Below are positions 1 through 64,000 of a DNA stretch of 64,000 nucleotides, in pieces. The stretch covers positions 141,741-205,740 of IMG/VR virus record IMGVR_UViG_3300017565_000001; one strand, 5' to 3'. This stretch comes from a virus (taxonomy: Duplodnaviria > Heunggongvirae > Uroviricota > Caudoviricetes). Below the pieces are notes generated by a model. It was given only the letters and a program-made list of their open reading frames with translations, did no database searches and was not told the origin of the DNA. Positions within the stretch are counted from its first letter, which is position 1. Each line of letters starts with the position of its first letter. The position numbers were made by a program, and so were the translations under genes.

Positions 1-91
1 CAAATGAATGAAAAGTTCTTTGAGAAAAATTCACATGATGTTATGCTCACCTAGCCATATGATGCTGGTAACCTTTTAAGGAGAATCACTG

Positions 92-589
92 ATGTCCATG
101 TCCGTAATCCTGTCGTTCAACCCGGCTGCAATCGCTGTTCTGGGAGCCAATACCCGCTTGCGCGTGAAAAAGATCACCCGCGGTGGCATCGACTACCTGG
201 CTCTGCGCCCCAGCTACCGTGTCGCCGGCCGCAACACCATGATCCGCACCGACAAGACCGATGATGGTCTGATCGCCGAGATCCCCGAACAGATGTTCAC
301 CGACAACCCGACCTTCCCGGCTCCCAAGTCCTCGACCACGTACCACTTCAACGACATCGGCTACGGCTGGTATCTGTTGCAAGAAAAGGACGATCTGACC
401 GATGCCGACCCATCCATCACGATCTCGCGCCGCAAGGCCAGCGAACCCGCGCCTGCTCAAGCTGCTGACTCCACGCCGGCCGACGGTGAAGCCGCCAAGC
501 CCGCAACCAAGAAGCCGGCTCGAGGCAAGGCACAAGCCAAGCCGGGCACCAAGACCCAAGAACCCGAGAAGGTTCCCGCCACCAGCTGA
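92..589 (+). CDS. hypothetical protein with Pro/Ala/Lys-rich C-terminal tail
   Basis: ORF with AGGAG RBS and biased codons; followed by a hairpin terminator at ~606-632. Confidence 0.8.
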   Translation: MSMSVILSFNPAAIAVLGANTRLRVKKITRGGIDYLALRPSYRVAGRNTMIRTDKTDDGLIAEIPEQMFTDNPTFPAPKSSTTYHFNDIGYGWYLLQEKDDLTDADPSITISRRKASEPAPAQAADSTPADGEAAKPATKKPARGKAQAKPGTKTQEPEKVPATS

Positions 590-721
590 TCGCCCCTGGA
601 TTCCAAGAGGCCGTTAGTCGCGGCCTCTTTTCATTTGAATAGTAGCTTATTATCGGGCCACTGATGCCCGTAAATACAGTTAGATGAACATCGTGTCTCA
701 TCTGAACTGCCAGAGGCTACT

Positions 722-1252
722 ATGTCAGGTCTCATCATCAGAGATCCAGCCCTTCAAATCACCCCAGAAGAGCTGTTGATCGACCCCAGGAATTTCGTAT
801 TCCCATCCCAGCAAACCCAACGAGTTTACTCATGGGAAGAGCATGTTTTCACTGATTGTTACCTGTCATATTTGACCCTGGACGAGTGCCGAGAAATCGT
901 CACCACGTTATGGTCCAAGCTGGGGTTTGTCCAAGCATCACCCCAAGTTTTTGATGGGCGTGGGGCTGGTTATGCTCGTGCCAAAGAGTGTCATGAGTTG
1001 CATCTGCCTCAATGGGCCCGAAACTACACGGTGCTTGCTCATGAATTGGCTCACTGCGTTATGGATCCAATTAACTCAAATGATAGCTTGGACCACGGAG
1101 GTATGTTCATGCATACCTACTTGTATTTGCTGACCCTGGTGACAAACCACCGTTACACTGACTTGGAAGCATCCGTACGAGCCCACGGGCTTCGCATCAA
1201 TAGATTCAACCTATTGAACTATATCACAAAATTGAACGAATCTACTGACTAA
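722..1252 (+). CDS. putative zinc metallopeptidase-like protein (HEXXH)
   Basis: VLAHELAH motif plus downstream DHG. Confidence 0.6.
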   Translation: MSGLIIRDPALQITPEELLIDPRNFVFPSQQTQRVYSWEEHVFTDCYLSYLTLDECREIVTTLWSKLGFVQASPQVFDGRGAGYARAKECHELHLPQWARNYTVLAHELAHCVMDPINSNDSLDHGGMFMHTYLYLLTLVTNHRYTDLEASVRAHGLRINRFNLLNYITKLNESTD

Positions 1253-1281
1253 ATACCGACATAACTCATCTGGAGTCTATC

Positions 1282-1497
1282 ATGTTTTGGCCAGTTCAAG
1301 TCATAATAGGAGTCGGTAAGAAGCCTGATTCCACCATAGAAGACATCAATAAGTTGGCGGATTCGTTCTTGGAAATCCTATTCCAAGAAGCTTTCGACAA
1401 CCCAGATATAGACATCAGCAAGCGACACTTCTACATTGAAGCAGCTCGCCAAGAAGCCATTCTCACAAAATACGACCAGGATCCAACTCTCAACTGA
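1282..1497 (+). CDS. hypothetical protein
   Basis: GGAG RBS; ATAAATA-like box upstream. Confidence 0.6.
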   Translation: MFWPVQVIIGVGKKPDSTIEDINKLADSFLEILFQEAFDNPDIDISKRHFYIEAARQEAILTKYDQDPTLN

Positions 1498-1538
1498 ATC
1501 CCATGCTATCATGGTAGAAATCAATTGGGAGTTCAACC

Positions 1539-1847
1539 TTGCCTGTCATTCATTCTGAGACCAAGACTCTAGTCGTTGATGTGGCTGAGTTGTTTGCCAC
1601 AGGTAACCAGGCTGAAACTCTGTTGTTGAAGTTGTCTGCGGGTACAAAGTATGACGCGATCAACCACTCAGACGACCCCACCTACTATGAATTCAAGGTG
1701 AGGAAGGTCAATAGTTCTCGGGGAATTGCCGAAGTTTATCCATTCGAAGAGCTGTTGTTGGGGCAATATGGTGGCTTCTGGAGGAACAATCGGATCATCA
1801 TTGACGATCCAGCCATGGTAGTAATGCTCCGACTGGTTTTGTCTTGA
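1539..1847 (+). CDS. hypothetical protein (C-terminal D..A.V.MLRL motif family)
   Basis: ORF track, GGGAG RBS. Confidence 0.6.
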   Translation: MPVIHSETKTLVVDVAELFATGNQAETLLLKLSAGTKYDAINHSDDPTYYEFKVRKVNSSRGIAEVYPFEELLLGQYGGFWRNNRIIIDDPAMVVMLRLVLS

Positions 1848-1893
1848 CGCCATATTCATCTAGTGTTAGATTGGCAAAATCAAACATTGGAGG

Positions 1894-2265
1894 ATGGGCA
1901 TGAAAACTCTGGAAGAATTCTTCGTTGGACTCAATTCCCAACAAATCTTCAAGCTGGGCATTCTGGCCGGAGCCTACTCCAATCGCAAATTTGCTCGTGA
2001 AAAGCTGAAGACCTCGAAACAAGAACTCGAGGCCGACAAAGAATACCGTCGGACGTGCCCGCCCTTCGAACAGGTTTGTTTGGGCGCTGATGCACGAGTT
2101 GACGAGTCCTCGGGTGCCTTCCACAAAGCGCTTGGCTTCTCAACCAGCCAAGAAAAGTGGTTTAAGCGTATCCGTCACGAAGCCGTGGAACTTGGCATTC
2201 CCGAAACACTCATTCAGGAATTTGTTGAATTCCTGGCCGAACAGCTCAAACACAATGAAAATTGA
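1894..2265 (+). CDS. hypothetical protein
   Basis: GGAGG RBS. Confidence 0.7.
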   Translation: MGMKTLEEFFVGLNSQQIFKLGILAGAYSNRKFAREKLKTSKQELEADKEYRRTCPPFEQVCLGADARVDESSGAFHKALGFSTSQEKWFKRIRHEAVELGIPETLIQEFVEFLAEQLKHNEN

Positions 2266-2542
2266 AACACTAAAGGATGAGGTCGGCGAAACTCGTGCGC
2301 AGTTTTTGCTGAAAAATCTGAGCTTTATTCCGGCGTATTGGTATGGGCTGAATACTGGATACTATAAAGACCACGAAGTCCAGACAATTCTGCTGACAAC
2401 CGAGGTCCGTTATATCATCGCGACTGTGTCTGGATTGATGCGGCTTCCTGATCAGCAACGTCCAACTACTTACAAGTCCATATTGGTAACCGACAAAGAG
2501 CTGCCAGACGAAATATTGGTCTTGATAAAGTTGAGTGTGTAG
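2255..2542 (+). CDS. hypothetical protein
   Basis: ATG overlapping the previous gene end. Confidence 0.6.
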   Translation: MKIETLKDEVGETRAQFLLKNLSFIPAYWYGLNTGYYKDHEVQTILLTTEVRYIIATVSGLMRLPDQQRPTTYKSILVTDKELPDEILVLIKLSV

Positions 2543-2604
2543 TTGATTTTTCAGCCAAGTGAATATATCATTTGGCTTGTGATGAACTACAGGGGAGAAC
2601 CCAC

Positions 2605-2973
2605 ATGCCTTCGACTATCCAGGACTTTGGCCGCGAAAGCGATCGTTATGGCAACATTCCGTTCTACTACGCATTCCCGATCAAGTTCTGGTTCGGCCAG
2701 CACATGATCGCACCCGACGACGTTCTGACGTGGTGCCGTGAAAACTGCAAGGGCTTCTACAAGGTGGTGTGCTACACCCACGAAGACTCGGTACGCAAAA
2801 AGTACAGCCGCGGTAACGAGTTCGACGAAAAGATCATGTACGTGGACAAGATCTACCTGAGCGACGAAGGTGACGCTGCACTCATCAAGCTGACCTTCGA
2901 GGTGCGTGAGCAGCAAGTGCGGCGCCCGTGCAAGATGAAGCGTAAGATCCGCCGTAAGGCTAAGGCACACTAA
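2605..2973 (+). CDS. hypothetical protein (LSDEGDAALIKLTF motif)
   Basis: GGGGAG RBS, biased codons, terminator after. Confidence 0.75.
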   Translation: MPSTIQDFGRESDRYGNIPFYYAFPIKFWFGQHMIAPDDVLTWCRENCKGFYKVVCYTHEDSVRKKYSRGNEFDEKIMYVDKIYLSDEGDAALIKLTFEVREQQVRRPCKMKRKIRRKAKAH

Positions 2974-3023
2974 GGAGAGGAGGGGCTTCGGCCCCTCCCA
3001 CCTGAAAAGTCCTGGACTTTGTC

Positions 3024-3311
3024 ATGACATACGACGAGTACACGCGAGAAATTCTCTCCAAGAAGCCAAATAAAAACATGGGAGAATGGTGTAAGCGGAT
3101 CATAGACATATATCGGTTTAATCCCAACTTCGTATACCGCATCGAACCAATTGGTTCACATGCGATAGTTAATCTGTACTCCAGGATGAGTGGGATATAT
3201 GGTTCCGTCCTGCAGGTTGACGAATGTGGCCACATCCTGATAACTGATAGACCTATTGCTGACAGTGAAATGATGATGCTTGGCTTAGAGCTTGAATTCC
3301 GCATATATTGA
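3024..3311 (+). CDS. hypothetical protein
   Basis: ORF track. Confidence 0.55.
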   Translation: MTYDEYTREILSKKPNKNMGEWCKRIIDIYRFNPNFVYRIEPIGSHAIVNLYSRMSGIYGSVLQVDECGHILITDRPIADSEMMMLGLELEFRIY

Positions 3312-3375
3312 CACCGTCCTTGCGATTTTCACCATATGAAGTTATCATGTGAGTATTGCAAATAAGGAGAGCGCG

Positions 3376-3795
3376 ATGGTTGAGCACAAGTTCAAAGTTG
3401 GTGAAACCGTGACTGTGATCGTTCGCCACCACAGCAACCTATTGCCTGCTCTGTTTCCCAACCGCCCTGACTCTGTCGCATACACGGGCAAAGTTGTCAG
3501 GAGCGATGGATGGGAACCCGCTGATACGGTGAACCTCACAACCAGCAATCCTGGATTTCCGGTTCGAACCGTTGCCTTCCAGAATATTCTGAGCGTAAAC
3601 GGCAAGAAGTTCACGTTCACTCCCACGGAAAAGAGCGGCCCCGTGGAAAAACCCAAGGATCGCGTCTTTGAAGTGCAGGGTAGCAAGGGTGACAAATACC
3701 TGGTTACCGTGAAAGCTGATGGATCGCGTAAATGCAACTGTCCGGGTTTTGGATATCGCAGCAAGTGTCGCCACATCGAAATGGTCGAGGAGTGA
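3376..3795 (+). CDS. SWIM-type zinc finger protein
   Basis: CNCPGFGYRSKCRH (CxC..CxH) at C-terminus; AAGGAG RBS. Confidence 0.75.
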   Translation: MVEHKFKVGETVTVIVRHHSNLLPALFPNRPDSVAYTGKVVRSDGWEPADTVNLTTSNPGFPVRTVAFQNILSVNGKKFTFTPTEKSGPVEKPKDRVFEVQGSKGDKYLVTVKADGSRKCNCPGFGYRSKCRHIEMVEE

Positions 3796-3797
3796 AT

Positions 3798-4046
3798 ATG
3801 GTTACTGTTTGGCGTGATGTTCCCGTGCGTATTCGTCACAAGATCAGCCACATCAAGAAGATTGGTGGACGTATTCGCCACGCGATCACGGATGATTATG
3901 GTGATCTACCAGTCTGTCGCATCAATCCCCAGACTGGTGTTTGGGAAGACGTAGTCAATCATCGAGGCATGGCTTATGCCGCGCGACGTCGTCTCAAGTA
4001 TCGCACGACTCGTAAAGAATTGCGCCAAAACACCATGCCGTTGTAA
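3798..4046 (+). CDS. hypothetical protein
   Basis: GAGGAG RBS. Confidence 0.6.
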   Translation: MVTVWRDVPVRIRHKISHIKKIGGRIRHAITDDYGDLPVCRINPQTGVWEDVVNHRGMAYAARRRLKYRTTRKELRQNTMPL

Positions 4047-4070
4047 ACTGGCAATTTTGCGGAGAACTCT

Positions 4071-4460
4071 TTGAATTCTAAAAATCTACTGAGCGCTGTA
4101 TTGGGAGGTTTCGTACTGTTCTGCTTTTACTTGGGACTGAACGGCAACACCGAAATTCAAGAAGCTCTGGCTTTCGCTTATTGGTTCATCAGTATTGTCA
4201 TTATCGCGTTGATGATATTCATGATCCTTGCGTTGCCAAAAGTCAATGAGCTGAAAGAGCGACTATCAACTGACTTTGTGAAGGTGTGGCCTGATCGAAT
4301 TTGTATGGTCGCGTATGCTTGTATCTTCGCATACTGGGGTCATCCATTGCTGGCTGTTTCTATCGCTATGTCGGTCCTGTTGGGTATTCAAATGCGGTCG
4401 CTTTACAATCAACGGTATGATGAGCTGAATCGCACGGTCAAGGACGAACCAACTATTTGA
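4071..4460 (+). CDS. membrane protein
   Basis: several hydrophobic segments. Confidence 0.65.
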   Translation: MNSKNLLSAVLGGFVLFCFYLGLNGNTEIQEALAFAYWFISIVIIALMIFMILALPKVNELKERLSTDFVKVWPDRICMVAYACIFAYWGHPLLAVSIAMSVLLGIQMRSLYNQRYDELNRTVKDEPTI

Positions 4461-4532
4461 CAACCAGGTGTTGACTCCTTCACCAAATGAACTTAATATA
4501 GCGACATGGTGAACAAACAAGGAGAGAACGCA

Positions 4533-4826
4533 ATGACCGACAACTTCGTAGTTTACAACCCGGTGAACATGCACGTCCTGCGGACCGCGACGGGCGACGA
4601 AGCAAAGCGTCTGAGCTCGCGCAGCGCGAAGCGCGTCCTGACTGTTGCAATCAAGAAGGGCCGTGTACAGGAAGGTGAATATGTGATCGACACCATGGAA
4701 GCGTATGACGCTGAAGACGGGATGGTCGAAGTCAAAAACCTGATGAACGGCTCCCCGGTCATGATTCGCAAGAGCGAGCGCGGTGGCTGCTGCGATCCTT
4801 CCACGGAACGTTACTGGAGCATGTAA
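4533..4826 (+). CDS. hypothetical protein (conserved phage C-terminus CCDPSTERYWSM)
   Basis: AAGGAG RBS, biased codons. Confidence 0.75.
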   Translation: MTDNFVVYNPVNMHVLRTATGDEAKRLSSRSAKRVLTVAIKKGRVQEGEYVIDTMEAYDAEDGMVEVKNLMNGSPVMIRKSERGGCCDPSTERYWSM

Positions 4827-4896
4827 GATCAGGGGGCCTAGTGCCCCTCTACAAACTGGCAAATATTCATCACCTTTTGGTGCCAGTTAGTCTATA

Positions 4897-5700
4897 ATGG
4901 CCTCTGTTGTTGCAGAGGCCATTATGCCAATCAAGCTTAGGAAATTCATCAATTACATCTGCCGTCACGATCCGGCGTCGATGTTTGACTTCGCATATCC
5001 CAAAAGACTAAAAAAGATTGAAGAATTCAAAAAGAAGAATCCAATACGGGGCTTCTTGGTGTATACAACGGTTGATTGGCAATATCAGATGGCGGATTGG
5101 TATTGGTTCTATTTCTATGAACCCTCACTACGACTCCTTCGCCGTGTGGTGTCCCGACAGCATCTTACCAATAATGGCACGGAACCAGGTTGTGATTTGG
5201 ATGTTGGAAACGCCATTCTGCATACTTCGTTCAATATCTTGGTGGACTTCGTGGAGCGAGAAATCCCCAGAAGTTGGTCCAATAGCCTAAAGTACGAAGA
5301 GCTGCGGAAGTATGGATATGCAAAATGGCAGGTCGCTGGACCTATGCGAGAAATATTGTGGCGCAAACCGCAATATGGTGTTCAACTTATTGAGCGCTTC
5401 TTGAACCAAGAATATCATCTGTCGCAAGAGCTCAGAATTGCTTACGACCTTTATACTTGGTGGACGGTTATTCGCCCGTTGCGGCCGCAACCAAACATTG
5501 CTGCTGGTATTCGGACTCTAGAGGAAGCATTCACTGCCAAATACGGACCAGACTGGTCAGTATCAATGCTAGAACAAGATGAAAACCTTGAATGGCATGC
5601 TCGCGATAAACGAGAGCGTGACATCTGGCAGGAATACGTGGACGAAGACAAAGAGATGCTCATGAAACTAATTGAGCACAAAGATTCAATTTATTTCTAA
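4897..5700 (+). CDS. hypothetical protein
   Basis: 267-aa ORF. Confidence 0.75.
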   Translation: MASVVAEAIMPIKLRKFINYICRHDPASMFDFAYPKRLKKIEEFKKKNPIRGFLVYTTVDWQYQMADWYWFYFYEPSLRLLRRVVSRQHLTNNGTEPGCDLDVGNAILHTSFNILVDFVEREIPRSWSNSLKYEELRKYGYAKWQVAGPMREILWRKPQYGVQLIERFLNQEYHLSQELRIAYDLYTWWTVIRPLRPQPNIAAGIRTLEEAFTAKYGPDWSVSMLEQDENLEWHARDKRERDIWQEYVDEDKEMLMKLIEHKDSIYF

Positions 5701-5711
5701 AGGAAATTACG

Positions 5712-6128
5712 ATGCTTGAAACCGCAATCAAACGCGCATATCAGACTATGGCCGACCGCAATTGGGATACTGTCTACTGGGCCATTGATCTTCATGGCGT
5801 TTGCCTGAAGTCCAATTATGAAAATGGCGGCTATGAGTTCATCAACGATGAGGCTTGCATTGGTCTACTTCATATCTCAAAACGTCCAGAGAGCCGAATC
5901 ATTTTGTGGTCGTCGTGCCATGAATACGAACAACCTGATATCATTGCATTCATGAATGCACACGGTATCAATGTGCATGGATTCAACAAGAACCCAGAAG
6001 TCCAAAACACCAAGACTGGCAACTTTGACACCAAGTTTTACTTTAGCATTTTGCTGGATGATAAGGCCGGCTTCGAACCCGAAACGGATTGGCAAGTCAT
6101 CATCGACTATCTGAAAAGCCTTGGTTGA
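5712..6128 (+). CDS. HAD-superfamily phosphatase-like protein
   Basis: AIDLHGV (DxxG motif I) and LLDDKAG (motif IV). Confidence 0.65.
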   Translation: MLETAIKRAYQTMADRNWDTVYWAIDLHGVCLKSNYENGGYEFINDEACIGLLHISKRPESRIILWSSCHEYEQPDIIAFMNAHGINVHGFNKNPEVQNTKTGNFDTKFYFSILLDDKAGFEPETDWQVIIDYLKSLG

Positions 6129-6165
6129 TTTTTCACTTGACTGGCATCTCAAACGAACATACCAT

Positions 6166-6864
6166 ATGAATACGGTAAACGAAACGGAGCAAGCGATGAC
6201 CGAAGACCTCCAGAAACGCAAAGCAGCAAAGGAACACCAGTTCAAGAAACTGGTCGAAGCTTTCCGGTATCGTCTTCTGGGTATGGCTACGTATGACAAG
6301 GAATGGTACAAGGCCCTGCAAGCTCTGGATTTTGGTATGGCCCATCATCCCGGCTTTCGCAAGGACAACGTGACTCCGGCCTTCATGCACCAGGTCCAGA
6401 TCGCCAGCCACATCATGACTATGCTGCCGCATCTGATGTTCCCGGTGCGCACCATTGTCGCCATTCTGCTTCATGACACTCCTGAAGATACCAACGTGAG
6501 CCACGAAGAAATTCGTGACATGTTTGGTGCTGAGTCGATGGTCGACATCGAATTGCTGACCAAAGAATATCGGGGCAAGAAGAAGGAACCCGAGGAATAC
6601 TTCATGAATCTGGCTATGAATCCCGTATCCAGTGTTGGTAAAGGTGGTGATCGCGTCAACAACCAACATACGATGGCCGGTGTGTTCAAGCTGGAAAAGC
6701 AAATCGAATACTGCAAGGAAACAGAAACCTGGTTTTTCAAGTTCCTGAAAGAAGCCCGGCGCCGTTTCCCGCAACAAGAATTGATTTACGAAAACCTGAA
6801 GTTCACGCTGCAAACCCAGCTGAACATCTTCCGATCCATTCACGCACAAGGACACGCAGCATGA
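6166..6864 (+). CDS. HD-domain RelA/SpoT-type (p)ppGpp hydrolase-like protein (small alarmone hydrolase)
   Basis: H..RK....P...H, LLHDTPED, LLTK and K.GDRVNN motifs of the RSH hydrolase domain. Confidence 0.75.
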   Translation: MNTVNETEQAMTEDLQKRKAAKEHQFKKLVEAFRYRLLGMATYDKEWYKALQALDFGMAHHPGFRKDNVTPAFMHQVQIASHIMTMLPHLMFPVRTIVAILLHDTPEDTNVSHEEIRDMFGAESMVDIELLTKEYRGKKKEPEEYFMNLAMNPVSSVGKGGDRVNNQHTMAGVFKLEKQIEYCKETETWFFKFLKEARRRFPQQELIYENLKFTLQTQLNIFRSIHAQGHAA

Positions 6865-7097
6865 GCGACCAAAAGCAAGAAGACAAACCCAACTACAAGT
6901 TCTGGGCCGTTTATCTGGGGATGATTACCCTGGCCTTCTTTGCTGGTTGGTACGGGCAAGCGAACGTTCACCGACTCTACGCCGTCAAGGCCGAATACAA
7001 TCCCATCTCGTGCATGAGTGGCTTCAAATTCGCCAACACGCAAGATGGTTTGGTACCGGTGGTCGATCAAGCTGGTAACAAAATTCCTTGCCAATAA
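6861..7097 (+). CDS. small membrane protein
   Basis: single TM segment; overlapping start. Confidence 0.6.
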   Translation: MSDQKQEDKPNYKFWAVYLGMITLAFFAGWYGQANVHRLYAVKAEYNPISCMSGFKFANTQDGLVPVVDQAGNKIPCQ

Positions 7098-7203
7098 TTT
7101 GCGATTTCTGCTTGACTGCACTCGCAAATGAACGCAGAATTGGTTTACTGAATTAACAGTATACGCATCACTGAAAAGATGTGTCCATAAAGAAGAGGGA
7201 AAC

Positions 7204-7950
7204 ATGAACCGCGACAAACTTCAAAAGGTTCTCAGTATCGCTGGCATTGGTGTGGTTGTCATCGGTGCTGGTCTGATGGCAATGACCATCATCAAAGGGG
7301 TAGTCGCGTTGACGACCCTGGTGGTTGGCAGCATGGCACTGTACTTTGGTATTCCGGTACTGGCCAAATGGGCCGCACATTCGCAAATCGCCGCAATGAT
7401 CGGCCTTGTGAATCTGAATCCGATTCCCGAGCTGATCGATCAGTACAAGAAGGATGCCGCGCGCATCGAAGACGCCAAGAAAGCTGTCGAAGATTTGGGC
7501 GTTGAAACCCGATCGTATCGCGAAAAGCTGGCGCAGTTCGAGCGCACTGATCCTGACAAGGTCGATGATTTCCGCCAAACGCTCGTGAGCATGGTGAAGG
7601 TATACAACTACCAGGTTGCCAAGATCAACGAGGCTCAGGTGGAACTCCGCAAGTTCAACACCGAAATCGAATCCGCAAAGCGGGTGTGGGACATGAGCAA
7701 GGCTGCATACCGTGCGAGCAATGCGCTGAAGAAGTTCAATGCACCCGACCCCATGGATCAGATCATGCGTCAAACGGCGCTGGATGCTGTGTCCAAGTCC
7801 AAACATCGTGCGCTGGAAGCCATGGATCTCAGCCTGAAACTGGACTACGACTCGATCGACGACGTCAAGAACGTGCCGCAACTGGCAGACGATCCGACGG
7901 AAATCATCGACGCCAAATTCACCACTGTCAAGGAGACTGCCCGTGCGTAA
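7204..7950 (+). CDS. membrane-anchored coiled-coil protein (PspA/IM30-like)
   Basis: two N-terminal TM helices then long heptad-rich helix. Confidence 0.55.
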   Translation: MNRDKLQKVLSIAGIGVVVIGAGLMAMTIIKGVVALTTLVVGSMALYFGIPVLAKWAAHSQIAAMIGLVNLNPIPELIDQYKKDAARIEDAKKAVEDLGVETRSYREKLAQFERTDPDKVDDFRQTLVSMVKVYNYQVAKINEAQVELRKFNTEIESAKRVWDMSKAAYRASNALKKFNAPDPMDQIMRQTALDAVSKSKHRALEAMDLSLKLDYDSIDDVKNVPQLADDPTEIIDAKFTTVKETARA

Positions 7951-8107
7951 ACTTCTCGGCCTGATTGCTCTGGTCCTGGTTATCCTGGTGGCCTACGGCG
8001 TCAACAATGGCTTCGACTTCAGCGGGGACTCCAAACCCCAGAAACGCAGTGCCCCGGCAAGCAAACCTGCTTCCGGCAACGACCCCTTCAGCAATCTGCG
8101 GATGTAA
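7943..8107 (+). CDS. small exported/membrane peptide (54 aa; not in ORF track)
   Basis: GTG start overlapping the previous stop after AAGGAG; MRKLLGLIALVLVILVAYG...FSNLRM. Confidence 0.65.
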   Translation: MRKLLGLIALVLVILVAYGVNNGFDFSGDSKPQKRSAPASKPASGNDPFSNLRM

Positions 8108-8135
8108 TCCGCGTCTCAACAAGGAGATACAAACA

Positions 8136-9062
8136 ATGTTCAAGAAAATCATCGTGATCGGCGCTGCTTCCCTGGCGCTGCTGGCCGGCTCCCTGGCTCA
8201 CGCCCAAACGTTCGCAGTCGCGACCGGTGACTCCAAGGGTGGCTCCACGTACTCCCAGATGTTCCGCGAATTCGCCCGCGTATGCGGTCGTGACCTGAAC
8301 CTGGTCGAAGTGGAAACCACGGGCAGCGTGGAAAACGTGCAAAAGCTCGTGGGCAACGAGGTCAACGGTGCATTCGTACAAAGCGATCTGCTGGCCTTCC
8401 GCAAGATGACCGATCCCGACTCCGTCACCAACATCAAGACGCTGGTTCCCCTGCATACCGAAGAACTGCACTTCATCGCCCGCGCTGACGTCAAGAAGGA
8501 AGGCGGCATTTTCGGCTTCGGCGCCGACAAGGTCACGTTCAACACGGTCGATGATCTGGCCGGTCGACAAGTGGGCGCCGTGGGCGGTTCGATCCTGAGC
8601 GGTCGAGTGGTCTCGAGTGTGTCGGGTCTGGGCTTCGAAATGAAGCAATACGCCAACAACGTGGAGCTCCTGAAGGGCCTGCTGGATGGTGAAGTGGACT
8701 CCATTCTGGTTGTCGCTGGTGCGCCCTCCAAGGTCGTGCAAGCGCTGGACGGTCGTTATCGCCTGCTGTCGCTGAGCGATGAGCTGATCAAGAAGTTGAC
8801 CACTGGCGAAAAGGCCGTGTACGTACCCAAGAAGATCAGCTACACGAATCTGAACCAAGCTGGCGTTTCCTCGGTCGCTGTCGAAGCCCTGTTCGTGACC
8901 CGCACGTATCGCAGCAAGAAGGTTCTGGACTCCCTGAAGGCCACCCGTGAATGCTTCATGAACGAAGTGGGCGCCATCCAGGACTCGCGTGGTACGCACC
9001 CCAAGTGGCAGGATGTGAATCCGGACAACAAGGGCAAGTGGGCCTACTACGATCTGCAATAA
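8136..9062 (+). CDS. TAXI-family TRAP transporter solute-binding protein
   Basis: signal peptide, ATGDSKGGSTY, TTGSVENV..L, AFVQSD, LH.E.LH motifs. Confidence 0.8.
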   Translation: MFKKIIVIGAASLALLAGSLAHAQTFAVATGDSKGGSTYSQMFREFARVCGRDLNLVEVETTGSVENVQKLVGNEVNGAFVQSDLLAFRKMTDPDSVTNIKTLVPLHTEELHFIARADVKKEGGIFGFGADKVTFNTVDDLAGRQVGAVGGSILSGRVVSSVSGLGFEMKQYANNVELLKGLLDGEVDSILVVAGAPSKVVQALDGRYRLLSLSDELIKKLTTGEKAVYVPKKISYTNLNQAGVSSVAVEALFVTRTYRSKKVLDSLKATRECFMNEVGAIQDSRGTHPKWQDVNPDNKGKWAYYDLQ

Positions 9063-9135
9063 GGCCGCCACTGAAGTAAAGTAAACTGCACGGGACCATG
9101 GTCCCGTGCATCATTCACCAACGGAGAGAAATAGG

Positions 9136-9510
9136 ATGAGCAAGAAAATGGTATACCTGGCGGCTCCCTACAGTGTCAAGCATGATGACCCGGCTGTAGT
9201 CGCCCAACAGATTCAAGAGCGCATGGAAACGCTCTGCAGGATTGACGTGACATTGATGGGACGTGGGGTTCACACCATCACTCCGTTGCTAAAACACTAC
9301 ACTCTTCCCCACTCGGATGGTGCAAGTGACTGGGCAGCTTTCCAAGAATACAGTTACAACTTGATGGATCGTTGTGATGCTTTGTACGTGCTGATGCTTG
9401 AAGGTTGGGAAGCATCAGAGGGCGTGTCCGCTGAAATCAAGTATGCAAAAGAGCTCAAGATGCAAGTCGTTTATCTGGATGACCAGGGCAAGGCTGTTCG
9501 CGTAGAGTGA
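9136..9510 (+). CDS. DUF1937 / nucleoside 2-deoxyribosyltransferase-like protein
   Basis: VYLAAPYS ... GWEASEGVSAEI.YA motif. Confidence 0.7.
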   Translation: MSKKMVYLAAPYSVKHDDPAVVAQQIQERMETLCRIDVTLMGRGVHTITPLLKHYTLPHSDGASDWAAFQEYSYNLMDRCDALYVLMLEGWEASEGVSAEIKYAKELKMQVVYLDDQGKAVRVE

Positions 9511-9559
9511 GCCGCGATTCATCTGATAAATAAAATTGTGCTTTTATGGGGAGAGACAC

Positions 9560-9865
9560 ATGCGAATCAAAGAAATTTTTGTTCTGAACGAAGATGAACC
9601 AACCGTGTTCATCAATGGTACGCCTATCAAGAAGCGTCCTGAACAAGACATCATCAATGTAGTAGATCGCTCTTTCAGCTACAATTCCAGCGACGTCGCG
9701 CAAGCGATCATCTTTGGTATCGAACAACTGCTGAGCCGTGATCATTCCAGCGCCACGGAAGCTTTTCTGGAGATGCTGGTAGACCAATCAAAGGTTCATG
9801 AGGTAGAAATTCCTCCTGAACTCTGGCAACAAGTAGTTCAGAAAGTTCCTGCATTGGGTGCTTGA
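9560..9865 (+). CDS. hypothetical late protein
   Basis: ATAAATA box at ~9525; MRIKEIFVLNE N-terminus. Confidence 0.65.
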   Translation: MRIKEIFVLNEDEPTVFINGTPIKKRPEQDIINVVDRSFSYNSSDVAQAIIFGIEQLLSRDHSSATEAFLEMLVDQSKVHEVEIPPELWQQVVQKVPALGA

Positions 9866-9897
9866 CTTCGTGTTCATTTGGTACCATAATGTGAAAC

Positions 9898-10275
9898 ATG
9901 GTAAACCAAATGGAGATGAAGATGCAAGAAACCCGCGTAATGACCAAAGCTCGCAAGGGTAGCGATCCCCTCCCCACCGAGTACCTGGTTTCCATCGAAA
10001 AGAACAAGGCCATCACTGTCAAGCGTGAACGTGATGGCCGCATCACCAACGAAGTGTCGTTCAAGATGGGCGACACCGCAGAATACGATTCCTACAATCT
10101 GCGTTACCTGGGGATCATCACTGGCATCACCGACAAGACTGTCACCATCCAGAAAACGTATGGCCGTGATGTAAAGATTCATCGCCTGAGCTTGCACGAA
10201 TTCTGCTGGCGCAACTACAATTTCGACCTCGCGCAAGCGAACGAAGAAAACGCCCAAACTAGCTGGAACCTTTAA
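9898..10275 (+). CDS. hypothetical protein
   Basis: biased codons, promoter upstream. Confidence 0.7.
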   Translation: MVNQMEMKMQETRVMTKARKGSDPLPTEYLVSIEKNKAITVKRERDGRITNEVSFKMGDTAEYDSYNLRYLGIITGITDKTVTIQKTYGRDVKIHRLSLHEFCWRNYNFDLAQANEENAQTSWNL

Positions 10276-10284
10276 AGGAGCATC

Positions 10285-10425
10285 ATGAAACAGTGCCAAA
10301 TGCGTTTGTGGGGCCTCACCAAGAAGGAAATAGCGGAACGTGTGTTCACGGGAAGTCTCTTTGTGGTGGCCGTTATTGCCCTGTTGTGGGGCCCTGGATA
10401 CATCGCCCCGCTGTTCATGAAGTGA
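10285..10425 (+). CDS. small membrane peptide (46 aa)
   Basis: AAGGAG RBS, hydrophobic C-terminal half. Confidence 0.55.
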   Translation: MKQCQMRLWGLTKKEIAERVFTGSLFVVAVIALLWGPGYIAPLFMK

Positions 10426-10495
10426 CGCCACTCTAGCAATTTGGCACAAAAGGTAGCAGAATGGTTTTCTGCTACCTTTTTCACGACTATAAGAA

Positions 10496-11113
10496 ATGAC
10501 AATCAATCTCGTACTCCTGCGTCACGGCCAATCCTATACCAATTCTGGCAAGATCGTCCACAAAGACACCCAGAATCTCCTGACTCCCAAGGGCGTCAAG
10601 GAAACCCTACGCCATGCTGATGGATTCCGTCGCGTGTTTCCTGAACTGCATTTCGATCACGTCTTCGTCTCGCCCCTTTTCCGGGCCCAGCAAACTGCGT
10701 TCAACTTCCTGAGTCAGTTCGACAACCAGGCAATTGACGCAGAAATCGTCGACGGATTCCGTGAGCGCGGCTTTGGCTTTGACGGTTTCCTAACCATTGA
10801 AGACATGATTGCTCAATATGGTTCTGAGACTATCGATTCCTGGGAGTTTGACGTCAACGCTCGTCCCGGTGATGATCGTGGCGAAACCCTACAGGAAGTC
10901 TATGACCGAGTCACAGAGACCTATCGGGATAAGGTTCTTCCTCGCATTCTTGATGGCCAGAAGATCCTGGTTGTTTCTCACTACTATGTGATGAAGTGCC
11001 TGCAATCATTCCTGCAATTTAACTCCATCCAGATGGCTCCCATCTTTGAGCCCAAGAACAGTTTGCCGGTTCCTTACAGTTTCCCGGTAAAATTGGAAGA
11101 CATGAAAATTTAA
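10496..11113 (+). CDS. histidine phosphatase (phosphoglycerate mutase family)
   Basis: LLRHGQS, SPLFRAQQTA, ER.FG, GE.L, VVSH. Confidence 0.9.
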   Translation: MTINLVLLRHGQSYTNSGKIVHKDTQNLLTPKGVKETLRHADGFRRVFPELHFDHVFVSPLFRAQQTAFNFLSQFDNQAIDAEIVDGFRERGFGFDGFLTIEDMIAQYGSETIDSWEFDVNARPGDDRGETLQEVYDRVTETYRDKVLPRILDGQKILVVSHYYVMKCLQSFLQFNSIQMAPIFEPKNSLPVPYSFPVKLEDMKI

Positions 11114-11194
11114 TTTTGACACTTGGACGCGGTTGCGTTTATATTGTGGACATGGTGCAGACAAGCACCACAACAATAATAACAAGGAAAAACC

Positions 11195-11419
11195 ATGTCC
11201 AAGTCTGTTCAACTCACCGCGCGCCAAGTTGATGTAGTTCGCGCAATCCGCAAGCTCCAACGCAGTCAGCGTCGTGCCCCGACGCAGGCTCAAGTGGCAC
11301 AAGTTGTTGGTATCGCCCGCCGCACCGCCTGCGACCACATCGCAAACCTGTCCGAGAAGGGCGCAGTCGACAAGTACGGCCGTACTAACCGTATCAAGTT
11401 TTACGATCTGAAGGCCTAA
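11195..11419 (+). CDS. LexA-like winged-helix DNA-binding protein (no protease domain)
   Basis: LTARQ.DV...I.....RAPT.AQVAQ..G......DH...L.EKG pattern. Confidence 0.75.
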   Translation: MSKSVQLTARQVDVVRAIRKLQRSQRRAPTQAQVAQVVGIARRTACDHIANLSEKGAVDKYGRTNRIKFYDLKA

Positions 11420-11466
11420 GCTTTCGGAACCCAGTAAAAGCCACCCTAGGGTGGCTTTTCTGTTGA

Positions 11467-12051
11467 TTGGTATGCCATTTCGTTTTATCGTCATCCCATC
11501 ATACGGGGAGAGTCATGGAATCAGCAGTTCTTAAAGCGTGGTACAAACGAATCATAAAGAAATTGTGGAGTAACGTACCAACGCCAACATCTACTTCATT
11601 TCCAGTATCCCCGATCCCAAACTTCACAAGTGTTTGCCCGTACCCGATCGTTCGTGTTCAAATGATCGGGGCCATTAAACCTCGCAGGCTCGCTGAACTG
11701 AAACAAGAGATTGAAGCAGACCCAGAATTGGCGGACAACTATGTCCATGCCGCTATGATCATGTGGTGTGAAGAACATGCCCCAGAGGCGTATATGATCG
11801 CCACTTGCGACAATCATTGCGTTCCCTTTGTGTATGAGCCAGAACCACTCACCATCGAAGAAGAACCCTATGTGGGTATGTGGGCATTCATATTTCATGA
11901 CGAAGATGTGGCAGCACAGTTTAAGCTCACATTCAGTGACACGACAGTTATCACCGAATACCATTTCTATTTTGAACGAACTATTGTTGATCAAGAACCA
12001 TTGCTCACGTATCGAGTGGTTCGTAGTAAATTTCGCAACACCGGCATATGA
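11467..12051 (+). CDS. hypothetical protein, F.D..DA..FKL family
   Basis: FHDEDVAAQFKLTF; start uncertain. Confidence 0.65.
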   Translation: MVCHFVLSSSHHTGRVMESAVLKAWYKRIIKKLWSNVPTPTSTSFPVSPIPNFTSVCPYPIVRVQMIGAIKPRRLAELKQEIEADPELADNYVHAAMIMWCEEHAPEAYMIATCDNHCVPFVYEPEPLTIEEEPYVGMWAFIFHDEDVAAQFKLTFSDTTVITEYHFYFERTIVDQEPLLTYRVVRSKFRNTGI

Positions 12052-12419
12052 ACAAAGTCCAATTCTGGTTGAAGACCATCGTCAACACCTATAATGGTGA
12101 GTTGCCGTATCCTGCTCTGCAAAAGTTGTCCCCACTACCAGTAGTCATTCAAGATCCCAAATATTGGGAAAATTCCAATCATCTGTTGGGAGTGAATCTG
12201 TATTACACCATTCTGAAAGAAGAGGACTCAGCGATCGCTAGAGCCAAGTTTGAATGGTGCAAGGAGAACTTGGATGAAAACGCTTATGTTCCTCTGCATA
12301 TCGGGAACAATTCCCACAATATTGTCCTAGTACCAGAACGATACAGCCTTGTGGTTGGGTACATGTTTCAAGATTCCAAAGACGCAACTATGTTCAAGCT
12401 CAGCTTCGATGAAGCTTGA
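12048..12419 (+). CDS. hypothetical protein, F.D..DA..FKL family
   Basis: FQDSKDATMFKLSF. Confidence 0.7.
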   Translation: MNKVQFWLKTIVNTYNGELPYPALQKLSPLPVVIQDPKYWENSNHLLGVNLYYTILKEEDSAIARAKFEWCKENLDENAYVPLHIGNNSHNIVLVPERYSLVVGYMFQDSKDATMFKLSFDEA

Positions 12420-12456
12420 CATTCAGTTCATTTGGTAATACACTGGTGGTCTCTTA

Positions 12457-12855
12457 ATGTTGGGGGCCGTCATGGACAACATAGTCGCGAATTGGTATTA
12501 CCGCTATTCTTTAGCGGGAACCCGTGATACCGCGAACCTCAGACAAGATTGTCCCTTCAATCTGATATTCCTTCGTTCTCCGGTTGAGTCACGTTGGCTA
12601 TGGTGTGACACTTCAAATCTGCGTGAAGTGGAACGCAACTGGGCCACGGTTGCCCAAGAGATGACATTCTGGTGTGAGCTGCACTGCGCCTATCGGTACC
12701 AGTTCATCGCTACAGACCTGACGACCATTGTGAAGTGGTTTGATTTCAGTTACACGTTCGCTCGTGAAATCCGTGGGTTTATTTTTCAGGATGAGGCTGA
12801 CGCTGTCCAATTCAAACTCACGTTTTCAGAATATTTGGAAAGGGGGTTAGTGTGA
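12457..12855 (+). CDS. hypothetical protein, F.D..DA..FKL family
   Basis: FQDEADAVQFKLTF. Confidence 0.7.
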   Translation: MLGAVMDNIVANWYYRYSLAGTRDTANLRQDCPFNLIFLRSPVESRWLWCDTSNLREVERNWATVAQEMTFWCELHCAYRYQFIATDLTTIVKWFDFSYTFAREIRGFIFQDEADAVQFKLTFSEYLERGLV

Positions 12856-13247
12856 CATCAGTGACGGGTTTTGTTGAAGCATACTATCGTTCACTCGTGG
12901 CAAATCATTATTGCCTGACTTTTGACGAGTTGGTTGGAAAGAGTATCTTTCCAACCTTCATTCTCAAGGACGTACTTGTTGATTTCAACAAAGTTCTGAA
13001 TCGCGCGCACTGGAACACTCCTGCTCCTTGGTCGGGAGTGGAACAGCAGCAACAGGTGCTAATGAATGAGATCTGGGATTGGTGCATGGACATCTGTGGT
13101 AAAGGTGGTTTCACCCCGGTACTCACTGGAACCAATGATTACCTGCGTACCAGGAGCTTTGACCTTTCCTATATGCGTGGCGTTATCATAGAGTCCTCAG
13201 ACCACGCTCTTCAATTCAAGCTGACTTTCGATCATCCCATGTTTTGA
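12852..13247 (+). CDS. hypothetical protein, F.D..DA..FKL family
   Basis: IESSDHALQFKLTF. Confidence 0.7.
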   Translation: MTSVTGFVEAYYRSLVANHYCLTFDELVGKSIFPTFILKDVLVDFNKVLNRAHWNTPAPWSGVEQQQQVLMNEIWDWCMDICGKGGFTPVLTGTNDYLRTRSFDLSYMRGVIIESSDHALQFKLTFDHPMF

Positions 13248-13297
13248 CTATCAATTCATTTGGCTGTACCATCTGAATATGGTAAACCAAAGGAGCA

Positions 13298-13849
13298 ATG
13301 ATGGGTACTCTCAAAGGTGAATTGGGCAAGGCGTTTAATCGAACGGTTGATGAACGGCTACCCAACACTCAGAAGCCTATGCGAAAACTTGACCCATGGA
13401 ATCCGTCCGCTAAGTGGTGTTCGTTCGTCAAGAACCCCCTTCCCGTCCCCACCACGTGTCGCTATTGCCAGTCTGACGTTTGTATCATAAACAATTCAGA
13501 GATCTATGGTAGGTCCTTTGGTGACTGGCCATGGGCATACCGTTGCTCCAAGAAGGAGTGTGGTGCTTACGTGGGGATGCACCCCAAGACAAACATTCCA
13601 TTGGGGACCCTTGCGGACCAACGAACTCGTGATGCTCGTAAGGAAGCGAAAGATTGGTTCAATCCCATCTGGCAGGACGGATTGATGACCCGCACCCAAG
13701 CGTATCATTGGTTGGCTGAACAGCTGGGGATCCCCAAAGCAGAGGACTGTCACATCGGATGGTTTGATGAAGACATGTGCGAACGGGTGAAAGTCGCCTG
13801 TGGCCCCAAGCTGGAAGAATTGCTGGACCGGGACTTATTGAAATCCTGA
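13298..13849 (+). CDS. DUF3268-family zinc-finger protein
   Basis: CRYC ... C..C.AYVGMH..T..PLGTLAD...R..R ... CHIGWFD..MC. Confidence 0.8.
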   Translation: MMGTLKGELGKAFNRTVDERLPNTQKPMRKLDPWNPSAKWCSFVKNPLPVPTTCRYCQSDVCIINNSEIYGRSFGDWPWAYRCSKKECGAYVGMHPKTNIPLGTLADQRTRDARKEAKDWFNPIWQDGLMTRTQAYHWLAEQLGIPKAEDCHIGWFDEDMCERVKVACGPKLEELLDRDLLKS

Positions 13850-14738
13850 AATACGTTCATTCAAAAGTGAAACCGTTACTCTGGTACAACCAAGTAACGG
13901 TTTTTCTGTTTTAGGGCATTACGAAATACTCAAACTTCTTTGCGCAATCGTAAGTTTTCGAGAGTAATATGTAAATGAATTTGTTGGTACTGTATGAAAT
14001 GTTGAAGTTATTCACAGGTTCATTTGAACAACTTGTTCACATTGTTGGTTACAATGTGTGAACATTGTACGAATATTAACGTATGTACATCTTACTGATT
14101 CACCCAAGAACAGGGTAAGAATTTACTGACTAGGGCATGTAGCATTCAAGTTTGCAGAATTCTACCTGGAGTTTACGACATCGTAATTATCAGTAGATCA
14201 TTGGTGGATCATTGGTGGATCCTTGGACTGTCTTGAAGGATCGTGAAGTATCCTTGAATACTGGACTCTTAGTAGTGATGCTCTTGAGCCTTACTGTAAA
14301 CCTCTAGACCCTTCTCATACCTCCATACTACCCATTGAACCCTCTTACTGGGGAGTACATGAACAACTCAGGTCCACCCACAAGTAATTCCCCTAGGATC
14401 AACTTTCTTACATTACTGGCACCATGTATTCGTTCACTAACACCTTACCTTCTTGTGATTACTCACAGCCTGGGGACTGACTTATTCACATTATCATTAC
14501 CGCCAGGACTTCTAAGGTTGTCCCTAACATTTAAACGCCCTTACAAGTGCGAGATATGAAGGTTTGCAGTTGTCCACTACAATTCATCTATACGTAGCAG
14601 GCAAGCAACACCTAGTGAAAGTCACTATTGCATTCTTAGTGGTTCTCGTATCATTATGAAGCTGACTGTTTCACCCTTGGGGGCTTGGGGTTGAGTGAGA
14701 AATCGCTCTAAAAAGAACACATAGGAAGGGACGGTTGT
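13850..14738. other. long non-coding AT-rich, repeat-rich region; possible replication origin
   Basis: no credible ORF; palindromes, TTATTCACA x2 (14008, 14482), GATCATTGGTG tandem repeats. Confidence 0.4.
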
Positions 14739-15227
14739 ATGATCGTAAATCATTGTGTTAGTTTGTTGGACAAGGGCGTGAGCGCTGTAGCACCGCTCAC
14801 CCTCGTAGACCGCACCTGCTTTAAACTTCAGAGTGGTGTATCAACAAAGCGCCTTGACGGCCTGAAGACCGCGCTCATGATGATCGAAGTCATGAACATT
14901 CAGCAAGACGGGTCATCCCCAGAGCAGCAGATTGCGCGCCTGGAGCATTTTGCGTCGTATGTACGTGAAAACTTCCCCACTCATGTGGTGATGGCGCTTG
15001 CAAAGTTCGCCCTGCGGGATCGAAACATCAAGAAGATCGGGATGAGCCCCGGTTGGAAAACTGTACTGAAATCGTTCAAGCCCGTAATCCTGGACAATTC
15101 CAAGAACCCCCAGGAACTCAAAAGGTACCAGGCGGCCGAACGACTTTACTCCAAGCTTGTCTCTCACATGCAGTTTAGCGTGGTGGTGAACAGCTTTCTT
15201 TCCAGCGAACTGGAAACTCTGCACTAA
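14739..15227 (+). CDS. hypothetical protein
   Basis: ORF track. Confidence 0.65.
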   Translation: MIVNHCVSLLDKGVSAVAPLTLVDRTCFKLQSGVSTKRLDGLKTALMMIEVMNIQQDGSSPEQQIARLEHFASYVRENFPTHVVMALAKFALRDRNIKKIGMSPGWKTVLKSFKPVILDNSKNPQELKRYQAAERLYSKLVSHMQFSVVVNSFLSSELETLH

Positions 15228-15355
15228 CCCTTGGTTCATCAGCTCCCTCACTGATGACTTAAATGCGAGCGGTCCATCGGGCTGACTCGCATTCTTTTTG
15301 TTGACACCAAATGAATTAATAACTATCATTTGGTTATCGATGAACGGAGGGACGT

Positions 15356-15736
15356 ATGGCGCGAAAACCAGGATGCTATTTGTGTTGGATGCTGGAACCC
15401 AGTGAGCGTGAAAAACTCCTGGCTCAAATTCCTGCTGAATATCCTCGCGTCGTAGCGGAACACATCACCTACCTGTACGGTGTTCCAGTCCAGAGTCGTC
15501 TGCCTACTGCAACTCGTGGTTTCATCATCGGTGAGATCATGGACCGTGGTGTTCAAGCCCTTGTTGTGGAGATTGATGGCAGTGACCGTCGCCCTGATGG
15601 TGAACGCTATCACATCACCTGGTCCTTGGATTGGGATCGTTATCCTGCAGAATCCAAGGACTTGGTAAAGCGTGGCTTCTGGCCCTTTGAAAATCCCATC
15701 GAAATCCAGCTGATCCCCAGCAAAGTCATGCTGTAG
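15356..15736 (+). CDS. 2H phosphoesterase superfamily protein
   Basis: two HxT motifs (EHITY, YHITW) about 50 aa apart. Confidence 0.75.
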   Translation: MARKPGCYLCWMLEPSEREKLLAQIPAEYPRVVAEHITYLYGVPVQSRLPTATRGFIIGEIMDRGVQALVVEIDGSDRRPDGERYHITWSLDWDRYPAESKDLVKRGFWPFENPIEIQLIPSKVML

Positions 15737-15792
15737 GAGTTTTTAATTCCATGTGAAATCGGCATAAATACCCTGATTAATCGGGGGAAATT

Positions 15793-16887
15793 ATGCCACG
15801 TATCAGTAAAGCAAGAGTCCAGTCAGGTGACGGCAAGATTTTGTTCGGTCCCGACGATCAGGGCATCGACGCAACTACCAATCTGGTTTCAGTAACCGAT
15901 CCCGATGATGACGGGACTACTGACAGCGGCCCACAGACGGGTGGTGGATCAAATGTACCTGGACCTCCTGGCCCACCTGGGAAGGATGGTACCAACGCTT
16001 TTGAAAACATCACATATGATGTTTCATTCAACGATTTTCGTATTACCAACCTGGGTGATCCAGTAAATCCTCAGGATGCAGTAAACCTCAGAACCCTGAA
16101 TGAGATTCTGGCCGACGTCACGGGTGGCGTATTCAAGGGCGACGTCATTGGTGATCCCGATGATGATAAGCAGGTAGTAGGTCTTTACAGCCGTCCTATC
16201 TTTGACACTCCACCTGAACCCAGTCAAGTAATTGCCTGGAATCCTTCCCGTCAGTCTTGGGAATACCGCAAACTGACAATGGACGATATCACTCCTGCGT
16301 TCACCGTCAGCATGACTCTACAGGGTTCAAATATTGTTGAGACCGGCGCAACTGTCGCCAATCCGTCGTTCACTGCTTCTTACAATCAAGGCGTCATCTC
16401 GGCAGTTCTGACTGACAACCAGGGTACACCAGCCCGTGATGTCACTAGTACACCTACATCATTCAACAGTACGGGAACATTCACTAAGACCTTTCATGGC
16501 CAAAGTGTTGCATTTATCCTGACGGCAACCAGTAATGGCGGTACGATTAAAGCTGCCCAATCCACCTTGACATGGGGTTCGAATACCTTTTGGGGTGTTG
16601 CTTTGCCTGGTCAAAGCGGTGAAGCTTTTGTGAAGAGTCTCAGCAAGGCCCTGACTACCAGCAAGAACCGCTCAATCACCGTCTACGCTAATCCCACACA
16701 GAAGATCTATTACGCTCACAGAACCGCATATGGTGAACCCACATTTACCGTTGACGGTTTCTCGGGTGGCTTCTTTCTGGTGGCAGATGACATCCTGATT
16801 ACTAATCAATACGGCATCCAGGAAGTCTATTCCCTGTATGAGAGCGATAAGACTAATCTGGGCACTATCACAATTTCAATCACTTGA
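15793..16887 (+). CDS. virion/tail-associated protein
   Basis: ATAAATA late box; GPPGPPGKDG collagen-like stretch; DPVNPQDAVN fibre motif; Thr/Ser-rich beta C-terminus. Confidence 0.7.
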   Translation: MPRISKARVQSGDGKILFGPDDQGIDATTNLVSVTDPDDDGTTDSGPQTGGGSNVPGPPGPPGKDGTNAFENITYDVSFNDFRITNLGDPVNPQDAVNLRTLNEILADVTGGVFKGDVIGDPDDDKQVVGLYSRPIFDTPPEPSQVIAWNPSRQSWEYRKLTMDDITPAFTVSMTLQGSNIVETGATVANPSFTASYNQGVISAVLTDNQGTPARDVTSTPTSFNSTGTFTKTFHGQSVAFILTATSNGGTIKAAQSTLTWGSNTFWGVALPGQSGEAFVKSLSKALTTSKNRSITVYANPTQKIYYAHRTAYGEPTFTVDGFSGGFFLVADDILITNQYGIQEVYSLYESDKTNLGTITISIT

Positions 16888-16895
16888 GGTAAGCC

Positions 16896-17498
16896 ATGGC
16901 CATTAGAGTAATTTCCAACATTGAGCCATATGGCAATAATGACTGGTACATTGTTGATGACACACTTGTAAAAGGTGGCTATCAATCAGTACCTGATGCC
17001 GCGGCACGCGACAGCATCAATCCCGTTAACCTGAAACCAGGTATGCTGGTTTACACTCAGGATGACAAGCAGATTTGGCAACTAGCTGATGACTTGACGT
17101 CATGGCGCCCCTTCCGCTTGGATTCGACTCACGTGTTCAGGGTGTCCCTTTACGTGTACCAGAGCCCCTTGGAAGGGCAGGTAGATTATGTCTTTGCTGA
17201 CAAGATCTACTTTGGTGGGAACTTCGAAGGTTCTACCTTTGCCGCCCGTACTTATCCCACTGAAGAGAAGATTATCGAGATTCAAAAGAACTATGAGGAG
17301 TTTGTGGGCCAGATCACAGTTCAACCTGACGGTTCGTATGCCTACTACGGATATTCGTTCTCGTATGATCCCGGTGATGTTCTCACCCTCAGGTTTCCTG
17401 AAGATAGTGGTATGACGGGAATCTCAATCACATTGAAAGGGTCATATGACGATGTGTATGACCACGAAGACATATGGATGCCCCCTGATAACGGGTAA
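16896..17498 (+). CDS. virion-associated protein
   Basis: KGGYQSV....ARD.I....LKPGMLVY motif common in tail proteins. Confidence 0.6.
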   Translation: MAIRVISNIEPYGNNDWYIVDDTLVKGGYQSVPDAAARDSINPVNLKPGMLVYTQDDKQIWQLADDLTSWRPFRLDSTHVFRVSLYVYQSPLEGQVDYVFADKIYFGGNFEGSTFAARTYPTEEKIIEIQKNYEEFVGQITVQPDGSYAYYGYSFSYDPGDVLTLRFPEDSGMTGISITLKGSYDDVYDHEDIWMPPDNG

Positions 17499-17560
17499 AC
17501 GTATAAATACAGCAAACGTCCTTTTGGACCCAAGAATCTAATCCTGGAGAGGAACCCTTT

Positions 17561-18778
17561 ATGGCAAATATCATTGGCGTTAAGACACAAGATCAAATCG
17601 TATCTTTGTCTAGCCTTGTTACCAAAATGTGGACTGACCTGACCACCGGCGCCGCTTTCACGAGCATTCTGCCTGCTGGTACCGTCAACCCACCCGCCGT
17701 TGATACAGACGGCAATGTGAAGTTCGTTGTTGAATCGACCTCGTTAGTCAATCCTTTGAACTCAACTCAACCCTATCGCATCTATGTTGAATGCGTGACG
17801 AACAACCGCATCAAGGTTGCTATCGCCAACCCTATTCAGATCAAGAACGACGGTACGGTCGCCGCCGTCCCAGGTCTGGAAGCATTCCGCGCAGCAACCA
17901 AGAGCGGCATGTTGGGCACTAAGTGGGATGACGCCTCTGTTCCTACTGATGACTTCCCAACTGACACTCAGTTCATCGTTCGCACACCAGCTATCTACGC
18001 TGACGGAGATCTGTCCAGCTCCCCAATGAGCTATCAGATGACTTTGACCGATCACGGTCTGGCTTTCTTTGCTTGGAACGACGACAACGAACACAACCCA
18101 CGCGTCAGCTGGTTTGTCGTTCAGAGCCCAGTTGATAAGGAAACCGGTGCCCCTCGTCTGGACAAGCAGTCACCAATCTTCTGCGTGTACTCCTGCAACT
18201 CGGCACCTGATGGTGTTGCTACTGCCACACAAGTAAGCAACTGGTTGGCTCGTGAATTGGTGAACTACACCAAGACCATTCCAACAGGCCAAGTTCTGGC
18301 TGCTGGCTTCAACACTTGGCTGCAAGGTCAATTGAAGCCGCCAATTGGTGGTTTCACACAAACTGGTGGCGTTCAAGCTCAAAACGCTTGGGGCTATGTG
18401 GTTGATTCGGTTGCTATCTACAAATTTGTGGTTAACGAATCGGACGTTTTTGTTCCATCGCCTTCCGTGCGTGCTGACGTCGACCGTACTGACTCGGCGG
18501 CTATCATCAACACACAGCAACAAGTCGCCATCTCGACCGGCAACCAATATCTGGTTACCATTCCTAACCGCTTGAATACTCAGCGCTATGCCTATACAGA
18601 TGAATTGGATCTGATTGGTTATACTTCTGCTGACGTTATCTCGCAAGACAGTGACGTGCCAGTCACGGTTTACGGTGAAAGCGAACCTCGTGTTTACAAG
18701 GCCATGAAGGCCAGCGGCGCCAACAACGTTGGCTTCCGTATCCTGTCCCTGATTTCGGTTGGCGACAGCAACCCTTAA
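17561..18778 (+). CDS. virion structural protein
   Basis: TATAAATA late box at ~17503; 405 aa. Confidence 0.65.
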   Translation: MANIIGVKTQDQIVSLSSLVTKMWTDLTTGAAFTSILPAGTVNPPAVDTDGNVKFVVESTSLVNPLNSTQPYRIYVECVTNNRIKVAIANPIQIKNDGTVAAVPGLEAFRAATKSGMLGTKWDDASVPTDDFPTDTQFIVRTPAIYADGDLSSSPMSYQMTLTDHGLAFFAWNDDNEHNPRVSWFVVQSPVDKETGAPRLDKQSPIFCVYSCNSAPDGVATATQVSNWLARELVNYTKTIPTGQVLAAGFNTWLQGQLKPPIGGFTQTGGVQAQNAWGYVVDSVAIYKFVVNESDVFVPSPSVRADVDRTDSAAIINTQQQVAISTGNQYLVTIPNRLNTQRYAYTDELDLIGYTSADVISQDSDVPVTVYGESEPRVYKAMKASGANNVGFRILSLISVGDSNP

Positions 18779-18860
18779 TACCTAGGGGTTATTAACGAAG
18801 GGGCCTCATGGCCCCTTCGTTTTACCTGATAAATATTTGCATCTTTCTTGAGAGAAAACT

Positions 18861-20000
18861 ATGGCCGATAATTTCATTGCAGATTATGACGGTATGGATT
18901 GGCAGCCCACAGGCAAGCTTTCCACCCGTTTCCCCTGGAGTCAAATTGGCGCACAAACGGGTTCTATTGTTGCTGGTGGTGGCGCATTCTTGGGCAACCA
19001 AGGTCTCACCATGGACGCAACTGGTAACCTGGCACAGTGTTTGACATTTGCATTCCCCAACTATGGTACCTTCCAGAGAAACAACACCGCAAACAACGGC
19101 AAGGCTCTTTATGGCTTTGGTACTTGGCTGCGAGTTGATTCTATCGCGACTACGCTTGCTGCCAATACTCTTATTGGATTCAGTTCACTGCTGACTCCCG
19201 GTAATATTCCACTGGTGGTTGTTTCCAACTCACAAGCATTGGGTTTGGAATTGTGTTTACCGACCAACTTGTCCACTCCTGCTTCTAACCCATTCAAGGT
19301 TAGCTTGCAGGTTGGTACTAATTATTGGTTCTATTCCAAGTATGCGATTTACCCCAACGGAAACATTCGCGCTTCCTACTACTTGAACAATATCCCGATT
19401 CAGGAGAACTTGACTATCACTATGACAACTGATCCATTGAGCACTTCACCAATGGACCGCGTTGTGTTTTATGGTGGTGTGTCACAGTGCCAGTATTCGG
19501 TTGACGACATTGTCGTTCAAGCTGTTCATGGTGATGAAGCTGATTGGCCATCGGGCTTTACTGCTGGTGTCCCAAACAACCCGAACATCACTGATCTGCC
19601 TATCATCTCAAGCCGCCGCGTTCGTGAAATGGATTTGATCGCAAACGGTTCACAGAATGATTTTACCTCTACCGACGTTGCTTTGGCGAACTGGGAAGCC
19701 GCAAAATCCACGACAGCTAAAGTGCAATCGACGGCTCGTGATCAGACCGAATTGTACAAGGTTGATGCTACGGCTTCTATGAATGACATCATGGCAGTAA
19801 AGTTCCAAATCAATACTGACACTTACTTTTCGCTCACTTCAGCAACAAAGGATCAAGCTGTTGATGCTGTTGCTTCTGGTGTTGGAGTTATCAACCGTGG
19901 TGGTTCCACATTGTCGTATGTGTTGGAAGAAACGGTTGACGGTGAAGCTTGGGATAATGACAAGATCACCGATGCTGAATTTGGTTTGAAGACCTTGTAA
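18861..20000 (+). CDS. virion structural protein (lectin-like beta fold likely)
   Basis: ATAAATA box upstream; composition. Confidence 0.6.
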   Translation: MADNFIADYDGMDWQPTGKLSTRFPWSQIGAQTGSIVAGGGAFLGNQGLTMDATGNLAQCLTFAFPNYGTFQRNNTANNGKALYGFGTWLRVDSIATTLAANTLIGFSSLLTPGNIPLVVVSNSQALGLELCLPTNLSTPASNPFKVSLQVGTNYWFYSKYAIYPNGNIRASYYLNNIPIQENLTITMTTDPLSTSPMDRVVFYGGVSQCQYSVDDIVVQAVHGDEADWPSGFTAGVPNNPNITDLPIISSRRVREMDLIANGSQNDFTSTDVALANWEAAKSTTAKVQSTARDQTELYKVDATASMNDIMAVKFQINTDTYFSLTSATKDQAVDAVASGVGVINRGGSTLSYVLEETVDGEAWDNDKITDAEFGLKTL

Positions 20001-20016
20001 GTAACTAGGGCGTTGT

Positions 20017-23000
20017 ATGGCAGAAATTGGACAAATCGTATTCACTACTGCGGGAACTACTAGTTGGGTGGTCCCCGCAGGCGTCACCTCAATTTGTGGT
20101 GTGGCCGTCGGGCCGGCATCCAGAAACACGTCGAGTGGTGGTGGCGGTTTGTCTTGGAGAAACAATATCCCCGTCACGCCCGGTGAAACTCTTACGATTC
20201 AAATTGGCGTAAACCAAGCAAGTTCGGTCGCCAGTACCCATACTGCGCTATATCGTGGTTCAACAATCCTGATGATTGCCGAAGGCGCCAATGGCATCAA
20301 CGGTGGACGTGGTGGTAAGAACGCCAACATCATCAACGGTGGTGGTGGCAACGGCGGTAATTCCAATTCGACTGTTTATGCGGGCGGTGGTGGTGCGGGC
20401 GGCTATACTGGTGATGGTGGTAGTTCACCCCCGTACACTTCGTCCTATATCGGTGGTAATGGATCAGGTGGCGGTGGTGGAGCAGGTGGTAGTTACTATG
20501 CAGCGGGCGGTGGTGGCGTGGGCCTTATGGGCCAAGGAGCCAACGGTGTCGGTGGTAATGGTAGTGCATTCAACCAAATAAACTATGGGACTGGTGGTTC
20601 TGGTGGTGCCAACGGCGGTGCCTACATCAATGACGCCACCCCAGAACTTGGTGGCAATTATGGTGGTGGTAGTTCGTACGGTACCACCCTACCCGCAGTA
20701 GGATCACAAGTAGGCGCAATGCGTCTGATTTGGGGCCCTAACAGAGCCTTCCCATCAACCGGAACGGCTGATCAAGACCCAGAAGCTCCAATCAACTTGG
20801 GGCGTAGTGAATTCACTACAGGGACCAACACACTCGTAGTTCCTGCAGGTGCCAATTCGGCTTACCTGGTTATGGTTGGTTCTGGTGACTACGGTGGCGG
20901 TGGTTTGACTCATGGTCATGCGGTAGTAACACCAGGGGAAACACTCACCTTCATAGTTGACAGTAAGGGAACTGGTGTTTACGGTAACCGAGAAGGCAAT
21001 CCTTTGGCTTTGATAGGATTCGCCCATGCTGCCGTGGGCTCTGCCGGCGGTGTGGCATGGCGAGGTGGCCCATATTTCAAAATGATCGCTACTAATGCCG
21101 GTGGCCCAGCAGTTGGCCTCGCTGGTGGTGGTGCTGCTGGATATAGTGCTGCTGGTAATAGTGGACAAGGCGGTGCCGGCCAACGAGGAACAACTGGCTC
21201 GGGATCCAATGTATGTGGTTCCTATTCTTATGGTGGCGGTGGGGGCGGTGTCGGCCTCAATGGTGAAGGAGCATCAGGCGTAGCGCTTGGTGCTGGTGGT
21301 AGTGGTGGCACAAATGGTGGTAACGGGACTATTACTTCAAACGGCACATGTACGTATCAGACGAATCCCGGTAGTGGTGTGTTTTACACCGGAACCAGGT
21401 ATACGGGCGTGGGTGGACCGGGTGGTACTTATGGTGGTGGACGCGGCGCAAGCTCGGCAGCTTCAAATGCAGGCGCGGGCGGTGTGGCCATTACCTTCTT
21501 TAATACCATCTTGTATGGTAACAATAATGATTCGGTTATGTCAGCGCTCGATGCTCGAGACCAAGAAGCAAACCTGTCCACTGAATATAATTCACTTACC
21601 GCATCGCTAAATGCTTACACGGGCCCAACATCATCCAACGATGATGTTCTCGTTACGGCTCTGCCTTACGAATCAGCCACGTCAACGAATAACGAAACCC
21701 AAGTAACGGCGTTGACCCACTTGGGAGCAACCTCAAGCAATAACGATGCGCAAGTTGAAGTATTGGCGCATGGCGAACTCCAAATCTATTCGGGCGAAGC
21801 TACAACCCAAGTTCTGGGCCATGGTGATTTGCCTGACATGACGACCAATATCAATAGGACCCGCACTAGTTCGTTGGTTCTAGGCGATTTGCAGATCTTC
21901 TCTCAGAAAGCAACCGTTACCGCTCTGTCAAGCGGTGATACTGCGGCCGACAGTAGTTCGAATCAAGCAGTGACAACCGCTTTGGTTCGTGGTGACCTTC
22001 AAGTTTATTCGAATAGAGCCAGAGTGTCAGTGCTTGCTGACAACGAAATCAACACAGTGATGTTTCAAGTTGATGAACGACAACCAGGTTTGGTGTCAAC
22101 TTCGTCAACTTGGATGGTTACTAGTGATTTCGTGGGCAAGTATCGCTTGGATGATTCGTATGCTTGTGACGTCATAGTGAATGGCGTCCTGCAGACAAAG
22201 GCCCCTGGTAAGATTCTTGATTTGAATCTGGGTGATGCCATTCAGTTTCAAGCCACAGCCGATTCCTCTTATGGTGCTACGACTAATTTCACCATCACCG
22301 GTGACAATGTCCTGTATGTGAGCTGGATAAACAAGGCGTCCAACAGAATGGACTACTTGAATTTTGGTTTCTACGAAAACGTACTACCGTTCACATTTAC
22401 TACCGACCCACAAACGGTATCTGGGCTTGACACGTTCATCGACTACGAAGAAAATCCATATATGATTTTCAGTCGTAATGCTCGACTGCAATTCTTCGTG
22501 AACGATTCAGAGATTCCAGTGACAGAAGCGGCAGTCGTGAACGGTGATGTGATCCGCCTGTATTGGCGCGGTCCCATGCCAATCACCTTCCCAGAAATCG
22601 TTACCTACTATCTGGAGTCCACGTACCAGGATGCATTCTATCCTGTAGCTGAAATCAGTTCTAGGGCATTTGAATTGGGTGATCCGTTCCTGCGCCCAGA
22701 TATCACATTTGATTTTGATGCAACACCAGAACACCGTGTCACTGAATTGGTTGGCCTCAAGCTCGACCCACTCACGCCACAATTGACTGGTGTGAACATT
22801 CATACGATTCAACTAAGTCCAGTAGTGATGAACACACTCTCATTCTGGACTCAATTGAATCCCATTCTGCAAAAGGTCACAACACAATGGACGCAAACCA
22901 CTCCACTGTTGCAGAAGGTCACTACGCAGCAAACGCAAATGACTCCGATCCTTGGTGGTGTGACTACGCAATGGACTGATGTCAACACACCAAAGGTCAT

Positions 23001-24417
23001 TGGACAAAACGTGCAAGTAACGGATACCGCCTTTGCGTGGACGAAAACTACGATTGCTGCGGTTCAGAATCCAGACTTTGCTATTCGCCCGCATGAAAAG
23101 TTGAAGCATGGTAGTTTCACCATGGCATCGGTACGAACTGGTAAGTTGACTACCGCAACAGTAGACATTTTGGTGGCAGCGCTAAAGACGAGTTCTGGAA
23201 CTCTAGTAGACAACTTGTTCGTCAAGAACAATACCGATGGCTGGGCCACATATGCTCTTGAATCGGTTAGAAGTGGTAAGAACATCACTTATGCAAAGAA
23301 TGCAAGCTGGGACTTGAGTGTTGACAATCCCGCATTGTTCTTGAAGCATTGGGAAAGCGCGTTGATTCGTACGAATGAATCAAAGAACATAGCTGACAAG
23401 TTTTCTGCTGAGCGAGTACAATCGACCAAGCTTGCAATCGATCATGTCTATCAAAATTCATACCCACAAAAAAACTGGTTGAGTTTGGATGCGCAGTATT
23501 CACGATTGACATACAGCGTTTGGTTCACCTCATACCCCGAGGTTCCGTATCTGGCTAGTCGAGCACAAGAAGTCAAACGTGTTCCTGTTGACTTGAACTT
23601 CTACGCCCAGGTGTTCAATGAACCTCAGCCCATCGATCACGTGTATCAACTGTATCAAGTTGATGGCAAACTGCATATCAACGACGTTTGGCAATGGTAT
23701 AGAACCAACGAAGCTATTGCTGTGGATCACAAATATGATACGTATCAGACCGCTAGCGATTACCACGTCCATGCAACATACACCAAGCATCTCGACAGCC
23801 AATCGTACTACTTCCAGGTTGAATACGCTCATACTCTTCAGGTCACTAGCCGTGGTGTGACAAGTACGTTCTTTGAATGGACTAAGGCTGTTCGTATTCC
23901 TGTTGGTATTGGATTCGAGCATGTGGTTTATCAATCCAACTACACATTTGGCGTTGACTATGTGACTGGTCCTCGTGACGCAAAAACGTACTTTATTGAT
24001 TACGATTTCATCACTCGCCCCCACGTCACTGCTACTGTTGACAATGAATGGAACAAGGCTACTGAACCATCGTATGCTCTGACTTCAGTCACTCCCACAT
24101 TGGCTGATTCCAAAATCATCACAGTCAACAAGACGACTGGATTGGTACGCCACAACATTCAAGTGGTTGATAAGCCAACATTCACGCTTGTTCGTGACCC
24201 GTTGACACAGGTTGAACTTCTGGATGGACAGGCCGGATATCATACCCAACAAGAGGCTATCGAATACGCGGAATCACTGGGCTTTACCGTTGAGCAAATC
24301 CGTTTGTTCCAATACAACGGCAAATATGGATTCACCACTGATCCTGAAGCCTTTGCCGCAGTATGTCGTATTGAGCCACCTGAAGATGGTATTTCAAAGG
24401 TTATTTTCTGGAGATAA
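20017..24417 (+). CDS. large glycine-rich tail/fibre protein
   Basis: 1466 aa; two FTT.GT..WVVP.G glycine-rich domains, ~17-aa internal repeats. Confidence 0.75.
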   Translation: MAEIGQIVFTTAGTTSWVVPAGVTSICGVAVGPASRNTSSGGGGLSWRNNIPVTPGETLTIQIGVNQASSVASTHTALYRGSTILMIAEGANGINGGRGGKNANIINGGGGNGGNSNSTVYAGGGGAGGYTGDGGSSPPYTSSYIGGNGSGGGGGAGGSYYAAGGGGVGLMGQGANGVGGNGSAFNQINYGTGGSGGANGGAYINDATPELGGNYGGGSSYGTTLPAVGSQVGAMRLIWGPNRAFPSTGTADQDPEAPINLGRSEFTTGTNTLVVPAGANSAYLVMVGSGDYGGGGLTHGHAVVTPGETLTFIVDSKGTGVYGNREGNPLALIGFAHAAVGSAGGVAWRGGPYFKMIATNAGGPAVGLAGGGAAGYSAAGNSGQGGAGQRGTTGSGSNVCGSYSYGGGGGGVGLNGEGASGVALGAGGSGGTNGGNGTITSNGTCTYQTNPGSGVFYTGTRYTGVGGPGGTYGGGRGASSAASNAGAGGVAITFFNTILYGNNNDSVMSALDARDQEANLSTEYNSLTASLNAYTGPTSSNDDVLVTALPYESATSTNNETQVTALTHLGATSSNNDAQVEVLAHGELQIYSGEATTQVLGHGDLPDMTTNINRTRTSSLVLGDLQIFSQKATVTALSSGDTAADSSSNQAVTTALVRGDLQVYSNRARVSVLADNEINTVMFQVDERQPGLVSTSSTWMVTSDFVGKYRLDDSYACDVIVNGVLQTKAPGKILDLNLGDAIQFQATADSSYGATTNFTITGDNVLYVSWINKASNRMDYLNFGFYENVLPFTFTTDPQTVSGLDTFIDYEENPYMIFSRNARLQFFVNDSEIPVTEAAVVNGDVIRLYWRGPMPITFPEIVTYYLESTYQDAFYPVAEISSRAFELGDPFLRPDITFDFDATPEHRVTELVGLKLDPLTPQLTGVNIHTIQLSPVVMNTLSFWTQLNPILQKVTTQWTQTTPLLQKVTTQQTQMTPILGGVTTQWTDVNTPKVIGQNVQVTDTAFAWTKTTIAAVQNPDFAIRPHEKLKHGSFTMASVRTGKLTTATVDILVAALKTSSGTLVDNLFVKNNTDGWATYALESVRSGKNITYAKNASWDLSVDNPALFLKHWESALIRTNESKNIADKFSAERVQSTKLAIDHVYQNSYPQKNWLSLDAQYSRLTYSVWFTSYPEVPYLASRAQEVKRVPVDLNFYAQVFNEPQPIDHVYQLYQVDGKLHINDVWQWYRTNEAIAVDHKYDTYQTASDYHVHATYTKHLDSQSYYFQVEYAHTLQVTSRGVTSTFFEWTKAVRIPVGIGFEHVVYQSNYTFGVDYVTGPRDAKTYFIDYDFITRPHVTATVDNEWNKATEPSYALTSVTPTLADSKIITVNKTTGLVRHNIQVVDKPTFTLVRDPLTQVELLDGQAGYHTQQEAIEYAESLGFTVEQIRLFQYNGKYGFTTDPEAFAAVCRIEPPEDGISKVIFWR

Positions 24418-24420
24418 TGA

Positions 24421-25047
24421 ATGACAGTAAGCCAATCATCGAACTTCTTTCGATACGTGAAACCGGTTCTACCCAACATTCGTATCTACATTGAATTGCC
24501 GGAGAAGCTGTTCAGGGTTGAATACACGGATGTTGACTTTGATACCAACATCGCTGTTCCAGCTAATGGGAATTTTGACGTCATTGATGACGCAAAGGTT
24601 GTCATGGCGAATCCCATATTGTATACGGGATCAAGGGACTACGACGTTGTGGATATGAATGTGCGAATGAAGCGTCCTGGAATGTATACCCTTAGAACGT
24701 TTCACGACGTCATGCTATTCAGCACGGGTATCATTGATATCAAGCGGTATGCTGCTCCTCAAACAAGGGCTCAACTTGGACTTGGCGTACCCTTCTTTCC
24801 AGAAATTGTCACATTCCCATATCGCGGATACGCGAGAGTAGCAAATGACAAGATTAATTTCTCGTATATCCCCAAATTCTTGGGTGAGGATTCGTTCAGT
24901 TATCGAATGGTGAATTACTATGGTCAGTACACGGAACCAGCTTGTGTCAACATCACCATATATGACCCCGAGAATCCACCACCTGAATTAAGCACCGGGT
25001 CTGAAGGTCCCGTACCAGGTAACTCCACCGTCCCTGGTAATGAATGA
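24421..25047 (+). CDS. virion-associated protein with Ig-like/cadherin-like C-terminus
   Basis: FSYIP..FLGEDSFSY motif. Confidence 0.55.
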   Translation: MTVSQSSNFFRYVKPVLPNIRIYIELPEKLFRVEYTDVDFDTNIAVPANGNFDVIDDAKVVMANPILYTGSRDYDVVDMNVRMKRPGMYTLRTFHDVMLFSTGIIDIKRYAAPQTRAQLGLGVPFFPEIVTFPYRGYARVANDKINFSYIPKFLGEDSFSYRMVNYYGQYTEPACVNITIYDPENPPPELSTGSEGPVPGNSTVPGNE

Positions 25048-25719
25048 AATAAGATCAGTAGAAGCTGCTGACAACGTTGGCCCAATGCTCTTGGGCCATT
25101 TTATTGATGCTGGCCAGAATACGTTCTGAGACCCACCATTTCTGATCTCCAGAATAAAACCCGTTGCTCGTCCTGCAGGACGTCCGCCAAAGGTGAATGT
25201 TGTTGATCCAGCAATAGTCACGGTGAAGTAGGAAGCAATGTTTGTGTTGATCGTTACAGCACCAGACACCGAACCCAAGGCCACAACGGTCTCGGATGAA
25301 GTACCAATACCCAGATCACCACCAACGTTTACAGTACCATCCAATTCAGTCGCACCATCAACGGTCAGATTGGTCGTTACTGATAGTTCGTTGAACGTTT
25401 GCGCTCCTTCAATTACCAAATCCCCTTGAACAGTCAGATCACCGGTGATGGTACCGCCAGCCAGTGGTAGATATTCAGTGTCGTCTTGGCCTGGAGGAAC
25501 AACCCAGACCAGATGGCCGAAGTTGTCAATAGACAGAACTTTGCCGGCTGTCGCTCCTGCGGTGGGCCACACTTTACCATTGAGTTCGATCTCGGTAGTT
25601 GATAGTCTTAGTGGTGAAGCAGTATTGGTTCCATCCATAACAGGCTTCAGATTGCCAGTCAAGGGCCCATCCTGAATCTTCAACACGTCTTTGATTTCTA
25701 CTGGATATACGATTGCCAT
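24988..25719 (-). CDS. tail fibre-associated protein
   Basis: YLPLAGGTITGDL repeat; WP..IKWP....PTLS...DLISF.T.DGG.TWYG C-terminal fibre module. Confidence 0.75.
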   Translation of the reverse strand: MAIVYPVEIKDVLKIQDGPLTGNLKPVMDGTNTASPLRLSTTEIELNGKVWPTAGATAGKVLSIDNFGHLVWVVPPGQDDTEYLPLAGGTITGDLTVQGDLVIEGAQTFNELSVTTNLTVDGATELDGTVNVGGDLGIGTSSETVVALGSVSGAVTINTNIASYFTVTIAGSTTFTFGGRPAGRATGFILEIRNGGSQNVFWPASIKWPKSIGPTLSAASTDLISFITRDGGVTWYGTFRPGA

Positions 25720-25769
25720 CCTGAATACCTTGCCATATGGTTTACTGGCATATTTATGTCATAAAGTTT

Positions 25770-26480
25770 GTTGACGTTGCCAGATCACAGGTGTAGACTT
25801 GTTTGTGTTGGATGTGCAGCAACAAACGCACTGAAAACAAAGAGTTTGCTTGGAAACGTTGATGGATATCACTTCGTAACGGGAAGTGAAAGGGTGAAGG
25901 GCTTTGCTTGCCAATTTGCCGCCTTACACAAAGATGTGAGGACCACCAAGCAAGACCCACGCACTGAGTGCCACCGTTAGGCAGAACCAAAGTTGATCGA
26001 CGTGGATCAATGTAGGCTGGTGTAAAGGGTTGGTAATGGAATGTGGAGTAAATCCGCTACCTTACAGCTTAGGGGATGAAAGTGGAGTGTAGTCCTCGAA
26101 GCCTGGTATGTTATGCATACCTATTGCGTGTGAATGTATTCCCGTTAATGACGGGAGCATGGAATGGTATCACACGGCAAGCAAACTTCTACTCAGGTAG
26201 TCGTACAAATCCATTTAAGGTGTTGTAGTGAAACGGCTTCGTTCTTATGGACGACCCACAAGTCGGGAGGTGTGGAAGAGTAGAATATAGTCCAACTGTA
26301 TTTTACTGAAGCTGCAACATGGCACTGGATACGCCACCAGTATAAAAAGGCAGCCGTGGTTGACTACATGGACGATTGGTGTACTCCAATCCTGTGTGGA
26401 TAAGTTGGTAAGGTCCTGGTGAGGAACAGAACCGTACGTCAACGAAAGGTCAACTGGTCTTGGGTGTAATCTCAGCCCTA
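25770..26480 (+). ncRNA. giant structured ncRNA, GOLLD-like
   Basis: ~700-nt purine-rich gap with many hairpins; GTGGATAAG (26396) and terminal GTGTAATCTCAGCC (26464) resemble the GOLLD 3' domain as I recall it; tRNA nearby. Confidence 0.6.
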
Positions 26481-26567
26481 GTTATTTTGAGCGAACAATG
26501 GTGTTCGCTCATTCCATTACCGCGGCGCGGTGTAAATACGATCTCTTTCCCAAGGATCTTATCAATC

Positions 26568-27158
26568 ATGAGTTATTCGACCCAGCAACTCGATTCACAT
26601 CAACTTCAGGAATACGCAGATCACCTCCTAAAGCTAGACGCTACGGACAGGTATCTGCGTTTCGGCCATCAGGCTACTGATGAACAGATTCAACATTATG
26701 TGGATTCACAATTCAGAAGCCGCCAAATGGTTATCGGAGCTTTCAACGAAAACCAAGAGCTAGTCGCCGCAGTTGAGTTGGTTTTCGAGACCTCAAAGTT
26801 CACTCGAACCAACAAGACTGTAGAGATTGGTCTGAGTGTTCTTCCCGAGCATCGTCGCCAAGGTATTGGCTCTGAATTGTTTAAACAAGCCGCCGCAATT
26901 GCACAAGGTCAAGGAGCTTCAACAATCTTCTGCCATTGCTTGTCTGAAAATGATTGCGTGAAACGAATGGCCGAGCGATCGGGCCTGAATATCAATGTGG
27001 CCCCCACCGATCAATCATCTGGCTTCCACTATCCTGATTTGATTGGTCGAGCAATGGCTATGTGGGACTACACCCAGGCTACCGCGTCGTCTATCTTCAA
27101 TTACGGATCAATGACGACTTTCCCAATCAAGGATCGCAAACAAGCCAAAGGTCAGTAA
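26568..27158 (+). CDS. GNAT family N-acetyltransferase
   Basis: EIGLSVLPEHRRQGIGSELF (motif A), CLSEN. Confidence 0.9.
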   Translation: MSYSTQQLDSHQLQEYADHLLKLDATDRYLRFGHQATDEQIQHYVDSQFRSRQMVIGAFNENQELVAAVELVFETSKFTRTNKTVEIGLSVLPEHRRQGIGSELFKQAAAIAQGQGASTIFCHCLSENDCVKRMAERSGLNINVAPTDQSSGFHYPDLIGRAMAMWDYTQATASSIFNYGSMTTFPIKDRKQAKGQ

Positions 27159-27481
27159 TGTATCAGGAAGAACCAGGTAGTTCTTTCACCCATGACGGGC
27201 GCGAATATGATCTCAACTATCTGTTAAGATGTTCGACCTTGTTCCCAGTCGTTGATGTATTGGTCGATGATCTTACTTGGGTTCTTGAATATGATTCTCC
27301 AAATATTCGCCGTCTCATGGCTGCCGATTTAGACGCTCCCATTCTGGTTACGTGGTGGAATGACAAGTTGGTAGTCTTGGATGGACTGCATAGAATGGCT
27401 AAGGCTATGGTGTTTGGTTGCAAAAACAATCCCAGGTCGATACATTCCCGCATATGTTCTAAGTATGGCATTGATTGCTAA
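27158..27481 (+). CDS. ParB/Srx-like domain protein (possible frameshifted C-terminus)
   Basis: PILV ... VVLDGLHR.AKA motif. Confidence 0.55.
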   Translation: MYQEEPGSSFTHDGREYDLNYLLRCSTLFPVVDVLVDDLTWVLEYDSPNIRRLMAADLDAPILVTWWNDKLVVLDGLHRMAKAMVFGCKNNPRSIHSRICSKYGIDC

Positions 27482-27551
27482 ATAGTATTGACAATTTTAG
27501 CCACAGTGCTAGAATAGATTTCTGATGTAGAAATACGTCACAGCAAGAAAG

Positions 27552-27627
27552 GCCCTAGTAGCTCAGGGGTAGAGCAGCCGCCTTGTAAGCGGCAGGTCGA
27601 CAGTTCAAATCTCGTCCTGGGGCACCA
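27552..27627 (+). tRNA. tRNA-Thr(TGT)
   Basis: cloverleaf, GCCGC-CTTGTAA-GCGGC anticodon arm, encoded CCA. Confidence 0.95.
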
Positions 27628-27668
27628 CTCTTAAGAAGAGCAGACTTTTACGTCTGCTCTTCGTTCAT

Positions 27669-28322
27669 TCAAAAACTTTTCCCTTCTGCACGACGCACTC
27701 GGCGATAATGGCGACCATTGCCTTTATTCTTGGCTTTATATGTAGGAGTCAATGAGTGACAGTTGGGGCAAAGAAGGATACAGTTCCCCAAAGTATTGTT
27801 GTCTGAGTTTCCATCTTGGTGTTCAAGTTCAACATTGATTTGAACCTTAGTAAAATCCCAAGCACAAGTGGGACTCATACAAACATTTCCATGTTTTCTC
27901 AGTAGATACTTCTTCATCTGCCCAGAATTGGAGGCATTGCCGGCTTCGACCAACTTGTCCTTCTCTTTGTATTCGGCCTCAATTTGGCAATTCCGATCGC
28001 AATATTTACCAGGGGATTTTCGCTCAGGATTGATATTTCCACAGTTTTGGCACTGAAATGTTTTGGCCCTGAGTCTGTTGTTGAACGATGCTGAACAAGT
28101 GTGCCCGCAAAATTTATTGTCACGTTTCTCATACTCCAGAGGAATATGACATTGTATACATTTTGCGGGATCAAAGCCATAAGCTTCTATTATGGCTTTC
28201 TTTTTGAGTCTAGCTACTTCTGCTGATTTGATCGCCCCCAGTTTTCCCGCTTCTGATTTTGATAGTTTTGGTACTGCCATGGTTATCCTTATTCTTATAC
28301 CATCTTTATAAGGAATTACCAC
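27669..28322 (-). CDS. HNH endonuclease (free-standing homing type)
   Basis: repeated CxxC/FC..C fingers; ELEHQDGN..NN...N..LLCPNCH. Confidence 0.9.
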   Translation of the reverse strand: MVIPYKDGIRIRITMAVPKLSKSEAGKLGAIKSAEVARLKKKAIIEAYGFDPAKCIQCHIPLEYEKRDNKFCGHTCSASFNNRLRAKTFQCQNCGNINPERKSPGKYCDRNCQIEAEYKEKDKLVEAGNASNSGQMKKYLLRKHGNVCMSPTCAWDFTKVQINVELEHQDGNSDNNTLGNCILLCPNCHSLTPTYKAKNKGNGRHYRRVRRAEGKSF

Positions 28323-28402
28323 AATTAGTCAAATATGGCTTGACTGTTCAACCACCTTTCAGTATCATTTGGTACATGGTAGAACACATCAAGGAGAACT
28401 GA

Positions 28403-28633
28403 ATGGTACACCTCCCCGCATACGTTGCCCAAAGCAATTTCCTGGATGAAAAGGCTTTCGTGGTTTTCTGCGAAACACAGGGTGAAAAGCATGGCGCGTT
28501 CAAGGACGCATGTGGCACGATGCTTATCAGTACCATGCATTGCGACAAAGTTATCGCAGCCGCCAAGGCCGCTGGTGTGCGTCGCCTGACCCACGAAGAA
28601 ATCATCGCCAAGCACCGTCAAGGAGCCAACTGA
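28403..28633 (+). CDS. hypothetical protein
   Basis: AAGGAG RBS. Confidence 0.65.
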   Translation: MVHLPAYVAQSNFLDEKAFVVFCETQGEKHGAFKDACGTMLISTMHCDKVIAAAKAAGVRRLTHEEIIAKHRQGAN

Positions 28634-28938
28634 TGGTCAACCCCAAGGATTACGTCAATTACGCGCATGTCGACTCGCCCAAAGGTTCACGCTTTGTGGC
28701 TATGGCTGTGACGCCCATCCCGGAATGGGCGGTTGATGTTCAAGAAGGTCATCCCGGAATCAATCCCTTGGGTTTGTTCGATCATCCGTCGGATCAATAT
28801 CTGGATTTCAAAGCTAACCCCATGGATCAATCACAATCACCCGAAGAGCTCCGCAAAATGCTGCGCTTTCGTGAATTGTGGGAACGATTGGGTTCGGACG
28901 AAGCAGCATTGGAATTCATCAACATGCTGAAGAAGTAA
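28633..28938 (+). CDS. hypothetical protein
   Basis: overlapping TGATG start, AAGGAG RBS. Confidence 0.65.
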   Translation: MVNPKDYVNYAHVDSPKGSRFVAMAVTPIPEWAVDVQEGHPGINPLGLFDHPSDQYLDFKANPMDQSQSPEELRKMLRFRELWERLGSDEAALEFINMLKK

Positions 28939-29064
28939 AACAACCGAATATGATGAAGGGGCAAATTTGCCCCTTCGTTCATTCCGTCTTACAAATCAGT
29001 TATATGAAATCATCACCTTTTGATTGCCAATCCGTTAGAATGGCATATATTCAAAAGGAATCCC

Positions 29065-29421
29065 ATGTCAGTAAACGAACGTTCATACCTTATTATCGGT
29101 ACCACAATTGAGAGTGACGTCATGCGAGAATTGTTCGGTGATGATCGTGAACAACTGGATGATATTCGTGTCGGCTATCACGATACTATCGATTTCAAGG
29201 ATGTTGGAATCAAGTACATCGCAGGCGGAATGGGTGATGTGGAATATCTGGGTAGGATTCTTGCTGTTCATACGAGTGAGGAACCAGGTTTCGATATGAT
29301 CGACCTGAGCCAATTACTATCTGATACTCGGGGTGAATTTAGTCGTGTGAGGCAAGAGCTTGACACTGCCTATGGTATTCAATGCTTACCCCGTCTCCTG
29401 TTGTTTACGGTGTACAGCTAA
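29065..29421 (+). CDS. hypothetical protein
   Basis: AAGGA RBS. Confidence 0.65.
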   Translation: MSVNERSYLIIGTTIESDVMRELFGDDREQLDDIRVGYHDTIDFKDVGIKYIAGGMGDVEYLGRILAVHTSEEPGFDMIDLSQLLSDTRGEFSRVRQELDTAYGIQCLPRLLLFTVYS

Positions 29422-29801
29422 TGGCTAGTCGTTGGGAACGCTTCCTACGGCTTCTAGGTAAGCCAGTCGTTTATGACAACAACCGAACCTTCGCCAATTC
29501 CAGACAAGAGTTGGTTTCGTTCGTGTACGGCAACCAGCAGAATCCAACTGGCAAATACCTGGGCAAACACTGGCATGTGGGGTGCGGGATGATCACCCAT
29601 TATCTGAACACCGAAACTATTGGATTCTACAAAACTCGGGAAAATTCATTTACTGGTGATCATGCTACGTTGTGGTTCAGTAGTTGGCCAACCCCCGAAA
29701 GTACCTGGTACCCTGATACCGGCTTGATGGAATTGATGTTGGGAGGATTGAAAAATGATAGAAGAATTAAAGAGCTTCTTCTTCAAGACAGCAAAGGCTG
29801 A
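29421..29801 (+). CDS. hypothetical protein
   Basis: TAATG overlap. Confidence 0.55.
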   Translation: MASRWERFLRLLGKPVVYDNNRTFANSRQELVSFVYGNQQNPTGKYLGKHWHVGCGMITHYLNTETIGFYKTRENSFTGDHATLWFSSWPTPESTWYPDTGLMELMLGGLKNDRRIKELLLQDSKG

Positions 29802-30075
29802 AGCTCGCATACAATCTGAACTCATCGAAGCGATTAGAGTCAGAATGCAAGCCATCCCCGACCTGAATGTGCCAGGCCTTAAGGCCTGGCAGGTTGGACG
29901 TGTGTATGTTGTCGCCACTTCTGAACATAACCTACTGACAATCGCAGTCATGCAACGAGGTCCAGACAGGGAGCCGGAAACTCTTATGTCATGGATGGAA
30001 GTCGACGGTGAAATAACCAGAATGGAACGGAAGGGATTCACAGTTGATGATCTCGTCATGCACGCTTTGTCATAA
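29755..30075 (+). CDS. hypothetical protein
   Basis: GGAGG RBS. Confidence 0.6.
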   Translation: MIEELKSFFFKTAKAEARIQSELIEAIRVRMQAIPDLNVPGLKAWQVGRVYVVATSEHNLLTIAVMQRGPDREPETLMSWMEVDGEITRMERKGFTVDDLVMHALS

Positions 30076-30246
30076 AGTTGTTGACATGTGGCATTCCGTT
30101 TGCTAAAGTATGATCTGTGGTGCAGATTGCTAAATAGATTTGTCGCAACACTGCACAAAATTTTCACAAATAGTTATTGCAAACCCGAAAAGGTTCATGT
30201 ACTATTTGTTCTGTTGATTATTAAATTTCTCGAAAAGGAAACTTTC

Positions 30247-30357
30247 ATGAACGCTTATTCATATTTCTCGTACTGCTCGGAGACCGAAGGGTCGTCGCGC
30301 GGCTACGGCTATGAATGCGGATATGAGGGTACGTTCGGGGGTTGGCGAATGCGATAA
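30247..30357 (+). CDS. attenuator leader peptide 1 (36 aa, Tyr/Ser/Glu/Gly/Cys-rich)
   Basis: AAGGA RBS; MNAYSYFSYCSETEGSSRGYGYECGYEGTFGGWRMR directly before terminator and tRNA array. Confidence 0.8.
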   Translation: MNAYSYFSYCSETEGSSRGYGYECGYEGTFGGWRMR

Positions 30358-30420
30358 GCGTTCACCTAGCGAAAGCTAACAACCCTCGAAGCGTAATAGT
30401 TTCGGGGGTTTCGTGTTTTA
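30324..30420 (+). promoter_or_regulatory. attenuator 1: antiterminator 30324-30334/30380-30390 competing with terminator 30381-30392/30399-30410
   Basis: TTCGGGGGTTG pairs with CAACCCTCGAA (11 bp); AACCCTCGAAGC/GTTTCGGGGGTT (12 bp) followed by TCGTGTTTT. Confidence 0.8.
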
Positions 30421-30435
30421 GATGTTGAGATTTAC

Positions 30436-30522
30436 GGGTGGTAGGTGCGCTGGGCGCTAACTTGCCTCGAAAACAAGCCCCTCCAGTGATGGGGGATGGT
30501 TCGATTCCATTACTACCCGCCA
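30436..30522 (+). tRNA. tRNA-Ser(CGA), probably 8/4 acceptor/T-stem form
   Basis: GGGTGGTA/TACTACCC, long variable arm, G73, CCA. Confidence 0.8.
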
Positions 30523-30534
30523 AGAACGTTTCGT

Positions 30535-30619
30535 GTATCAGATGGTAAACTGGCTAAATCAGCTGTCTGTAAAACAGTCGCCTCCGGGCTTGTAGGTTCG
30601 ATTCCTACCTGATACACAA
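30535..30619 (+). tRNA. tRNA-Tyr(GTA)
   Basis: type II cloverleaf; ends ACAA (CCA not encoded). Confidence 0.9.
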
Positions 30620-30633
30620 AACGTTTTTGAAAT

Positions 30634-30718
30634 ATCCTGTGATGACGGCTGGGTACCGTCAGAAGACTTTCAATCTTCCCTGTTCCACAGTGGGGTTCGA
30701 TTCCCCCACAGGATACCA
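30634..30718 (+). tRNA. allo-tRNA-like species with TTC (Glu) anticodon, 8/4 fold, long variable arm
   Basis: ATCCTGTG/CACAGGAT; TGACGG/CCGTCA D-stem; GAAGA-CTTTCAA-TCTTC; CTGT/ACAG V-arm; GGGG/CCCC T-stem; CCA. Confidence 0.7.
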
Positions 30719-30727
30719 AGTTTTAAT

Positions 30728-30812
30728 GGGGATGCGGCTCAGATGGCGAGGGGCGGCTGACTGTAAATCAGTTCTTTCGGGTGAGTAGGTTCGAATCCTT
30801 CCATCCCCACCA
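30728..30812 (+). tRNA. tRNA-Tyr(GTA)
   Basis: cloverleaf with CCA. Confidence 0.95.
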
Positions 30813-30819
30813 AGTTTTT

Positions 30820-30895
30820 ACTCTGTTCGTCTATCGGTTAGGACGCTAGACTTTCAATCTGGAAAGACGGGTTCGACTCCCGTACAGAGTGCCAG
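30820..30895 (+). tRNA. tRNA-Glu(TTC)
   Basis: cloverleaf with CCA. Confidence 0.95.
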
Positions 30896-30905
30896 AATTA
30901 TTCCA

Positions 30906-30992
30906 GTCTTACTGATGAGCCCTAATGGGCGAAACAGTTGCAGGGAAAGATGGTGTTTCCGCCCCCATCAAGTATCTGTAGCTGTCTGAGAC
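30906..30992 (+). ncRNA. hammerhead ribozyme (type I); predicted cleavage after C30986
   Basis: stem I GTCTTA/TGAGAC, CTGATGA core, stem II GCCC/GGGC, GAAA, stem III CAGTTGCAG/CTGTAGCTG, GUC cleavage triplet. Confidence 0.9.
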
Positions 30993-31000
30993 ATGTTTGT

Positions 31001-31075
31001 ATTGCCGTTGACTTCTGGTGAGGTCTCCAGGCTTTCAACCTGGCTAGGCGAGTTCGATCCTCGTCGGCAATACAA
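31001..31075 (+). tRNA. tRNA-Glu(TTC)
   Basis: CCAGG-CTTTCAA-CCTGG; ends ACAA. Confidence 0.85.
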
Positions 31076-31086
31076 AGATGTTTCAT

Positions 31087-31183
31087 GTAGGGGATGTTCC
31101 GTAAGGCTGACGGTAAAATCGATAAAAGTGTGATGGGTGCTGCCCTAAACACCCCAGAGGTTCGAGTCCTCACCCCTACTCCA
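31087..31183 (+). ncRNA. tRNA-like RNA without a canonical anticodon loop
   Basis: GTAGGGG/CCCCTAC stem, T-arm GAGG-TTCGAGT-CCTC, TCCA end. Confidence 0.6.
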
Positions 31184-31192
31184 AGTTTTAAT

Positions 31193-31280
31193 GGGTTCCT
31201 TTCCCGCCGGCGGTCTGTAAAACCGTTGCCTAATAAGGTGGGTTGGTTGGCGTGAGGTTCGAAGCCTCGGGAACCCACCA
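31193..31280 (+). tRNA. non-canonical tRNA-Tyr(GTA)-like RNA lacking a normal D-arm
   Basis: GGGTTCC/GGAACCC, GCGGT-CTGTAAA-ACCGT, T-arm, CCA; only 10 nt between acceptor and anticodon arm. Confidence 0.7.
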
Positions 31281-31289
31281 AGTTTTAAT

Positions 31290-31364
31290 GCACCGTTCGT
31301 CTATCGGTTAGGACATCGCCCTTTCAAGGCGGCAAGATGGGTTCGATTCCCATACGGTGTGCCA
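31290..31364 (+). tRNA. tRNA-Glu(TTC)
   Basis: cloverleaf with CCA. Confidence 0.95.
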
Positions 31365-31421
31365 GTTGACCTCGTATTCATTTGATGCCATAATGGTAAG
31401 AATGTAAACGAGGAGAACGAT

Positions 31422-31646
31422 ATGGCTGATCGCGTGACCCTTCGGGGTAAGCTGATTGATGGGCAGTATGATCGCGAAATCGCGGATGCTGTTATTCAAG
31501 AAGCACGCAAGACGGTTGATGTCCCAACCCAGAACATTTACGTTTGTGGGTCCTGGGGTGGATACGTCACTATCAGTTGTAATGTACAAGGATTTTGTGA
31601 TGCCCTAGTTGTCGCTGCCCGGAACATGGGGCTTGACGTTCAATAA
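31422..31646 (+). CDS. hypothetical protein within tRNA array
   Basis: GAGGAG RBS, own promoter-like TTGAC..CATAAT. Confidence 0.7.
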   Translation: MADRVTLRGKLIDGQYDREIADAVIQEARKTVDVPTQNIYVCGSWGGYVTISCNVQGFCDALVVAARNMGLDVQ

Positions 31647-31655
31647 GGAGGCAAC

Positions 31656-31799
31656 ATGAGAGCATTTGGTAGTGTTCGTGGTAAATACTGTGAGTGGAGA
31701 TTCACTGGTAGATATTACGGACGAAGCAGAATTTTCAATGCGGGGAAACTTGAAATCAAGTCCCGCAAACGTGGACGGAAATGGTCCACAGATGATTGA
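31656..31799 (+). CDS. small basic peptide (47 aa)
   Basis: AAGGAGG RBS; MRAFGSVRGK... Confidence 0.45.
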   Translation: MRAFGSVRGKYCEWRFTGRYYGRSRIFNAGKLEIKSRKRGRKWSTDD

Positions 31800-31807
31800 C
31801 CGATTAC

Positions 31808-31881
31808 GCGGGTAAGCTCGAGGTGAGTCGCCGGCCTTCCAAGCCGCGCAGAGTTGGGTTCGATTCCCACTATCCGCTCCA
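31808..31881 (+). tRNA. tRNA-Gly(TCC)
   Basis: cloverleaf, U73, CCA. Confidence 0.9.
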
Positions 31882-31999
31882 GTTTTGAATGTGAGAGAAA
31901 TCTCCTGGCTAGTCACAAGGGAACGACAGAATCGGGGCAACGAGCCTTAACCTTGCCCGAAGAACGGAAATATCCGTCTACGTCGTTACGTTCGTTTTT

Positions 32000-32074
32000 G
32001 CAGGATTAATTCAGTGGTAGAATGTCTGCTTGCCAAGCAGAATGTCATCGGTTCGAATCCGATATCCTGCTCCA
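32000..32074 (+). tRNA. tRNA-Gly(GCC)
   Basis: cloverleaf, CCA. Confidence 0.95.
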
Positions 32075-32082
32075 AGTTTTAT

Positions 32083-32158
32083 GCGTGGGTAGCTCAGTTG
32101 GTAGAGTACCTGGTTGCCAACCAGGACGTCGCGGGTTCGAACCCCGTCCCACGCTCCA
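32083..32158 (+). tRNA. tRNA-Gly(GCC)
   Basis: cloverleaf, CCA. Confidence 0.95.
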
Positions 32159-32166
32159 GTTTACAT

Positions 32167-32257
32167 GTTCCGGTGGCCGAGTTGGCTTAGGCAGCGGTCT
32201 GCAAAACCGTTAGCGGGAGAAATCCCCACGCAGGTTCGAATCCTGTTCGGAACTCCA
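32167..32257 (+). tRNA. tRNA-Cys(GCA) with long variable arm
   Basis: GCGGT-CTGCAAA-ACCGT, GGGA-GAAA-TCCC V-arm, U73, CCA. Confidence 0.85.
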
Positions 32258-32330
32258 AGATGCTTGACTTTGATGCCATATGAACATAACATATGGCATC
32301 AATTGTTTTGAGCCACTGACAAGGAATCCA

Positions 32331-32606
32331 ATGAGCGTTCGATACACGGCAATCCTCGCATTCGGAAGAGAATTCAAGTCCAAGGGCGACATCGAGGATT
32401 TCTTGGAAAGCCATGGCTATGATCCCCAGGAGGAATGGCCCAATGGTCTCGAATGCATTTACCTGAACCGCCTGGATGGTGAAGAACCGATCCTGGGTTG
32501 GGAGATCGAGGTCGATGCTGGTGTCCCAGAACTCCAGAAGGAATGGCAGGAGATGTTCCCCAACAGCGAACCCGCTGACGCAATTCTCGCGGTGCAAATG
32601 TCATGA
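32331..32606 (+). CDS. hypothetical acidic protein
   Basis: AAGGA RBS. Confidence 0.65.
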   Translation: MSVRYTAILAFGREFKSKGDIEDFLESHGYDPQEEWPNGLECIYLNRLDGEEPILGWEIEVDAGVPELQKEWQEMFPNSEPADAILAVQMS

Positions 32607-32887
32607 GCCGCACTCGCAAAGACAAAGCCAATCACTTCCTGCATCACACCAAGATCCAGGGCACTGGCCTGGTGTATCATGGCGACACCAAACGCAAGTA
32701 CACGGAAGATCAAGTACCGGGTGATGTGAAGCCCATGATGGAGAAGTTGAATTACGACTACAACACGGGTCATCGCCTTGGCAACAATCGCAAGTCGGCA
32801 GCAAAATCCAAGGTACATGATCGTCGAATTGCTCGAGCTAAAGATAGCTCGGTATTCCGTCGAGAATTGAAGGATCGTGATGTCTGA
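32603..32887 (+). CDS. hypothetical basic protein
   Basis: overlapping start. Confidence 0.6.
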   Translation: MSRTRKDKANHFLHHTKIQGTGLVYHGDTKRKYTEDQVPGDVKPMMEKLNYDYNTGHRLGNNRKSAAKSKVHDRRIARAKDSSVFRRELKDRDV

Positions 32888-33392
32888 CGATCCGTTTGAG
32901 AAATACCAGGCTGAACTTGCGTCGGTGGGATTGACATCCATTGATGGGAGTATCAACTTTCGACTTAACGATCGAATCCACAGTATCGGTCCTGATTGGG
33001 TTGGGCCCATTCATAAGTTCAAAAACTTCCGCAAGCACACCAAGAATGTTGAGCGTGTTGTTCGTTGCCACGAACGGAATGGTGCGAAGGTGTTGCTTGT
33101 GACTAACACGTATTTCATCCCAACCAAAATAATCGATAATCCTGAAACTGGTCGGCGCCAGCGAGTACAAGACACTTCAAAACCAATAGAAGAAAATATT
33201 CGAGTGTTGTTCGCAGGACGTGGACGAATCGTATGCGACTTCTTCGTTGGTCCCCGAGATCAAACTCTCTCGTTTGATCAGGTGCGGTATACCCTGAGTG
33301 AGTTCTTCTCACTCAGTCCTGAGCGTCAGGACGAAACTATCGAACCCGATCCGTTCGTCCGCATGGTTGCGCAGACGGCTCGTCAGATGTAA
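32877..33392 (+). CDS. hypothetical protein
   Basis: ORF track. Confidence 0.65.
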   Translation: MMSDDPFEKYQAELASVGLTSIDGSINFRLNDRIHSIGPDWVGPIHKFKNFRKHTKNVERVVRCHERNGAKVLLVTNTYFIPTKIIDNPETGRRQRVQDTSKPIEENIRVLFAGRGRIVCDFFVGPRDQTLSFDQVRYTLSEFFSLSPERQDETIEPDPFVRMVAQTARQM

Positions 33393-33427
33393 TTCCTTGG
33401 GTCCATAAATATCCGAAAGGAGAAACT

Positions 33428-34078
33428 ATGGACCGCTCTGCCATTCTTGACTTGCTCTTCAGCAAGTCCAATCCCACAATTCATTATTACTTGGAACAAG
33501 TTGTTGACACTCTGCTCGCTGCTGGTGTCACAGTCAAGATCCAGGATACCACTCAGGTTTTTCTGGATGGTGATACCCTCGGCTGTTCTGGCTATTTCAA
33601 CAACGAACCACTCGAGTTTGCTGTGGCGGTGGGTAAACCATACGAAGCGTGGCTGCGAATTTTCTTGCACGAATTCTCGCATTTTGAACAATGGCAGGAA
33701 GATCCAGAAATGTTCGCTCGCCGGTCATCTGATGTTGATCTCCTGTTTTCTTGGTTGTCTGGTGACATCGAGATATCTGAGGATCATCTTAAGACGTGTA
33801 GAGACAACGCTATCTGGATCGAACATGATTGCGAAAGTCGTACGATCAAGAAGTTGTATCAACATGGATTCTACGCCATCATAGATGTAGCGTCATATAC
33901 TCAAATGGCAAATGCTTATTTCAACTTCTATCACTACGTGGTTGAACAGAAAGTCTGGTACAAAGCTGGCAGGGAACCCTACACTGTTTCTGAAGTGTGG
34001 AATTCTTTCCCAACTGAACTAGTTCAGTTGACTGAGCTGACTGACAGCCAACGCAATCTCTACAGTCTCTGCGTGTAA
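33428..34078 (+). CDS. putative zinc metallopeptidase-like protein
   Basis: FLHEFSH (HEXXH) and downstream E.DCE; ATAAATA box upstream. Confidence 0.6.
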   Translation: MDRSAILDLLFSKSNPTIHYYLEQVVDTLLAAGVTVKIQDTTQVFLDGDTLGCSGYFNNEPLEFAVAVGKPYEAWLRIFLHEFSHFEQWQEDPEMFARRSSDVDLLFSWLSGDIEISEDHLKTCRDNAIWIEHDCESRTIKKLYQHGFYAIIDVASYTQMANAYFNFYHYVVEQKVWYKAGREPYTVSEVWNSFPTELVQLTELTDSQRNLYSLCV

Positions 34079-34165
34079 AGAACTTTACTCCCCTGGGTTT
34101 ACTAGCTTGATTGTTGCCAATATTGGCAATAGAATCAGCGTCCCAATATTCTCCCAGGAGACGTA

Positions 34166-35224
34166 ATGAGCGATACCCAACCGATCGATCTGGTGGTGAC
34201 TTTCGACACCACCGGTTCCATGTATCCGTGCTTGACTCAGGTGCGCCGCACTGTCGATGCACTGGCAGCTCGCATGTTTCGCGAGATTCCCAACCTGCGA
34301 ATCGGTGTCATCGCTCACGGCGATTACTGCGACGCCCGCACCGCCTATGTGACCAAGCATCTGGCCCTCACCAATGACCCCAATGCGGTGTCCTACTTCA
34401 TCAAGAACGTGGAAGCCACTTATGGTGGCGACGCGCCCGAGTGCTACGAACTGGTTCTGCATGAAGCCCAATCCATGCAATGGCGTGATGACGCCAAGCG
34501 CCTGCTGGTCATGATCGGCGATGACATTCCTCATCCGCCGGCCCACAACCCCAAGCGTCTTGACTGGCGCACGGAAGTTCAAGCATTGACGGCACAAGGT
34601 GTTCTGGTCCATGGTGTCCAGTGTCTGAACCGCCACTATGCGACGGCTTTCTACAAAGGCCTGAGTGACATGACGGGTGGTTTTCACTTGAACTTGAACC
34701 AGTTCGCCGAAGCTTCCGACATGCTGTTGGCTGTTGCCTACCAGCAACAATCGCCCGAAGCACTCGATTCGTTCGAGCAGGAAATCGTCACCAACAAGAA
34801 GATGACTCGTGGTCTGTCCGACATCTTCGCTCGTCTGCGACGCGATCCCACCAACGGCCGGTACCGCGAAGTCGATGCCCGCGCAGTGGACCCCAGCCGC
34901 TTCCAACAGATTCCGGTGCTGGCAGACGAACCCATTCGTGATCTGGTCCAGAACAACGGTCTGCCGTTCGTCAAGGGTCGCGGCTTCTACGAGTTCACCA
35001 AGCGCGAAACGATTCAGGCCAAGAAGGAAGTCATCATCCTGGACCAGGACACTGGCGACATGTACGAAGGTGCGGCTGCCCGTGAAGTTCTGGGCTTGCC
35101 TACTGGCACCAACATCGACATAAGCCCCACGTTCGATCGTGATCGCTACAAGGTGTTCGTGCAAAGTACCAGCGTGAACCGCGCACTGAAGGCCGGCACG
35201 ACGTTCCTGTACGAAACTGCATGA
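34166..35224 (+). CDS. von Willebrand factor A (vWA) domain protein
   Basis: DLVVTFDTTGSM (DxTxS MIDAS), GGDAPE, IGDDIPH. Confidence 0.9.
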   Translation: MSDTQPIDLVVTFDTTGSMYPCLTQVRRTVDALAARMFREIPNLRIGVIAHGDYCDARTAYVTKHLALTNDPNAVSYFIKNVEATYGGDAPECYELVLHEAQSMQWRDDAKRLLVMIGDDIPHPPAHNPKRLDWRTEVQALTAQGVLVHGVQCLNRHYATAFYKGLSDMTGGFHLNLNQFAEASDMLLAVAYQQQSPEALDSFEQEIVTNKKMTRGLSDIFARLRRDPTNGRYREVDARAVDPSRFQQIPVLADEPIRDLVQNNGLPFVKGRGFYEFTKRETIQAKKEVIILDQDTGDMYEGAAAREVLGLPTGTNIDISPTFDRDRYKVFVQSTSVNRALKAGTTFLYETA

Positions 35225-35227
35225 GGT

Positions 35228-35776
35228 TTGCTGGTGAGGTTCTGGAAGCCGTATAAGAGCCTCACCGGCTACTTGAAGCGTTTCACTATCCTGCAATGCG
35301 GTAGGGTACATATTCGCATCCACCGCATTCTGTCAGCAGACAAGACTCCTTTTCTGCATACCCATCCCTTTCATTATGTGAGCATCATAGTGAGTGGTGG
35401 GTATTGGGAGAAGATTAATGATCGAATCATCCATCACACGGTTGGTTCGATCATCTGCCGTCGAGCTACTGACGCCCATCGGATTGTGAAAGTTAGCCCT
35501 AATACCAAGACTCTGTTCATAACCTGGTGTACAGATTCTGGTTGGCAATTATCACCAGATAATCAACAACCCGATGATTGGATTTCGCATACACCTGGCA
35601 TTTACTTGCGGGAATTATATGGTCGAATTCGATTCTGCAAATTTGATCAATTCTGGCATAGAGCTCACGATTCATTAGCCGAAGCTTTGATTGAAACCAA
35701 CCCGTCAATAGACCAGACAAGTAAGGGATCAAAGTTTATTTGTTCTTTGACTACTGGCCAAATTTCAGTAGAATAA
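35228..35776 (+). CDS. cupin-like phage protein
   Basis: LHTHPF..SII.SGGYWE ... HRI motif. Confidence 0.5.
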   Translation: MLVRFWKPYKSLTGYLKRFTILQCGRVHIRIHRILSADKTPFLHTHPFHYVSIIVSGGYWEKINDRIIHHTVGSIICRRATDAHRIVKVSPNTKTLFITWCTDSGWQLSPDNQQPDDWISHTPGIYLRELYGRIRFCKFDQFWHRAHDSLAEALIETNPSIDQTSKGSKFICSLTTGQISVE

Positions 35777-35789
35777 ATAATCACACGAT

Positions 35790-35879
35790 GGGTAGGCAAA
35801 TCGATTGGTGACGAAACCTGCTTGGAAAGCAGCCGAGTGCGAAAGCGCCTTAGGAGTTCGACTCTCCTTCTACCCGCCA
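35790..35879 (+). tRNA. tRNA-Ser(GGA)
   Basis: type II cloverleaf, G73, CCA. Confidence 0.9.
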
Positions 35880-35939
35880 AATCTCTTGACGTTCTGTCAT
35901 TGATGCCATATCATTTTGATATAAATTCAAAATTACGAT

Positions 35940-36140
35940 ATGAAGCATATTCTCTCCTGGTTCGTTGATTACATGGATTGTTTTTGGAAGTGGAGCCTGT
36001 TCATTGGCTTTAACTTCATGTGGCTCACAGCTTGGCTAACTGTGTTTAAAATCCCTGATCCAATCCTGCTCGCCACGGGCTTATCCTCAGGCATAAGCTT
36101 CATCGCCGCATTCTGTAACGCCGTAGCAAGATCGTTATAA
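35940..36140 (+). CDS. small membrane protein
   Basis: two hydrophobic helices. Confidence 0.55.
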   Translation: MKHILSWFVDYMDCFWKWSLFIGFNFMWLTAWLTVFKIPDPILLATGLSSGISFIAAFCNAVARSL

Positions 36141-36236
36141 TATTCCCATGGTGGGGCTCTTAGGGGCCCCATTCTTCATTTGTTTTGTTTTTATTCTGTC
36201 GCAGAACCCCATAAATAATTCAAGGAGGGTTCAAAT

Positions 36237-36707
36237 ATGGCGACACTTTTTAACAAAACGCCCAAAGATACGTATCAGCAACTTCTGAAACTATCTGGTA
36301 CTGATGGATTGACAACTAGCTTGCAAGCAGTTGAAGATGGTGTGGGAACTTCCACACCATTGTCATTATCCACCACCCAGATTTCTCTGAATGGTATCGT
36401 TTGGCCAACAACTACACCAACCGAAAACCAAATTCTGTCTTACAACGGAACTGGTTTGGTTTGGTCCACCCCATCATCTGGAAGTAATTCCAATTTTGAT
36501 TCGGTGACATACACCTACAACGGTGACGGCAACGTTGATACGGTGACTGAGATTTACGGGAGCGACACCCGTACGGTTGTATTCACATACAACCCTGACA
36601 ATACCGTGAACACTACTACGGCCACATTTCAAGGCGTGACTCGCGTTGAAACCTACGGCTATGACGAAGCTGGTAATGTCACCAGCATTGTTGCTACAAA
36701 TCAATGA
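36237..36707 (+). CDS. virion-associated protein
   Basis: ATAAATA box, AAGGAGG RBS; shares SPLRLSTT.I.LNG.VWPT motif with 24988-25719. Confidence 0.7.
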   Translation: MATLFNKTPKDTYQQLLKLSGTDGLTTSLQAVEDGVGTSTPLSLSTTQISLNGIVWPTTTPTENQILSYNGTGLVWSTPSSGSNSNFDSVTYTYNGDGNVDTVTEIYGSDTRTVVFTYNPDNTVNTTTATFQGVTRVETYGYDEAGNVTSIVATNQ

Positions 36708-36715
36708 GGTGATAA

Positions 36716-38956
36716 ATGAGCAATTCAAATTTCGATCCCGTTACCTTCTCAGCCATCAAGAGAAACAAACCTCTTGTTGGCGAAGCACTCCTGGTACCAA
36801 ACTCGTTTTCATCGCCTGACTATGCTGACACTGGATCAACTGTTGATCCAGATCAATTCCCCGAATTGGCCAAAGTGATCTCTCCTGATTTCTCTGGTGA
36901 AACCTGGGACATGATTGCCCTTCCCTCTGTTACTAATGGTTTGGCCCAATTGGGCAATCCACAATTGGCCTATAAGTGGGGCGGCCAATATTATCTGATC
37001 ACATCGAATGGTTACTTCTTCAAGTCAACTGACGGCACAATCGGTACATTGACTGAAGTCAAGACATATCCATTGCGCGGCCAAGTGCATGTTGACTCGT
37101 CGTTTAGTTCTGGTCAATTGGCTGTTCTTATTGGTAGTACCGTCACATTGATGGATTACAATGGTGTGTTCATTCGTTCAGGTAATGTTTCGACTGGTAC
37201 CCCTAACCGTATCCGTTATTACAACAACCAGGTATGGGCATTTATTGGGCAATATTTTTGCCAAAGCGCACCAGTATCGTCTATGAGCTTCTCATCCATC
37301 AACATCGGTGTGACGTCTGGTAACGGTGTTATGACTGACGTTGCTTGGAACGGAACATATTGGTATCTGTCGTTCCAAAGTCCAGCTGGTGGAACTGCTA
37401 CTGTCTATCGTAGTTCGAATGGTCAGGGTGGTTCAGCAAACTGGACTGCTCAAGGTGCTGGTACGACTAGCATCGCTTCTTTGGCTGTTGGTGGCACAAA
37501 CGTCATCGCAATTCCTGGTGGTACTGGTTCGACCGTTTATCGTACAACTGGTACATCATGGACAACCGTATCACTCACTGTGAGTGGATTCACTGATCGT
37601 ACGAACACCAAAACGACCGCTCTGAACAACGGCCATTGCATTATTTCGTCATACAACTATCGCATTCCACAATGTGTTTACTTTGATGGCACCACGTTTA
37701 CTGACATGACATCAGCGATCAATGGTTCGTCAACATTCTTTGGTGGATATGGTACAGCGTATGCCGCTCTTGACACTGTGATTTTTGCTGGTTCTAGCAC
37801 AACAAACAGTGGCACGATCGCAGCATCGCCAGGCCAAACCTTTGTTTGTGCATCAGATACGAAGTTTGTTTCAAACTCTGGTGTTTATCCATTGGGTATG
37901 CAATCAACAAGCTATTCCGCCCCAATTCAAATTGGTAGCGGGTTGATGGCTATGATTGCTAAAACTCCAGGTGTTGAAAACGGTGGCGTTACCAAGGCCT
38001 CACCAACATTGAGTGGCCTGCGTTCAACAGATGGCAAAAACTGGACACCATTCACGATTCAGGGTCCTAACGGTGGTACTACGCAAATCACATGGTTGAA
38101 CTTTACTGCCAATGACAACATGTTCATCTGTGGTGGCCCTGTTGTCGGTACCTCTTCATATTACGGTACAACCATGTGGATTGGCACGTCAACTGATTTG
38201 GTCAATTGGACTTGGAATTCGTCCACAACACCAACAGTCAACGCCGCGACTGGTGCGATCATCGAAGGTGTTGGTACACAAAACATTGTTTGGCGTCCTG
38301 TTGGCGGCACCACAATCTTTTATTCGACCAATCGTGGTTCAACATGGACTTCGGTAGCCCTAGCTGCTAGTGACTGGATCTGGTATGACCGCCAGAATAA
38401 AGTCCTGCACTCGTTGGCGCAAACTGGCACGACTAACATGTATTCCACTGACGGCATTACCTGGACGGCCAGCCCAACTGGCGGCGCCTCGAACCTGCAG
38501 ACTTTCAAGGCGGTAGCCACTGGTCAGAAGGTTGCTATCTTTGGTGGTAGTACCACAACGCCGTTTACTGGTTCCAAGATGCTCATGAGTACTGACGGTG
38601 GTATCAATTACGGAGTGTATGATTTGCCAGCAACAGTAGCTGTTGGTAATGCTTGGGCCGCAAATGGTATCATTGGTGTGGGCAACGTTGCCAACAACAC
38701 CTACTATTACACCAAGGACGGCACCAATTGGACCACAGTCACCTACGCTGGTTTGACTGCGTCACAGTTGTATATCGGCTCAACGGGCATCAAGACCTAT
38801 TACGATACTTCAACTAGTCTTGATGGTAAGACCACATTCATCGCTGGAAACTTGGCTAATACGACTGGTTTCCTGATGGTGTCAAAGGGTGACTTGTTCA
38901 TTCCCGCCGTTACTGAAGTGCCAAGTGGCCTCAAGTACGTCATTAGAGCAAGTTAA
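36716..38956 (+). CDS. tail fibre / beta-propeller (BNR/WD40-like repeat) protein
   Basis: repeated S.DG.NWT / STDGITWT Asp-box motifs, Thr/Gly/Ser-rich. Confidence 0.75.
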   Translation: MSNSNFDPVTFSAIKRNKPLVGEALLVPNSFSSPDYADTGSTVDPDQFPELAKVISPDFSGETWDMIALPSVTNGLAQLGNPQLAYKWGGQYYLITSNGYFFKSTDGTIGTLTEVKTYPLRGQVHVDSSFSSGQLAVLIGSTVTLMDYNGVFIRSGNVSTGTPNRIRYYNNQVWAFIGQYFCQSAPVSSMSFSSINIGVTSGNGVMTDVAWNGTYWYLSFQSPAGGTATVYRSSNGQGGSANWTAQGAGTTSIASLAVGGTNVIAIPGGTGSTVYRTTGTSWTTVSLTVSGFTDRTNTKTTALNNGHCIISSYNYRIPQCVYFDGTTFTDMTSAINGSSTFFGGYGTAYAALDTVIFAGSSTTNSGTIAASPGQTFVCASDTKFVSNSGVYPLGMQSTSYSAPIQIGSGLMAMIAKTPGVENGGVTKASPTLSGLRSTDGKNWTPFTIQGPNGGTTQITWLNFTANDNMFICGGPVVGTSSYYGTTMWIGTSTDLVNWTWNSSTTPTVNAATGAIIEGVGTQNIVWRPVGGTTIFYSTNRGSTWTSVALAASDWIWYDRQNKVLHSLAQTGTTNMYSTDGITWTASPTGGASNLQTFKAVATGQKVAIFGGSTTTPFTGSKMLMSTDGGINYGVYDLPATVAVGNAWAANGIIGVGNVANNTYYYTKDGTNWTTVTYAGLTASQLYIGSTGIKTYYDTSTSLDGKTTFIAGNLANTTGFLMVSKGDLFIPAVTEVPSGLKYVIRAS

Positions 38957-39117
38957 GTAGAGTGCAAAGGGGGTGGCAAATATTTGCCACCTTCTTCTTG
39001 ACTGGCTGGAACGCAGATACTATAGTTACGGCATGGTGCTGCAGATGCAGCGACAGAAAACAGTTGCTTGACGTACTAAATGAGTTTAGACTTGTTTGAT
39101 AAATAAAGCACTGCAAC

Positions 39118-39205
39118 GGGTGGTTGGCAGAGTGGATTATTGCACCGGTCTTGAAAACCGACGACTGTAAAAGGTCCGTGAGTTCGAATCTCACACTACC
39201 CGCCA
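39118..39205 (+). tRNA. tRNA-Ser(TGA)
   Basis: type II cloverleaf, CCA. Confidence 0.95.
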
Positions 39206-39319
39206 ATCTTCTCCTTAGTGTATCTTTCGATATATTTGGCTTTATTCTAGCGAAGAATATTGCCGTGCTAGTACACTATGGAGAAGGTTGTTCGCTCTTT
39301 AACAAAATGTGGTATTTGA

Positions 39320-39406
39320 CGCGGGCTGGTGTAATGCTAACACGCGGGGCTCATAACCCCGAGACATCTAATGCTCGTCCTGGTTCAAGTCCAGGGCCCG
39401 CTTCAA
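39320..39406 (+). tRNA. initiator-like tRNA-Met(CAT) with long variable region
   Basis: C1 mismatch, GGG/CCC pairs in the anticodon stem, 17-nt extra arm; no encoded CCA. Confidence 0.7.
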
Positions 39407-39425
39407 ATATCATATAGAAGGTTTT

Positions 39426-39480
39426 GGGATACCTACAGCAAATCACATTCATCTGCTAATATGAAACCAATGTGTATCCC
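39426..39480 (+). ncRNA. ACAGCAA-scaffold small RNA with GCT anticodon-like loop
   Basis: GGGATAC/GTATCCC closing stem; TTCAT-CTGCTAAT-ATGAA. Confidence 0.55.
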
Positions 39481-39489
39481 GTCAATTTT

Positions 39490-39551
39490 AGGATGTTTGC
39501 AGCAAATCCAATACATTTGACTTTTAATCAAACCCGTAAAAAGACATCCTG
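39490..39551 (+). ncRNA. GCAGCAA-scaffold small RNA with TTT anticodon stem-loop
   Basis: AGGATGT/ACATCCT closing stem; TTTGA-CTTTTAA-TCAAA. Confidence 0.6.
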
Positions 39552-39574
39552 TTAGTTTTCTAGTATAATTCAAT

Positions 39575-39652
39575 GGCGGAGTAGCTCAGCCCGGTAGAGC
39601 ACTGGTCTCATAAGCCAGGGGTCGATGGTTCGAATCCATCCTCTCGCAACCA
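39575..39652 (+). tRNA. tRNA-Met/Ile2(CAT)
   Basis: CTGGT-CTCATAA-GCCAG; imperfect acceptor stem; CCA. Confidence 0.8.
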
Positions 39653-39660
39653 AAATTCCC

Positions 39661-39836
39661 TTAAAGCTGAAATGACCTGTTTTCATAAAGCAGGTTGGAT
39701 TCTGCGTCTGATGGTTCTGTCAACAGGGACCGAATCATTCGTCGAGTTGTCTTCAGCTATCTGGTAGGCTACCCGGTCGTAAGGGCGGGCAAGGTGGGTT
39801 CGACCCCCGCAGGCAGCGTACAGAATCCAGCTTTAA
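39661..39836 (+). ncRNA. structured RNA with internal T-arm
   Basis: TTAAAGCTG/CAGCTTTAA and GGATTCTG/CAGAATCC enclosing stems; GTGGG-TTCGACC-CCCGC. Confidence 0.5.
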
Positions 39837-40163
39837 GTGAATTTAAGAATACCTGGTGAACGGGTTGTGTGTAGTCCCTTCGAAAGAAGACGGCTTTTAT
39901 ATTCATAGCGGGCGTTTTCAGTTGAGAACGTGTGATGATTTTGGCAAGAAAACATCACGGCATAAGCGTACAGAGTGGCCCAAACATATCGTACGCAGTT
40001 GAAGTAACCATGCGGGTTGTCTACCTTTTGGATAATCCACACCTCCAAGGATATATTAACTTTGAGTAGGCTGGGACTTTCAATTCTGTGAGTCAGGCTG
40101 AGGCGAAGTGAACGTATTCTTTGGTTATGATTCAGCCGTTGGTTGGCGTAACAACCACCCTAT

Positions 40164-40357
40164 ACGGGGATAGCTCAGAGGTAGTAGGTATGGGACTGAC
40201 TCGCGCAGTTAGTTACCGCCCGCCAATAAACTCATAGGTTCAGGCAGTCGTGGAGTTGATATCACCACAGTGGCTGGCGCTGAAATGAAAGCTTTGTTGG
40301 AAGAGCGTCGGCTTGATAAGCCGAAGGTCGGTGGTTCGAATCCATCTCCCCGTACCA
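40164..40357 (+). tRNA. tRNA-Ile(GAT) with ~118-nt insertion in the D-loop
   Basis: ACGGGGA TA GCTCAG [insert] TTGGAA GAGC, TCGGC-TTGATAA-GCCGA, T-arm, TCCCCGT A CCA. Confidence 0.8.
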
Positions 40358-40623
40358 TTGCCCTATAATCAAGCATCACTTGTGGTATTTGATTATGCGG
40401 CAAAACCCCTTGGCAGGGGTCCAGTACGTGTGGTAGGTAGAGTTTAAAACGTTATCAGACTTATGTGAGTGATATTGGCTTTTTAGCTGATACACAGGGC
40501 ATTGGGGAAACTTAATGTCAAAAGCGGCCCGGATAAAATATCGAGCACCCTCGAGGCAAGGTCTGTAACAGAAAATATACCGAGACAAAGGATATGATCG
40601 CGGGAGTAGCTACCCATTGATGA

Positions 40624-40929
40624 ATGCCCTCATCCACTGTTGCAAACTGGGCTTTAGTTTTGCCGCAACCTTATAACCACCTTATGTGCGACTGTACCAT
40701 TTGCTCACGTCATAAACGAATGAACGAAATCATGTCAAAGCTAGACCCAGAGGACCGGGAATGGCTGCAAACAATGATGGGATATTTGCTTGACATTGAA
40801 GCAGATGTGGAGTATCATAAGGCTATACTTAATGGCGCTTTGCCAAGCTCAGAAGAAATTTTGAAGAAAGCTCTTCATAAGCTTTACGCTATACGAGCAA
40901 ACAACGATCCTGTGGTCCGAGAGGCTTAG
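40624..40929 (+). CDS. hypothetical protein (likely start MCDCTIC at ~40684)
   Basis: ORF track; 3' end overlaps tRNA-Cys. Confidence 0.5.
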   Translation: MPSSTVANWALVLPQPYNHLMCDCTICSRHKRMNEIMSKLDPEDREWLQTMMGYLLDIEADVEYHKAILNGALPSSEEILKKALHKLYAIRANNDPVVREA

Positions 40930-40981
40930 GCGGCTGGCTGCAACCCAGCACACGGTGGTTCGAATCCACCCGGGATCTCCA
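40906..40981 (+). tRNA. tRNA-Cys(GCA)
   Basis: cloverleaf, U73, CCA. Confidence 0.9.
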
Positions 40982-41017
40982 AACAATAAGGGCGATGACT
41001 TAGTCATCGCCCTTCGT

Positions 41018-41515
41018 TCATACGAACAACCATTCATGTGCTCGTTTAGCAGTCCATGACGCTTGAGTATAATTGCTCACCTGCAAAATATCAGTCCACG
41101 AAGTATTGTTCAAACTGCCCTGGAAATACCAGGTATTTGGTGAATACTGGGCATAATTTGGAATTTGCGAGGTGTCACAATACAATACCGTTCGGTTGAT
41201 GGAATACACAGCACCAAGATCTACTGACAACCATTGTGGGTTCGTCGCTACGTTCGTCTGCCATCTGGGTTGGGCCAATGTGGCTGGAACTATACCATCA
41301 AAAGCACCAGAAGGGTTTCCAAAACCAGCATCGCTGGCGGTAGCGGTTCTACCTCGAGCCCTATTAACATTCGATGCATCGTATAATTCCCACTCACCAA
41401 CTGTTATGGCAGCTGATTGGTTTCTAGCCGTAATCATCATTCGATAATATCGATACGGCACAACTGGTTTGGCCCTTTTTGAAAAGTCCAACAATAGTTG
41501 GCGTCCAATCTTCAT
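41018..41515 (-). CDS. discoidin / F5-8 type C domain protein
   Basis: N.ARG.TATAS...AFDG ... PQWLSVDLG ... W.FQGS.NN..WT. Confidence 0.8.
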   Translation of the reverse strand: MKIGRQLLLDFSKRAKPVVPYRYYRMMITARNQSAAITVGEWELYDASNVNRARGRTATASDAGFGNPSGAFDGIVPATLAQPRWQTNVATNPQWLSVDLGAVYSINRTVLYCDTSQIPNYAQYSPNTWYFQGSLNNTSWTDILQVSNYTQASWTAKRAHEWLFV

Positions 41516-42003
41516 GTCAACATCTCTTTAAGGACTAGATGCGCGAAGCCTGTACTTGGCACGTTCTTAATAATCGTCCAAGTAGAATTGTTATTGGACC
41601 CTTCGATTGAAATACTCGTTGGTTGTCTACCAAAGTCGGTTGGGCACGCAATCTTCACACTGCCGATAACTTTGGATGCAGTCAGATCAACGGACCACCA
41701 GCATGATCTATTCGCATTGGGGGAATTGTTGGCGGCGCCACACCACATGCTTGTAGTCGCTGATGATATGACGCCGTCAATGGGCCCAACTATTCTGTAT
41801 GTTGCGTCATAAACGCTTGATGCGAAACATGGTGTGGTACCCAAAACACACAAATTGGATCCAGTGGTAGTGGTGCGTATTTCCACTTCACTAATAGTAG
41901 GGTACTGTCCACCAGCAAGTAATACGATTCGAACGTATCGATAAGAATTTGCCGGAGGGGCCGGCCGTTTACTCGCCAGCAAAAGTCTTTGAGAAATCGT
42001 CAT
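41512..42003 (-). CDS. discoidin / F5-8 type C domain protein (paralog)
   Basis: YRYVRI ... WWSVDL ... IEGSNNNSTWT. Confidence 0.75.
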   Translation of the reverse strand: MTISQRLLLASKRPAPPANSYRYVRIVLLAGGQYPTISEVEIRTTTTGSNLCVLGTTPCFASSVYDATYRIVGPIDGVISSATTSMWCGAANNSPNANRSCWWSVDLTASKVIGSVKIACPTDFGRQPTSISIEGSNNNSTWTIIKNVPSTGFAHLVLKEMLT

Positions 42004-42098
42004 AACGCTATAGTTGACCGTTCGATATCAAAATTGTAGTTTAATATTTATGGTGGCGCACCATACTAAATAAAATGCACACATAATTAGGCGCAAAC

Positions 42099-42581
42099 AT
42101 GAGTCAACCAACATATCAAAAACTGGCTGGAACCCTGAGCAATTCCTTCAAGGTCGGGAAGGGCGGCATCACGGTATCACAGGGAACAGATGACCCTAAT
42201 ACCGCCACAATCACAGGAAAATCTGGTGATCTGTACATTCAACGCGGATCAACTGTCAAGGTGTTTGAATATCGATCAAGCTGGGAACCATTGGGTTCCC
42301 GGGTAACGCGATCCGTCGTGACTGGTGCAACGGCAACCTTGACAAATGCCCAGCATTACGTGGGAGTTTCGTTTGACGGATCCGTAACTTTAACTTTGCC
42401 AACTGGTACCGAAGGCAAACAGTTTATCATCAAAGACGAAGGTGGATTCGTATCAGAAACGAACGTTCTGACTATTCAAGCCACATCTGGTCAACAAATA
42501 GACGGAGCCACATCATTGGACATAACCACCGCAAGGGGTAGCGTAACATTGATTTTTGGTTCTGATTGGAACGTCGTTTGA
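42099..42581 (+). CDS. virion-associated protein
   Basis: TAAATA box; V.LTLPT..G..FIIKDEGG......I.G..IDG motif. Confidence 0.65.
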   Translation: MSQPTYQKLAGTLSNSFKVGKGGITVSQGTDDPNTATITGKSGDLYIQRGSTVKVFEYRSSWEPLGSRVTRSVVTGATATLTNAQHYVGVSFDGSVTLTLPTGTEGKQFIIKDEGGFVSETNVLTIQATSGQQIDGATSLDITTARGSVTLIFGSDWNVV

Positions 42582-42738
42582 TCTGACAGTTTTCAACAAA
42601 GAGCGACTAAATTAGTCGCTCTTTTGCCATGTCAACCTCAAATAGGTATTGACTTATGAATGGCAGTCATGCACACTAAATACAAATGCAACGAGATAGA
42701 CTTGTTGCGCCACCCTCTACATAGGAATTATGTGAGCC

Positions 42739-43149
42739 ATGAATACCAAATCCAAGTACGAAACCTTTACCCAAAACTGCCACAGTGGCCGCCAACTTCT
42801 CGAAAAGCATAGCCTTAGCGAAGAAGGTTTGTGGCAAGTGTACGGCGAAGATTCAAATGCTGACTTTCATGGTTCGCATCACCAACCCCTCATCGGCACG
42901 TTCCAGGGCAAACTCCAAGACGTCATCCGCCACGCAGTGATGATGAATAGCTTCTGGCAATGGGGCGCTGGTGGCAACATCAAGAAACTTGACATCGCAA
43001 CGATCGACATGGCCCATGTCGAAGCCAAGGAAGCAGAGGAACGCGCCCTCCTTCTCGCCCAGGCCGAACAAGAACGAGCTCGTTTGCTTCAACAAATGGA
43101 ACGTGAGCGCGCCCAACTCGACGCCAAAATCAATCAACTCCGCAGATAA
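42739..43149 (+). CDS. hypothetical protein with coiled-coil C-terminus
   Basis: ORF; preceded by GATAGAC hairpin. Confidence 0.7.
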   Translation: MNTKSKYETFTQNCHSGRQLLEKHSLSEEGLWQVYGEDSNADFHGSHHQPLIGTFQGKLQDVIRHAVMMNSFWQWGAGGNIKKLDIATIDMAHVEAKEAEERALLLAQAEQERARLLQQMERERAQLDAKINQLRR

Positions 43150-43209
43150 CCGCAGTACCACGCCAGCAGATAGACTTCTGGCGTCTTTTCTCATAGGAAC
43201 TATGAAACC

Positions 43210-44283
43210 ATGTCTTACAAGCACGACACCCTCATCTACATCGGACGCTTCCAACCCTTCCATAATGCCCACCTGCAGACGATTCTGCACGCCCTGACGC
43301 TCGCTGAACGAGTGGTTGTGGTGATCGGCAGTGCCAACCAACCACGTGATGACGCCAACCCGTTCACTGCCGCGGAACGCGAGCAGATGATCACGGCTTC
43401 CCTGAAAGAAGCAGGCTACGATCTGAGAGCTCACGCCCACAAGGATCGCGTCCGTTTCACCTACGTGGAAAACACCATCTACAACAACCCCCTGTGGGCT
43501 CTGAATGTGGTAAAGGGCGTGGAAGAACACCAGGTCGGCACTGACGTCAAGCTGATCGGTCACACTAAGGATGAATCCAGCTTCTATCTGAAGATGTACC
43601 CGCAATGGGGCACGCCCATCGAAATGCCACTGGTTGAAGTTCTGGATGCGACTACCATCCGCAGCATGTACTTCAGTGACAAGTGCAATCTGAATTTCTT
43701 CAAGAGCGTTGCACCCCACGCGGTAGTGGACTTCTTGGGGACGTTCATGCAAACGGACACCTACAAGTACATCGTGGAAGAAAGCGAATACATTCGCAAC
43801 TACCGCAAGCAATTTGAACACCTCAAATATCCACCCACGTTCGTGACTGGTGATGCCGTAGTGTTCAAGGACAACCACGTGATCATGATCGAACGCCGCG
43901 CAGCGCCAGGCAAGGGCCTGATGGCTATCCCCGGTGGCTTCATGAATGCTAATACCGATCCTGACGCTATGGAAACGGCAATTCGCGAACTGTTCGAAGA
44001 AACCAAGATCAAGGTTCCCGAGAAGATCGTTCGCAAAAGCATCGTGGAAGAAAAGATCTTCAGCGCGCTCAACCGTAGCCGCCGTGGCCGTGTGATCACT
44101 ATCGCGCAATTCATCAACCTGGATGATCCGGACAATCCCGGCCTGCCCAAGTTGAAGGGCAGTGATGACGCAGTCAAGGCAGTGTGGGTTCCCCTGCACC
44201 AGATCTCACGCCAGAATTGCTTCGAGGACCACTACGACATCCTGACCTACTTCATGGGTCGATACAACAATCGCGCCCGATAA
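43210..44283 (+). CDS. nadM: bifunctional NMN adenylyltransferase / ADP-ribose pyrophosphatase (NadM-Nudix)
   Basis: IGRFQPFHNAH (HxGH-type), GSAN..NPF, PGGF......AIRELFEET Nudix box, GSDDA. Confidence 0.95.
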   Translation: MSYKHDTLIYIGRFQPFHNAHLQTILHALTLAERVVVVIGSANQPRDDANPFTAAEREQMITASLKEAGYDLRAHAHKDRVRFTYVENTIYNNPLWALNVVKGVEEHQVGTDVKLIGHTKDESSFYLKMYPQWGTPIEMPLVEVLDATTIRSMYFSDKCNLNFFKSVAPHAVVDFLGTFMQTDTYKYIVEESEYIRNYRKQFEHLKYPPTFVTGDAVVFKDNHVIMIERRAAPGKGLMAIPGGFMNANTDPDAMETAIRELFEETKIKVPEKIVRKSIVEEKIFSALNRSRRGRVITIAQFINLDDPDNPGLPKLKGSDDAVKAVWVPLHQISRQNCFEDHYDILTYFMGRYNNRAR

Positions 44284-44344
44284 AATGCTTGATTTTGTTG
44301 CCAGTTGATACCAAACTGGCAACACTTCTTCTCAAAGGACACAA

Positions 44345-44617
44345 ATGCCCTGTTATGATGGACGCGATTCGCAAGCGGCGATCGCAATTGAGCAACGCGA
44401 AGAAATCGCGTTCCTGGAAGCTGCACTTTGCGCGACCCTCCGCGCCCTGGATGCAACAGCAGCCAAACAAAAAGATCTCGTCAAGATTCTCGGTCCCTCC
44501 GATGATGGCGTGGTCAACTATCCCCTGATCGACTACGAACGCGCGGGCATTTCCAAGGAGCGCCTGCGCGAGTGGTGGAACGTTCACCGCAAGCGTGACT
44601 CGGTCACTGGTAACTGA
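44345..44617 (+). CDS. hypothetical protein
   Basis: AAGGA RBS; WW..HRK.D C-terminus. Confidence 0.65.
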   Translation: MPCYDGRDSQAAIAIEQREEIAFLEAALCATLRALDATAAKQKDLVKILGPSDDGVVNYPLIDYERAGISKERLREWWNVHRKRDSVTGN

Positions 44618-44696
44618 ACACTCATGCTGAAGATGGTCTTCAGCAGAGAACCCTCAACGGATAGACCGTTGAGCCAACTTAGATAGGGAATCTATC

Positions 44697-46175
44697 ATGT
44701 TTGAAAATATCCTTCCTTCCAACTTCATCCTTGCTTGTGACACGTACAAGTTCGACCACTGGGCCCAGTACCCCGCCGACACGGAGCAAATCTATGTTGT
44801 CGTGGTGCCTCGCAAGCCCAGCAAGTATGCTGACAAGATCGTGGCAATGGGCCAAACGTTCGTGGCTGAAATTCTGGCCAACGTCCGTATTACCATGGAC
44901 ATGATCGACGAAGCCGAACTGGAAGTGAACCAACAAGGCTATGACTTCAACCGTTCCGGCTGGGAATATATCGTCAAGGAATTTGGCGGTCGTCTCCCAC
45001 TCCAAGTCTTCGCGGTCGAAGAAGGTCGTATCGTTTTGCCCCAAACGCCTGTCATGGGTCTCATCAATACTGGCGGCAAGCCTAACGCTTGGTTGCCTGG
45101 CTATGTGGAAACGTGGGTCCAGCAAATCGTGTGGAAAATGTCGACTGTCTCGAGTGTTGCTCGCGCTTGCCGACTGACCATTCGCGAATACATGGAAGCC
45201 ACCAGCTCATCCCTCGCAGGCCTGGATTGGGCGCTCCACAACTTCGGCGATCGTGGTGCTGACAGCCCCGAAGAAGCACCTGTCATGGCTGGTATCGGCC
45301 ATGCAGCTCTGTTCAACGGTTCCGACTGCGCCCGTAGCAACCGTTTCATCAAGAAGATGTACGGTTACGACAAGGCCGCCACCAGTTCCGTCATCGCAAC
45401 TGAACACTCCAGCATGTGCGCCAATTCCGACGCCCGTGAAAAGGATGACTTCGGTGCTGCTCTGATGGCCGTTGAACGTCTGGAACACGCTGTGAAGCGC
45501 ACCCAGAACGGTATTGGTGTACCCGTGGTTTCCGCTGTGATCGACACCTACGATCCGCGCCGCTTTGTGCGCGATTACATGGGTGATCGTCTCAAGGATC
45601 GCATCGTTAATTCCGGTGGGAAGATGGTGATGCGTCCTGATAGCGGCGATGTTCTGGTCGAACCATCCATGGTCGCCCGTGACATCGAAGCCACCTTCGG
45701 AGCCCCGCTGAACAGCAAGGGTTACAAGGAATTCCCCGCTTACGTGGGTGAAATCCAAGGTGACGGCGTAAAGGTCACCACCGTTGGTCCCATCCTGAAG
45801 GCTTTCGCTGACAGTGGCTTTGCTACTGCTGGCCTAGTCCTGGGTATGGGTGGTGGTATTACCCATGAAGGCGGTCGTGATGACTTCAGCTTCTCCATGA
45901 AGGCTATTGCCCGTTTCGACGGCACTCGCTGGATTCCGATGTTGAAGGAACCCAAGACCGACACCAGCAAGAAGTCGCTCACTGGTCTCGTTCGTTGCCG
46001 TGAAAACGCTGACGGCGAACTGGAAGTCTTCGATGCCCTGAAGGGTGGTCAACTTCACAGCTTCCTGAAGCCCTGCGCAGGTTGGCAGCTCTGGGTTGAA
46101 AACGGTTATCGCGTCTACCGTCAAAAGTGGGACGATGTCCGTGCTCGCGCCCGTGCTGACAGTCCGTCGGTCTAA
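44697..46175 (+). CDS. nadV: nicotinamide phosphoribosyltransferase (NAMPT)
   Basis: DTYKF.H, LHNFGDRG, ATEHS, IDTYD, RPDSGD, QGDG, GMGGG, FSMKA, K.S..G. Confidence 0.93.
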   Translation: MFENILPSNFILACDTYKFDHWAQYPADTEQIYVVVVPRKPSKYADKIVAMGQTFVAEILANVRITMDMIDEAELEVNQQGYDFNRSGWEYIVKEFGGRLPLQVFAVEEGRIVLPQTPVMGLINTGGKPNAWLPGYVETWVQQIVWKMSTVSSVARACRLTIREYMEATSSSLAGLDWALHNFGDRGADSPEEAPVMAGIGHAALFNGSDCARSNRFIKKMYGYDKAATSSVIATEHSSMCANSDAREKDDFGAALMAVERLEHAVKRTQNGIGVPVVSAVIDTYDPRRFVRDYMGDRLKDRIVNSGGKMVMRPDSGDVLVEPSMVARDIEATFGAPLNSKGYKEFPAYVGEIQGDGVKVTTVGPILKAFADSGFATAGLVLGMGGGITHEGGRDDFSFSMKAIARFDGTRWIPMLKEPKTDTSKKSLTGLVRCRENADGELEVFDALKGGQLHSFLKPCAGWQLWVENGYRVYRQKWDDVRARARADSPSV

Positions 46176-46262
46176 GGTCTGATGTGGTTGATGGGGAGAC
46201 AATTGTCTCCCCATCATTTTGTGCTTGACGCCAAATGATTACCATCTTAAACTGGCGACATC

Positions 46263-46646
46263 TTGTTAAAGGAGACTCAAATGAACTTCGCAACCCGTGC
46301 CCTGCTCGACGTTCTCGCCAAGTTTGCTCCCCATGCTATGCCCAAGATGCCCGAGCAGGAAGTCCACAAACCTCAGGGTGGCTGGGTGGAAATCATCATG
46401 GACCTCGGCGGGCGTGAAATGAAAAAGGCCGACTGGTGCCACGTACTGGATGGTGGTCACATCATGTACGAAGTGCGTCTCGCCATGGCAATCCGTGACG
46501 AGCTGATGGCTCGTTGCAATACCGCTCCCAACCTGGAGCAAATCTACATGTGGGAATCCATGGCTGCCGGTCATACCGACTATAGCACCAAGCTGGCCCG
46601 CAAGTGCTACGAATTCGAAATGGCAGTCGTAAGGACGATTCAATGA
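46263..46646 (+). CDS. hypothetical protein
   Basis: AAGGAG RBS before ATG ~46281; HTDYSTK motif. Confidence 0.65.
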   Translation: MLKETQMNFATRALLDVLAKFAPHAMPKMPEQEVHKPQGGWVEIIMDLGGREMKKADWCHVLDGGHIMYEVRLAMAIRDELMARCNTAPNLEQIYMWESMAAGHTDYSTKLARKCYEFEMAVVRTIQ

Positions 46647-47101
46647 CCCAGAAACAATCTCTTCTCCTCGTCGCGTTGGTGGCTCTTCTGTTGATCCTGG
46701 GAGGGTGCGGTGACGATGCCGAGATCCAGCAACAACGTTCGGCCGCTCTAATATATTCGCCTGAAGTCACCAAAGAAACTTCAACACTTGCGAGTGAGTT
46801 CACCCAAGCTGGTATCGCAAACATTTCCCTGGAATGCTTTCAGAGAATTTATGGGAGATTTATGACCCAAGAAGATCTCACTCCTCTCATCGTTGTTCGC
46901 TACAAGGATCGGTTTGGTGATCACGAATTCCGAGTCAAGGTTGCGGGCCGTTGCCGTGCTAGTGGCGTCTTTGCCGAAATGAGGATGGTAAAAGCTGATG
47001 TAGCCAAAACGTTCTTGCTTTATGATCTGGAACCCAGTATCTTGTTGCCGTATTTCAAGGCGGCACTAACACACGCCAAAGAACAAAAGTCAAAACTCTA
47101 A
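46604..47101 (+). CDS. putative lipoprotein (start likely MTQKQ)
   Basis: hydrophobic signal ending LGGC (lipobox). Confidence 0.6.
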   Translation: MLRIRNGSRKDDSMTQKQSLLLVALVALLLILGGCGDDAEIQQQRSAALIYSPEVTKETSTLASEFTQAGIANISLECFQRIYGRFMTQEDLTPLIVVRYKDRFGDHEFRVKVAGRCRASGVFAEMRMVKADVAKTFLLYDLEPSILLPYFKAALTHAKEQKSKL

Positions 47102-47111
47102 TAAGGCAAGC

Positions 47112-47783
47112 ATGTCAGATTACGCGAAGCATACCCCCAGCACTGATGCACTGGAAACACTCGGCACGATTCATACTCGTGCCGAGCATCGTGATGCCAT
47201 TCACCTTGGTGTCGAGCCCATCGAAGCAGGCGAAAAGTTGGCTCCTGGTGAGCATATCGGTATCCATAACGGGAAAGCCTACAGCGTGGGTGAGCACTAT
47301 CCAGAAAAGTATCCCAAGGAACCCATGTTCGAGGTCAAGGGCCTAGGGATCGTGGATCCATTCCTGGAGCGGAAAGTAAAGGAAGGCGAACGTTTCTGGC
47401 TTGTCGTCTATCCTCGTCAGATTACCAGCCTGCGTCACGTGTGGGAACATCCGGATTTTCCGGCATCACAGGATCTCAAACCCGTCGATCTTACCGATTA
47501 CGAACAGGATCAAGTCATTCGTCGCCTGGATGGGCGACATCAAGCACAACAGTGGATCCAAGATTACGCCGACAGCCTGAGTCTGGATTACGACGAGTTG
47601 ATGGAAGGTGCTGACGATTGGATCGCCACCAACGATGGTCGTTGGGGTGGTCAATATCTGTGCAAGGGTGGCAACCTGGAAGGCGAATCGACCAGTCCTG
47701 AATTCTGGGAACATTACGCCAAGGTGCGTGGTGTTGAAGTACCTGCAGAACATCGTTCCAACTTCTTCACCTGCTCCTGCTGA
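47112..47783 (+). CDS. conserved phage hypothetical protein
   Basis: RDAIH, GIVDPFL, RH.WEHP, C-terminal FFTCSC. Confidence 0.75.
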   Translation: MSDYAKHTPSTDALETLGTIHTRAEHRDAIHLGVEPIEAGEKLAPGEHIGIHNGKAYSVGEHYPEKYPKEPMFEVKGLGIVDPFLERKVKEGERFWLVVYPRQITSLRHVWEHPDFPASQDLKPVDLTDYEQDQVIRRLDGRHQAQQWIQDYADSLSLDYDELMEGADDWIATNDGRWGGQYLCKGGNLEGESTSPEFWEHYAKVRGVEVPAEHRSNFFTCSC

Positions 47784-47823
47784 TAACGATCACACACGCA
47801 ATCAACAAAATCAAAGGATAGCG

Positions 47824-48030
47824 ATGAGCTACAAAACTGAGATCACCATCACGGTTCCCCAGCTGAAAGAGATGCTGACCAACCAATTGGCATCCATGTA
47901 TCCCAATCACACCATCAAAGATGTTCGCTTCACCATTAGTGGTAGTGGCGATGATCGCTTTGGTTCGTCATTCCCCACGGTGCAGGATGTGCGGGTAGAG
48001 ATGGTTCCCAAGAACACCACCAACTACTAA
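47824..48030 (+). CDS. hypothetical protein
   Basis: AAGGA RBS. Confidence 0.6.
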   Translation: MSYKTEITITVPQLKEMLTNQLASMYPNHTIKDVRFTISGSGDDRFGSSFPTVQDVRVEMVPKNTTNY

Positions 48031-48092
48031 GCGTTGACTTGATCGCCATATGAATGTATCGTACACACATACATTCATATGGGAGAACGATC

Positions 48093-48431
48093 ATGGGTCA
48101 AGGTGCCGAAGACGCTGATGCATGGGCTGAAGCGCGAGAAGGCTATAACGAATTGCGGGCTTTGATGAAGGGTGCTGGCAAGCCCTCCAAAGCCCCTTCC
48201 CGTGCTTCCACGATGAAGACGCAATACGACGCGAATCGTGCTGCAAAGATCGGTTCCAAGCTATCCTGCCCTGTCTGCAGGGCATCCTTCCTTAAAACCA
48301 CCTATCACAAAGTGTTCTGCTCCAACCAGAAGACTCAACGTGGTAGTTCGTCATGCAAGGATCAATACTGGAACGTTGCTACTCCTGAACGTAAGGAGCG
48401 GACAGCCCGCGTCCTGGATGGTGAGCTGTAG
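48093..48431 (+). CDS. zinc-finger-like hypothetical protein
   Basis: CPVC...F.K..Y...FCS ... CKD.YWN. Confidence 0.6.
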   Translation: MGQGAEDADAWAEAREGYNELRALMKGAGKPSKAPSRASTMKTQYDANRAAKIGSKLSCPVCRASFLKTTYHKVFCSNQKTQRGSSSCKDQYWNVATPERKERTARVLDGEL

Positions 48432-48595
48432 CCAAATCTGCGAATATCTACCTGGAGATTGACACATCATCAATGAGTGATTACCAAATCTCGTGATGTT
48501 GCTTGGTATACTATCAAAGGGTTAGATGCCAAATCCCATTGAGTATTGTCCTACTCTCCGTGAAGAATGGCATTACAATGGCTAATTCGCAGAAG

Positions 48596-48653
48596 TCTAC
48601 CTGGAGTTTACGACATCAAGGACTATTTGGGACTATTTGGGACTATTTGGGAC
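48596..48653 (+). repeat. dispersed 22-nt repeat plus GGACTATTTG tandem repeat
   Basis: TCTACCTGGAGTTTACGACATC identical to 14161-14182; 10-mer x3. Confidence 0.85.
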
Positions 48654-48707
48654 ATTGAGATCCAGGTAGTATACAGTTGTTCGTGAAGTACCTGACAATG
48701 AGGAATA

Positions 48708-49265
48708 ATGGCAAAGATACTTTTCGTTAAAGATACTGGATTCGGGCAATGGACCACCGTAAAAGCTCGAGTACAAGAAGAGTCTGGTAAGAGTATCGCC
48801 ATAACTCGTTATCTGAAGAAATACAATGATGCTCGCTACCTGGCTGTCAGCATCATGGCTGTTAATTTCAACGAACCTCTTGCCACCCGTCCCTTTGCCG
48901 ACATTAATGGTTTCACTCCTGCTCAGTATCACCAGGCCGTAACAGGACTTCGTGCCGTATACGACCAAATCTACCTGGTTGGTCTGCCGGACGCTAACAT
49001 GAATTCGGATGTTGACCTCACACCCACCATATCCACAAATGGAACACAATATCATATTGAAGTTCCTTCATTGAAGAATGGATGGTTAAGCCGGAATTTG
49101 ACCGTTGGAACGCTTCAAGAAGTTGTTGATATTGCTCAGAGAGTTCCTGGTATTTCCCAAGTGCAGTTTCGTTTCGGATACAGCTATTACCTGAAGTGTG
49201 GTGTATCCACTCCAGATATCATGGCATTCATGCTAACCCATGGTGAAGACCTCGTACGACGATGA
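48708..49265 (+). CDS. hypothetical protein
   Basis: GAGGA RBS. Confidence 0.7.
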   Translation: MAKILFVKDTGFGQWTTVKARVQEESGKSIAITRYLKKYNDARYLAVSIMAVNFNEPLATRPFADINGFTPAQYHQAVTGLRAVYDQIYLVGLPDANMNSDVDLTPTISTNGTQYHIEVPSLKNGWLSRNLTVGTLQEVVDIAQRVPGISQVQFRFGYSYYLKCGVSTPDIMAFMLTHGEDLVRR

Positions 49266-49795
49266 GCCGACACATCACTACCATTAGGGATTACAACGAC
49301 GGATACCCATCCACAAAACCAGGTGTCCTCGTCGTGTTCCGTCAACGTATGTACAGTAACGATGGGTCCTATACCTACTATGTGATCTTTCGACCCAGTG
49401 TGGGGAGCAGTTCCACATTCAACTGTATTGATGGTGCCACCTATCGTTTATGGTTGCGGTATCACATGCAGTCATATTCCGTTGTTGAGATCTATCATGG
49501 TGAAGTTCGCTTTGAATTTCCCTTTGAACAGCTTTACCAAACGTCCATGTATTATGAGCCCATTTACAAGCGGTGGGATGGCACCAGTTGGCGTCGTGGC
49601 AATTGTGGTTCCGTGATGGGTCATGCATTTCAAGGAACGTTCAGGGAAGTTCTTGCTGGGATTTTGTCTCACAGTAGTTTCCAGGATATCAAAATACATG
49701 TGGAGCGGGAGTCGTTCTATGTTATGGCCCATGAGTCGGCTGTTATGGCACTCCTCATTCGTGAATCTGAAACTTTTCAAAAGGTGGTGATGTGA
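49262..49795 (+). CDS. hypothetical protein
   Basis: overlapping start/stop chain. Confidence 0.65.
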   Translation: MSRHITTIRDYNDGYPSTKPGVLVVFRQRMYSNDGSYTYYVIFRPSVGSSSTFNCIDGATYRLWLRYHMQSYSVVEIYHGEVRFEFPFEQLYQTSMYYEPIYKRWDGTSWRRGNCGSVMGHAFQGTFREVLAGILSHSSFQDIKIHVERESFYVMAHESAVMALLIRESETFQKVVM

Positions 49796-50532
49796 TGTCT
49801 ATCGTCAAATGGTTCAAGTCGTTGTTTCGGAAACCCCGACACCACAAATTCTTGTGGAACCCTCCTGCGGTTGATCGTGATACCGTGGAGGTGTCAGTAT
49901 TTCGTTGGGACCACAAACACCCAGATGGCACCAGGGTCCATTACTTGACTGTTTGTTGCCATGCCAAGAACCAATCTGGTTGGATTCCCGCCGCTACTGT
50001 TACTCGACATAATGGAATCTCCGCCACTCAGTATCGAGAATTATTGAGATCGGCCCATACTGGTGATGGCAAAATCCTAATTGTCAAATCCCATTTATTC
50101 AACAATCCGTCACCAGACTTTCTGGAAACAACTGTCAATCTGAGTATGTTCCATGATCCAGGAATGGATACCTGGACTGCGTCATATTGGAACCTGGTTA
50201 ACGGTGTGTGGCTGCACCGCACCCATGAAAGTTCCTGCATTCGAGCGATACTTGGCCATGTTCTGGAACATTCTGCTAGTGAGAAAATCCAGATATCGGG
50301 ATATAGGGGAGCGGGGATCACGATCGATCGTGATGATGCCTCGATCACCTACGCTCTGTTCAGAGATCAATATGGTATTCTGGGGATCAATCCCGACAAT
50401 TGGCATTCGGATGGCGACGAATTCAAGGAAAACTTCCCAGATTTTGCACCACCCCCTCCACCAACCCCCAATATGATCAAGCGACGAATACAGTACCGCC
50501 AAATCAGGGTTAAGCGTGGAACTAGTCGGTAA
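49792..50532 (+). CDS. hypothetical protein
   Basis: overlapping start/stop chain. Confidence 0.65.
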   Translation: MMSIVKWFKSLFRKPRHHKFLWNPPAVDRDTVEVSVFRWDHKHPDGTRVHYLTVCCHAKNQSGWIPAATVTRHNGISATQYRELLRSAHTGDGKILIVKSHLFNNPSPDFLETTVNLSMFHDPGMDTWTASYWNLVNGVWLHRTHESSCIRAILGHVLEHSASEKIQISGYRGAGITIDRDDASITYALFRDQYGILGINPDNWHSDGDEFKENFPDFAPPPPPTPNMIKRRIQYRQIRVKRGTSR

Positions 50533-50544
50533 ATGGGAGGGATA

Positions 50545-51132
50545 ATGAAATTCATCAAAGACTGGTTACGTCGACGCCGTATCAAAACGGGGCGCTTGCG
50601 CTGGGCTCGGTTACGGTATACTGATGTCAACATTCGTATCGCCAAAGATAAACCGTTGCTTATATTGAAGCGAACTGTTGTCCAATTTCATGACGGAACC
50701 ATTCGTCATGACGTGACGCTTCGCTCCATATCAATGGGTGGATATTCGTACGATCATAGAATCACTGGAGCATCTGCTGGTGAATACAAGAGTATGATTT
50801 CTTCCCTGCGACGCAGCTTCAATCCAGAACAATTTGTGGTACTTAAGACGATTGATCACGACTATCGACAAAACGTCAATAGCGAACTGTGGCGAGTAAA
50901 GGGCACCAAATATCGTGGTCCCTATTGGGAGTTGCGTAGTTGGGAACTCAAGGGTAAATCCTATGTGTTGAAAACCAACGCATCTCAGGATGTTCACAAG
51001 TTGCTGATGTTGGCGCCAAATATTGGCGATGGCCTATTGTTGCAGTTTGGGCAGCATGTGATTCCCAAAACACAAGAAGACATCATGATGTTCATCCTGT
51101 CTTCGAGTGAAGAATTGGCGACCATGTCTTGA
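50545..51132 (+). CDS. hypothetical protein
   Basis: GGGAGG RBS. Confidence 0.65.
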   Translation: MKFIKDWLRRRRIKTGRLRWARLRYTDVNIRIAKDKPLLILKRTVVQFHDGTIRHDVTLRSISMGGYSYDHRITGASAGEYKSMISSLRRSFNPEQFVVLKTIDHDYRQNVNSELWRVKGTKYRGPYWELRSWELKGKSYVLKTNASQDVHKLLMLAPNIGDGLLLQFGQHVIPKTQEDIMMFILSSSEELATMS

Positions 51133-51172
51133 TTTCTCCACCAAATGAACATAGAATAAGTTCATCGCAACC

Positions 51173-51409
51173 TTGCAATTGGAGAAAACAATGGATATGT
51201 CACGCAAAAGCAGCCTGATCGCCGGCGAAATTCTGGATCATCTGCATCTGGGCCAAGTTGTGTTCTCGGAAATCTGTCAAGAACTGGAAAAGCGTGACGG
51301 TGAACCGTCGAGTCTGTTTGTGCAAGACGGTGACGAAGTCCTGCAAGTGACCCTGGGTCTCATCCAACGCCGCACCAAGGGTGGCCATTACGTTCGCATG
51401 TGTGCATGA
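51173..51409 (+). CDS. hypothetical protein
   Basis: GGAG RBS; start may be ~51191. Confidence 0.55.
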   Translation: MQLEKTMDMSRKSSLIAGEILDHLHLGQVVFSEICQELEKRDGEPSSLFVQDGDEVLQVTLGLIQRRTKGGHYVRMCA

Positions 51410-51948
51410 ACAGCAACGACAGTTTCTGGATTACTCGCCACTATCTGGAGATTCTGGATAGTGGCCTGTTTCTTGTCAACGTGGAAGTGTTGGCTCCTGA
51501 AGAAGATCGTGAGGTCATTCACAGTTGGAATGTTGACCCCAGGCGATACCGCAAGGACTTGGAACGATTCTTCAAAACCAGAAAATATCGTGGTACTACC
51601 ATAAAACTGGACAACGCATCCAGGTGGACGGGGCGATTTACTCAGATTCCAAGAGAACTATGGTTTGACACACCGCATCTCACCATTGTGGGTGCTGGCG
51701 CAAACCCTCTTTCCTCGATATCAATATACGAACATTTTGCAGGTTCGAATCTGGTGGGCAGCAAGGCTACGGATTTCCGAGCAGTAAGCCGACTATCAAA
51801 AGCCCTTGATGCTGTTGCCAAACTTGATTACGATAAGTTCGTCGTGATTGATTCTATGGCACGTTCGGGTACAACATGGCATCCTGACGCGGTCCGAATT
51901 TACGATCTTTCTGATGAAGTCATCATGATGCTCAAGCTGCAAATTTGA
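51406..51948 (+). CDS. hypothetical protein
   Basis: C-terminal DLSDEVIMMLKL. Confidence 0.65.
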   Translation: MNSNDSFWITRHYLEILDSGLFLVNVEVLAPEEDREVIHSWNVDPRRYRKDLERFFKTRKYRGTTIKLDNASRWTGRFTQIPRELWFDTPHLTIVGAGANPLSSISIYEHFAGSNLVGSKATDFRAVSRLSKALDAVAKLDYDKFVVIDSMARSGTTWHPDAVRIYDLSDEVIMMLKLQI

Positions 51949-52024
51949 TTACAAGTGTACGTTCAGCTTAGGGTTGTTCATAGTGAGCCTTGATGCTACT
52001 ATGAAGCGCACAATGGAGGGGTTG

Positions 52025-52522
52025 ATGAAGATTTTGATGGTAGGTGGTACGTTCAATAACGAGGGTGGGCGAGCTTCTGGCTATTTCGCAAAACTCACCA
52101 TGGCAATCGTTGAATCGGTTGGTGTTGGTGCAACGATCATTAACGGTGGAACCTACCAGTCGTTGGTTGATACAGTTGAGCAAACTCCGAATGTTACGCA
52201 TTTGTTCTGGTTTGCAGATGTTCCCAACGATCTACCCAAATTACTCCCAGGGCTCCGTGAACGAAACCCTGACATGATGTTGTTCACCAGTAAGAACAAT
52301 CGTCAACAGAAATATTCCCGCGCACAATTGGTTCAGCGCCTTATTGATGCGCAAGGTCAGTATCTGATTGAATTCACCAATCTGGATTCTACGCTACCCA
52401 GTAGCCCTTTGGTGGCGTCAATACATGGTCCTGATGGTACCACGTATATGCTTCACGGAGCTCTAGTTACCAGAGTTGGATCAACGATCGCAAAGCTTAT
52501 GACAGGAGACGTGAATGAGTGA
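52025..52522 (+). CDS. hypothetical protein
   Basis: GGAGG RBS before MKILMVGG. Confidence 0.65.
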   Translation: MKILMVGGTFNNEGGRASGYFAKLTMAIVESVGVGATIINGGTYQSLVDTVEQTPNVTHLFWFADVPNDLPKLLPGLRERNPDMMLFTSKNNRQQKYSRAQLVQRLIDAQGQYLIEFTNLDSTLPSSPLVASIHGPDGTTYMLHGALVTRVGSTIAKLMTGDVNE

Positions 52523-53387
52523 AGTACGGATTTTGATTGTGGGTGAGCGCGGCCTTGTTGCCCAACGACTTCGCGAACGGTTGGAAAAGGATGACTTTGA
52601 GGTCCAGGTCATCTCCACCGACGAAGCCCTTACTGGAAACCTGCAGGGCAGCGTAAACGGTAAGGATGTAGTCGTATTGTGTGGTCAAGATTTCGTGAGT
52701 TCTCAAGTCATGGATCGTCTCCCAGATGGAGTGCGAGTCCTAGATGTGAGTCCCACATTTCGCAACTATCCGTCATGGGTGTACGGACTGCCCGAACTAC
52801 ATGACGGGTATGATAAAATCCGTCATGCTACACGAGTGGCCAATCCTGGATGCTTTGCCACTGCGGCCATCCTTGCCTTGGAACCACCAACAAAAGGTCG
52901 CATGATACCCAGGTATACCCACGTGTATCTGGACGCGACCGCTGGATATTCTTCTGGTGGGACCAAGCTCATAAACCAGGTTACTGATGGACTCATGGTG
53001 AACGAAACCATGTTCAGTCTGAATCGAGAACACCGACACGTTCAGGAAATCAAAACACACTCAGGCGCAAGCGGTCCAGTGATTTTTCACCCCAAGGTCG
53101 ATCCGTTGACTTTCAGTGGGACTCGTATGGTGGTGAGCATCCCCAACGTTCGAGCAGACGAACTCAGAGCCTTGTACCGTGAAGTGTATCAGGGCACTGA
53201 AATTATTGTCCTTGACGACAATCCGTCCAGCATCAAGGTGAACGACTGGGCGGACAAGGAGGGGGCATGTTTGCGGGTGTATGAAAACGAAATAGGATCA
53301 ACCGTCATATGCACCCTAGACAACCTGTTGAAGGGTGCGGTGAGTGCAGCAGTGCGCAATGTCACTTTGATGACGCAGAAAGCCTAA
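52515..53387 (+). CDS. argC: N-acetyl-gamma-glutamyl-phosphate reductase
   Basis: G..GLV Rossmann start, DVS..FR...WVYGLPEL, RVANPGCFAT, GYSSGG, LDNLLKGA. Confidence 0.85.
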   Translation: MSEVRILIVGERGLVAQRLRERLEKDDFEVQVISTDEALTGNLQGSVNGKDVVVLCGQDFVSSQVMDRLPDGVRVLDVSPTFRNYPSWVYGLPELHDGYDKIRHATRVANPGCFATAAILALEPPTKGRMIPRYTHVYLDATAGYSSGGTKLINQVTDGLMVNETMFSLNREHRHVQEIKTHSGASGPVIFHPKVDPLTFSGTRMVVSIPNVRADELRALYREVYQGTEIIVLDDNPSSIKVNDWADKEGACLRVYENEIGSTVICTLDNLLKGAVSAAVRNVTLMTQKA

Positions 53388-53872
53388 AAACGCTTCTGTA
53401 GGTGATACTGATAGGCCTCCAGATACTGACTACGGGTTTGTCCTTCAGCTTCCAAGACCCCTTGCAATAGCCTGGGGTCTTGTAGTTTGAACGTACTGTA
53501 GCCCAAGCACAGACCACCGGAATCGGGCAAGAAGTATAGTTCCTGGTGACCGAGTTCGATGGTTGCGATGTTACTCGTTTGAATGAATATTGGTTCATTA
53601 TTCCAGTAGAACACTCGTCCCATTACTTCGGGATTCACTCCGTAAACCACCTTTTCCAATACTCCACCATTGCGACGTTCAGCCGCTCGCCTATCTCGCA
53701 TTTGCTTTAATGCTTGCCGAAACCACGGTAATGGAACGACCGCCGACTCAATATCAGCATCGGTCAAATCATCAATTCGGTCAACTAGGGCTTGAACTTC
53801 TGGTTTTCTTTTTGCCTCATAAGTCAAAAGTCCCTCAAGTGACTGTCCACGCATAAATACCTCCATTAACAC
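53384..53872 (-). CDS. hypothetical late protein
   Basis: ORF; TAAATA on the - strand upstream. Confidence 0.6.
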   Translation of the reverse strand: MLMEVFMRGQSLEGLLTYEAKRKPEVQALVDRIDDLTDADIESAVVPLPWFRQALKQMRDRRAAERRNGGVLEKVVYGVNPEVMGRVFYWNNEPIFIQTSNIATIELGHQELYFLPDSGGLCLGYSTFKLQDPRLLQGVLEAEGQTRSQYLEAYQYHLQKRF

Positions 53873-53895
53873 TTCAGTTATTTAAGGTAGGGATC

Positions 53896-54627
53896 ATGCG
53901 TGATTTCATCAACGTATTTGACAAGGTATTGAGAGAATTTCAAGTTGGTGCCATTAGCCCAACTTGGTTTAATGGTGCAAAACCAGAGGTTAGCGAACTC
54001 GTTAACCGTTTTATTGATGGATTGAATAGTTCTGAATTCCATGGCTGGTACTGGAATGTAAGTGGCGGTCCGGGCCTTTCTGCAAAACTGTTCACGGGCG
54101 TAAACCCAGAAACCATGGAAATTCGTGGATACTTGGTTTACGACAAACAAGATGGTCTCAAGCAAGAAGAACTTTATAGCTTGAAGGATATCCTGAACCA
54201 TATGCGCCATATGGGTTCCAGTAACCTAGCAGCAAAGCTGGAAGAAGTGGGAGTCAAGGCTCTCAACGAGCAGCAGCGCGCACTAGACGAAAGCTATGGT
54301 CGTGGTTGGGCAATTCTACCAGCAACCATGGTCCTTTATGGCAAGCGAACAGTCGACATCAAGACCGCAGCATCTGAATGGGATGACAGTGTCATCTATG
54401 TTTGTGGTAAAGAAGAAAACGGTAAGAATCGAATCCTGTTTCTGGCCTCAAGTGGTGATCTGGGCATCAAGGTGGGTACTAGCAGCGAAACGTACCACGA
54501 TCAAACTGGTGCAAGCAAAGGCGTTTATACTGTCCTGAACATTGTCCACATTGTTGATGGCGAAATTGTCAGCAAGGTGAACGATATTGGTCTGAATGTA
54601 AAAGCCAGCTTGGCCGTCTTCAAATAA
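53896..54627 (+). CDS. hypothetical late protein
   Basis: ATAAATA at ~53853. Confidence 0.7.
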   Translation: MRDFINVFDKVLREFQVGAISPTWFNGAKPEVSELVNRFIDGLNSSEFHGWYWNVSGGPGLSAKLFTGVNPETMEIRGYLVYDKQDGLKQEELYSLKDILNHMRHMGSSNLAAKLEEVGVKALNEQQRALDESYGRGWAILPATMVLYGKRTVDIKTAASEWDDSVIYVCGKEENGKNRILFLASSGDLGIKVGTSSETYHDQTGASKGVYTVLNIVHIVDGEIVSKVNDIGLNVKASLAVFK

Positions 54628-54636
54628 GGAATAATT

Positions 54637-55101
54637 ATGCGATACAGTGAACTCACACAATTGAACGAAAGTTCGGAATATCATGTCCGTATCAGGACAC
54701 AAAAGTCATCTCAAGAAGTCATTACTGAAATTTCTGATTTGATGAAAAAATGTGCTGCATTTGGTAAGCAGTTTATCACCAAGGATTCATCAACACCGGG
54801 TGGTCCCGATACTACTAAGTTCCGGGCATCCAACTGGGGCGGCATTGCATTCCATCGTGACTTTCAAGTCGGTAATTCGGTATACAAGTCGTTTCTGAAG
54901 ATCGGTACTGGTCTTGCTGATCGCGGTGATATCAAAGTTTGGGATATGTTCAAGAAAGAATTTACCCAGTACATAGGTCAGAAGATGGGAGCAATGTCAA
55001 CCACGTTTGAATGTCCGGATGGTACTGTTACAGTATATCCCAAGCATGGCACTAACTGGGGTGGTTACGGTATTCACTATTCCGACTACGTCTACAAATA
55101 A
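54637..55101 (+). CDS. hypothetical late protein
   Basis: AAGGA RBS; MRYSELTQLNE N-terminus. Confidence 0.7.
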   Translation: MRYSELTQLNESSEYHVRIRTQKSSQEVITEISDLMKKCAAFGKQFITKDSSTPGGPDTTKFRASNWGGIAFHRDFQVGNSVYKSFLKIGTGLADRGDIKVWDMFKKEFTQYIGQKMGAMSTTFECPDGTVTVYPKHGTNWGGYGIHYSDYVYK

Positions 55102-55186
55102 GGTTCAAACACGCTATACTGCGAACTATAAAACATTAGACTATTTGGCGTGCAAATAATAGAGTAATACCGAATAGGAGAAGCTC

Positions 55187-55417
55187 TTGAAATTGCACGT
55201 TTTGGATTATTGTGGTGAATACGGGGAATGCACGGTCTTTTTCGGCAACAACCTTACCAAGCCAATTGACATCATTGATGGAAACGATGCCACTTGGCGC
55301 CACGAATATTTTAATCCAGTTCTAGCACAAGTCGGAGTTGAGGTTGTTCACCTTCGTCAAGATAGCTTTGATGAAGCAGCACTTGAGGCCATGGTCGCGG
55401 AGTATTACGGTTATTGA
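55187..55417 (+). CDS. hypothetical protein
   Basis: AGGAG RBS, TTG start. Confidence 0.55.
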   Translation: MKLHVLDYCGEYGECTVFFGNNLTKPIDIIDGNDATWRHEYFNPVLAQVGVEVVHLRQDSFDEAALEAMVAEYYGY

Positions 55418-55487
55418 TAAATAAATTTGACTACTGGCAGGAAAGCAGTAGAATAGAGTTCTGATGCAGCAACAGCGCATCAACAAT

Positions 55488-55564
55488 CTGAGCGTAGGTC
55501 AGTCTGGTAGACCGCTTGCTTTGGGAGCAAGATGTCGGGAGTTCGAATCTCTCCGTTCAGACCA
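55488..55564 (+). tRNA. tRNA-Pro(TGG)
   Basis: cloverleaf, CCA, terminator after. Confidence 0.95.
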
Positions 55565-55690
55565 ATACAGAAAGCCCGTCAAATTGACGGGCTTTCGTTC
55601 ATCCAAGTTTTACGATTCTTGTTCATTTGACGTTTGCATTCCTTGCCATATGGCATTACATTAATGCTTTGCTGACAACCCGAGAACTCG

Positions 55691-56191
55691 ATGAACAAAG
55701 AACAAATCCTCAAGCTCGCCGCTGAAGTAGCCCTTGACCTGAAGCTGGTTTGGTACAGTGGTGACAAGAAGGTATTTGTTGGTGGCAACGATGCCGAAAA
55801 GGGTATTTGGGAACGAACTATTCGTGGTTCTGACAAGGACACGTTGGTGGAAGCCTTGATGAAACATCCGCTGATCGCCAGCGAAGTCACGACACTCGTT
55901 CTTTCCGGTGATTATCGGGAGACTCATACTCTCATCTCCAACATGTGCTTCAAATTCACTAAGCCACTCTTCCGTAAGGAATTGAAGGCTGAGATCGCCA
56001 AGCGTGGCGAAGGTTGTATGGCCGTTCAGGCAGAAACCAAGGTTATGATTTGGCAGCGTGAAGGCCAGGAAGTTCGCACCCAGATCGAAACATTCCGCAA
56101 AACCCTGTCCACAGCCCAGATTGCTGAATTTGAAAGCATCCTGAGCAAGGTCGAGACCCGTATGCGGGTGACCGAAGGAAGCCACTGGTGA
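55691..56191 (+). CDS. hypothetical protein, paralog A1
   Basis: I..LAA.V.....LVW...D..VFVG. Confidence 0.7.
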   Translation: MNKEQILKLAAEVALDLKLVWYSGDKKVFVGGNDAEKGIWERTIRGSDKDTLVEALMKHPLIASEVTTLVLSGDYRETHTLISNMCFKFTKPLFRKELKAEIAKRGEGCMAVQAETKVMIWQREGQEVRTQIETFRKTLSTAQIAEFESILSKVETRMRVTEGSHW

Positions 56192-56715
56192 TGAACCTCA
56201 ACGGAATGGGTGAACGCATCCGTGAAATCGCGGCCGACATCTTGATTCAAAACAAGATGGTGTGGGTTGACTACGGTGGCCATATCTATGTGGGGAAAAC
56301 CACGGATGGTCAATTTGAGGTTGATATTACCGCACACGAATTGTTCGAGTTAGCTTATGCTGTCATGGATCACCCAGAAATCAACCCCACGGTCATTGCT
56401 AGAAAGTTGAGTGACGACGGGATTGACTCAATAAAGAGTGAAGTGTGTGGTCATCTATTGAATGATGGCCATTTCAGCACAATCAAATGGATGCTACAAC
56501 AACGATTTGTCGAATATGGCAAAGCAAGTGGCATCTTAGTCAATCCAATTTTTCCTGACACCAAAGCTATGGCTATGCGCATCATGGATGATTGCGCAAT
56601 CATCGAAACGTTGGTAGGCCCAGAACATGAAATCATTATCAAGGCTCTCCGACAAAATTCCTGGGGTTTGATCTCCATTGTCGAACCGATGCCTGATGAG
56701 GATGACGACGAATGA
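56188..56715 (+). CDS. hypothetical protein, paralog A2
   Basis: IREIAADI.....MVWVDYGG.IYVG. Confidence 0.7.
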   Translation: MMNLNGMGERIREIAADILIQNKMVWVDYGGHIYVGKTTDGQFEVDITAHELFELAYAVMDHPEINPTVIARKLSDDGIDSIKSEVCGHLLNDGHFSTIKWMLQQRFVEYGKASGILVNPIFPDTKAMAMRIMDDCAIIETLVGPEHEIIIKALRQNSWGLISIVEPMPDEDDDE

Positions 56716-57212
56716 AAGAAGCAAAGAACAAAATCATCGAATTTGTTACCACCAAACTTCTCACGGACGGCATGACGTGGATTGATATTGATGGCACGAT
56801 TCGGTTCGGCCTCAATAATCCATCCGTCAATCAATACTCGGAAAACGTCCGTTCATTTTTGCATTATCCATGCGGGTCGGCTGTACTCACGTTGTTGAAG
56901 AACGACCCAGAAATGGACGCAGTTATGACCATGCAATGCCTCCAGTACAGCCAATCTCAATTGGTCAATCGGCTGGGTAACATGATTTCTTCTTGGAAGG
57001 GTGAGATTATTCCCATTGCTCGAGCCAAGGTTCTCGCTAGTGGTGTTGAAAAATATCCACAACGTCGGCCATCCAAACGTGACATTCGCAGGCAAGAATT
57101 GAAAGACGCCCGCGAACAACTGATGGCATTCGAGCAAAAGCTATCACCAGAACGTCAAGTTGAACTTCAGAGCATCATTAGTAAACTCAACAAATTCATG
57201 AAGGAAATCTAA
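56712..57212 (+). CDS. hypothetical protein, paralog A3
   Basis: IIEFVTTKL....MTWIDIDG.IRFG. Confidence 0.7.
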   Translation: MKEAKNKIIEFVTTKLLTDGMTWIDIDGTIRFGLNNPSVNQYSENVRSFLHYPCGSAVLTLLKNDPEMDAVMTMQCLQYSQSQLVNRLGNMISSWKGEIIPIARAKVLASGVEKYPQRRPSKRDIRRQELKDAREQLMAFEQKLSPERQVELQSIISKLNKFMKEI

Positions 57213-57655
57213 TGAGTGAAATTGTGACCCTCAAGCAATTCAAATATCGCAGTCAGACTATCAAGTGGTCCTTTTGGTTAGTCATTGGCTATTGCGCATG
57301 GTTTTTCTTATGCGAGGGAATGGATTATCTGGTCGCAAAAGGTGGCAATCCCAGTAGTTCGTATACAAGTGACATTCACGTCACTCCCGTTACTGTTGAA
57401 TCAAACAATGGATGTACTGGCGGTAAGGGATCTTCATGCAATTACACGATTGCATGGTCGAATGGTGAACGCTATTACATTCAGAGCTCGAACGCTTACG
57501 CTGTCGGCCAAACTATCTACCATTCGGCATGGACCAACGCTGACGGGAAAACTTTCTATCGATATAGCTGGTCACCCGCCAAGAATGAAACGCCCCCAAC
57601 CTGGCTGTCAAAATATTTCATGAAGGACAACAGTGTCAAGCGCAACAAAGACTAA
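57212..57655 (+). CDS. membrane-anchored exported protein
   Basis: N-terminal TM helix, Cys pair. Confidence 0.6.
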   Translation: MSEIVTLKQFKYRSQTIKWSFWLVIGYCAWFFLCEGMDYLVAKGGNPSSSYTSDIHVTPVTVESNNGCTGGKGSSCNYTIAWSNGERYYIQSSNAYAVGQTIYHSAWTNADGKTFYRYSWSPAKNETPPTWLSKYFMKDNSVKRNKD

Positions 57656-57917
57656 GGAAAAGAAGCCCAAAGTTAAGGCAAGTGACAGTGCCAAAGCGTA
57701 CACCTACAACTTGCCTTCTGGTCCTCTACCTGCAAGGGATTTCTTTCGATCAATCATTGCTGAGGTTCCTGAGGAGAAGATTCTGCAATACGACCATGAA
57801 AACGGGCATATCACTCGTGAAGCGCTTCTTCAGTCGATTGATGATGACACAGAATTGGCAAAACGATTCATCACCGACATGATGCGAATCACTCGTGACA
57901 TGATGATTTACCGATAA
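57633..57917 (+). CDS. hypothetical protein
   Basis: AAGGA RBS, GTG start. Confidence 0.55.
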   Translation: MSSATKTKEKKPKVKASDSAKAYTYNLPSGPLPARDFFRSIIAEVPEEKILQYDHENGHITREALLQSIDDDTELAKRFITDMMRITRDMMIYR

Positions 57918-57987
57918 CCAGGTTCCCTTGATCCCCAGTTGCCATTCCTTTAGATTGACTGGTAACTTATCTTCATGTTGATAAACC

Positions 57988-58359
57988 GTGAACATTCTGT
58001 CCAAAATAATTAAATTCTTCCAGACACTCACTGCACCGTTAAAAAATCAGCCCATTGAAAAATGGCTGCTGGTGCGAACGTATGTGGTGGATGTTACCGT
58101 CACCCGCTCACCAGAAACAGACAGAGTAGGTGAAACTGGATTCGCGTATGCTTACATGTTTGAATCCGAATCTGGTAAGCGGCGAGTTGAATTTGGATGC
58201 AGTCTTTCTGGCTTTGATGCCGAGACATCATTCAAGAAATTGCGAGACTGGGCCGAACATGTTTATCCATGGGTGAATGGTCGGTATTTGGCCAATACGC
58301 CAACTTATTCCGAAGCTGAAAGCTTGGATGTTGCGGCAAGGCTCAAGGATTGTTCATGA
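57988..58359 (+). CDS. hypothetical protein, paralog B1
   Basis: FESESGKRRVE ... YPWVNGRY...P.Y. Confidence 0.7.
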   Translation: MNILSKIIKFFQTLTAPLKNQPIEKWLLVRTYVVDVTVTRSPETDRVGETGFAYAYMFESESGKRRVEFGCSLSGFDAETSFKKLRDWAEHVYPWVNGRYLANTPTYSEAESLDVAARLKDCS

Positions 58360-58703
58360 AGACACTTCAAACATGGTTCAAAAATCTGTTCACCCGCAAG
58401 CGTGAATACCTGGTACATACCCTTGAACTGACTATCACAATCAATTACGTGAATCAGTTCAAAGAAGTCAGTTATACGGAAAACGACGTAATGTTTCGCA
58501 TCCACTTGTTTGAATCAAACAAAGGCAAGCGACGTTATGAAGTTTTCTGTACCAGTAGTCGTTGTGATGCTCAGGGAATCGTAAAACGTCAGACTGAGTT
58601 CCACGATATTGTATATCCATGGCTTCATGGGCGATATGTTGAAGGTATCCCTCATTACACACAAGTCGCAGCAGAAGACCTCATGAAAAAGTTGGGTGAA
58701 TAA
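58356..58703 (+). CDS. hypothetical protein, paralog B2
   Basis: FESNKGKRRYE ... YPWLHGRY..IP.Y. Confidence 0.7.
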   Translation: MKTLQTWFKNLFTRKREYLVHTLELTITINYVNQFKEVSYTENDVMFRIHLFESNKGKRRYEVFCTSSRCDAQGIVKRQTEFHDIVYPWLHGRYVEGIPHYTQVAAEDLMKKLGE

Positions 58704-59038
58704 TGAATTGGCTGAAGAAACTCTTTACTCCTGAACCTCCCCCACCACCTCCGCCGCCGCCCGAGCATTGGCTTCATGTTCACATGATTGAAGAGAAGCG
58801 TAAAGTGGAGGATCGGGATGTTCTGTTCTATCTTCATTTTTATGAATCCAATCGTGGAAACCGTAAGGTTGAACTGACTAGTTCATACTATGATGAATGT
58901 AAGGCATCTACCTTTCTGGGACAGATGTTTGCATACAACACCAAAGCCAGACCATGGTTAAGTGGTCGCTACGACCCTGATATTCCACGTTATGTGGAGG
59001 TACCAGCCGTGGATGTGGCCAACAAGTTATCACAATAA
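58703..59038 (+). CDS. hypothetical protein, paralog B3
   Basis: YESNRGNRKVE ... PWLSGRY...IP.Y. Confidence 0.7.
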   Translation: MNWLKKLFTPEPPPPPPPPPEHWLHVHMIEEKRKVEDRDVLFYLHFYESNRGNRKVELTSSYYDECKASTFLGQMFAYNTKARPWLSGRYDPDIPRYVEVPAVDVANKLSQ

Positions 59039-59140
59039 TGGTTACAAGGTGGCGATGAATATTCATCGCCATTCACTTGACTGGCATTTTCTTTCGTGTA
59101 TCATTCACATACGGTAAACGAAACGGCAAAGGAGCCATAA

Positions 59141-59323
59141 ATGAGCAAGTCCTACAAGCACATGAACGCAGAAACGGCCGAACGTGCTCGCAACGTGAAG
59201 AACGCTCGTCGCAACCGCCAAAATCTGCGTTCGCAGTTCAGCGGCATGGACCCCGACTCCACCATGGAACGCCATGTTGAACTGGCGATGGCTCGCGCCC
59301 CGCGCAATAAATCCAGCTACTAA
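59141..59323 (+). CDS. hypothetical basic protein
   Basis: AAGGAG RBS. Confidence 0.6.
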   Translation: MSKSYKHMNAETAERARNVKNARRNRQNLRSQFSGMDPDSTMERHVELAMARAPRNKSSY

Positions 59324-59631
59324 TGGCTGATGATAGTACTCAAGAGCTCAGCTTTGTCTGGGCTCTTTCGCCACCTGATCTCCTGAACGATATGGACAAG
59401 GCTTGGGCCAAAGCCAAGTTTGGTATTGAATACCAAACCGGTTATGTGATTCAGATTGCCAAAGAGTTCGTCTTTGATAATTCCTGGGTTCAACCTCTTT
59501 TCACGGTTGCGTTCTTTGAACGCTCTGGTGCATACGGCGAAGAGTTCACGTCTATTACGATTCGCAGGACCACCTTTGTTCACACATACAACGTTGAACT
59601 GGCAATGATGTTGAAACTGATGTTGCGTTGA
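59323..59631 (+). CDS. hypothetical protein
   Basis: C-terminal ELAMMLKL. Confidence 0.6.
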   Translation: MADDSTQELSFVWALSPPDLLNDMDKAWAKAKFGIEYQTGYVIQIAKEFVFDNSWVQPLFTVAFFERSGAYGEEFTSITIRRTTFVHTYNVELAMMLKLMLR

Positions 59632-59637
59632 TACAAC

Positions 59638-59958
59638 ATGACTGACTCACGCTACGAATTTCAAGATCCTGATTTTCCCATGTTCGTTGGTCCTGGGGGC
59701 TTCTTCACCAAAGCGGTTGTTGAAAAATGGTGCAAGCGCGAACCATTGATGCGGGGTGGAATCATATTTCAGATTTCTGATAAATTCTGGGATGGTCCAT
59801 ACAACAGTGACATTGGTCCCAAGTACATCGAACCCTTGAAGTCGATATTGGACTCAGACCCAAGACGCCGCATCTATGTGTCTGCTGGTTTGCAGCACTT
59901 TGTATGGACGGATTCTCCCGACAGTCAGACTGCTCTGATGTTAGCCCTTTACCCATAA
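59638..59958 (+). CDS. hypothetical protein
   Basis: ORF track. Confidence 0.6.
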   Translation: MTDSRYEFQDPDFPMFVGPGGFFTKAVVEKWCKREPLMRGGIIFQISDKFWDGPYNSDIGPKYIEPLKSILDSDPRRRIYVSAGLQHFVWTDSPDSQTALMLALYP

Positions 59959-60191
59959 TTCATATGAAATTTGAAAAGATTGCCCAAGATGCTCTGCATT
60001 TGTCCAAGAACATGACCGAGGCAGAACTTATCGCCACAATCAAATCCCTAGAGGATCGAATCGAGCGATACAAGATCACAGTCGTCAACTACCCACCTGA
60101 ACGCATGAAGAAACATGGCGAGCCTTACCTAACATATCTGAGGGACAAGCTTGCCACCTTTGTTGATGAGCTAAAGAGTCGCCAACCATAA
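59904..60191 (+). CDS. hypothetical protein (start likely MKFEK ~59964)
   Basis: ORF track. Confidence 0.55.
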   Translation: MDGFSRQSDCSDVSPLPIIHMKFEKIAQDALHLSKNMTEAELIATIKSLEDRIERYKITVVNYPPERMKKHGEPYLTYLRDKLATFVDELKSRQP

Positions 60192-60220
60192 TTGCTATCC
60201 TGTTGCCATTCCTATAGAGT

Positions 60221-60436
60221 ATGGTCTCAAAGGAGGCCTTCTTTATGGCACAAACACTAACTCTGGAAGAATTTGACGAGCAATTCAATGGTGCGCCCAT
60301 TGACTTGGAAGAGCTGGCACGATACGCCACAAGCGTCGAAGACGACGTAGAACTCGCTGACGCAGCTGACGCCTTTTTGGAATCTATGGAAGACTTCCGT
60401 TCTGAACTGGCTGCACGAAATATTGAGTTAGGTTGA
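60221..60436 (+). CDS. hypothetical acidic protein (start likely MAQT)
   Basis: AAGGAGG RBS. Confidence 0.6.
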   Translation: MVSKEAFFMAQTLTLEEFDEQFNGAPIDLEELARYATSVEDDVELADAADAFLESMEDFRSELAARNIELG

Positions 60437-60624
60437 AGATTTCAAAGCTTCGTCATAAATATGTTGACAAGCAAAACGATTGTGCGTAAAGTACGATCTC
60501 GCAAGTGAGAAATCACAAGCAACAAGAAATTTGAGATGACATCAAAAAGTTCTTGCAAGTTTGGCAAGCAATTGTTAGACTTGAAACTGTTGTAGGTTGT
60601 TTCTAACGAAGCAGCTTGCAATTT

Positions 60625-60871
60625 AGGATTGGTACAGCAAACTCCAAAATCTACTTAACCGTCGATGTTGCTGGACTTAATCGTTGCTGAGGAAACTCAG
60701 CAGGGCATCTGGGGTCTTGAATGACTCCGTATAGATGACCCCATTCCGCAAGGGTGTTGATTAAGGTGTGCGGCAACTAGGTTCATGACCGAAATCATGA
60801 TATTGTTGGTAGAAACCAACGGGGCACGTAGGACCCTGAACGTGTCTTATAGAAGGGGGACCGCAATCCTG
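60625..60871 (+). ncRNA. large ACAGCAA-scaffold RNA with multi-hairpin insert
   Basis: AGGATTG/CAATCCT closing stem, TACAGCAAA, ends ATCCTGTTA like the 39490 element; at least 5 internal hairpins. Confidence 0.55.
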
Positions 60872-61060
60872 TTAACCCCCACTGAAAAGTGGAAAAATTC
60901 ATTGGTGTAGTGTAAAAACTACACCTTGTGAACAAGGTTAAAAATTTTGTTGTTTTATCACAAAGTATTTGACACTGTTTGCTAAATAGATTTACCATAA
61001 ACGTATTGTTAATTGCTGAAGACATTGTGTCCAAGGCACTTTCTAGGATTAGAGACTGAA

Positions 61061-61189
61061 ATGAAACCCTTTTTCCATCAACCCGTCGTGAAAGCGCTGA
61101 GCTTGCCCGCGATGTTTGCCGCCCAATGGCAAACCCGCAGTCAGCTTCGCAATATTCGCGATAATCGGGTAGGGGTCTTAGGAACGTAA
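61061..61189 (+). CDS. attenuator leader peptide 2 (42 aa; not in ORF track)
   Basis: MKPFFHQPVVKALSLPAMFAAQWQTRSQLRNIRDNRVGVLGT directly before terminator and tRNA array. Confidence 0.75.
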   Translation: MKPFFHQPVVKALSLPAMFAAQWQTRSQLRNIRDNRVGVLGT

Positions 61190-61254
61190 GTTCAGTCAAG
61201 CGCATACGCTTAACTAAGATCCCTAGAATGTAAAAGTTCTAGGGATTTTTGTTT
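61172..61254 (+). promoter_or_regulatory. attenuator 2: antiterminator 61172-61181/61214-61223 competing with terminator 61219-61228/61237-61246
   Basis: GGGGTCTTAG/CTAAGATCCC (10 bp); ATCCCTAGAA/TTCTAGGGAT followed by TTTTGTTT. Confidence 0.85.
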
Positions 61255-61426
61255 GGCAAGCGAACCGTGAAAAATGAGGAAACGAGCTCCTCGATTCACA
61301 CGGCAAAAAGAGAATCAAAGGGGCGGAGCTAGGGCATGAACACTGGGCGATAACCAGTTAGTAAGAACTAGTTCATATGTGAGTGTCTGTACGTTGGCAT
61401 TCACATACGTTCAGAGAGTTCTTTGT

Positions 61427-61503
61427 CTGGGATTAGGAAAGTCAGGTTAATCCATTTGGTTTGGAACCATAGGGCCCCGGTTCGAATCCGGGATCCCAGA
61501 CAA
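61427..61503 (+). tRNA. tRNA-Pro(TGG)
   Basis: cloverleaf; ends ACAA. Confidence 0.8.
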
Positions 61504-61539
61504 AGAGCTCACTGAACAGCAAAGAATGAAAATTCTTTG

Positions 61540-61619
61540 CTCCGCAGAATCCAAGCTTGGTGCAAGGACTTGACTGTTAATCAATGATTAGCTGGGTTCG
61601 ATCCCCAGATGCGGAGCAA
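61540..61619 (+). tRNA. tRNA-Asn(GTT)
   Basis: TTGA-CTGTTAA-TCAA, T-arm; ends GCAA. Confidence 0.8.
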
Positions 61620-61631
61620 AGAGTTTTCAAT

Positions 61632-61708
61632 GGGCAGGTGGTGAGAAAGGTTAGTCCGAGATCCTTACAAGATCTAGCATGTCAGTTCGAGTCTGACCCT
61701 GCCTACCA
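61632..61708 (+). tRNA. tRNA-Val(TAC)
   Basis: AGATC-CTTACAA-GATCT; weak D-stem; CCA. Confidence 0.85.
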
Positions 61709-61725
61709 AGTTTTGTAGTATCTGA

Positions 61726-61800
61726 TGGGGTGTAGTGAAATGGCTATCACAGCTGACTTTGACTCAGCTATTTCTGGTTCGAATCCAGACACCCTTGCCA
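61726..61800 (+). tRNA. tRNA-Gln(TTG)
   Basis: cloverleaf, CCA. Confidence 0.95.
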
Positions 61801-61821
61801 GAAATCAAGAGATTATTTAGG

Positions 61822-61897
61822 GGTGGCTATAGTTCAATGGCTAGAATTGCTGACTGTGAATCAGCGGAAGAGGGATCGAAACCCTCTAGTCACCCCT
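61822..61897 (+). tRNA. tRNA-His(GTG)
   Basis: G-1:C73, GTG anticodon, atypical T-loop ATCGAAA. Confidence 0.9.
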
Positions 61898-61909
61898 AAA
61901 TGATCTCAT

Positions 61910-61985
61910 GCAGATGTGACAGTGATGGTTCATGTGCTAGTTTGAAAAACTAGATATGTTGGTTCGATCCCAACCGTCTGCACCA
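61910..61985 (+). tRNA. tRNA-Phe(GAA)
   Basis: CTAGT-TTGAAAA-ACTAG, CCA. Confidence 0.9.
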
Positions 61986-61992
61986 AGTTTGA

Positions 61993-62072
61993 TGGGGAGT
62001 GAGTGCAAGTGGTCTAAGCCGACTGGTTCTGAGCCAGTATGTTCGTAGGTTCGAATCCTACCTCCCCCGCCA
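61993..62072 (+). tRNA. tRNA-Gln(CTG)
   Basis: ACTGG-TTCTGAG-CCAGT, CCA. Confidence 0.9.
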
Positions 62073-62093
62073 ATTGCAGTAGAAAAGTTCAAC

Positions 62094-62169
62094 GGGTCGT
62101 TGACAGAGCGGTTTATGTACCGGACTCTTAATCCGTGCCAGGTGGGTTCGACTCCCACGCGACCCACCA
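62094..62169 (+). tRNA. tRNA-Lys(CTT)
   Basis: cloverleaf, CCA. Confidence 0.95.
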
Positions 62170-62175
62170 AATTAT

Positions 62176-62249
62176 ATCCATGAGCCGGAAGATTGACGGT
62201 GCTACCATCAGGTAGTGAAAGACGATTGAAATGATCTCCATGGGTACCA
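62176..62249 (+). ncRNA. tRNA-sized CCA-ended RNA with no anticodon loop or T-loop consensus
   Basis: ATCCATG/CATGGGT A CCA; GCTACC-ATCA-GGTAGT hairpin. Confidence 0.5.
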
Positions 62250-62260
62250 AGTTTTACGCT

Positions 62261-62335
62261 GGTCTGTTCATATAATGGTTATTATGCTGGACTGTCTATC
62301 CGGACACACGGGTTCGATCCCCGTACAGACCGCCA
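62261..62335 (+). tRNA. tRNA-Asp(GTC)
   Basis: cloverleaf, CCA. Confidence 0.95.
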
Positions 62336-62388
62336 AGTTTCACAGTGTATTGTAGGTCCCCGAGATCTCTACACAAACCAAGTTTTAT

Positions 62389-62472
62389 CCCCCGGTGGCT
62401 AATCCAAATCTGGTACAGGTAGCGTCCTCAGACGGCGTGCCTCTGTCGGTTCGAATCCGACCCAGGGGACCA
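62389..62472 (+). tRNA. tRNA-Leu(CAG), short variable region
   Basis: GCGTC-CTCAGAC-GGCGT, A73, CCA. Confidence 0.8.
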
Positions 62473-62481
62473 ATTTTAAAT

Positions 62482-62571
62482 GGGCAGTTACCCAAGTGGT
62501 TAAGGGGACGGTTTGCTAAACCGTTAGGTCGGTCAAATGGCGCGTGGGTTCGAACCCCACACTGCCCGCCA
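62482..62571 (+). tRNA. tRNA-Ser(GCT)
   Basis: type II cloverleaf, CCA. Confidence 0.95.
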
Positions 62572-62593
62572 TATTTCTTTGAGCATGATTTGC

Positions 62594-62668
62594 TCCGGTG
62601 TAGCTCAGTGGTAGAGTAGCGGACTGTTAATCCGTTTGTCGCTGGTTCGAGCCCAGCCTCCGGAGCAA
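62594..62668 (+). tRNA. tRNA-Asn(GTT)
   Basis: cloverleaf; ends GCAA. Confidence 0.95.
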
Positions 62669-62679
62669 ATCATGTTTAT

Positions 62680-62754
62680 GCGTCCTTCGTTCAGTGGAAA
62701 GGACAGTGGGCTACGAACCCGCAAACGGGAGTTCGATTCTCTCAGGACGCGCCA
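62680..62754 (+). tRNA. tRNA-Arg(ACG)
   Basis: cloverleaf, CCA. Confidence 0.95.
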
Positions 62755-62916
62755 GAATTCCTCCTAGGAGGTACCACCCTGGAGGTGGGCTTTACGGTTG
62801 CCAAAGAGTGTTTGAGCGGAGCCTGTAGTTCAAACAACGACAACCGTACAGTAAGGAGCAGGAAGCGGTAACCAGGGATTGGTTAATTCTGATCCCTCGG
62901 TCCCACGGATTTCAAC

Positions 62917-62992
62917 ACCTGGTTAGCTCAGCGGTAGCAGCGGCGTCTTGATAAGGCGTAGGTCATTGGTTCGATCCCAATACCAGGTACCA
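62917..62992 (+). tRNA. tRNA-Ile(GAT)
   Basis: cloverleaf, CCA. Confidence 0.9.
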
Positions 62993-62998
62993 AGTTTA

Positions 62999-63105
62999 GG
63001 GTCATCCAGGAGGCGAGGTTGGGTTCGATTCCCAAACAATCTTAAGTGATTGTTGCTGGACGCCGCCGACGGGCACGATGAGTTCGATTCTCATGTGATC
63101 CACCA
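62999..63105 (+). ncRNA. tRNA-like RNA with two T-arms
   Basis: GGGTCAT/GTGATCC A CCA; TTGGG-TTCGATT-CCCAA and ATGAG-TTCGATT-CTCAT. Confidence 0.7.
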
Positions 63106-63300
63106 CCAATTAACCCCTTAAATGGGCACTCGCCGAACGTGGTAGGCGTATCTGGGGCTATTACGTAAATGCAGCCAGTAGCTAAGTAAAAACGACTCTT
63201 CCCAATTATCAGATTAAATTGGACCAATTCAATTTTTTCCTTGTGAGAGTGGCCGAAGCGATACTAGTTTGAGCCCAGTCCGAACTTCTCACAAGGTTTT

Positions 63301-63372
63301 CCCCCGGCCTGCGGACAGGCTTCGACGCTACGAACGTTGATTGCGGTGGTTCGAATCCACCTCGGGGGTCCA
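63301..63372 (+). tRNA. tRNA-Arg(ACG) with minimal CGGA-tetraloop D-arm
   Basis: CCTG-CGGA-CAGG; CGACG-CTACGAA-CGTTG; CCA. Confidence 0.8.
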
Positions 63373-63380
63373 AGTTTTAT

Positions 63381-63452
63381 GGGGAATGTACCGGAGTACA
63401 CACTAGGCTGGCAGTCTGGTTTTGATGGGTTCGACACCCATATTCTCCACCA
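63381..63452 (+). tRNA. tRNA-Ala(GGC) with minimal CGGA-tetraloop D-arm
   Basis: G3:U70, GTAC-CGGA-GTAC, CCA. Confidence 0.85.
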
Positions 63453-63564
63453 ATTTTGCTTGATTTCTGAGCCAAATCAGTTTATTATTTGGCTCCTGTA
63501 GTGTTGCCATATTGCAGGATTGTTCTTCAGTCAGGACAGTTGATCATTGGTTATTGACAACTGA

Positions 63565-63969
63565 TTGGAGAATAAAATGATGTATTGGCAAAATGATGCA
63601 GACGCCTTGAACAAGGGTGTAGGAAAGATTGTGTCGGAGGTGCAAATCTCTGATGAAGACGCTACCTTGAAGTTTGAGGATGGGTCTTCCATCTACCTGT
63701 ACCATGATCAAGACTGCTGTGAATCGGTATATATTGAGTCTGTTGTTGGTGATGTCGCTGACCTCGTTGGTGAAATCCTAATGGTGGCCGAAGTTGTTGA
63801 CGGGGAAACCCCAAATGATTTCGAGTTTCAATACGAACCTGAAAGCTTTACTTGGACGTTTTACAAGTTTCGTTCCCGTAAGGGTGAAATCGTAATCCGT
63901 TTCCTGGGTGAGTCCAACGGATATTACTCAGAATCGGTAACGGTACAATTCTCGGACGGCGTTCATTAA
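63565..63969 (+). CDS. conserved phage hypothetical protein
   Basis: LYHDQDCCESVYIE ... TWTFYKF ... GESNGYYSE motif. Confidence 0.75.
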   Translation: MENKMMYWQNDADALNKGVGKIVSEVQISDEDATLKFEDGSSIYLYHDQDCCESVYIESVVGDVADLVGEILMVAEVVDGETPNDFEFQYEPESFTWTFYKFRSRKGEIVIRFLGESNGYYSESVTVQFSDGVH

Positions 63970-64000
63970 AGCACCTTGACGTGGTGCCATGTTTTCAATA

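Follow-up and report, generated by a model that had tools for sequence, protein, structure and literature searches.

Between two tRNA-Glu genes of a phage tRNA array lies a complete type I hammerhead ribozyme, with the full consensus core and three helices (positions 30906–30992, + strand, of the window, by which we mean the whole 64,000-nt stretch of DNA that was analyzed). We propose that this hammerhead probably cleaves itself co-transcriptionally, that the cut defines the 5′ end of the precursor of the downstream tRNA-Glu, and that refolding of the RNA then traps the product. What we grade as shown is the anatomy of the element, its uniqueness in the genome, its conservation and covariation, the alternative pairing of one of its strands, and recurrence in other phages; catalysis, the order of events and the enzymes acting downstream are inferred.

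Anatomy and specificity of the hammerhead

The hammerhead and its upstream flank consist of the following features, where L225 and L205 are contigs of related phages described further below.

30820–30894, + strand: upstream tRNA-Glu(UUC), found by ARAGORN and scoring 57.7 bits with Rfam tRNA; CCA encoded at 30892–30894
30895–30905, + strand: AU-rich 11-nt spacer GAAUUAUUCCA, kept in L225 and L205
30906–30992, + strand: the whole type I hammerhead ribozyme (MFE fold, descriptor match, conservation in L225 and L205)
30906–30911 with 30987–30992, + strand: stem I, GUCUUA with UGAGAC, 6 bp, open (sequence, MFE fold)
30912–30918, + strand: catalytic core strand CUGAUGA, i.e., C3-U4-G5-A6-U7-G8-A9 (sequence)
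30919–30930, + strand: stem II hairpin GCCC-UAAU-GGGC, 4 bp, with G10.1-C11.1 as closing pair (MFE fold)
30931–30933, + strand: core G12-A13-A14 (sequence; invariant in relatives)
30934–30985, + strand: extended stem III, 52 nt (MFE fold, relatives)
30934–30944 with 30975–30985, + strand: basal helix of stem III, 11 bp, beginning with A15.1-U16.1 and then C-G (MFE fold)
30945–30948 / 30970–30974, + strand: internal loop of stem III, GAAA/AAGUA (MFE fold)
30949–30953 with 30965–30969, + strand: distal hairpin of stem III, GAUGG/CCAUC, with an 11-nt loop (MFE fold)
30986–30987, + strand: predicted scissile bond between C17 (30986) and U1.1 (30987), triplet GUC (hammerhead geometry and sequence)

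The requirements of the conserved core (C3–A9, G12 A13 A14, the A15.1-U16.1 pair, and an H17 that is not G) are all met, at 30912–30918, 30931–30934, 30985 and 30986. The MFE fold of 30906–30992 is exactly the three-way junction of a hammerhead (−30.6 kcal/mol, z −2.98, ViennaRNA), and fold and descriptor agree on the three helices, of which stem I is open and the other two are capped by loops. An initial annotation had claimed the core elements, the three stems and an extra hairpin in stem III, all of which held in sequence and MFE fold, as did the two flanking tRNA-Glu genes in a phage tRNA array (57.7 and 45.7 bits with Rfam tRNA). It also placed the cut after 30986, leaving a 14-nt leader on the tRNA-Glu that starts at 31001; that position held, while cleavage itself is predicted only.

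No tertiary contact between stem I and loop II was identified at 30906–30992. The sequence AUUA at 30897–30900 is complementary to the loop II UAAU, but this register is lost in L205, and across 113 phage hammerheads pairing between loop II and the 5′ flank is only weakly enriched (26 observed versus 17.4 ± 3.5 expected). A candidate GGAAA/UUUCC pseudoknot within stem III was ruled out, as its loop is not kept in L205.

To a descriptor run on both strands in three topologies, 30906–30992 is the sole strong hammerhead in the 424,529-bp genome. Shuffling the genome 300 times produced 19 minimal matches in all (0.06 per genome), none of them with stems to rival 6/4/11. Weak type II and type III descriptor matches elsewhere in the genome were dismissed as being at chance level.

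The covariance models require more care. A search of the window at the Rfam gathering score returned tRNAs only, with no hammerhead model reaching its threshold, so the Infernal check that the initial annotation had called for is formally a failure. In E-value mode the best model in the right topology is RF03152 (RAGATH-1-hammerhead), with 19.7 of 56.3 bits; RF00008 reaches 22.7 of 48.5 bits but aligns the element wrongly. However, this shortfall is not diagnostic for 30906–30992, because clean short type I hammerheads from phages (L002, L003, L004, L016, L082, L088, L140 and L148) also fail every Rfam hammerhead gathering score. The Rfam hammerhead models thus do not cover the short phage type I class, and routine annotation will not report such hammerheads. 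A purpose-built covariance model trained on 30 phage type I hammerheads, R1, finds 30906–30992 as its only match in the window, but the match is weak (16.2 bits, E 0.055), and a 34-nt insert in stem III throws its 3′ end out of alignment. The same model misses the L205 hammerhead, whose core reads CUGACGA.

Conservation and the helix that competes with stem I

Relatives of the phage (L225, L205 and L207–L212, all Logan/ENA contigs) were reached only through homologues of the neighboring 216-aa and VWA proteins. Scans of IMG/VR and JGI metagenomes with DNA and peptide patterns revealed no close relatives, and homology searches with the 1466-aa protein, the tail sheath or the 89-aa upstream ORF did not find these relatives. 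L225 is closely and L205 more distantly related, with neighboring proteins that are 61–86% identical and syntenic. Both carry an orthologue of the hammerhead (L225 478–564, L205 6278–6366) at the same array position, between the same tRNA-Glu and the same tRNA-Glu lacking CCA. Looking for hammerheads at the same position in related arrays had been suggested at the outset, and the result is thus positive for these two contigs and negative for L207–L212.

The pattern of changes is that of a maintained structure. The core is invariant in both relatives except for the free position N7, which is U to C in L205. Stem II in L205 has one double change, from C-G to U-A, and the basal helix of stem III keeps 11 of its 11 pairs there with one double change (G-C to A-U) and four one-sided changes compatible with wobble pairing. 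In stem I the change among the relatives is from U-G to C-G, and in the distal hairpin pairing is kept despite changed sequence and length, the loop having diverged in L205. Counted over 26 pairs of the hammerhead, 98.7% of cells are paired, compared with 32–42% in slid controls, with three compensatory double changes. Conservation and covariation thus make a functional ribozyme likely, with catalysis remaining an inference, but we note that this comparative support rests on three sequences only (the window, L225 and L205), two of which are close.

These data bear on the possibility that 30906–30992 is a chance match or an inactive relic. In its favor, no Rfam model matches at the gathering score and the genome holds a single copy. 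Against it, shuffled genomes contain no equal, and the core is invariant and the helices covary in relatives whose adjacent tRNA differs at about 30% of positions. We therefore consider this explanation very improbable.

In the L207–L212 lineage, whose VWA protein is 78% identical, there is a related Ser/Tyr/Glu array in which neither a hammerhead nor a CCA-less tRNA-Glu was found. Because these two elements are jointly present in three contigs and jointly absent in L207–L212, they appear to form one optional module. One contig of this lineage shows a separate peculiarity: at L210 7579–8125 a Tyr-like tRNA is interrupted just past the anticodon by an insert of ∼480 nt encoding an HNH endonuclease, whereas the same tRNA is uninterrupted in L207–L209, L211 and L212, which read through the array. 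The insert could be an intron or homing element, which it resembles.

On the downstream side of the predicted cut the module continues as follows.

30987–31000, + strand: 14-nt leader of the 3′ product, beginning with the 6 nt UGAGAC of stem I (its 3′ strand) and pairing over its full length with the trailer
31001–31072, + strand: tRNA-Glu(UUC), 45.7 bits with Rfam tRNA, discriminator A31072, no encoded CCA (CAA comes next)
31073–31085, + strand: 13-nt trailer, pairing with the leader
31087–31183, + strand: next tRNA-like element, folding with acceptor stem, T arm and CCA, 1 nt beyond the leader–trailer helix

The tRNA-Glu passes the Rfam tRNA gathering score (45.7 versus a threshold of 29 bits), its orthologues score 69.5 bits in L205 and 44.9 bits in L225, and the pairs of its cloverleaf covary. 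Beyond the 7-bp acceptor stem, pairing of the leader with A31072 and the trailer gives 13 extra pairs and one G/G mismatch, for a helix of 20 bp overall. This helix begins right at the cleavage site: the first base beyond it, U30987, pairs with A31085, and U31000 pairs with A31072. The fold of 30987–31095 has −47.7 kcal/mol and z −5.18. The leader is identical between the window and L205 in 12 of 14 nt and the trailer in 13 of 13, both being more conserved than the tRNA body, and the trailer is the same in all three sequences. Leader–trailer helix and cloverleaf together are 99% paired over the three sequences, with seven double changes.

Since the helix starts at U30987, UGAGAC (30987–30992) has two mutually exclusive partners, either GUCUUA at 30906–30911, as in stem I, or GUUUCA at 31080–31085. 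When the full 196-nt region is folded, the leader–trailer helix wins and stem I is lost. The initial annotation had overlooked this helix and its competition with stem I. As the helix displaces stem I, the active form of the ribozyme would exist mainly before the trailer is transcribed, and as the full-length RNA at equilibrium favors an inactive conformer, the efficiency of cleavage would depend on the kinetics of folding.

In the mechanism that we propose, the hammerhead would fold as soon as RNA polymerase has passed 30992 and would cut after C30986. In hammerheads of type I the cleavage site lies on the 3′ side of the ribozyme, which therefore stays on the upstream RNA and sets the 5′-OH end of the downstream one. 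Specifically, the upstream product would comprise tRNA-Glu 30820–30894, the spacer and the ribozyme, ending in a 2′,3′-cyclic phosphate, while the downstream product would start with a 5′-OH at U30987. About 90 nt further on, the trailer at 31073–31085 would emerge, capture the freed leader and strip UGAGAC from stem I. The resulting 20-bp helix would be flush with the new 5′ end and carry tRNA-Glu 31001–31072 on top, and the strand swap would free the ribozyme and render the cut irreversible.

Since the precursor would retain 14 nt of leader and 13 nt of trailer and lacks an encoded CCA, RNase P, a 3′ nuclease and a CCA-adding enzyme would still be needed: RNase P to remove the leader, followed by removal of the trailer and addition of CCA. 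The suggestion that a hammerhead here makes processing independent of host RNases is accordingly unsupported. The following tRNA-like element begins 1 nt past the helix in the window and 2 nt past it in L205, so a cut by RNase P at that element would, by inference, set the 3′ end of the tRNA-Glu precursor. The 20-bp helix may also be a site for RNase III, though this is no more than a guess. The points that count against the mechanism are the sub-threshold scores with Rfam and the weak R1 match, the basis of only three sequences, the lack of an identified contact between stem I and loop II, the existence of a second CCA-less tRNA that manages without a ribozyme (see below), and the inactive conformer of the full-length RNA.

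The last of these could alternatively be read as the function itself. On this view the element is a folding switch or timer: stem I and the leader–trailer helix would compete, their balance setting the fraction of RNA that is cut and thereby tuning the release of tRNA-Glu, with transcription speed, Mg or temperature as examples of possible cues. The two mutually exclusive 6-bp partners of UGAGAC, the preference of the full-length MFE fold for the uncut, inactive form, and the sequence conservation of leader and trailer are all in line with this. However, no ligand-binding or sensor element is visible, and every hammerhead–tRNA fusion has the same competition (see below), for which product release is a simpler explanation. 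We thus regard a switch as unlikely and prefer the product trap.

Hammerheads at tRNA 5′ ends in other phages

While sampling hammerheads in IMG/VR we met with other hammerhead–tRNA cases, in contigs unrelated to the window's phage. In eight units (L016, L082, L088 twice, L140, L184, L200 and L202) the cut falls exactly at +1 of a tRNA-Tyr(GUA). The coordinates of four of these, and of a further unit discussed below, are:

L082 8394–8525: hammerhead–tRNA-Tyr fusion
L088 6478–6606 and 6628–6756: two hammerhead–tRNA-Tyr fusions
L016 5908–5777, − strand: hammerhead–tRNA-Tyr fusion
L356 2133–2317, − strand: hammerhead with a tRNA-like unit, of which L427 holds a copy from about 7773

A tRNA-His in L148 is cut at −1, so that it keeps its characteristic G-1, and in L162 the cut is one base ahead of a tRNA-Gly. 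Stem I covaries with the acceptor stem in each of the Tyr, His and Gly fusions. If these hammerheads cleave, which is inferred from their sequences, the direct fusions could yield the mature 5′ end as a 5′-OH without RNase P. Tyr dominates among the direct fusions found.

The L356/L427 unit is closer in design to the window. Its stem III follows the same plan, with a 10-bp helix, an internal loop GAAC/AAGUA and a distal hairpin, and it is joined to a non-canonical tRNA-like RNA whose 7-nt leader, being the 3′ strand of stem I, pairs with the trailer flush with the cut. A viral scan for the CAAGUAU motif of stem III returned only L356/L427. A leader of 15 nt separates the hammerhead cut from a tRNA-His in L437. 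BLAST searches for hammerhead–tRNA-Tyr units matched no cultured phage, and a sample of at least 120 pattern matches from cellular genomes contained two type I hammerheads and no tRNA fusion. Together, these independent phage hammerheads fused to tRNA 5′ ends make a role in tRNA processing likely.

Two other matches were of a different kind. A pattern match in PaBG (L161) was rejected as a chance match and not a hammerhead. On the − strand of L031, a hammerhead near oriented position 4009 has a 56-nt stem III that contains a T-arm-like hairpin, GGGUGCAAAUCCCGCC; this stem III resembles, and may be, a tRNA-like piece nested in a ribozyme.

A more conservative alternative is that 30906–30992 is a generic cutter of phage transcripts that yields fragments of differing stability, its position in a tRNA array being incidental. 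Hammerheads have been described from intergenic regions of phages, with the cutting of polycistronic mRNAs as their proposed role (Perreault et al., 2011; PMC3088659), the same 24-nt sequence of core and stem II recurs between protein genes of three unrelated phage contigs, and L004 carries several hammerheads, all of which fits the operon processing proposed for phage hammerheads in that study. What speaks against it is that the cut exactly abuts a conserved helix of the tRNA that follows, that the hammerhead is strictly linked to the CCA-less tRNA-Glu across relatives, that L356 shares the flush design, and that exact +1 tRNA fusions exist in other phages. An incidental position therefore seems unlikely to us, and we retain the reading that the cut makes the 5′ end of a tRNA precursor.

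In its core, junction, open stem I of 5–6 bp, short stem II hairpin and phage setting, 30906–30992 resembles the type I hammerheads of phages and prophages (PMC3088659; Rfam clan CL00010, RF03152), and the sequence of its stem I is close to the RF03152 consensus. Unlike those, which lie between protein genes, it sits between tRNA genes, has a 52-nt stem III with a conserved, AGUA/GAA-like internal loop and a distal hairpin, and uses the 3′ strand of stem I also as the start of a tRNA leader–trailer helix. The last feature is shared with the direct fusions (L016, L082, L088, L140, L184, L200, L202, L148 and L162), which are likewise type I hammerheads in tRNA arrays and in which a single strand serves both as the 3′ half of stem I and as the 5′ half of the tRNA-closing helix. 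Because this strand has both roles, a strand swap would follow cleavage in the fusions as in the window. The difference lies in where the cut falls: at +1 (Tyr) or −1 (His, Gly) in the fusions, where the mature 5′ end would be made directly, but 14 nt upstream in the window, at the base of an extended helix, where RNase P would still be required.

The other known comparison is with theta ribozymes, minimal HDV-like ribozymes that process the 3′ trailers of phage tRNAs and are reported from gut phages with suppressor tRNAs (Kienbeck et al., 2024; PMC10879173). A parallel with these had been drawn in the initial annotation and holds in part. Both are small self-cleaving RNAs within phage tRNA transcripts with a proposed role in processing tRNA ends, but the geometry is not shared: theta ribozymes act at 3′ trailers, whereas the hammerhead would remain upstream and create the 5′ end of the downstream precursor. 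The reported theta cases involve suppressor tRNAs; the hammerhead of this 424-kb phage is associated with a sense tRNA-Glu instead. Its predicted cleavage site is 92 nt past the CCA of the upstream tRNA and the ribozyme would stay attached to that tRNA, so the element does not qualify as a theta-type 3′-trailer ribozyme; HDV-like families found no match on 30880–31010 even in E-value mode, and the fold is that of a hammerhead.

Engineered hammerhead–tRNA "transzyme" cassettes, and cassettes with a 5′ hammerhead and a 3′ HDV ribozyme, are used to give defined 5′-OH ends. The transzyme design likewise places a hammerhead 5′ of a tRNA and forms stem I with the tRNA's own 5′ sequence; such cassettes are laboratory designs, whereas 30906–30992 is natural and conserved and has the leader–trailer extension. 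Precursors of rRNA and of some tRNAs have long leader–trailer duplexes that are cut by RNase III. The duplex in the window similarly encloses a mature RNA, but its outer end would be made by a ribozyme. Natural hammerheads in phage tRNA arrays or at tRNA 5′ ends were not reported in the literature we searched, but our coverage was incomplete and we can thus not be certain that this use of a hammerhead is a first.

A bolder reading, for and against which we find the case evenly balanced, is that phages generally use type I hammerheads to make tRNA 5′ ends, mirroring theta ribozymes at 3′ ends. Self-cleavage would give the mature or near-mature 5′ end as a 5′-OH, for Tyr, His and Gly with no need of RNase P and for tRNA-Glu before RNase P acts; the helix closing each tRNA would itself serve as the product trap, and the window element would be the leader–trailer variant of the class. 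If this is true, phages use self-cleaving RNAs at both ends of tRNAs, hammerheads at the 5′ and HDV-like ribozymes at the 3′ end, and some phage tRNAs could bypass RNase P and carry 5′-OH ends, which would matter for defence systems that target tRNAs and for counter-defence, for what phage RtcB and RNA kinases do, and for the processing of very long tRNA arrays. Most hammerheads of bacteria and phages have not been assigned a function. In the present case the geometry suggests one that can be tested directly, since the cut falls at the end of a tRNA-closing helix, and at tRNA +1 in other phages.

The phage and its tRNA array

The window corresponds to bases 141741–205740 of a 424,529-bp IMG/VR virus record with direct terminal repeats. 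The source is a giant tailed phage, the nearest cultured phages by tail sheath being PaBG (a Pseudomonas phage), NCTB and Lu11, at no more than 47% identity. In the genome as a whole ARAGORN calls one tmRNA and 56 tRNA genes; 55 of the 56 are on the + strand, as are the hammerhead and every tRNA gene of its array. The dense array runs in the order Ser, Tyr-like, Glu (long), Tyr, Glu, hammerhead, Glu, two tRNA-like elements, Glu. Among the 3′ ends that were checked, CCA is encoded in tRNA-Ser, the three other tRNA-Glu genes and tRNA-Tyr 30728–30812, and is absent from tRNA-Glu 31001–31072 and from the Tyr-like tRNA at 30535–30617.

The phage also encodes a full-length RtcB (411 bits), two Rnl2-family RNA ligase domains and a protein of the CCA-adding/poly(A) polymerase family, and its genome contains a tRNA with a CUA (amber-reading) anticodon. 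In genome C1 these are located at:

57503–58618 (L226): RtcB
110958–111416 (L227) and 20534–21139 (L228): Rnl2 domains
100867–101235 (L229): CCA-adding-family protein
53129–53203: tRNA with CUA anticodon

We count the CCA-adding-family enzyme as support for the proposed maturation of tRNA-Glu. The ligases raise a further alternative, in which the hammerhead makes ends for ligation and its 5′-OH or 2′,3′-cyclic phosphate feeds the RtcB or Rnl2-type ligases of the phage to give circular or rejoined RNA. For this speak the full-length RtcB and the two Rnl2-family domains, and the helix that holds both ends of the product together. However, nothing that could supply a cyclic phosphate, such as a second ribozyme, lies at the 3′ end of the module, RNase P acting at the next tRNA would leave a 3′-OH, which RtcB does not join, and the phage RtcB is more simply explained as serving tRNA repair. 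Ligation is thus a remote possibility, and the simpler reading of the cut as the start of a tRNA precursor is preferred here too.

The Tyr-like tRNA at 30535–30617 offers an internal comparison. It has its own 20-bp leader–trailer helix with one mismatch (region 30521–30630, −42.3 kcal/mol, z −6.5), in a module without a ribozyme, and this helix starts within the CCA of the upstream tRNA-Ser. In L207 a perfect 20-bp version of the helix is found. The module shares with that of tRNA-Glu 31001–31072 the pairing UUUGU/ACAAA beside the acceptor stem. Since this long-stemmed, CCA-less tRNA manages without a ribozyme, a ribozyme is not obligatory for such precursors.

Control of the array by an attenuator, as initially annotated, rests only on one terminator-like hairpin at 30381–30410, which has 12 pairs followed by a U-rich tail and lies between the 89-aa ORF (30088–30357) and the first tRNA of the array. 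The hairpin is also present in L225, and the ORF is conserved.

Within the array, the tRNA-like elements at 31087–31183 and 31192–31283, and another at 30634–30718, have an acceptor stem, a T arm and CCA together with aberrant cores; two of the three, 31087–31183 among them, gave no Rfam tRNA match even when E was relaxed to 10. The array also holds several repeats of Tyr(GUA)-like and Glu(UUC) units, and such repeats would be compatible with decoys or spares against anticodon nucleases, which is one possibility. Finally, the same tRNA-rich region of the phage contains, outside the window, a GOLLD RNA with an internal tRNA (L230 10868–11332, genome C1 215867–216331), which matches Rfam RF02032 with 199.9 bits (E 5e-55).

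What the first reader, a model, noticed from the sequence alone, without database searches (positions are those of the whole stretch)
39426..60871. Family of GGAT..(A/G)CAGCAA..ATCC scaffold RNAs carrying anticodon loops or a large payload
Three elements share a 7-bp closing stem starting GGAT, an unpaired ACAGCAAA/GCAGCAAA immediately 3' of it, and (for two) the end ATCCTGTTA. The element at 39490-39551 displays a perfect tRNA-Lys(UUU) anticodon stem-loop. The one at 39426-39480 displays a Ser(GCU)-like loop. The one at 60625-60871 encloses about 230 nt of hairpins and sits just before attenuator 2. Inference: these are miniature anticodon decoys or sponges for anticodon nucleases (tRNA-Lys(UUU) is the PrrC/AriB target, and no full Lys(TTT) tRNA is in this window), built on a reusable protein-bound scaffold.
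Basis: partly seen in the sequence, partly recalled or inferred. Interest (0 to 1): 0.72.

Follow-up and report, generated by a model that had tools for sequence, protein, structure and literature searches.

The report
Phage Y-RNA-like handle carrying anticodon-arm mimics
Three small RNA genes in this huge phage share a conserved stem-plus-motif "handle" that travels across hundreds of phages with a gene for a Ro60-like RNA-binding ring protein, and two of them display copies of tRNA anticodon arms, so they look like a new kind of phage Y RNA that may bait or tether enzymes that read tRNA anticodons.

Summary
Window 39426-39484, 39490-39554 and 60625-60874 share a 7-bp terminal stem, two unpaired bases, RCAGCAAA and a GUYA tail. 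The 424-kb phage holds at least nine such elements, all on the + strand.

The family is widespread. A handle pattern hit at least 118 IMG/VR contigs, and the stem covaries. A variant handle sits in the tRNA cluster of E. coli phage ekra (Felixounavirus).

The handle is linked to a 471-aa DUF2828/DUF7788 protein whose model has the Ro60 fold (Foldseek E 1e-10 to 1e-6). Of 50 handle-bearing records, 32 encode it. Of 73 loci chosen by the protein alone, 50 have a handle RNA within 400 nt upstream on the same strand.

Payloads vary: anticodon-arm mimics, whole circularly permuted tRNA look-alikes, or about 215 nt of hairpins. Anticodon-like loops occur in 27 of 80 non-redundant small members against 0.4% of shuffles. 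UUU and UGU lead, the two prime targets of the PARIS nuclease AriB.

Best reading: a new variant of the Y RNA / Ro60 particle. The decoy function is untested. A splicing role for the handle is not excluded. Earlier agents of this scan reached the same Ro60-linked reading on other DNA; I tested the linkage and fold independently here.

The parts
39426..39484 (+). Small handle RNA E1. Stem 39426-39432 pairs with 39474-39480. Motif ACAGCAAA at 39435-39442. Inner hairpin 39448-39465 with a GCU-containing 8-nt loop. Tail GUCA at 39481-39484.
   Evidence: Sequence; fold; covariance model R1 scores 53 bits, E 8e-11, though the element was in the training set.
39490..39554 (+). Small handle RNA E2. 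Stem 39490-39496 pairs with 39544-39550. Motif GCAGCAAA at 39499-39506. Anticodon-arm mimic at 39516-39532 (5-bp stem, loop CUUUUAA, 3' strand giving U36-A-A-U-C-A41). A-rich strand 39538-39543. Tail GUUA at 39551-39554.
   Evidence: Sequence; fold; R1 scores 72 bits, E 2e-15, in the training set; AriB site from PMC12409363.
60625..60874 (+). Large handle RNA E3. Stem 60625-60631 pairs with 60864-60870. Motif ACAGCAAA at 60634-60641. About 215 nt of structured payload at 60642-60863. Tail GUUA at 60871-60874.
   Evidence: Sequence. The minimum-energy fold equals the handle-constrained fold at -84.7 kcal/mol. z = -3.15 against shuffles. No Rfam family matched.

Best explanation
E1, E2 and E3 are genes for small non-coding RNAs of a widespread, apparently undescribed phage family that works like Y RNAs.

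They sit in tRNA arrays and are probably cut out of tRNA-cluster transcripts (inferred). Each folds into a conserved handle: a 7-bp terminal stem, two unpaired bases, single-stranded RCAGCAAA, usually an A-rich opposite strand, and a GUYA tail.

The handle is the likely docking site for the phage's Ro60-like ring protein. That protein carries DUF2828 and DUF7788/vWA domains with a DxSxS metal site, and lies at genome 238107-239522, outside the window. The RCAGCAAA motif occupies the position of the CGAA-type Ro60 contact in bacterial Y RNAs (inferred).

The rest of each RNA is an exchangeable payload. E2 presents a copy of a bacterial-type tRNA-Lys(UUU) anticodon arm. E1 presents a GCU-type arm. 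E3 presents a large structured module. Other members present whole, circularly permuted tRNA look-alikes.

I propose that the particle uses the payload to tether or trap a factor that recognises tRNA anticodon arms. The most attractive candidate is an anticodon nuclease of host defence.

Shown: the RNA family, its structure, and its genetic linkage to a Ro60-fold protein. Inferred: binding, processing and the tether or decoy function.
For: Family and structure:
- The exact handle occurs three times in the window and at least nine times in the genome, all on the + strand.
- At least 118 IMG/VR contigs carry it, and 102 of 124 matches have complementary stems.
- Stem pairs 6 and 7 show all four Watson-Crick types across 113 distinct stems.
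- On alignment A2, 11 of 12 pairs have double changes and no shuffle of 500 reaches the observed covariation score.

Partner protein:
- The commonest neighbouring protein (35 of 118 loci) has DUF2828, DUF7788 and vWA domains.
- The genome encodes one copy, with handle RNA E9 ending 125 nt upstream on the same strand.
- Its alignment-based model (pLDDT 81.6) matches Ro60 structures over its full length: 9kop, 9l5y, 1yvr, 2nvo, E 9e-11 to 8e-7, TM about 0.55-0.6.
- PHROGs names the family 'RNA-binding protein'. Mycobacteriophage homologs are annotated 'Ro-like RNA binding protein'.

Linkage in both directions:
- 32 of 50 handle-bearing records encode the protein, and 11 of 15 of those at least 50% complete.
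- In 80 loci chosen only by the protein, 60 have a handle RNA on the gene strand against 10 on the other strand.
- 50 of the 73 loci with enough upstream DNA have one ending within 400 nt of the start codon.

Precedent: Y RNAs lie next to and co-oriented with Ro60 genes in bacteria and phages, and YrlA carries a permuted tRNA-like domain (PMC4201824, PMC12135203). The Rfam YrlA model hits the permuted tRNA payloads below threshold (35.5-35.9 bits, E 5e-5 to 2e-4).

Payload: anticodon-type loops occur in 27 of 80 members against 0.4% of shuffles, led by UUU and UGU.
Against: - No binding has been shown.
- The motif differs from the known Ro60 contacts (GNCGAAN0-1G, or GGUCCGA).
- Pfam TROVE does not hit the genome, and sequence-only matches to Ro60 are not significant (E about 0.8).
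- E1-E3 lie 36-57 kb from the protein gene, in tRNA clusters.
- 18 of 50 handle-bearing records show no such gene, although most of those are fragments.
- AriB needs D-loop contacts as well as the anticodon arm (PMC12409363), so an isolated arm may bind it poorly.
- The sample of homologs was drawn with a GGAU-biased pattern.
- Sequences used for covariation were selected for pairing.
Confidence: 0.6

Rival explanations
1. The handle is an intron-like processing module. It holds together the two ends of a circularly permuted or interrupted tRNA gene and is cut away a fixed distance from the stem. The payload ends are then sealed by the phage RtcB ligase to give working tRNAs. The small elements would be degenerate or minimal substrates.
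For: - Own-genome elements at 232554-233078 and many elements in other phages enclose a T arm and 3' acceptor strand followed by a 5' acceptor strand and D arm. Duplicating them lets ARAGORN find tRNAs with the handle as an 'intron'.
- Cutting 6 nt after the motif and 6 nt before the 3' stem strand restores perfect helices in several. One example is a flawless tRNA-Thr(UGU) with a 7-bp acceptor stem in L098.
- Several capped acceptor stems have a loop that reads N-CCA.
- The same handle sits as a hairpin inside a tRNA gene at genome 209545-209675.
- The phage encodes RtcB.
- Unexplained tRNA introns are reported in huge phages (bioRxiv 10.1101/356790).
Against: - The 6/6 rule fails for all the own-genome members tested under it.
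- Restored helices are equally expected if the handle is simply an extra arm at a three-way junction.
- No splicing endonuclease domain was found, and I saw no bulge-helix-bulge.
- Small members and E3 have no tRNA body to restore, yet they are the commonest class.
- The tight linkage is to a Ro60-fold protein, not to a nuclease or ligase.
- YrlA already shows that permuted tRNA shapes exist as non-decoding mimics.
Confidence: 0.15
2. The elements are free-standing anticodon decoys or sponges that act as naked RNA. The stem serves only to stabilise them and the motif has some other role.
For: - Anticodon-type loops are enriched.
- None of 41 phage tRNA-Lys(UUU) genes in the sampled loci keeps that site, against 3 of 8 UUU-type small elements.
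Against: - Two thirds of small members carry no anticodon-like loop.
- The invariant single-stranded motif and the two-way linkage to a Ro60-fold gene argue for a protein partner.
- The numbers are small.
Confidence: 0.1
3. The elements are decayed tRNA pseudogenes or mere processing punctuation in tRNA arrays, without a function of their own.
For: They sit between tRNA genes with tRNA-like spacing and U-rich flanks.
Against: An invariant motif, compensatory stem changes, presence in over a hundred unrelated contigs and a conserved position upstream of one protein family are not what decay produces.
Confidence: 0.03

Closest known systems
YrlA-type bacterial and phage Y RNAs with Ro60/Rsr (Rfam RF02553; Chen et al. 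2014, PMC4201824; Thermus phage phiLo Yrl1/Yrl2, PMC12135203)
   Same: - The terminal stem is made from the 5' and 3' ends.
- A conserved single-stranded motif sits on the 5' strand next to the stem.
- The RNA is encoded beside and co-oriented with a Ro60-fold gene.
- Some members carry a tRNA-like domain in permuted order with a capped acceptor stem.
- Several different RNAs occur per genome.
   Different: - The motif is RCAGCAAA, not GNCGAAN0-1G or CGAA.
- The Rfam model does not reach its threshold and never matches the handle.
- The protein scores as DUF2828/DUF7788, not TROVE.
- The handle is grafted at various positions of the tRNA body.
- Many members carry only an anticodon-arm mimic, and copies are scattered through tRNA clusters far from the protein gene.
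Permuted and split tRNA genes (Cyanidioschyzon merolae, Thermofilum, Nanoarchaeum) spliced at bulge-helix-bulge motifs and ligated by RtcB
   Same: In some family members the 3' half is encoded before the 5' half, flanking complementary strands bring the ends together, and an RtcB gene is present.
   Different: There is no bulge-helix-bulge and no splicing endonuclease. The context is a bacterial virus. E1-E3 contain no tRNA body.
Phage-encoded nuclease-resistant tRNAs that neutralise PARIS (T5 tRNA-Lys, Thr, Asn; PMC11464382, PMC12409363)
   Same: The same anticodons (UUU, UGU, some GUU) are prominent, and the genes sit in phage tRNA clusters.
   Different: Those are complete decoding tRNAs that replace cleaved host tRNAs and carry resistant sequences. 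E2 is an isolated arm that keeps the sensitive sequence and cannot decode.
Stable tRNA-like small RNAs of unknown function in phage tRNA clusters
   Same: Small stable RNAs encoded between phage tRNA genes.
   Different: I did not compare the sequences. No shared motif has been shown.

Membership tests
Y RNA / YrlA (RF02553) | Terminal helix formed by the 5' and 3' ends that carries the protein-binding site | tested here: met
   A 7-bp stem closes all three elements. Covariation is shown.
Y RNA / YrlA (RF02553) | Conserved Ro60 contact motif GNCGAAN0-1G (bacteria) or GGUCCGA (animals) on the 5' strand | tested here: not met
   The invariant motif is RCAGCAAA. It occupies the same position but has a different sequence (PMC4201824).
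Y RNA / YrlA (RF02553) | Score at or above the Rfam gathering threshold (69 bits) | tested here: not met
   E1-E3 give no hit at E up to 10. Permuted tRNA payloads of other family members reach only 35.5-35.9 bits.
Y RNA / YrlA (RF02553) | tRNA-like domain with T arm, D arm and capped acceptor stem | tested here: not met
   E1 and E2 carry only an anticodon-arm-like hairpin, and E3 carries no recognisable tRNA part. Other genome members at 232554-233078 do meet this feature.
Y RNA / YrlA (RF02553) | Encoded near and co-oriented with a Ro60 gene | tested here: inconclusive
   This is met for the family: 50 of 73 protein-selected loci, always on the same strand. It is met for E9 in this genome. 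E1-E3 themselves lie 36-57 kb upstream of the gene, on the same strand.
Y RNA / YrlA (RF02553) | Physical binding to Ro60 | not testable with these tools
   Needs EMSA, RIP or a structure.
Ro60 / TROVE proteins (the partner) | HEAT-repeat ring plus vWA domain with a MIDAS site | tested here: met
   The AF2 model has pLDDT 81.6. Foldseek gives full-length matches to 9kop, 9l5y, 1yvr and 2nvo. DxSxS is invariant in alignment A1.
Ro60 / TROVE proteins (the partner) | Pfam TROVE (PF05731) match | tested here: not met
   No hit in the genome at E up to 0.1. The protein scores as DUF2828 plus DUF7788.
tRNA (RF00005) | Cloverleaf with acceptor, D, anticodon and T arms | tested here: not met
   Neither ARAGORN nor Rfam calls E1-E3 a tRNA. 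At 55-65 nt with a single inner hairpin there is no room for a cloverleaf.
Permuted or split tRNA genes with BHB splicing | Bulge-helix-bulge at the junction and a splicing endonuclease | tested here: not met
   No PF01974 hit. By inspection the junction strands do not form a 4-bp helix between 3-nt bulges. RtcB is present.

The most novel reading that the evidence does not exclude
The phage Ro60-like ring, loaded through the RCAGCAAA handle, displays host-type anticodon arms. These are chiefly Lys(UUU) and Thr(UGU), and E2 carries the U36-A-A-U-C/A41 site cut by PARIS AriB. The particle would act as bait that traps or misdirects anticodon nucleases, while the phage's own tRNAs carry resistant substitutions. 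That would be an RNA-protein anti-defence particle of a kind not yet described.
Probability: 0.25. Interest if true: 0.9.

Novelty: new variant of a known kind. Interest (0 to 1): 0.72.

Why it matters
Ro60 and Y RNAs are conserved from bacteria to humans, yet what the variable part of a Y RNA recruits is known in very few cases. Here one protein-linked handle is combined with a catalogue of payloads, from bare anticodon arms to whole tRNA shapes, in hundreds of phages.

The payloads point directly at the tRNA-centred arms race between phages and bacterial defences. The commonest ones match the known targets of PARIS. The family also explains many 'over-long', 'permuted' or 'intron-containing' tRNA calls and unannotated gaps in phage tRNA clusters.

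The same system exists in cultured E. coli and Salmonella phages of the Felix O1 group. That makes both the function of the handle and the decoy idea testable with ordinary phage genetics.

Tried and rejected
- **Known RNA families.** Rfam at gathering and at E up to 10 gave nothing for E1-E3. No known self-cleaving ribozyme, RNase P, tmRNA or 6S model matched.
- **Splicing as the main reading.** My first reading was an intron or permuted-gene splicing module. I demoted it after the Ro60-fold linkage emerged, and because the 6/6 rule fails on all the own-genome members tested under it.
- **Brute-force splice-site search with ARAGORN.** ARAGORN accepts too many variants, so the search was uninformative.
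- **Syntenic relatives through the upstream protein.** The 746-aa upstream protein found no relatives.
- **Nucleotide search of cultured phages.** It found only tRNA matches.
- **Single-sequence structure prediction of the protein.** It failed at pLDDT 36, and an alignment was needed.
- **Sequence search of PDB.** It gave only non-significant Ro60 hits.
- **Identity of the E3 payload.** Alignment with a conserved class of 225-260-nt handle RNAs upstream of Ro60-like genes showed only the handle and one or two hairpins in common. I leave it open.
- **The 136-aa ORF on the minus strand over the 3' part of E3.** It has no PHROG match and I treat it as spurious.
- **Literature.** Searches for permuted phage tRNAs, DUF2828, YrlA and phage Ro60 found no description of this handle. 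Subscription-only papers could not be searched.


Full report
**What is in the sequence**

The window is part of a 424,529-bp IMG/VR phage genome with direct terminal repeats; window position 1 is genome position 141741. ARAGORN finds 29 tRNA genes in the window and 55 tRNA genes plus one permuted tmRNA in the genome.

The three reported elements are exactly as described. Each begins with a 7-nt strand N-GGAU-NN that pairs with NN-AUCC-N' at the far end. Two unpaired bases and ACAGCAAA or GCAGCAAA follow the 5' strand. A tail GUUA or GUCA follows the 3' strand.

The 16-base pattern occurs three times in the window with no mismatch, all on the + strand. In the whole genome I found nine members, all on the + strand:
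- the three in the window;
- 207024-207084, a close paralog of the first element, with a CAU-type 7-nt loop;
- 209545-209675, where the handle is a hairpin inside a tRNA gene;
- 232554-232727, 232817-232937 and 232947-233078;
- 237892-237981.

The element at 39490 carries a perfect 5-bp stem with the 7-nt loop CUUUUAA. The element at 39426 has an irregular 8-nt loop containing GCU. The element at 60625 encloses about 215 nt. Its minimum-energy fold keeps the handle paired and is more stable than shuffles, z = -3.15.

**It is a real and widespread RNA family**

In 102 of 124 matches the three unspecified stem positions were complementary.

Across 162 unique elements and 113 distinct stems, the two variable pairs show all four Watson-Crick types. 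The motif C-A-G-C-A-A is invariant, and the 3' strand before the stem is A-rich.

On a 29-sequence alignment, 11 of 12 pairs of the handle and inner hairpin show double changes. No shuffle of 500 reaches the observed covariation score, and sliding the partners destroys the signal. These sequences were picked for pairing, so the percentage paired is partly by construction; the compensatory changes are not.

No Rfam family matches E1-E3.

**Payloads**

Element sizes fall into classes:
- about 50-75 nt with one hairpin;
- about 113-170 nt;
- about 225-260 nt.

The middle class holds tRNA bodies in circularly permuted order. Duplicating the own-genome elements at 232554-233078 lets ARAGORN find tRNAs whose 'intron' is the handle.

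In several elements of other phages, removing 6 nt after the motif and 6 nt before the 3' strand restores perfect helices. One case gives a flawless tRNA-Thr(UGU). This first made me favour a splicing model.

**The partner protein**

The scan's earlier notes pointed to a Ro60-like neighbour, and I tested this independently.

- Clustering of all ORFs in the 118 loci shows one dominant neighbour, present in 35 loci. It is a protein of about 480 aa with DUF2828, DUF7788 and vWA domains.
- Wherever a nearest small handle RNA could be assigned (32 of those 35 loci), it lay on the gene's strand, often 30-330 nt upstream.
- This genome has one such gene at 238107-239522, with the ninth handle RNA ending 125 nt upstream.
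- Pfam TROVE does not hit, and sequence comparison with PDB is not significant.
- A model built from 26 family members (pLDDT 81.6) matches Ro60 structures over its full length. These include phage phiLo Ro60, Xenopus Ro60 and Deinococcus Rsr, at E 9e-11 to 8e-7.
- The vWA metal site DxSxS is invariant.
- PHROGs calls the family 'RNA-binding protein'.
- 711 cultured phage records encode homologs, including mycobacteriophages annotated 'Ro-like RNA binding protein'.

**Linkage in both directions**

Of 50 handle-bearing records, 32 encode the protein. That is 11 of 15 at 50% completeness or more, and both of those at 90% or more.

I then took 80 loci chosen only by the protein. Sixty have a stem-plus-motif element on the gene strand, against 10 on the opposite strand. 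Of the 73 with enough upstream DNA, 50 have one ending within 400 nt of the start codon.

In E. coli phage ekra (Felixounavirus) the gene lies directly upstream of the tRNA cluster. The unannotated gaps of that cluster hold handle RNAs with a variant stem, AGACC paired with GGUCU, and the same motif.

**Comparison with Y RNAs**

Bacterial and phage Y RNAs have these features (PMC4201824, PMC12135203):
- they are encoded next to and co-oriented with Ro60 genes;
- their terminal stem is formed from both ends;
- they carry a short conserved motif on the 5' strand;
- YrlA carries a permuted tRNA-like domain.

The Rfam YrlA model hits the permuted tRNA payloads of this family only below threshold, and only over the tRNA-like part.

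So the family works like a Y RNA but is not a member of YrlA as defined. The motif differs, the protein is a divergent branch, the handle is grafted at different positions of the tRNA body, and many members carry only an anticodon arm.

**The anticodon-display idea**

Among 80 non-redundant small members, 35 have a 7-nt hairpin loop and 27 fit Y-U-NNN-R-N. Shuffled interiors give 5.6% and 0.4%. The displayed triplets are led by UUU (8) and UGU (3), and 17 of the 27 have U36-A37-A38.

[quoted passage not shown] It cuts at U36-A-A-U-C/A41, and changes at positions 39 or 41 protect (PMC12409363).

- E2 carries exactly that site.
- The phage's own tRNA-Lys(UUU) genes and tRNA-Thr(UGU) differ at 39 or 41.
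- In the sampled loci, none of 41 phage tRNA-Lys(UUU) genes keeps the site, against 3 of 8 UUU-type small elements. These numbers are small.

AriB also needs D-loop contacts that an isolated arm lacks.

**Verdict**

The best explanation is a new variant of the Y RNA / Ro60 particle with exchangeable tRNA-derived payloads. A splicing role for the handle stays open at low probability. What the particle does is unknown.

Noticed in passing
window 40164-40357: A tRNA-Ile(GAU)-like gene has normal acceptor, anticodon and T arms and a CCA end, but about 105 nt are inserted in the D loop. The insert has no RCAGCAA motif. ARAGORN misreads the gene as tRNA-Ser with a 102-nt intron, and Rfam matches only model positions 6-65.
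   Followed up: partly
outside the window: genome 232554-233078 (L131 255-779): Three tandem handle RNAs have payloads that are circularly permuted tRNA look-alikes. One is Glu(CUC)-like and one has a very long variable region. Rfam YrlA hits the middle one at 35.5 bits, below threshold.
   Followed up: partly
outside the window: genome 209545-209675 (L008 1444-1574): A complete tRNA with a CCA end carries the handle as a hairpin, plus a small GNRA hairpin, inserted between the D arm and an anticodon-like arm with loop AUGCUAA. It is a tRNA/handle chimera.
   Followed up: partly
L098 889-1001, L101, L062, L063, L076 and others: Removing 6 nt on each side of the handle restores perfect tRNA helices. 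Several capped acceptor stems have a 4-nt loop reading N-CCA, so one RNase P cut would leave a mature CCA end. I cannot explain this under the pure Y-RNA model.
   Followed up: partly
outside the window: genome 207205-207364 and 169292-169367 (the latter is window 27552-27627): The phage's own tRNA-Lys(UUU) pair and tRNA-Thr(UGU) differ from the E. coli-type U36-A-A-U-C-A41 sequence at positions 39 or 41. Changes at those positions protect T5 tRNA-Lys from AriB.
   Followed up: partly
L212 5343-8500 (Escherichia phage ekra, MN850644.1): The unannotated gaps in the Felixounavirus tRNA cluster, just downstream of the Ro60-like gene, hold handle RNAs with stem AGACC/GGUCU. This is a tractable model system.
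   Followed up: partly
L142, L144, L146, L154-L157, L160, L162, L167, L173 (alignment A4): A well-conserved class of 225-260-nt handle RNAs lies 80-350 nt upstream of Ro60-like genes in many phages. E3 shares only the handle and one or two hairpins with it.
   Followed up: partly
outside the window: genome 41648-42040, 53129-53203 and 57503-58618: ARAGORN predicts a permuted tmRNA and an amber-suppressor-type tRNA(CUA). An RtcB RNA ligase gene lies nearby.
   Followed up: no
window 43210-46175: Two adjacent genes encode an NMN adenylyltransferase-Nudix fusion and a nicotinamide phosphoribosyltransferase. This looks like an NAD salvage pair of the kind seen in large phages.
   Followed up: no

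Follow-up and report, generated by a model that had tools for sequence, protein, structure and literature searches.

The window, a stretch of 64,000 nt, comes from the complete genome of a jumbo phage, 424,529 bp in length (G000), in which 56 tRNAs are called. The major capsid protein is of the T4 type and shares 82% sequence identity with that of Sinorhizobium phage Phosso and 69% with that of Agrobacterium phage Atu_ph07. A gene shaped like tRNA-Ile(GAU), 194 nt in length and with an encoded CCA, lies at positions 40164–40357 (+ strand) in a small cluster of tRNA and non-coding RNA (ncRNA) genes, between the gene for a 746-residue protein and tRNA-Cys. It carries an extra domain in the D-loop and is termed here the Ile-like gene. 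Sigma-70-like sites, consensus matches only, occur 5′ of it at 38998 and 39541. The 746-residue protein (36716–38956, + strand) matches nothing in Pfam or PHROG; a synthetase or a nuclease was considered and rejected, the predicted fold being of the BNR/β-propeller type. Its gene is missing from the syntenic position in two relatives, L326 and L329.

Directly after the Ile-like gene there is a conserved structured ncRNA (40358–40660, + strand), which has no Rfam match, displays two-sided changes in 25 of 95 predicted pairs among five phages and persists where the Ile-like gene has been lost by deletion. Just 5′ lies another conserved, Rfam-negative structured RNA (39930–40160, + strand; two-sided changes in 15 of 70 pairs) and, upstream of that, a 175-nt enclosed RNA with an inner T-arm (39661–39836, + strand) that is 79–88% conserved in three orthologues. 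Elsewhere G000 has a tRNA with a CUA (amber) anticodon (G000:53129–53203), as does phage Phosso, and a two-piece tmRNA with a tag of alphaproteobacterial type (G000:41648–42040). The genome encodes RtcB. It gives no match to the EndA profile PF01974, which in a control matched four archaea, or to PF05731, the profile for Ro60/TROVE.

Architecture and conservation of the Ile-like gene

The 5′ acceptor strand, U8-A9 and the 5′ strand of the D-stem occupy 40164–40176 (+ strand, as for all segments that follow). The acceptor stem is paired at seven of seven positions (40164–40170 with 40347–40353) and the D-stem comprises 4 bp (40173–40176 with its 3′ strand at 40303–40306). The anticodon arm (40308–40324) has a perfect stem of 5 bp, GAU at 40315–40317 and an invariant A37-A38. 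After a variable loop of 5 nt, the T-arm, 3′ acceptor strand, A73 and CCA are found at 40330–40357; the T-arm is canonical and ACCA is encoded in the gene. The marks of a canonical tRNA-Ile(GAU), namely cloverleaf stems, T-loop, A73, CCA and GAU-A37-A38, are present. The earlier note had described a tRNA-Ile(GAT) with an insertion in the D-loop and this is confirmed, with every cloverleaf element in place around a D-loop of 126 nt. The D-loop measures 126–129 nt across all five orthologues, the window copy included, and a canonical loop of 7–11 nt is absent in each.

The D-loop opens with a single-stranded segment (40177–40186) that holds A14, G15, a variable N16 and an invariant GG at 40180–40181, unpaired in the structure model. 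Two hairpins follow. H1 (40187–40220) has 13 pairs and four substitutions with pairing kept in all; its invariant loop (40202–40206) consists of one nucleotide and the 4-nt palindrome GCGC adjoining the 3′ side of the stem. H2 (40223–40300) has 25 pairs, four with two-sided changes, and is closed at its base by an invariant CC (40223–40224) paired with a 3′ GG (40299–40300). The loop of H2 (40254–40264), also invariant, is made up of AGU and an 8-nt palindrome (40257–40264) that adjoins the 3′ side of the stem. Of three hairpins claimed previously the H1 stem and the H2 tip hold, but CGCCA/TGGCG breaks in orthologues.

A covariance model of the whole gene (R1) scores 225 bits here, and the Rfam match is limited to the 3′ part (44.8 bits). 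ARAGORN makes no call on such genes or, with the intron option, miscalls them as Ser. Standard tRNA finders therefore miss these genes and inventories of phage tRNAs omit them. The sequence is identical in one ENA and one Logan assembly, which excludes an assembly artefact. A strict scan of the 424-kb genome for long acceptor matches returned a single further well-formed case, in which the insert sits in the anticodon arm; this and the retention of the gene in four orthologues exclude a chance origin. Folded alone the insert is no better than shuffles (z = +0.2), single-sequence z-scores being uninformative here, and the structural evidence is comparative.

Four syntenic relatives carrying the gene (L210, L211, L326 and L331) were reached through neighbouring proteins, using Logan and ENA look-ups only. 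The earlier note had named a lack of conservation as a ground for doubt; the insert is kept in all four. Its identity to the window copy is 83–88% in the three relatives measured and that of the exons 93–95%, compared with 49–67% for the upstream region and 63–78% for the next open reading frame. Over the cloverleaf and both hairpins all 294 of 294 cells are paired (59 pairs, five orthologues), a level reached by none of 500 shuffles, with the caution that the five sequences are related and that the alignment counted here also contributed to the structure model. Fourteen pairs vary and all stay paired; 11 of them lie in the insert and five show two-sided changes. The A1-U72 pair of the window is replaced, in compensatory fashion, by G1-C72 in all four orthologues. 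Since the insert is conserved and pairing is kept at all of its variable pairs, the gene is, judged by this comparison, under selection and not a relic.

Decay of a pseudogene after inactivation by a small palindromic mobile element is accordingly a highly improbable explanation. The gene is redundant, has lost U33 in the relatives and is deleted in one of them, and CPR bacteria have partial tRNA duplicates with two-hairpin inserts, evidence that such elements exist. Against this, the maintenance of pairing at every changed paired position largely refutes decay, the exons are conserved to the degree given above whereas an intact tRNA-Met nearby drops to 67% identity in one relative, and the insert-only covariance model (R2) detects no second copy in G000, so that the insert is single-copy.

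The gene is nevertheless accessory, as it was lost in the more distant relative L329. There, recombination between two tRNA genes took out about 700 nt that included the Ile-like gene. A chimeric tRNA-Met(CAT) at L329:7779–7853 (− strand) carries the 3′ end of the Ile-like gene. Exact-pattern scans of IMG/VR for the gene gave no match, blastn against GenBank phages gave matches only to ordinary tRNA 3′ halves, and in the closest capsid relatives (G019–G022 and Phosso) neither the scanned regions nor a search with model R2 gave a copy. An intact Ile(GAT) gene had been pointed out at 62917; it is present but is not the sole copy, the second being at G000:206745. With two intact genes in G000 a third Ile(GAU) decoder is unnecessary.

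Position 33, junctions and the fate of the insert

Is the insert removed from the transcript, or does it stay? Excision of 40179–40296 (118 nt), as proposed earlier, leaves a 76-nt tRNA that ARAGORN calls Ile(GAT). The junction had been described as ambiguous and it is, since an alternative 5′ junction gives a 75-nt tRNA-Ile(GAT). One reading is therefore of an intron with no ribozyme, in which a nuclease cuts on both sides of the insert and RtcB joins the exons to a tRNA-Ile of 75–76 nt; the excised RNA may have a role of its own, like the ‘enigmatic’ tRNA introns of Lak phages. The exons of the window re-join to a textbook tRNA and are better conserved than the insert, RtcB is encoded in G000 and, in G002, lies about 5.5 kb from a gene of similar architecture (L235, described below), and many tRNAs interrupted in the anticodon loop occur in related jumbo phages.

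Position 33 (40314) speaks for a different outcome. U33 makes the anticodon U-turn. The window copy has U33, whereas all four orthologues have A. Among 1,349 tRNAs called by ARAGORN in the fetched DNA, U33 occurs in 1,293 and A33 in four, with the caveat that ARAGORN favours U33. With A33 in four of the five orthologues, splicing would for most of the family yield a tRNA that decodes poorly. The A33 copies still keep GAU, A37, A38, the stems and CCA. Counting against retention of the insert, splicing of the window copy, with its U33, would produce a perfect tRNA.

The junctions do not point to a known splicing route. There are 26–27 junction choices, giving about 17 different plausible D-loops, and at none was a splice signal conserved across the orthologues found. 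No strict bulge-helix-bulge, with the full helix and both flanking helices, is formed at any junction in any orthologue, in a genome with no EndA match. Ends of the group I type (exon U, intron G) are available at 2–4 of the 26–27 choices per orthologue, which is the chance level, and the group II ends GUGYG...AY are absent from the insert. The insert had been judged too short for a group I or group II intron and this is borne out: it has 118 nt, no such core and no Rfam intron match at E ≤ 10. Hammerhead and hairpin-ribozyme cores were rejected by eye. GT..AG ends, present in some orthologues and not in the window, were set aside as meaningless in a phage. The junction of the earlier note needs the 3′ GG to serve as G18-G19, and that GG pairs invariantly in the base of H2. 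No allele free of the insert was seen among the five orthologues or in the exact scans of IMG/VR. RtcB is common in jumbo phages, where it serves tRNA repair, and the complete 41-kb phage that carries L146, another gene with a long D-loop, has no RtcB.

Of three options put forward earlier, a fused ncRNA domain is favoured by these data and a novel spliced intron is disfavoured, on the grounds of A33, the lack of a conserved junction and the lack of a core. Comparison of the orthologous sequences suggests that the insert is probably a retained domain rather than a removable intron, and we regard splicing as unlikely. If it were spliced, this would represent a bacterial system with a D-loop intron spliced by proteins, and we found no paper describing one.

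Palindromic loops and a wider class of long D-loops

Both hairpin loops of the window insert are self-complementary and invariant in the five orthologues. The loops never vary within this family and so provide no covariation of their own. Neither they nor the wider class to which we now turn figured in the earlier note, which had suggested a search for the same insert in other tRNAs. Model R2 detected it neither at a second site in G000 nor among the distant members, but pattern scans uncovered other long D-loops.

At least seven further phage genes combine a tRNA shape and a paired acceptor stem with a long D-loop. They were identified in a generic scan of fetched loci followed by two pattern scans of IMG/VR, and the number is a lower bound; the D-stems were sampled only as GCUC/GAGC. 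Most pattern-scan matches proved to be ordinary tRNAs in tandem and were removed. Scans of metagenomes and GTDB added only partial duplicates in CPR bacteria and L146's own contig. The genes are L023 (anticodon UCU, D-loop of 126 nt), L146 (UGU, 120 nt, C37), L151 (UAA (Leu) on a short-arm body, 131 nt), L235 (UCU, 132 nt, A33), L246 (UAU, 135 nt, A33), L260 (AAG, 122 nt, C33) and L315 (CAU, 128 nt, C37). Among the matches listed, D-loops in all eight lineages fall between 120 and 135 nt, from scans that admitted 90–150 nt, a range centred on the first two examples. An abnormal anticodon loop or a mismatched identity is seen in six of the seven further genes among the matches listed. L023 and L235 may be related. 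No neighbouring gene or protein partner is shared across the members. Distant members occur in unrelated contexts, one standing alone behind a promoter, and their inserts are not detectably homologous to that of the window with model R2, so that the class may have arisen by convergence.

Two palindromic loops, each 4 nt or longer, are present in the predicted folds of six of the eight lineages among the matches listed. Shuffles reach this at a rate of 6–11%, with about 8% expected for each lineage, and other structured windows taken from G000 at 8.6%. With the window left out the excess has P of about 7 × 10⁻⁵, in a test that was framed partly after the data were seen; of four members found after the framing two passed (P about 0.04), and a stricter version was passed by one of three members tested. 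The tip of H2 is built as GG-A(G/U)U-palindrome-CC and extended by two further pairs. Across the 3.25 Mb of DNA fetched, this full geometry is found only in the window's family, in L146 and in one unrelated place, which carries a different palindrome; L246 has it with the two extra pairs missing. The H2-tip palindromes of the window family, L146 and L246 all differ, hence the recurring trait is self-complementarity and not sequence. In OLE and GOLLD such loops have exchanged one palindrome for another during evolution, and these swaps served as evidence for kissing loops between molecules, which cryo-EM shows (10.1101/2024.12.08.627333). By analogy, the different palindromes across these lineages suggest a kissing-loop signature as in GOLLD and OLE. 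In cofolding, the homodimer gain exceeds that of shuffles in three of eight class members; for the window insert it does not (9/60).

The H2 loop lends itself to another interpretation, in which the retained domain binds a protein or other tRNAs rather than itself and may capture Ile tRNAs in the manner of a T-box. The sequence UAUCA in this loop (40260–40264) is complementary over 5 bp to positions 33–37 of a normal tRNA-Ile(GAU) (compare 40314–40318), in the way of a T-box specifier loop, the loop is invariant, and A33 would weaken self-capture. However, the H2 loops of distant members do not match their own anticodons while self-complementarity recurs, and Rfam gives no T-box match. We consider such binding to other partners quite unlikely.

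It is improbable, too, that the tRNA-shaped unit is a domain, or a signal for processing, within a larger ornate RNA of roughly 39661–40660 whose assembly the fold would serve, comparable to the tRNAs embedded in GOLLD or to tRNA-Other of B. cereus. Both flanks are conserved, covarying, Rfam-negative structured RNAs, and L329 lost the upstream RNAs and the Ile-like gene as one block, yet that phage keeps the downstream RNA, the distant members stand in the unrelated contexts noted above and the encoded CCA suggests release as a separate RNA.

The reading that we prefer, to which we assign a probability of about one half, is that a domain able to pair with copies of itself stays on a tRNA scaffold that does not decode and that may serve as a decoy. 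Its parts carry different weight: the domain is quite likely to be retained in the RNA and, if it is, self-pairing into dimers or rings is fairly likely. According to this model a tRNA-shaped ncRNA of approximately 194 nt would be transcribed in the tRNA operon and, with intact acceptor, T-arm and CCA, trimmed like a tRNA. Isoleucyl-tRNA synthetase (IleRS) may charge it, given that GAU, A37, A38 and A73 are kept. In the D-loop, the domain would bud out at the variable 20/21 region. The 5′ GG (40180–40181) would act as G18-G19 in the elbow and the 3′ GG would close H2; as the former is free and the latter is held in H2, we infer that the unspliced RNA can form the L-shape. A33 and the bulky elbow would exclude the molecule from decoding. 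The palindromic loops of two molecules would kiss, and the resulting dimers or small rings would present several tRNA-like bodies. Speculatively, the most likely role is that of a multivalent decoy or sponge which occupies tRNA-recognizing host proteins, such as anticodon nucleases or synthetases.

On the basis of sequence the gene is a real, selected and undescribed variant of phage tRNA-like RNA. Only tentatively might one go further and propose a distinct, undescribed class, in which full tRNA bodies, deprived of decoding by A33 or comparable changes, are joined through the two kissing loops of a D-loop domain of constrained size into defined RNA-only dimers or rings that act as multivalent tRNA decoys against host anti-tRNA defence. 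Retention of the insert would mean that the elbow of a tRNA can bear a 120-nt domain and that phages convert whole tRNAs into self-assembling, non-decoding RNAs, a 194-nt molecule then linking tRNA arrays, anti-tRNA defence and the GOLLD/ROOL nanocages. The literature yielded no D-loop insert in a phage tRNA, with thin coverage of subscription papers.

Known systems and other unusual RNAs

GOLLD and ROOL are phage ncRNAs found near tRNA arrays and, together with OLE, self-assemble through kissing loops (10.1101/2024.12.08.627333; PMC12990946). These are RNAs of 550–830 nt with Rfam folds of their own, whereas the Ile-like gene is a 194-nt tRNA body plus a two-hairpin domain, at which the GOLLD, ROOL and OLE covariance models give no match. 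For the Ile-like RNA, multimerization is a prediction. D-loop-mediated dimerization has reportedly been seen with a mutant mitochondrial tRNA, a precedent that we do not use as support.

The retention of a tRNA fold for a non-translational role is shared with tRNA-Other of B. cereus (PMC3399842) and with YrlA; unlike both, the Ile-like gene keeps the whole cloverleaf, anticodon and CCA and bears its extra domain in the D-loop. Membership of the YrlA group finds no support, as the gene is not permuted, has no Rfam match to it and resides in a genome with no TROVE gene. YrlA itself is permuted, has no anticodon arm and depends on Ro60. By analogy the Ile-like RNA would work most like GOLLD and ROOL and the non-decoding tRNA look-alikes, and it belongs to none of these groups.

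Among interrupted tRNA genes, the ‘enigmatic’ tRNA introns of Lak megaphages resemble the present case in that a tRNA gene of a large phage contains a conserved short insert, and in the parts of that report available to us splicing is not demonstrated (Devoto et al. 2019, PMC6784885). The portion of the preprint text consulted mentions no D-loop insert, and one Lak insert is tRNA-shaped (PMC6784885). The Ile-like gene is unlike introns of the Lak type in that its insert is located in the D-loop and its tRNA body lacks U33 in most orthologues. Nor does the insert itself qualify as a tRNA or mini-tRNA, having no inner T-arm, no T-loop and no terminal CCA. Archaeal D-loop introns, processed through a bulge-helix-bulge and EndA, are alike in the D-arm position of the insert but differ in that here there is no strict bulge-helix-bulge and no EndA, and the phage is of bacterial type. 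The group I introns of bacterial and phage tRNA genes, likewise interruptions of a tRNA gene, are at least 200 nt long with a catalytic core and lie in the anticodon loop, in contrast to a coreless insert of 118 nt. The related phage L197 has apparent group I introns in tRNA genes, as assessed by eye.

Interrupted tRNA genes are found in related jumbo phages at L129:8507, L192:10253 and 9290, L121:1670, and L197:8964 and 13453; the inserts at these sites are short ones in the anticodon loop (40–95 nt) and two group I-like introns. Partial 5′ tRNA copies with two-hairpin inserts in the D-loop, found in CPR bacteria and in a single viral contig (L174–L182 and L156), lie just before the intact gene. 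A tRNA-shaped gene at L154:3216–3319, identical in three contigs, has a D-loop hairpin of about 33 nt, and its anticodon is replaced by a loop of 4 nt. Scaffolds of tRNA in which the anticodon arm is replaced by a hairpin and a CAGCAA motif occur at G000:209545–209675 and L130:14517 and are similar between these two related jumbo phages. Repeated elements in which a (T/G)CAGCAA motif follows a helix are present in the window (39418–39551), elsewhere in G000 (207032, 209609 and 232562–232955) and in L127, and some enclose parts of tRNAs. One such element in G022 encloses a circularly permuted tRNA-like unit reminiscent of Y RNA, although a TROVE gene is missing from G000.

Follow-up and report, generated by a model that had tools for sequence, protein, structure and literature searches.

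A putative ribosome-mediated transcription attenuator upstream of a tRNA array in a 424-kb phage genome

The stretch of DNA analysed here (the window, 64,000 nt) corresponds to bases 141741-205740 of a phage record of 424,529 bp with direct terminal repeats. ARAGORN predicts 57 tRNA/tmRNA genes in this 424-kb genome, the majority of them in a tRNA-rich zone where they are interspersed with small protein genes. The genome contains two large uninterrupted tRNA arrays, each preceded by a long non-coding stretch. Array 1 (30436-32257 in window numbering) comprises Ser-CGA, Tyr, Glu, Gly and Cys tRNAs. Array 2 (61427-63452, plus strand), which holds the genes presumed to be regulated by the unit described below, comprises 14 tRNAs at the default ARAGORN threshold, representing 12 specificities (Pro, Val, Gln, His, Phe, Lys, Asp, Ser, Asn, Arg, Ile and Ala). 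Relaxing the threshold adds a tRNA-Leu(CAG) at 62392-62472, which raises the number of specificities to 13, and an Asn(GUU) element at 61541-61617.

Upstream of array 2, a consensus scan identified a sigma70-like promoter (TTGACA-18 nt-TACCAT, 60969-60998, plus strand) that matches at 10 of 12 positions, and the leader transcript is presumed to start near 61005. The resulting 56-nt 5′-UTR contains a Shine-Dalgarno-like AGGA (61045-61048, plus strand) 12 nt upstream of an ATG; its anti-SD duplex of -4.0 kcal/mol is about the median of this phage's gene starts, i.e., average. The ATG at 61061 opens a leader ORF of 42 codons (leader 2, P0001; 61061-61189, plus strand) that ends at a TAA (61187-61189). 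This 42-aa ORF had been put forward in a sequence-only reading of the window and is real, in that it translates directly from the sequence and is also predicted by a public gene caller. Two other candidates in the region, a minus-strand ORF of 135 aa (60795-61205) and an in-frame TTG start for leader 2 at 61013, were rejected, as both are without a family match or a ribosome-binding signal.

The last codons of leader 2 can pair with the terminator that lies beyond its stop codon. An antiterminator 5′ strand within codons 37-41 (61170-61181, plus strand) forms a predicted duplex of -20.2 kcal/mol with a 3′ strand at 61214-61225 (plus strand), which covers 10 of the 14 nt of the terminator 5′ arm. 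The core of this duplex, GGGGTCTTAG (61172-61181) with CTAAGATCCC (61214-61223), is the 10-bp pairing that the earlier reading had noticed, and two flanking pairs extend it to 12 bp. The intrinsic terminator (61216-61249, plus strand, -18.2 kcal/mol) contains the 10-bp core proposed earlier within a full stem of 14 bp (61216-61229/61236-61249, loop GUAAAA), and the U-tract, TTTTTGTTT, can be read from the sequence at 61246-61254 (plus strand). The distance from the leader 2 stop to the terminator arm is 26 nt. Compared with dinucleotide shuffles (-12.8 ± 2.6 kcal/mol), the antiterminator is unusually stable (P = 0.003-0.011), and among 139 genomic control terminators it falls within the top ~4%. 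MFE folds also predict a long imperfect hairpin that encloses the ORF (61054-61197, plus strand), which would be a possible pause or 1:2 element.

Unit 2 therefore has an ORF between a promoter and the tRNA genes, an intrinsic terminator, and an antiterminator that excludes the terminator and could be occluded by a ribosome, as in an attenuator. Past the terminator, a structured spacer with predicted stable hairpins (61255-61403, plus strand) leads towards array 2, the first tRNA of which starts 177 nt beyond the terminator. The sequence-only reading had drawn attention to bypass of the terminator by a downstream promoter; this was looked for, and the promoter scan found no sigma70-like promoter on the plus strand between the terminator and the first tRNA of array 2 (61255-61426). 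The result bears on the main rival to the attenuator, in which a small RNA or micro-gene, transcribed from its own promoter and insulated by its terminator, forms a small unit independent of array 2 and adjacent to it by coincidence, the array being transcribed from another, unrecognised promoter. Such a unit would suit the strong structure of the 221-nt region (z = -5.4 versus shuffles in MFE folding); the promoterless interval argues against it, as does Rfam, which holds no family for unit 2 or for the related units described below.

The promoter of unit 2 overlaps a 15-mer, TTGCTAAATAGATTT (60979-60993, plus strand), that occurs exactly twice in the 424,529-bp genome, the other site being 30127-30141 in the sibling unit that precedes array 1. 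At both sites it lies upstream of a leader unit, and it may be the site for a common regulator. One explanation would accordingly assign the control to a factor other than the ribosome, either a directly bound tRNA, as in a T-box, or a protein at this 15-mer, and the confinement of the 15-mer to the two units and its overlap with the unit 2 promoter are in its favour. However, the placement of the 15-mer relative to the promoters differs between the units (transcribed at +11 in unit 1, within the spacer and -10 box in unit 2), and a protein bound there would add to the terminator switch, not replace it. An Rfam search of 60300-63600 at E up to 1 returned tRNAs only, with no match to a T-box or other riboswitch. 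We regard control by such a factor as very improbable.

An additional promoter (TTGACA-17-TAAAGT) is associated with the block at 60464-60950, upstream of unit 2, and has the motif TAAAGTAYGATCT in common with a promoter at 30081. This outer promoter is followed by ~450 nt of hairpin-rich non-coding DNA without an Rfam match and by terminator-like hairpins at 60904-60950. Compared with unit 1, unit 2 looks as though the 60464-60950 block had been inserted between the outer promoter and the shared 15-mer.

The sibling unit upstream of array 1 (unit 1) contains a leader ORF of 36 codons rich in Tyr, Ser, Glu, Gly and Cys (leader 1, 'attenuator 1'; 30247-30357, plus strand) and a terminator (30382-30409, plus strand) that lies 26 nt upstream of the first tRNA of array 1 (30436). 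The terminator can form an antiterminator duplex of -19.5 kcal/mol with 30333-30353. The mere 26 nt between the terminator and the first tRNA in unit 1 also count against an independent transcription unit. Elsewhere in the genome, single tRNA genes lie directly behind perfect TTGACA promoters (27488, 40790 and 79486 in window numbering), and host-type promoters therefore plausibly drive phage tRNAs; the promoters of both arrays are instead followed by an ORF and a terminator. We scanned both strands of the genome blind for every terminator-like hairpin with an ATG ORF of 20-60 codons ending 15-40 nt upstream. Among the 22 ORF-plus-terminator cases obtained, units 1 and 2 are two of the three with the strongest duplexes between ORF end and terminator arm, and no other case has tRNAs downstream of a small ORF with a strong antiterminator.

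The composition of the leaders was compared with a background of 389 long ORFs of the same phage. Leader 2 contains 17 kinds of amino acid and is without Cys, Glu and Tyr, a diversity that is ordinary (P = 0.52). As had been claimed from the sequence, all 13 array 2 amino acids are present in it, although the 13th specificity, Leu(CAG), needs the relaxed ARAGORN threshold; the same coverage is found in 12% of 41-residue windows of phage proteins (P = 0.12). Residues of this 13-amino-acid set make up 35 of the 41 (P = 0.04). The absence of Cys, Glu and Tyr has a probability of 0.023 and, together with the presence of all 13, of 0.0015. Codons cognate to array 2 tRNAs under standard wobble number 22 of 41, against a background of 0.49 (P = 0.35), and leader 2 is therefore not enriched for the codons of its own array. 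A tuning of the leader to its own array's 13 specificities, as proposed, is thus not borne out. The related remark that Ser is encoded only by AGC/AGT and Arg only by CGN (CGC three times, CGG once) is true but not significant, with chance figures, obtained by arithmetic from phage codon usage, of about 0.16 for two of two Ser AGY codons and 0.45 for four of four Arg codons. Regulatory codons are not clustered either: each amino acid occurs one to four times, and the only tandems are Phe-Phe, Val-Val and Ala-Ala. Leader 2 by itself falls short of a pangram, i.e., a peptide with nearly all 20 amino acids; leaders 1 and 2 jointly contain all 20.

The informative signal in leader 2 is the exclusion of the other array's codons, not a match to its own array. 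Codons readable by array 1 tRNAs (Tyr, Glu, Cys, Gly-GGY and Ser-UCG) are absent from leader 2 (0 of 41 versus 7.0 expected; P = 7e-4, corresponding to 0.07% of 41-codon windows in phage genes). The other two frames of leader 2 contain five and nine such triplets, so that zero is reached solely in the frame of the ORF. Leader 1 shows the converse composition, with 24 of 35 residues from the array 1 set of Tyr, Ser, Glu, Gly and Cys (P = 3e-8) and 20 of 35 codons readable by array 1 tRNAs, a value unmatched in 200,000 windows; array 2-readable codons are limited to 7 of 35 (P = 0.0017). As a frame-specific partition of codons is hard to explain otherwise, both small ORFs appear to be read as codons. 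Residues 2-11 of leader 2 are drawn entirely from the amino acids that the first seven array tRNAs specify (post hoc P about 6e-4). This is not relied on, as the N-terminus of a related leader, L060, is similar although the array behind it is ordered differently.

Close relatives of unit 2 were not found in IMG/VR with the leader peptide, three neighbouring proteins or the shared promoter pattern as queries. In a search of 5.8 billion proteins with leader 2 the sole match was the ORF itself, and the two public copies are 100% identical and hence offer no microdiversity to read. Blastn against GenBank phages matched only the tRNAs of the unit 2 region and nothing in two units of the family introduced below. 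Just past array 2 lies a DUF7448 gene (63577-63969) with 569 relatives in IMG/VR. As many of these relatives are located inside or beside arrays of 10-29 tRNAs (loci L008-L070), DUF7448 can be considered a tRNA-array companion.

Related loci were collected via this neighbouring gene and represent tRNA arrays of unrelated uncultured phages. In several of them, the tRNA array is preceded by an ORF of 26-43 codons that follows a consensus promoter and is itself followed by a terminator whose stem is of the CCCTAG or CCCTCTGAG type. When the 424-kb genome was searched with a profile of eight such units from other phages, the best site was 61172-61254 (nhmmer E = 1.3e-4), which spans exactly the antiterminator strand through the terminator, and a covariance model of the terminator module scores the unit 2 terminator with 66 bits. 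Units 1 and 2 both align with the family over this 3′ module, with a mean column identity of 53% (alignment A5).

The pairing between ORF end and terminator arm recurs across the family. It was found in all 11 units examined (-13 to -21.5 kcal/mol), and in all 11 the stop-to-arm distance is 22-33 nt. Column-wise analysis of antiterminator covariation (MAFFT and CM alignments) was dropped: the registers shift by 1-2 nt between subfamilies, which makes column counts unreliable, and an alignment-free test of the duplex against shuffles was used instead, on members gathered with the covariance model of the terminator module. For 54 distinct units, the median duplex was -19 kcal/mol compared with -10.4 kcal/mol for shuffles (median z -3.5), with P<=0.05 in 87%. 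This recurrence bears on the possibility that the terminator is constitutive and partly leaky and simply sets the level of the array, the ORF and the complementarity being incidental. The diversity of leader 2 and its coverage of the 13 specificities, both within chance, and its background-level codon match to array 2 would agree with a leaky terminator. They leave unexplained the stability of the antiterminator, both here (P = 0.003-0.011) and in 87% of the 54 family units, the conserved spacing of 22-33 nt between stop and terminator, and the absence of array 1 codons from leader 2 (0/41, P = 7e-4). We consider a leaky terminator of this kind quite unlikely.

Loci were also selected from IMG/VR by the terminator motif alone, which avoids selection on the ORF. 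Where enough downstream sequence was available, a tRNA starts within 400 nt in 62 of 72 such loci. Upstream of the motif there are 37 distinct ORFs (median 36 residues), of which 23 comprise the full set of 20 amino acids and 27 at least 19, with a null probability of 0.003-0.02 for each all-20 leader. A looser second terminator motif served as a control, and its matches without downstream tRNAs mostly lack such an ORF. Among the first nine related leaders, seven have all 20 amino acids within 32-43 residues (chance per peptide 0.0005-0.015), and further leader variants in the protein database mostly comprise 19-20 kinds. A specialised leader, L207:12148-12264 (also in L209 and L213), was found by this second terminator motif alone and is an independent case of a codon-matched leader. 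It lies 10 nt upstream of a Leu-Asn-Leu-Leu-Val-Cys-Thr-Leu-Met array, and 18 of the 21 residues at its positions 2-22 are Leu, Asn, Val, Cys, Thr or Met. Across these examples, the composition of the leader tracks that of the array, in that full arrays go with pangram leaders and partial arrays with matched or complementary ones.

A sub-lineage with 30-codon leaders (L087, L088, L121, L125 and L139) has its first tRNA 9-21 nt past the terminator. These leaders are without Ala and Gly, and tRNAs for these two amino acids are likewise missing from the contiguous arrays behind them; for Ile and Gln the correspondence is imperfect.

Most related phages have a second consensus promoter, located past the terminator and ahead of the tRNAs, and in them the unit cannot be the only driver of the array. 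The second promoter is followed, just upstream of the first tRNA, by GTTCTTTAAAAATTTG (or GTTCTTTAACAATTCGG), which resembles the boxA of rRNA operons (L028:4750-4770, L031:4298-4318, L026:4502-4520 and L070:2078-2096). This resemblance suggests that rrn-type processive antitermination may act on phage tRNA arrays. The presence of a consensus promoter past the terminator in most relatives is also what would be expected if the units were independent of the arrays. Against this, the ORF is open in every family member even though the peptides are only 10-26% identical to leader 2, and the pangram composition and the frame-specific partition are both features at the codon level, not of the RNA. 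Taken with the promoter scan and the short spacing in unit 1, this makes an independent small transcription unit unlikely.

The peptides have two short motifs in common, a C-terminal Gly-Phe-x and a Ser/Thr-Arg-Pro. Together with the prediction of leader 2 by a gene caller, they could point to a functional micropeptide, for instance one that modulates tRNA processing or a host tRNA nuclease, whose gene the terminator would merely end. However, the codons for the conserved C-terminal residues coincide with the nucleotides pairing with the terminator arm, the remaining peptide diverges freely, and searches of Pfam and PHROG returned no match; we consider a micropeptide function highly unlikely. 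A comparison of two close leader variants, L057:4216-4323 and P0002, revealed an exchange in which His at position 6 is replaced by Gln and Gln at position 12 by His, and all 20 amino acids are therefore kept in both peptides. The exchange looks compensatory with respect to amino-acid composition.

Pangram units precede tRNA arrays in L026, L028, L031, L057, L060, L067, L070, L100, L116, L144, L158, L207, L225 and others. With unit 2 they share the order of promoter, ORF, antiterminator in the last codons, terminator past the stop and then tRNAs; their ORFs have 26-46 codons, their CCCTAG-type terminators lie 22-33 nt past the stop, and their 3′ module is detectably homologous to that of unit 2. 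They also differ from it in several respects. In most pangram relatives the ORF starts 5-9 nt past the -10 box and looks leaderless, whereas unit 2 has a 56-nt 5′-UTR. Most are complete pangrams and carry a second promoter plus a boxA-like element past the terminator, whereas leader 2 has 17 kinds and unit 2 is without a second promoter. Finally, unit 2 shares its job with a second, complementary leader.

To model the influence of a translating ribosome, partial transcripts reaching the terminator 5′ arm were folded after masking of a 28-nt ribosome footprint. In this partial-transcript model, A-site positions at codons 1-35 allow the unit 2 antiterminator to form and positions at codons 36-43 block it, a pattern seen in 9 of the 10 modelled units, the exception being L050. 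The unit 2 antiterminator also forms in the model without any ribosome, from which untranslated transcripts would be expected to read through. Full-length equilibrium folding, in contrast, gives the terminator nearly everywhere in units 1 and 2, with exceptions at two to four codons near the start (codons 3-4 in unit 2). As the terminator dominates at equilibrium, the switch would have to be kinetic. In one study (PMC4824070), a terminator is reported to be suppressed when a ribosome sits at a stop codon only a few bases away, with termination recovering as the distance grows; the stop-to-arm spacing in the family fits this distance effect.

Based on its architecture, the family homology and the codon statistics, the 60969-61254 region is probably a ribosome-mediated transcription attenuator that gates array 2; translation of the leader, the kinetic competition and the physiological signal are what we infer from this evidence. 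Host RNA polymerase would start at the 60969-60998 promoter, and a ribosome would load on the 42-codon leader. If the 61170-61181 strand is free when the terminator arm emerges, the antiterminator would form and the polymerase would read through into the tRNA genes. If the ribosome is already at the last ~8 codons or the stop, the strand would be covered, the terminator would fold and transcription would stop at 61250-61254. The outcome would thus be decided by a race, with termination only if the ribosome has arrived at the end of the ORF by the time the polymerase makes the terminator. Unit 2 would in this way measure the decoding speed of the leader, and slow decoding at any of the 17 kinds of amino acid would turn array 2 on. 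The broad-spectrum attenuator of the sequence-only reading is consequently retained as a switch of leader ORF, antiterminator and terminator with a leader of broad composition, for which the homology and geometry of the family, its pangram leaders and the codon partition argue; what falls away is the tuning to its own array.

Since leader 2 is without array 1 codons and leader 1 consists mainly of them, the two arrays would respond to separate parts of the tRNA pool. More tentatively, the two units may form orthogonal codon channels, each array being induced only by slow decoding in its own channel, and may be specialised descendants of widespread pangram leader attenuators that read the state of the whole host tRNA pool, for example after a tRNA-cleaving defence has fired, and let phages respond with tRNAs of their own. 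We hold this extension to be possible rather than probable.

In classical attenuators, sensitivity comes from tandem codon runs, and the decision in classical trp attenuation is kinetic. Unit 2 and the leader-peptide attenuators of the trpL, hisL, pheL, leuL, thrL and ilvL type (PMC1183508, PMC3082878) have in common a short ORF between promoter and genes and a terminator 5′ arm that alternatively pairs with the strand at the ORF end, with the position of the ribosome deciding in the latter and predicted to decide in unit 2. Unit 2 differs from the attenuators of amino-acid operons in its target, which is phage tRNAs and not biosynthetic enzymes, and in its leader, which has 17 kinds of amino acid (all 20 in relatives) and no codon run for a single one. 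In the folding model its default without a ribosome is readthrough, so that a protector 1:2 hairpin is not clearly required. E. coli pheM, the leader of pheST (phenylalanyl-tRNA synthetase), is a case in which a leader peptide sensing charged tRNA sets the expression of a translation-apparatus gene; unlike unit 2, pheM is cellular, senses a single amino acid and has a protein-coding target. In attenuators that sense general translation stress, slowing of the ribosome on a short upstream ORF lifts termination, and the response is not restricted to a single amino acid. For vmlR (PMC9226507) and the msrD leader (PMC10314930), ribosome stalling or attenuation is reported to be linked to the expression of translation-protecting factors. 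These attenuators respond to antibiotics or arrest peptides, whereas unit 2 is without an evident arrest motif and has tRNA as its output. T-box riboswitches would serve the same purpose as unit 2, coupling the expression of translation genes to the tRNA pool, but they act by direct binding of tRNA, and unit 2 has no T-box match.

E. coli pheU and pheV were considered as a precedent with a Phe-rich leader and rejected: in K-12 both lie ~105 nt past the preceding gene, without room for a leader and a terminator, and the upstream sequence of pheV contains no leader. Full-text literature searches yielded no description of a leader-peptide attenuator before tRNA genes in phages or cells, and as none was found in the literature, the pangram leader units before phage tRNA arrays appear to be unpublished. 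To our knowledge, the regulation of phage tRNA genes is essentially unknown. Phage tRNAs are now viewed as a means of countering host systems by which tRNAs are cleaved or depleted (PMC10264068, PMC11555353, PMC12409363). If the attenuator reading is correct, a feedback sensor would read the speed of decoding and switch on tRNA synthesis when any tested codon is slow; phage tRNA expression would then be demand-driven, and the unit would give direct experimental access to the conditions under which phage tRNAs are required and the reasons for it. Leader-peptide attenuation, which textbooks tie to amino-acid operons, would be extended to RNA genes, and a new design principle would be added in which one test ORF samples many or all amino acids instead of repeats of a single one. 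The presence of two complementary leaders within the same genome would constitute a natural specificity control.

Further observations concern the tRNA genes themselves. The flanks of tRNA-Pro(UGG) in array 2 form an extended stem of ~23 bp, perfect in the predicted fold, that encloses the ARAGORN-predicted tRNA (61404-61524, plus strand) and resembles a double-strand processing stem; the Asn-GUU element seen at the relaxed threshold (61541-61617) likewise has a hairpin directly upstream. Three gaps in array 2 (62170-62260, 62755-62916 and 62993-63299) contain structured elements of tRNA size that are called by neither ARAGORN nor the Rfam tRNA model. Outside the window, the same phage encodes an ARAGORN-predicted tRNA with a CUA anticodon (amber suppressor type) and a tmRNA (C1:53129-53203 and 41648-42040).
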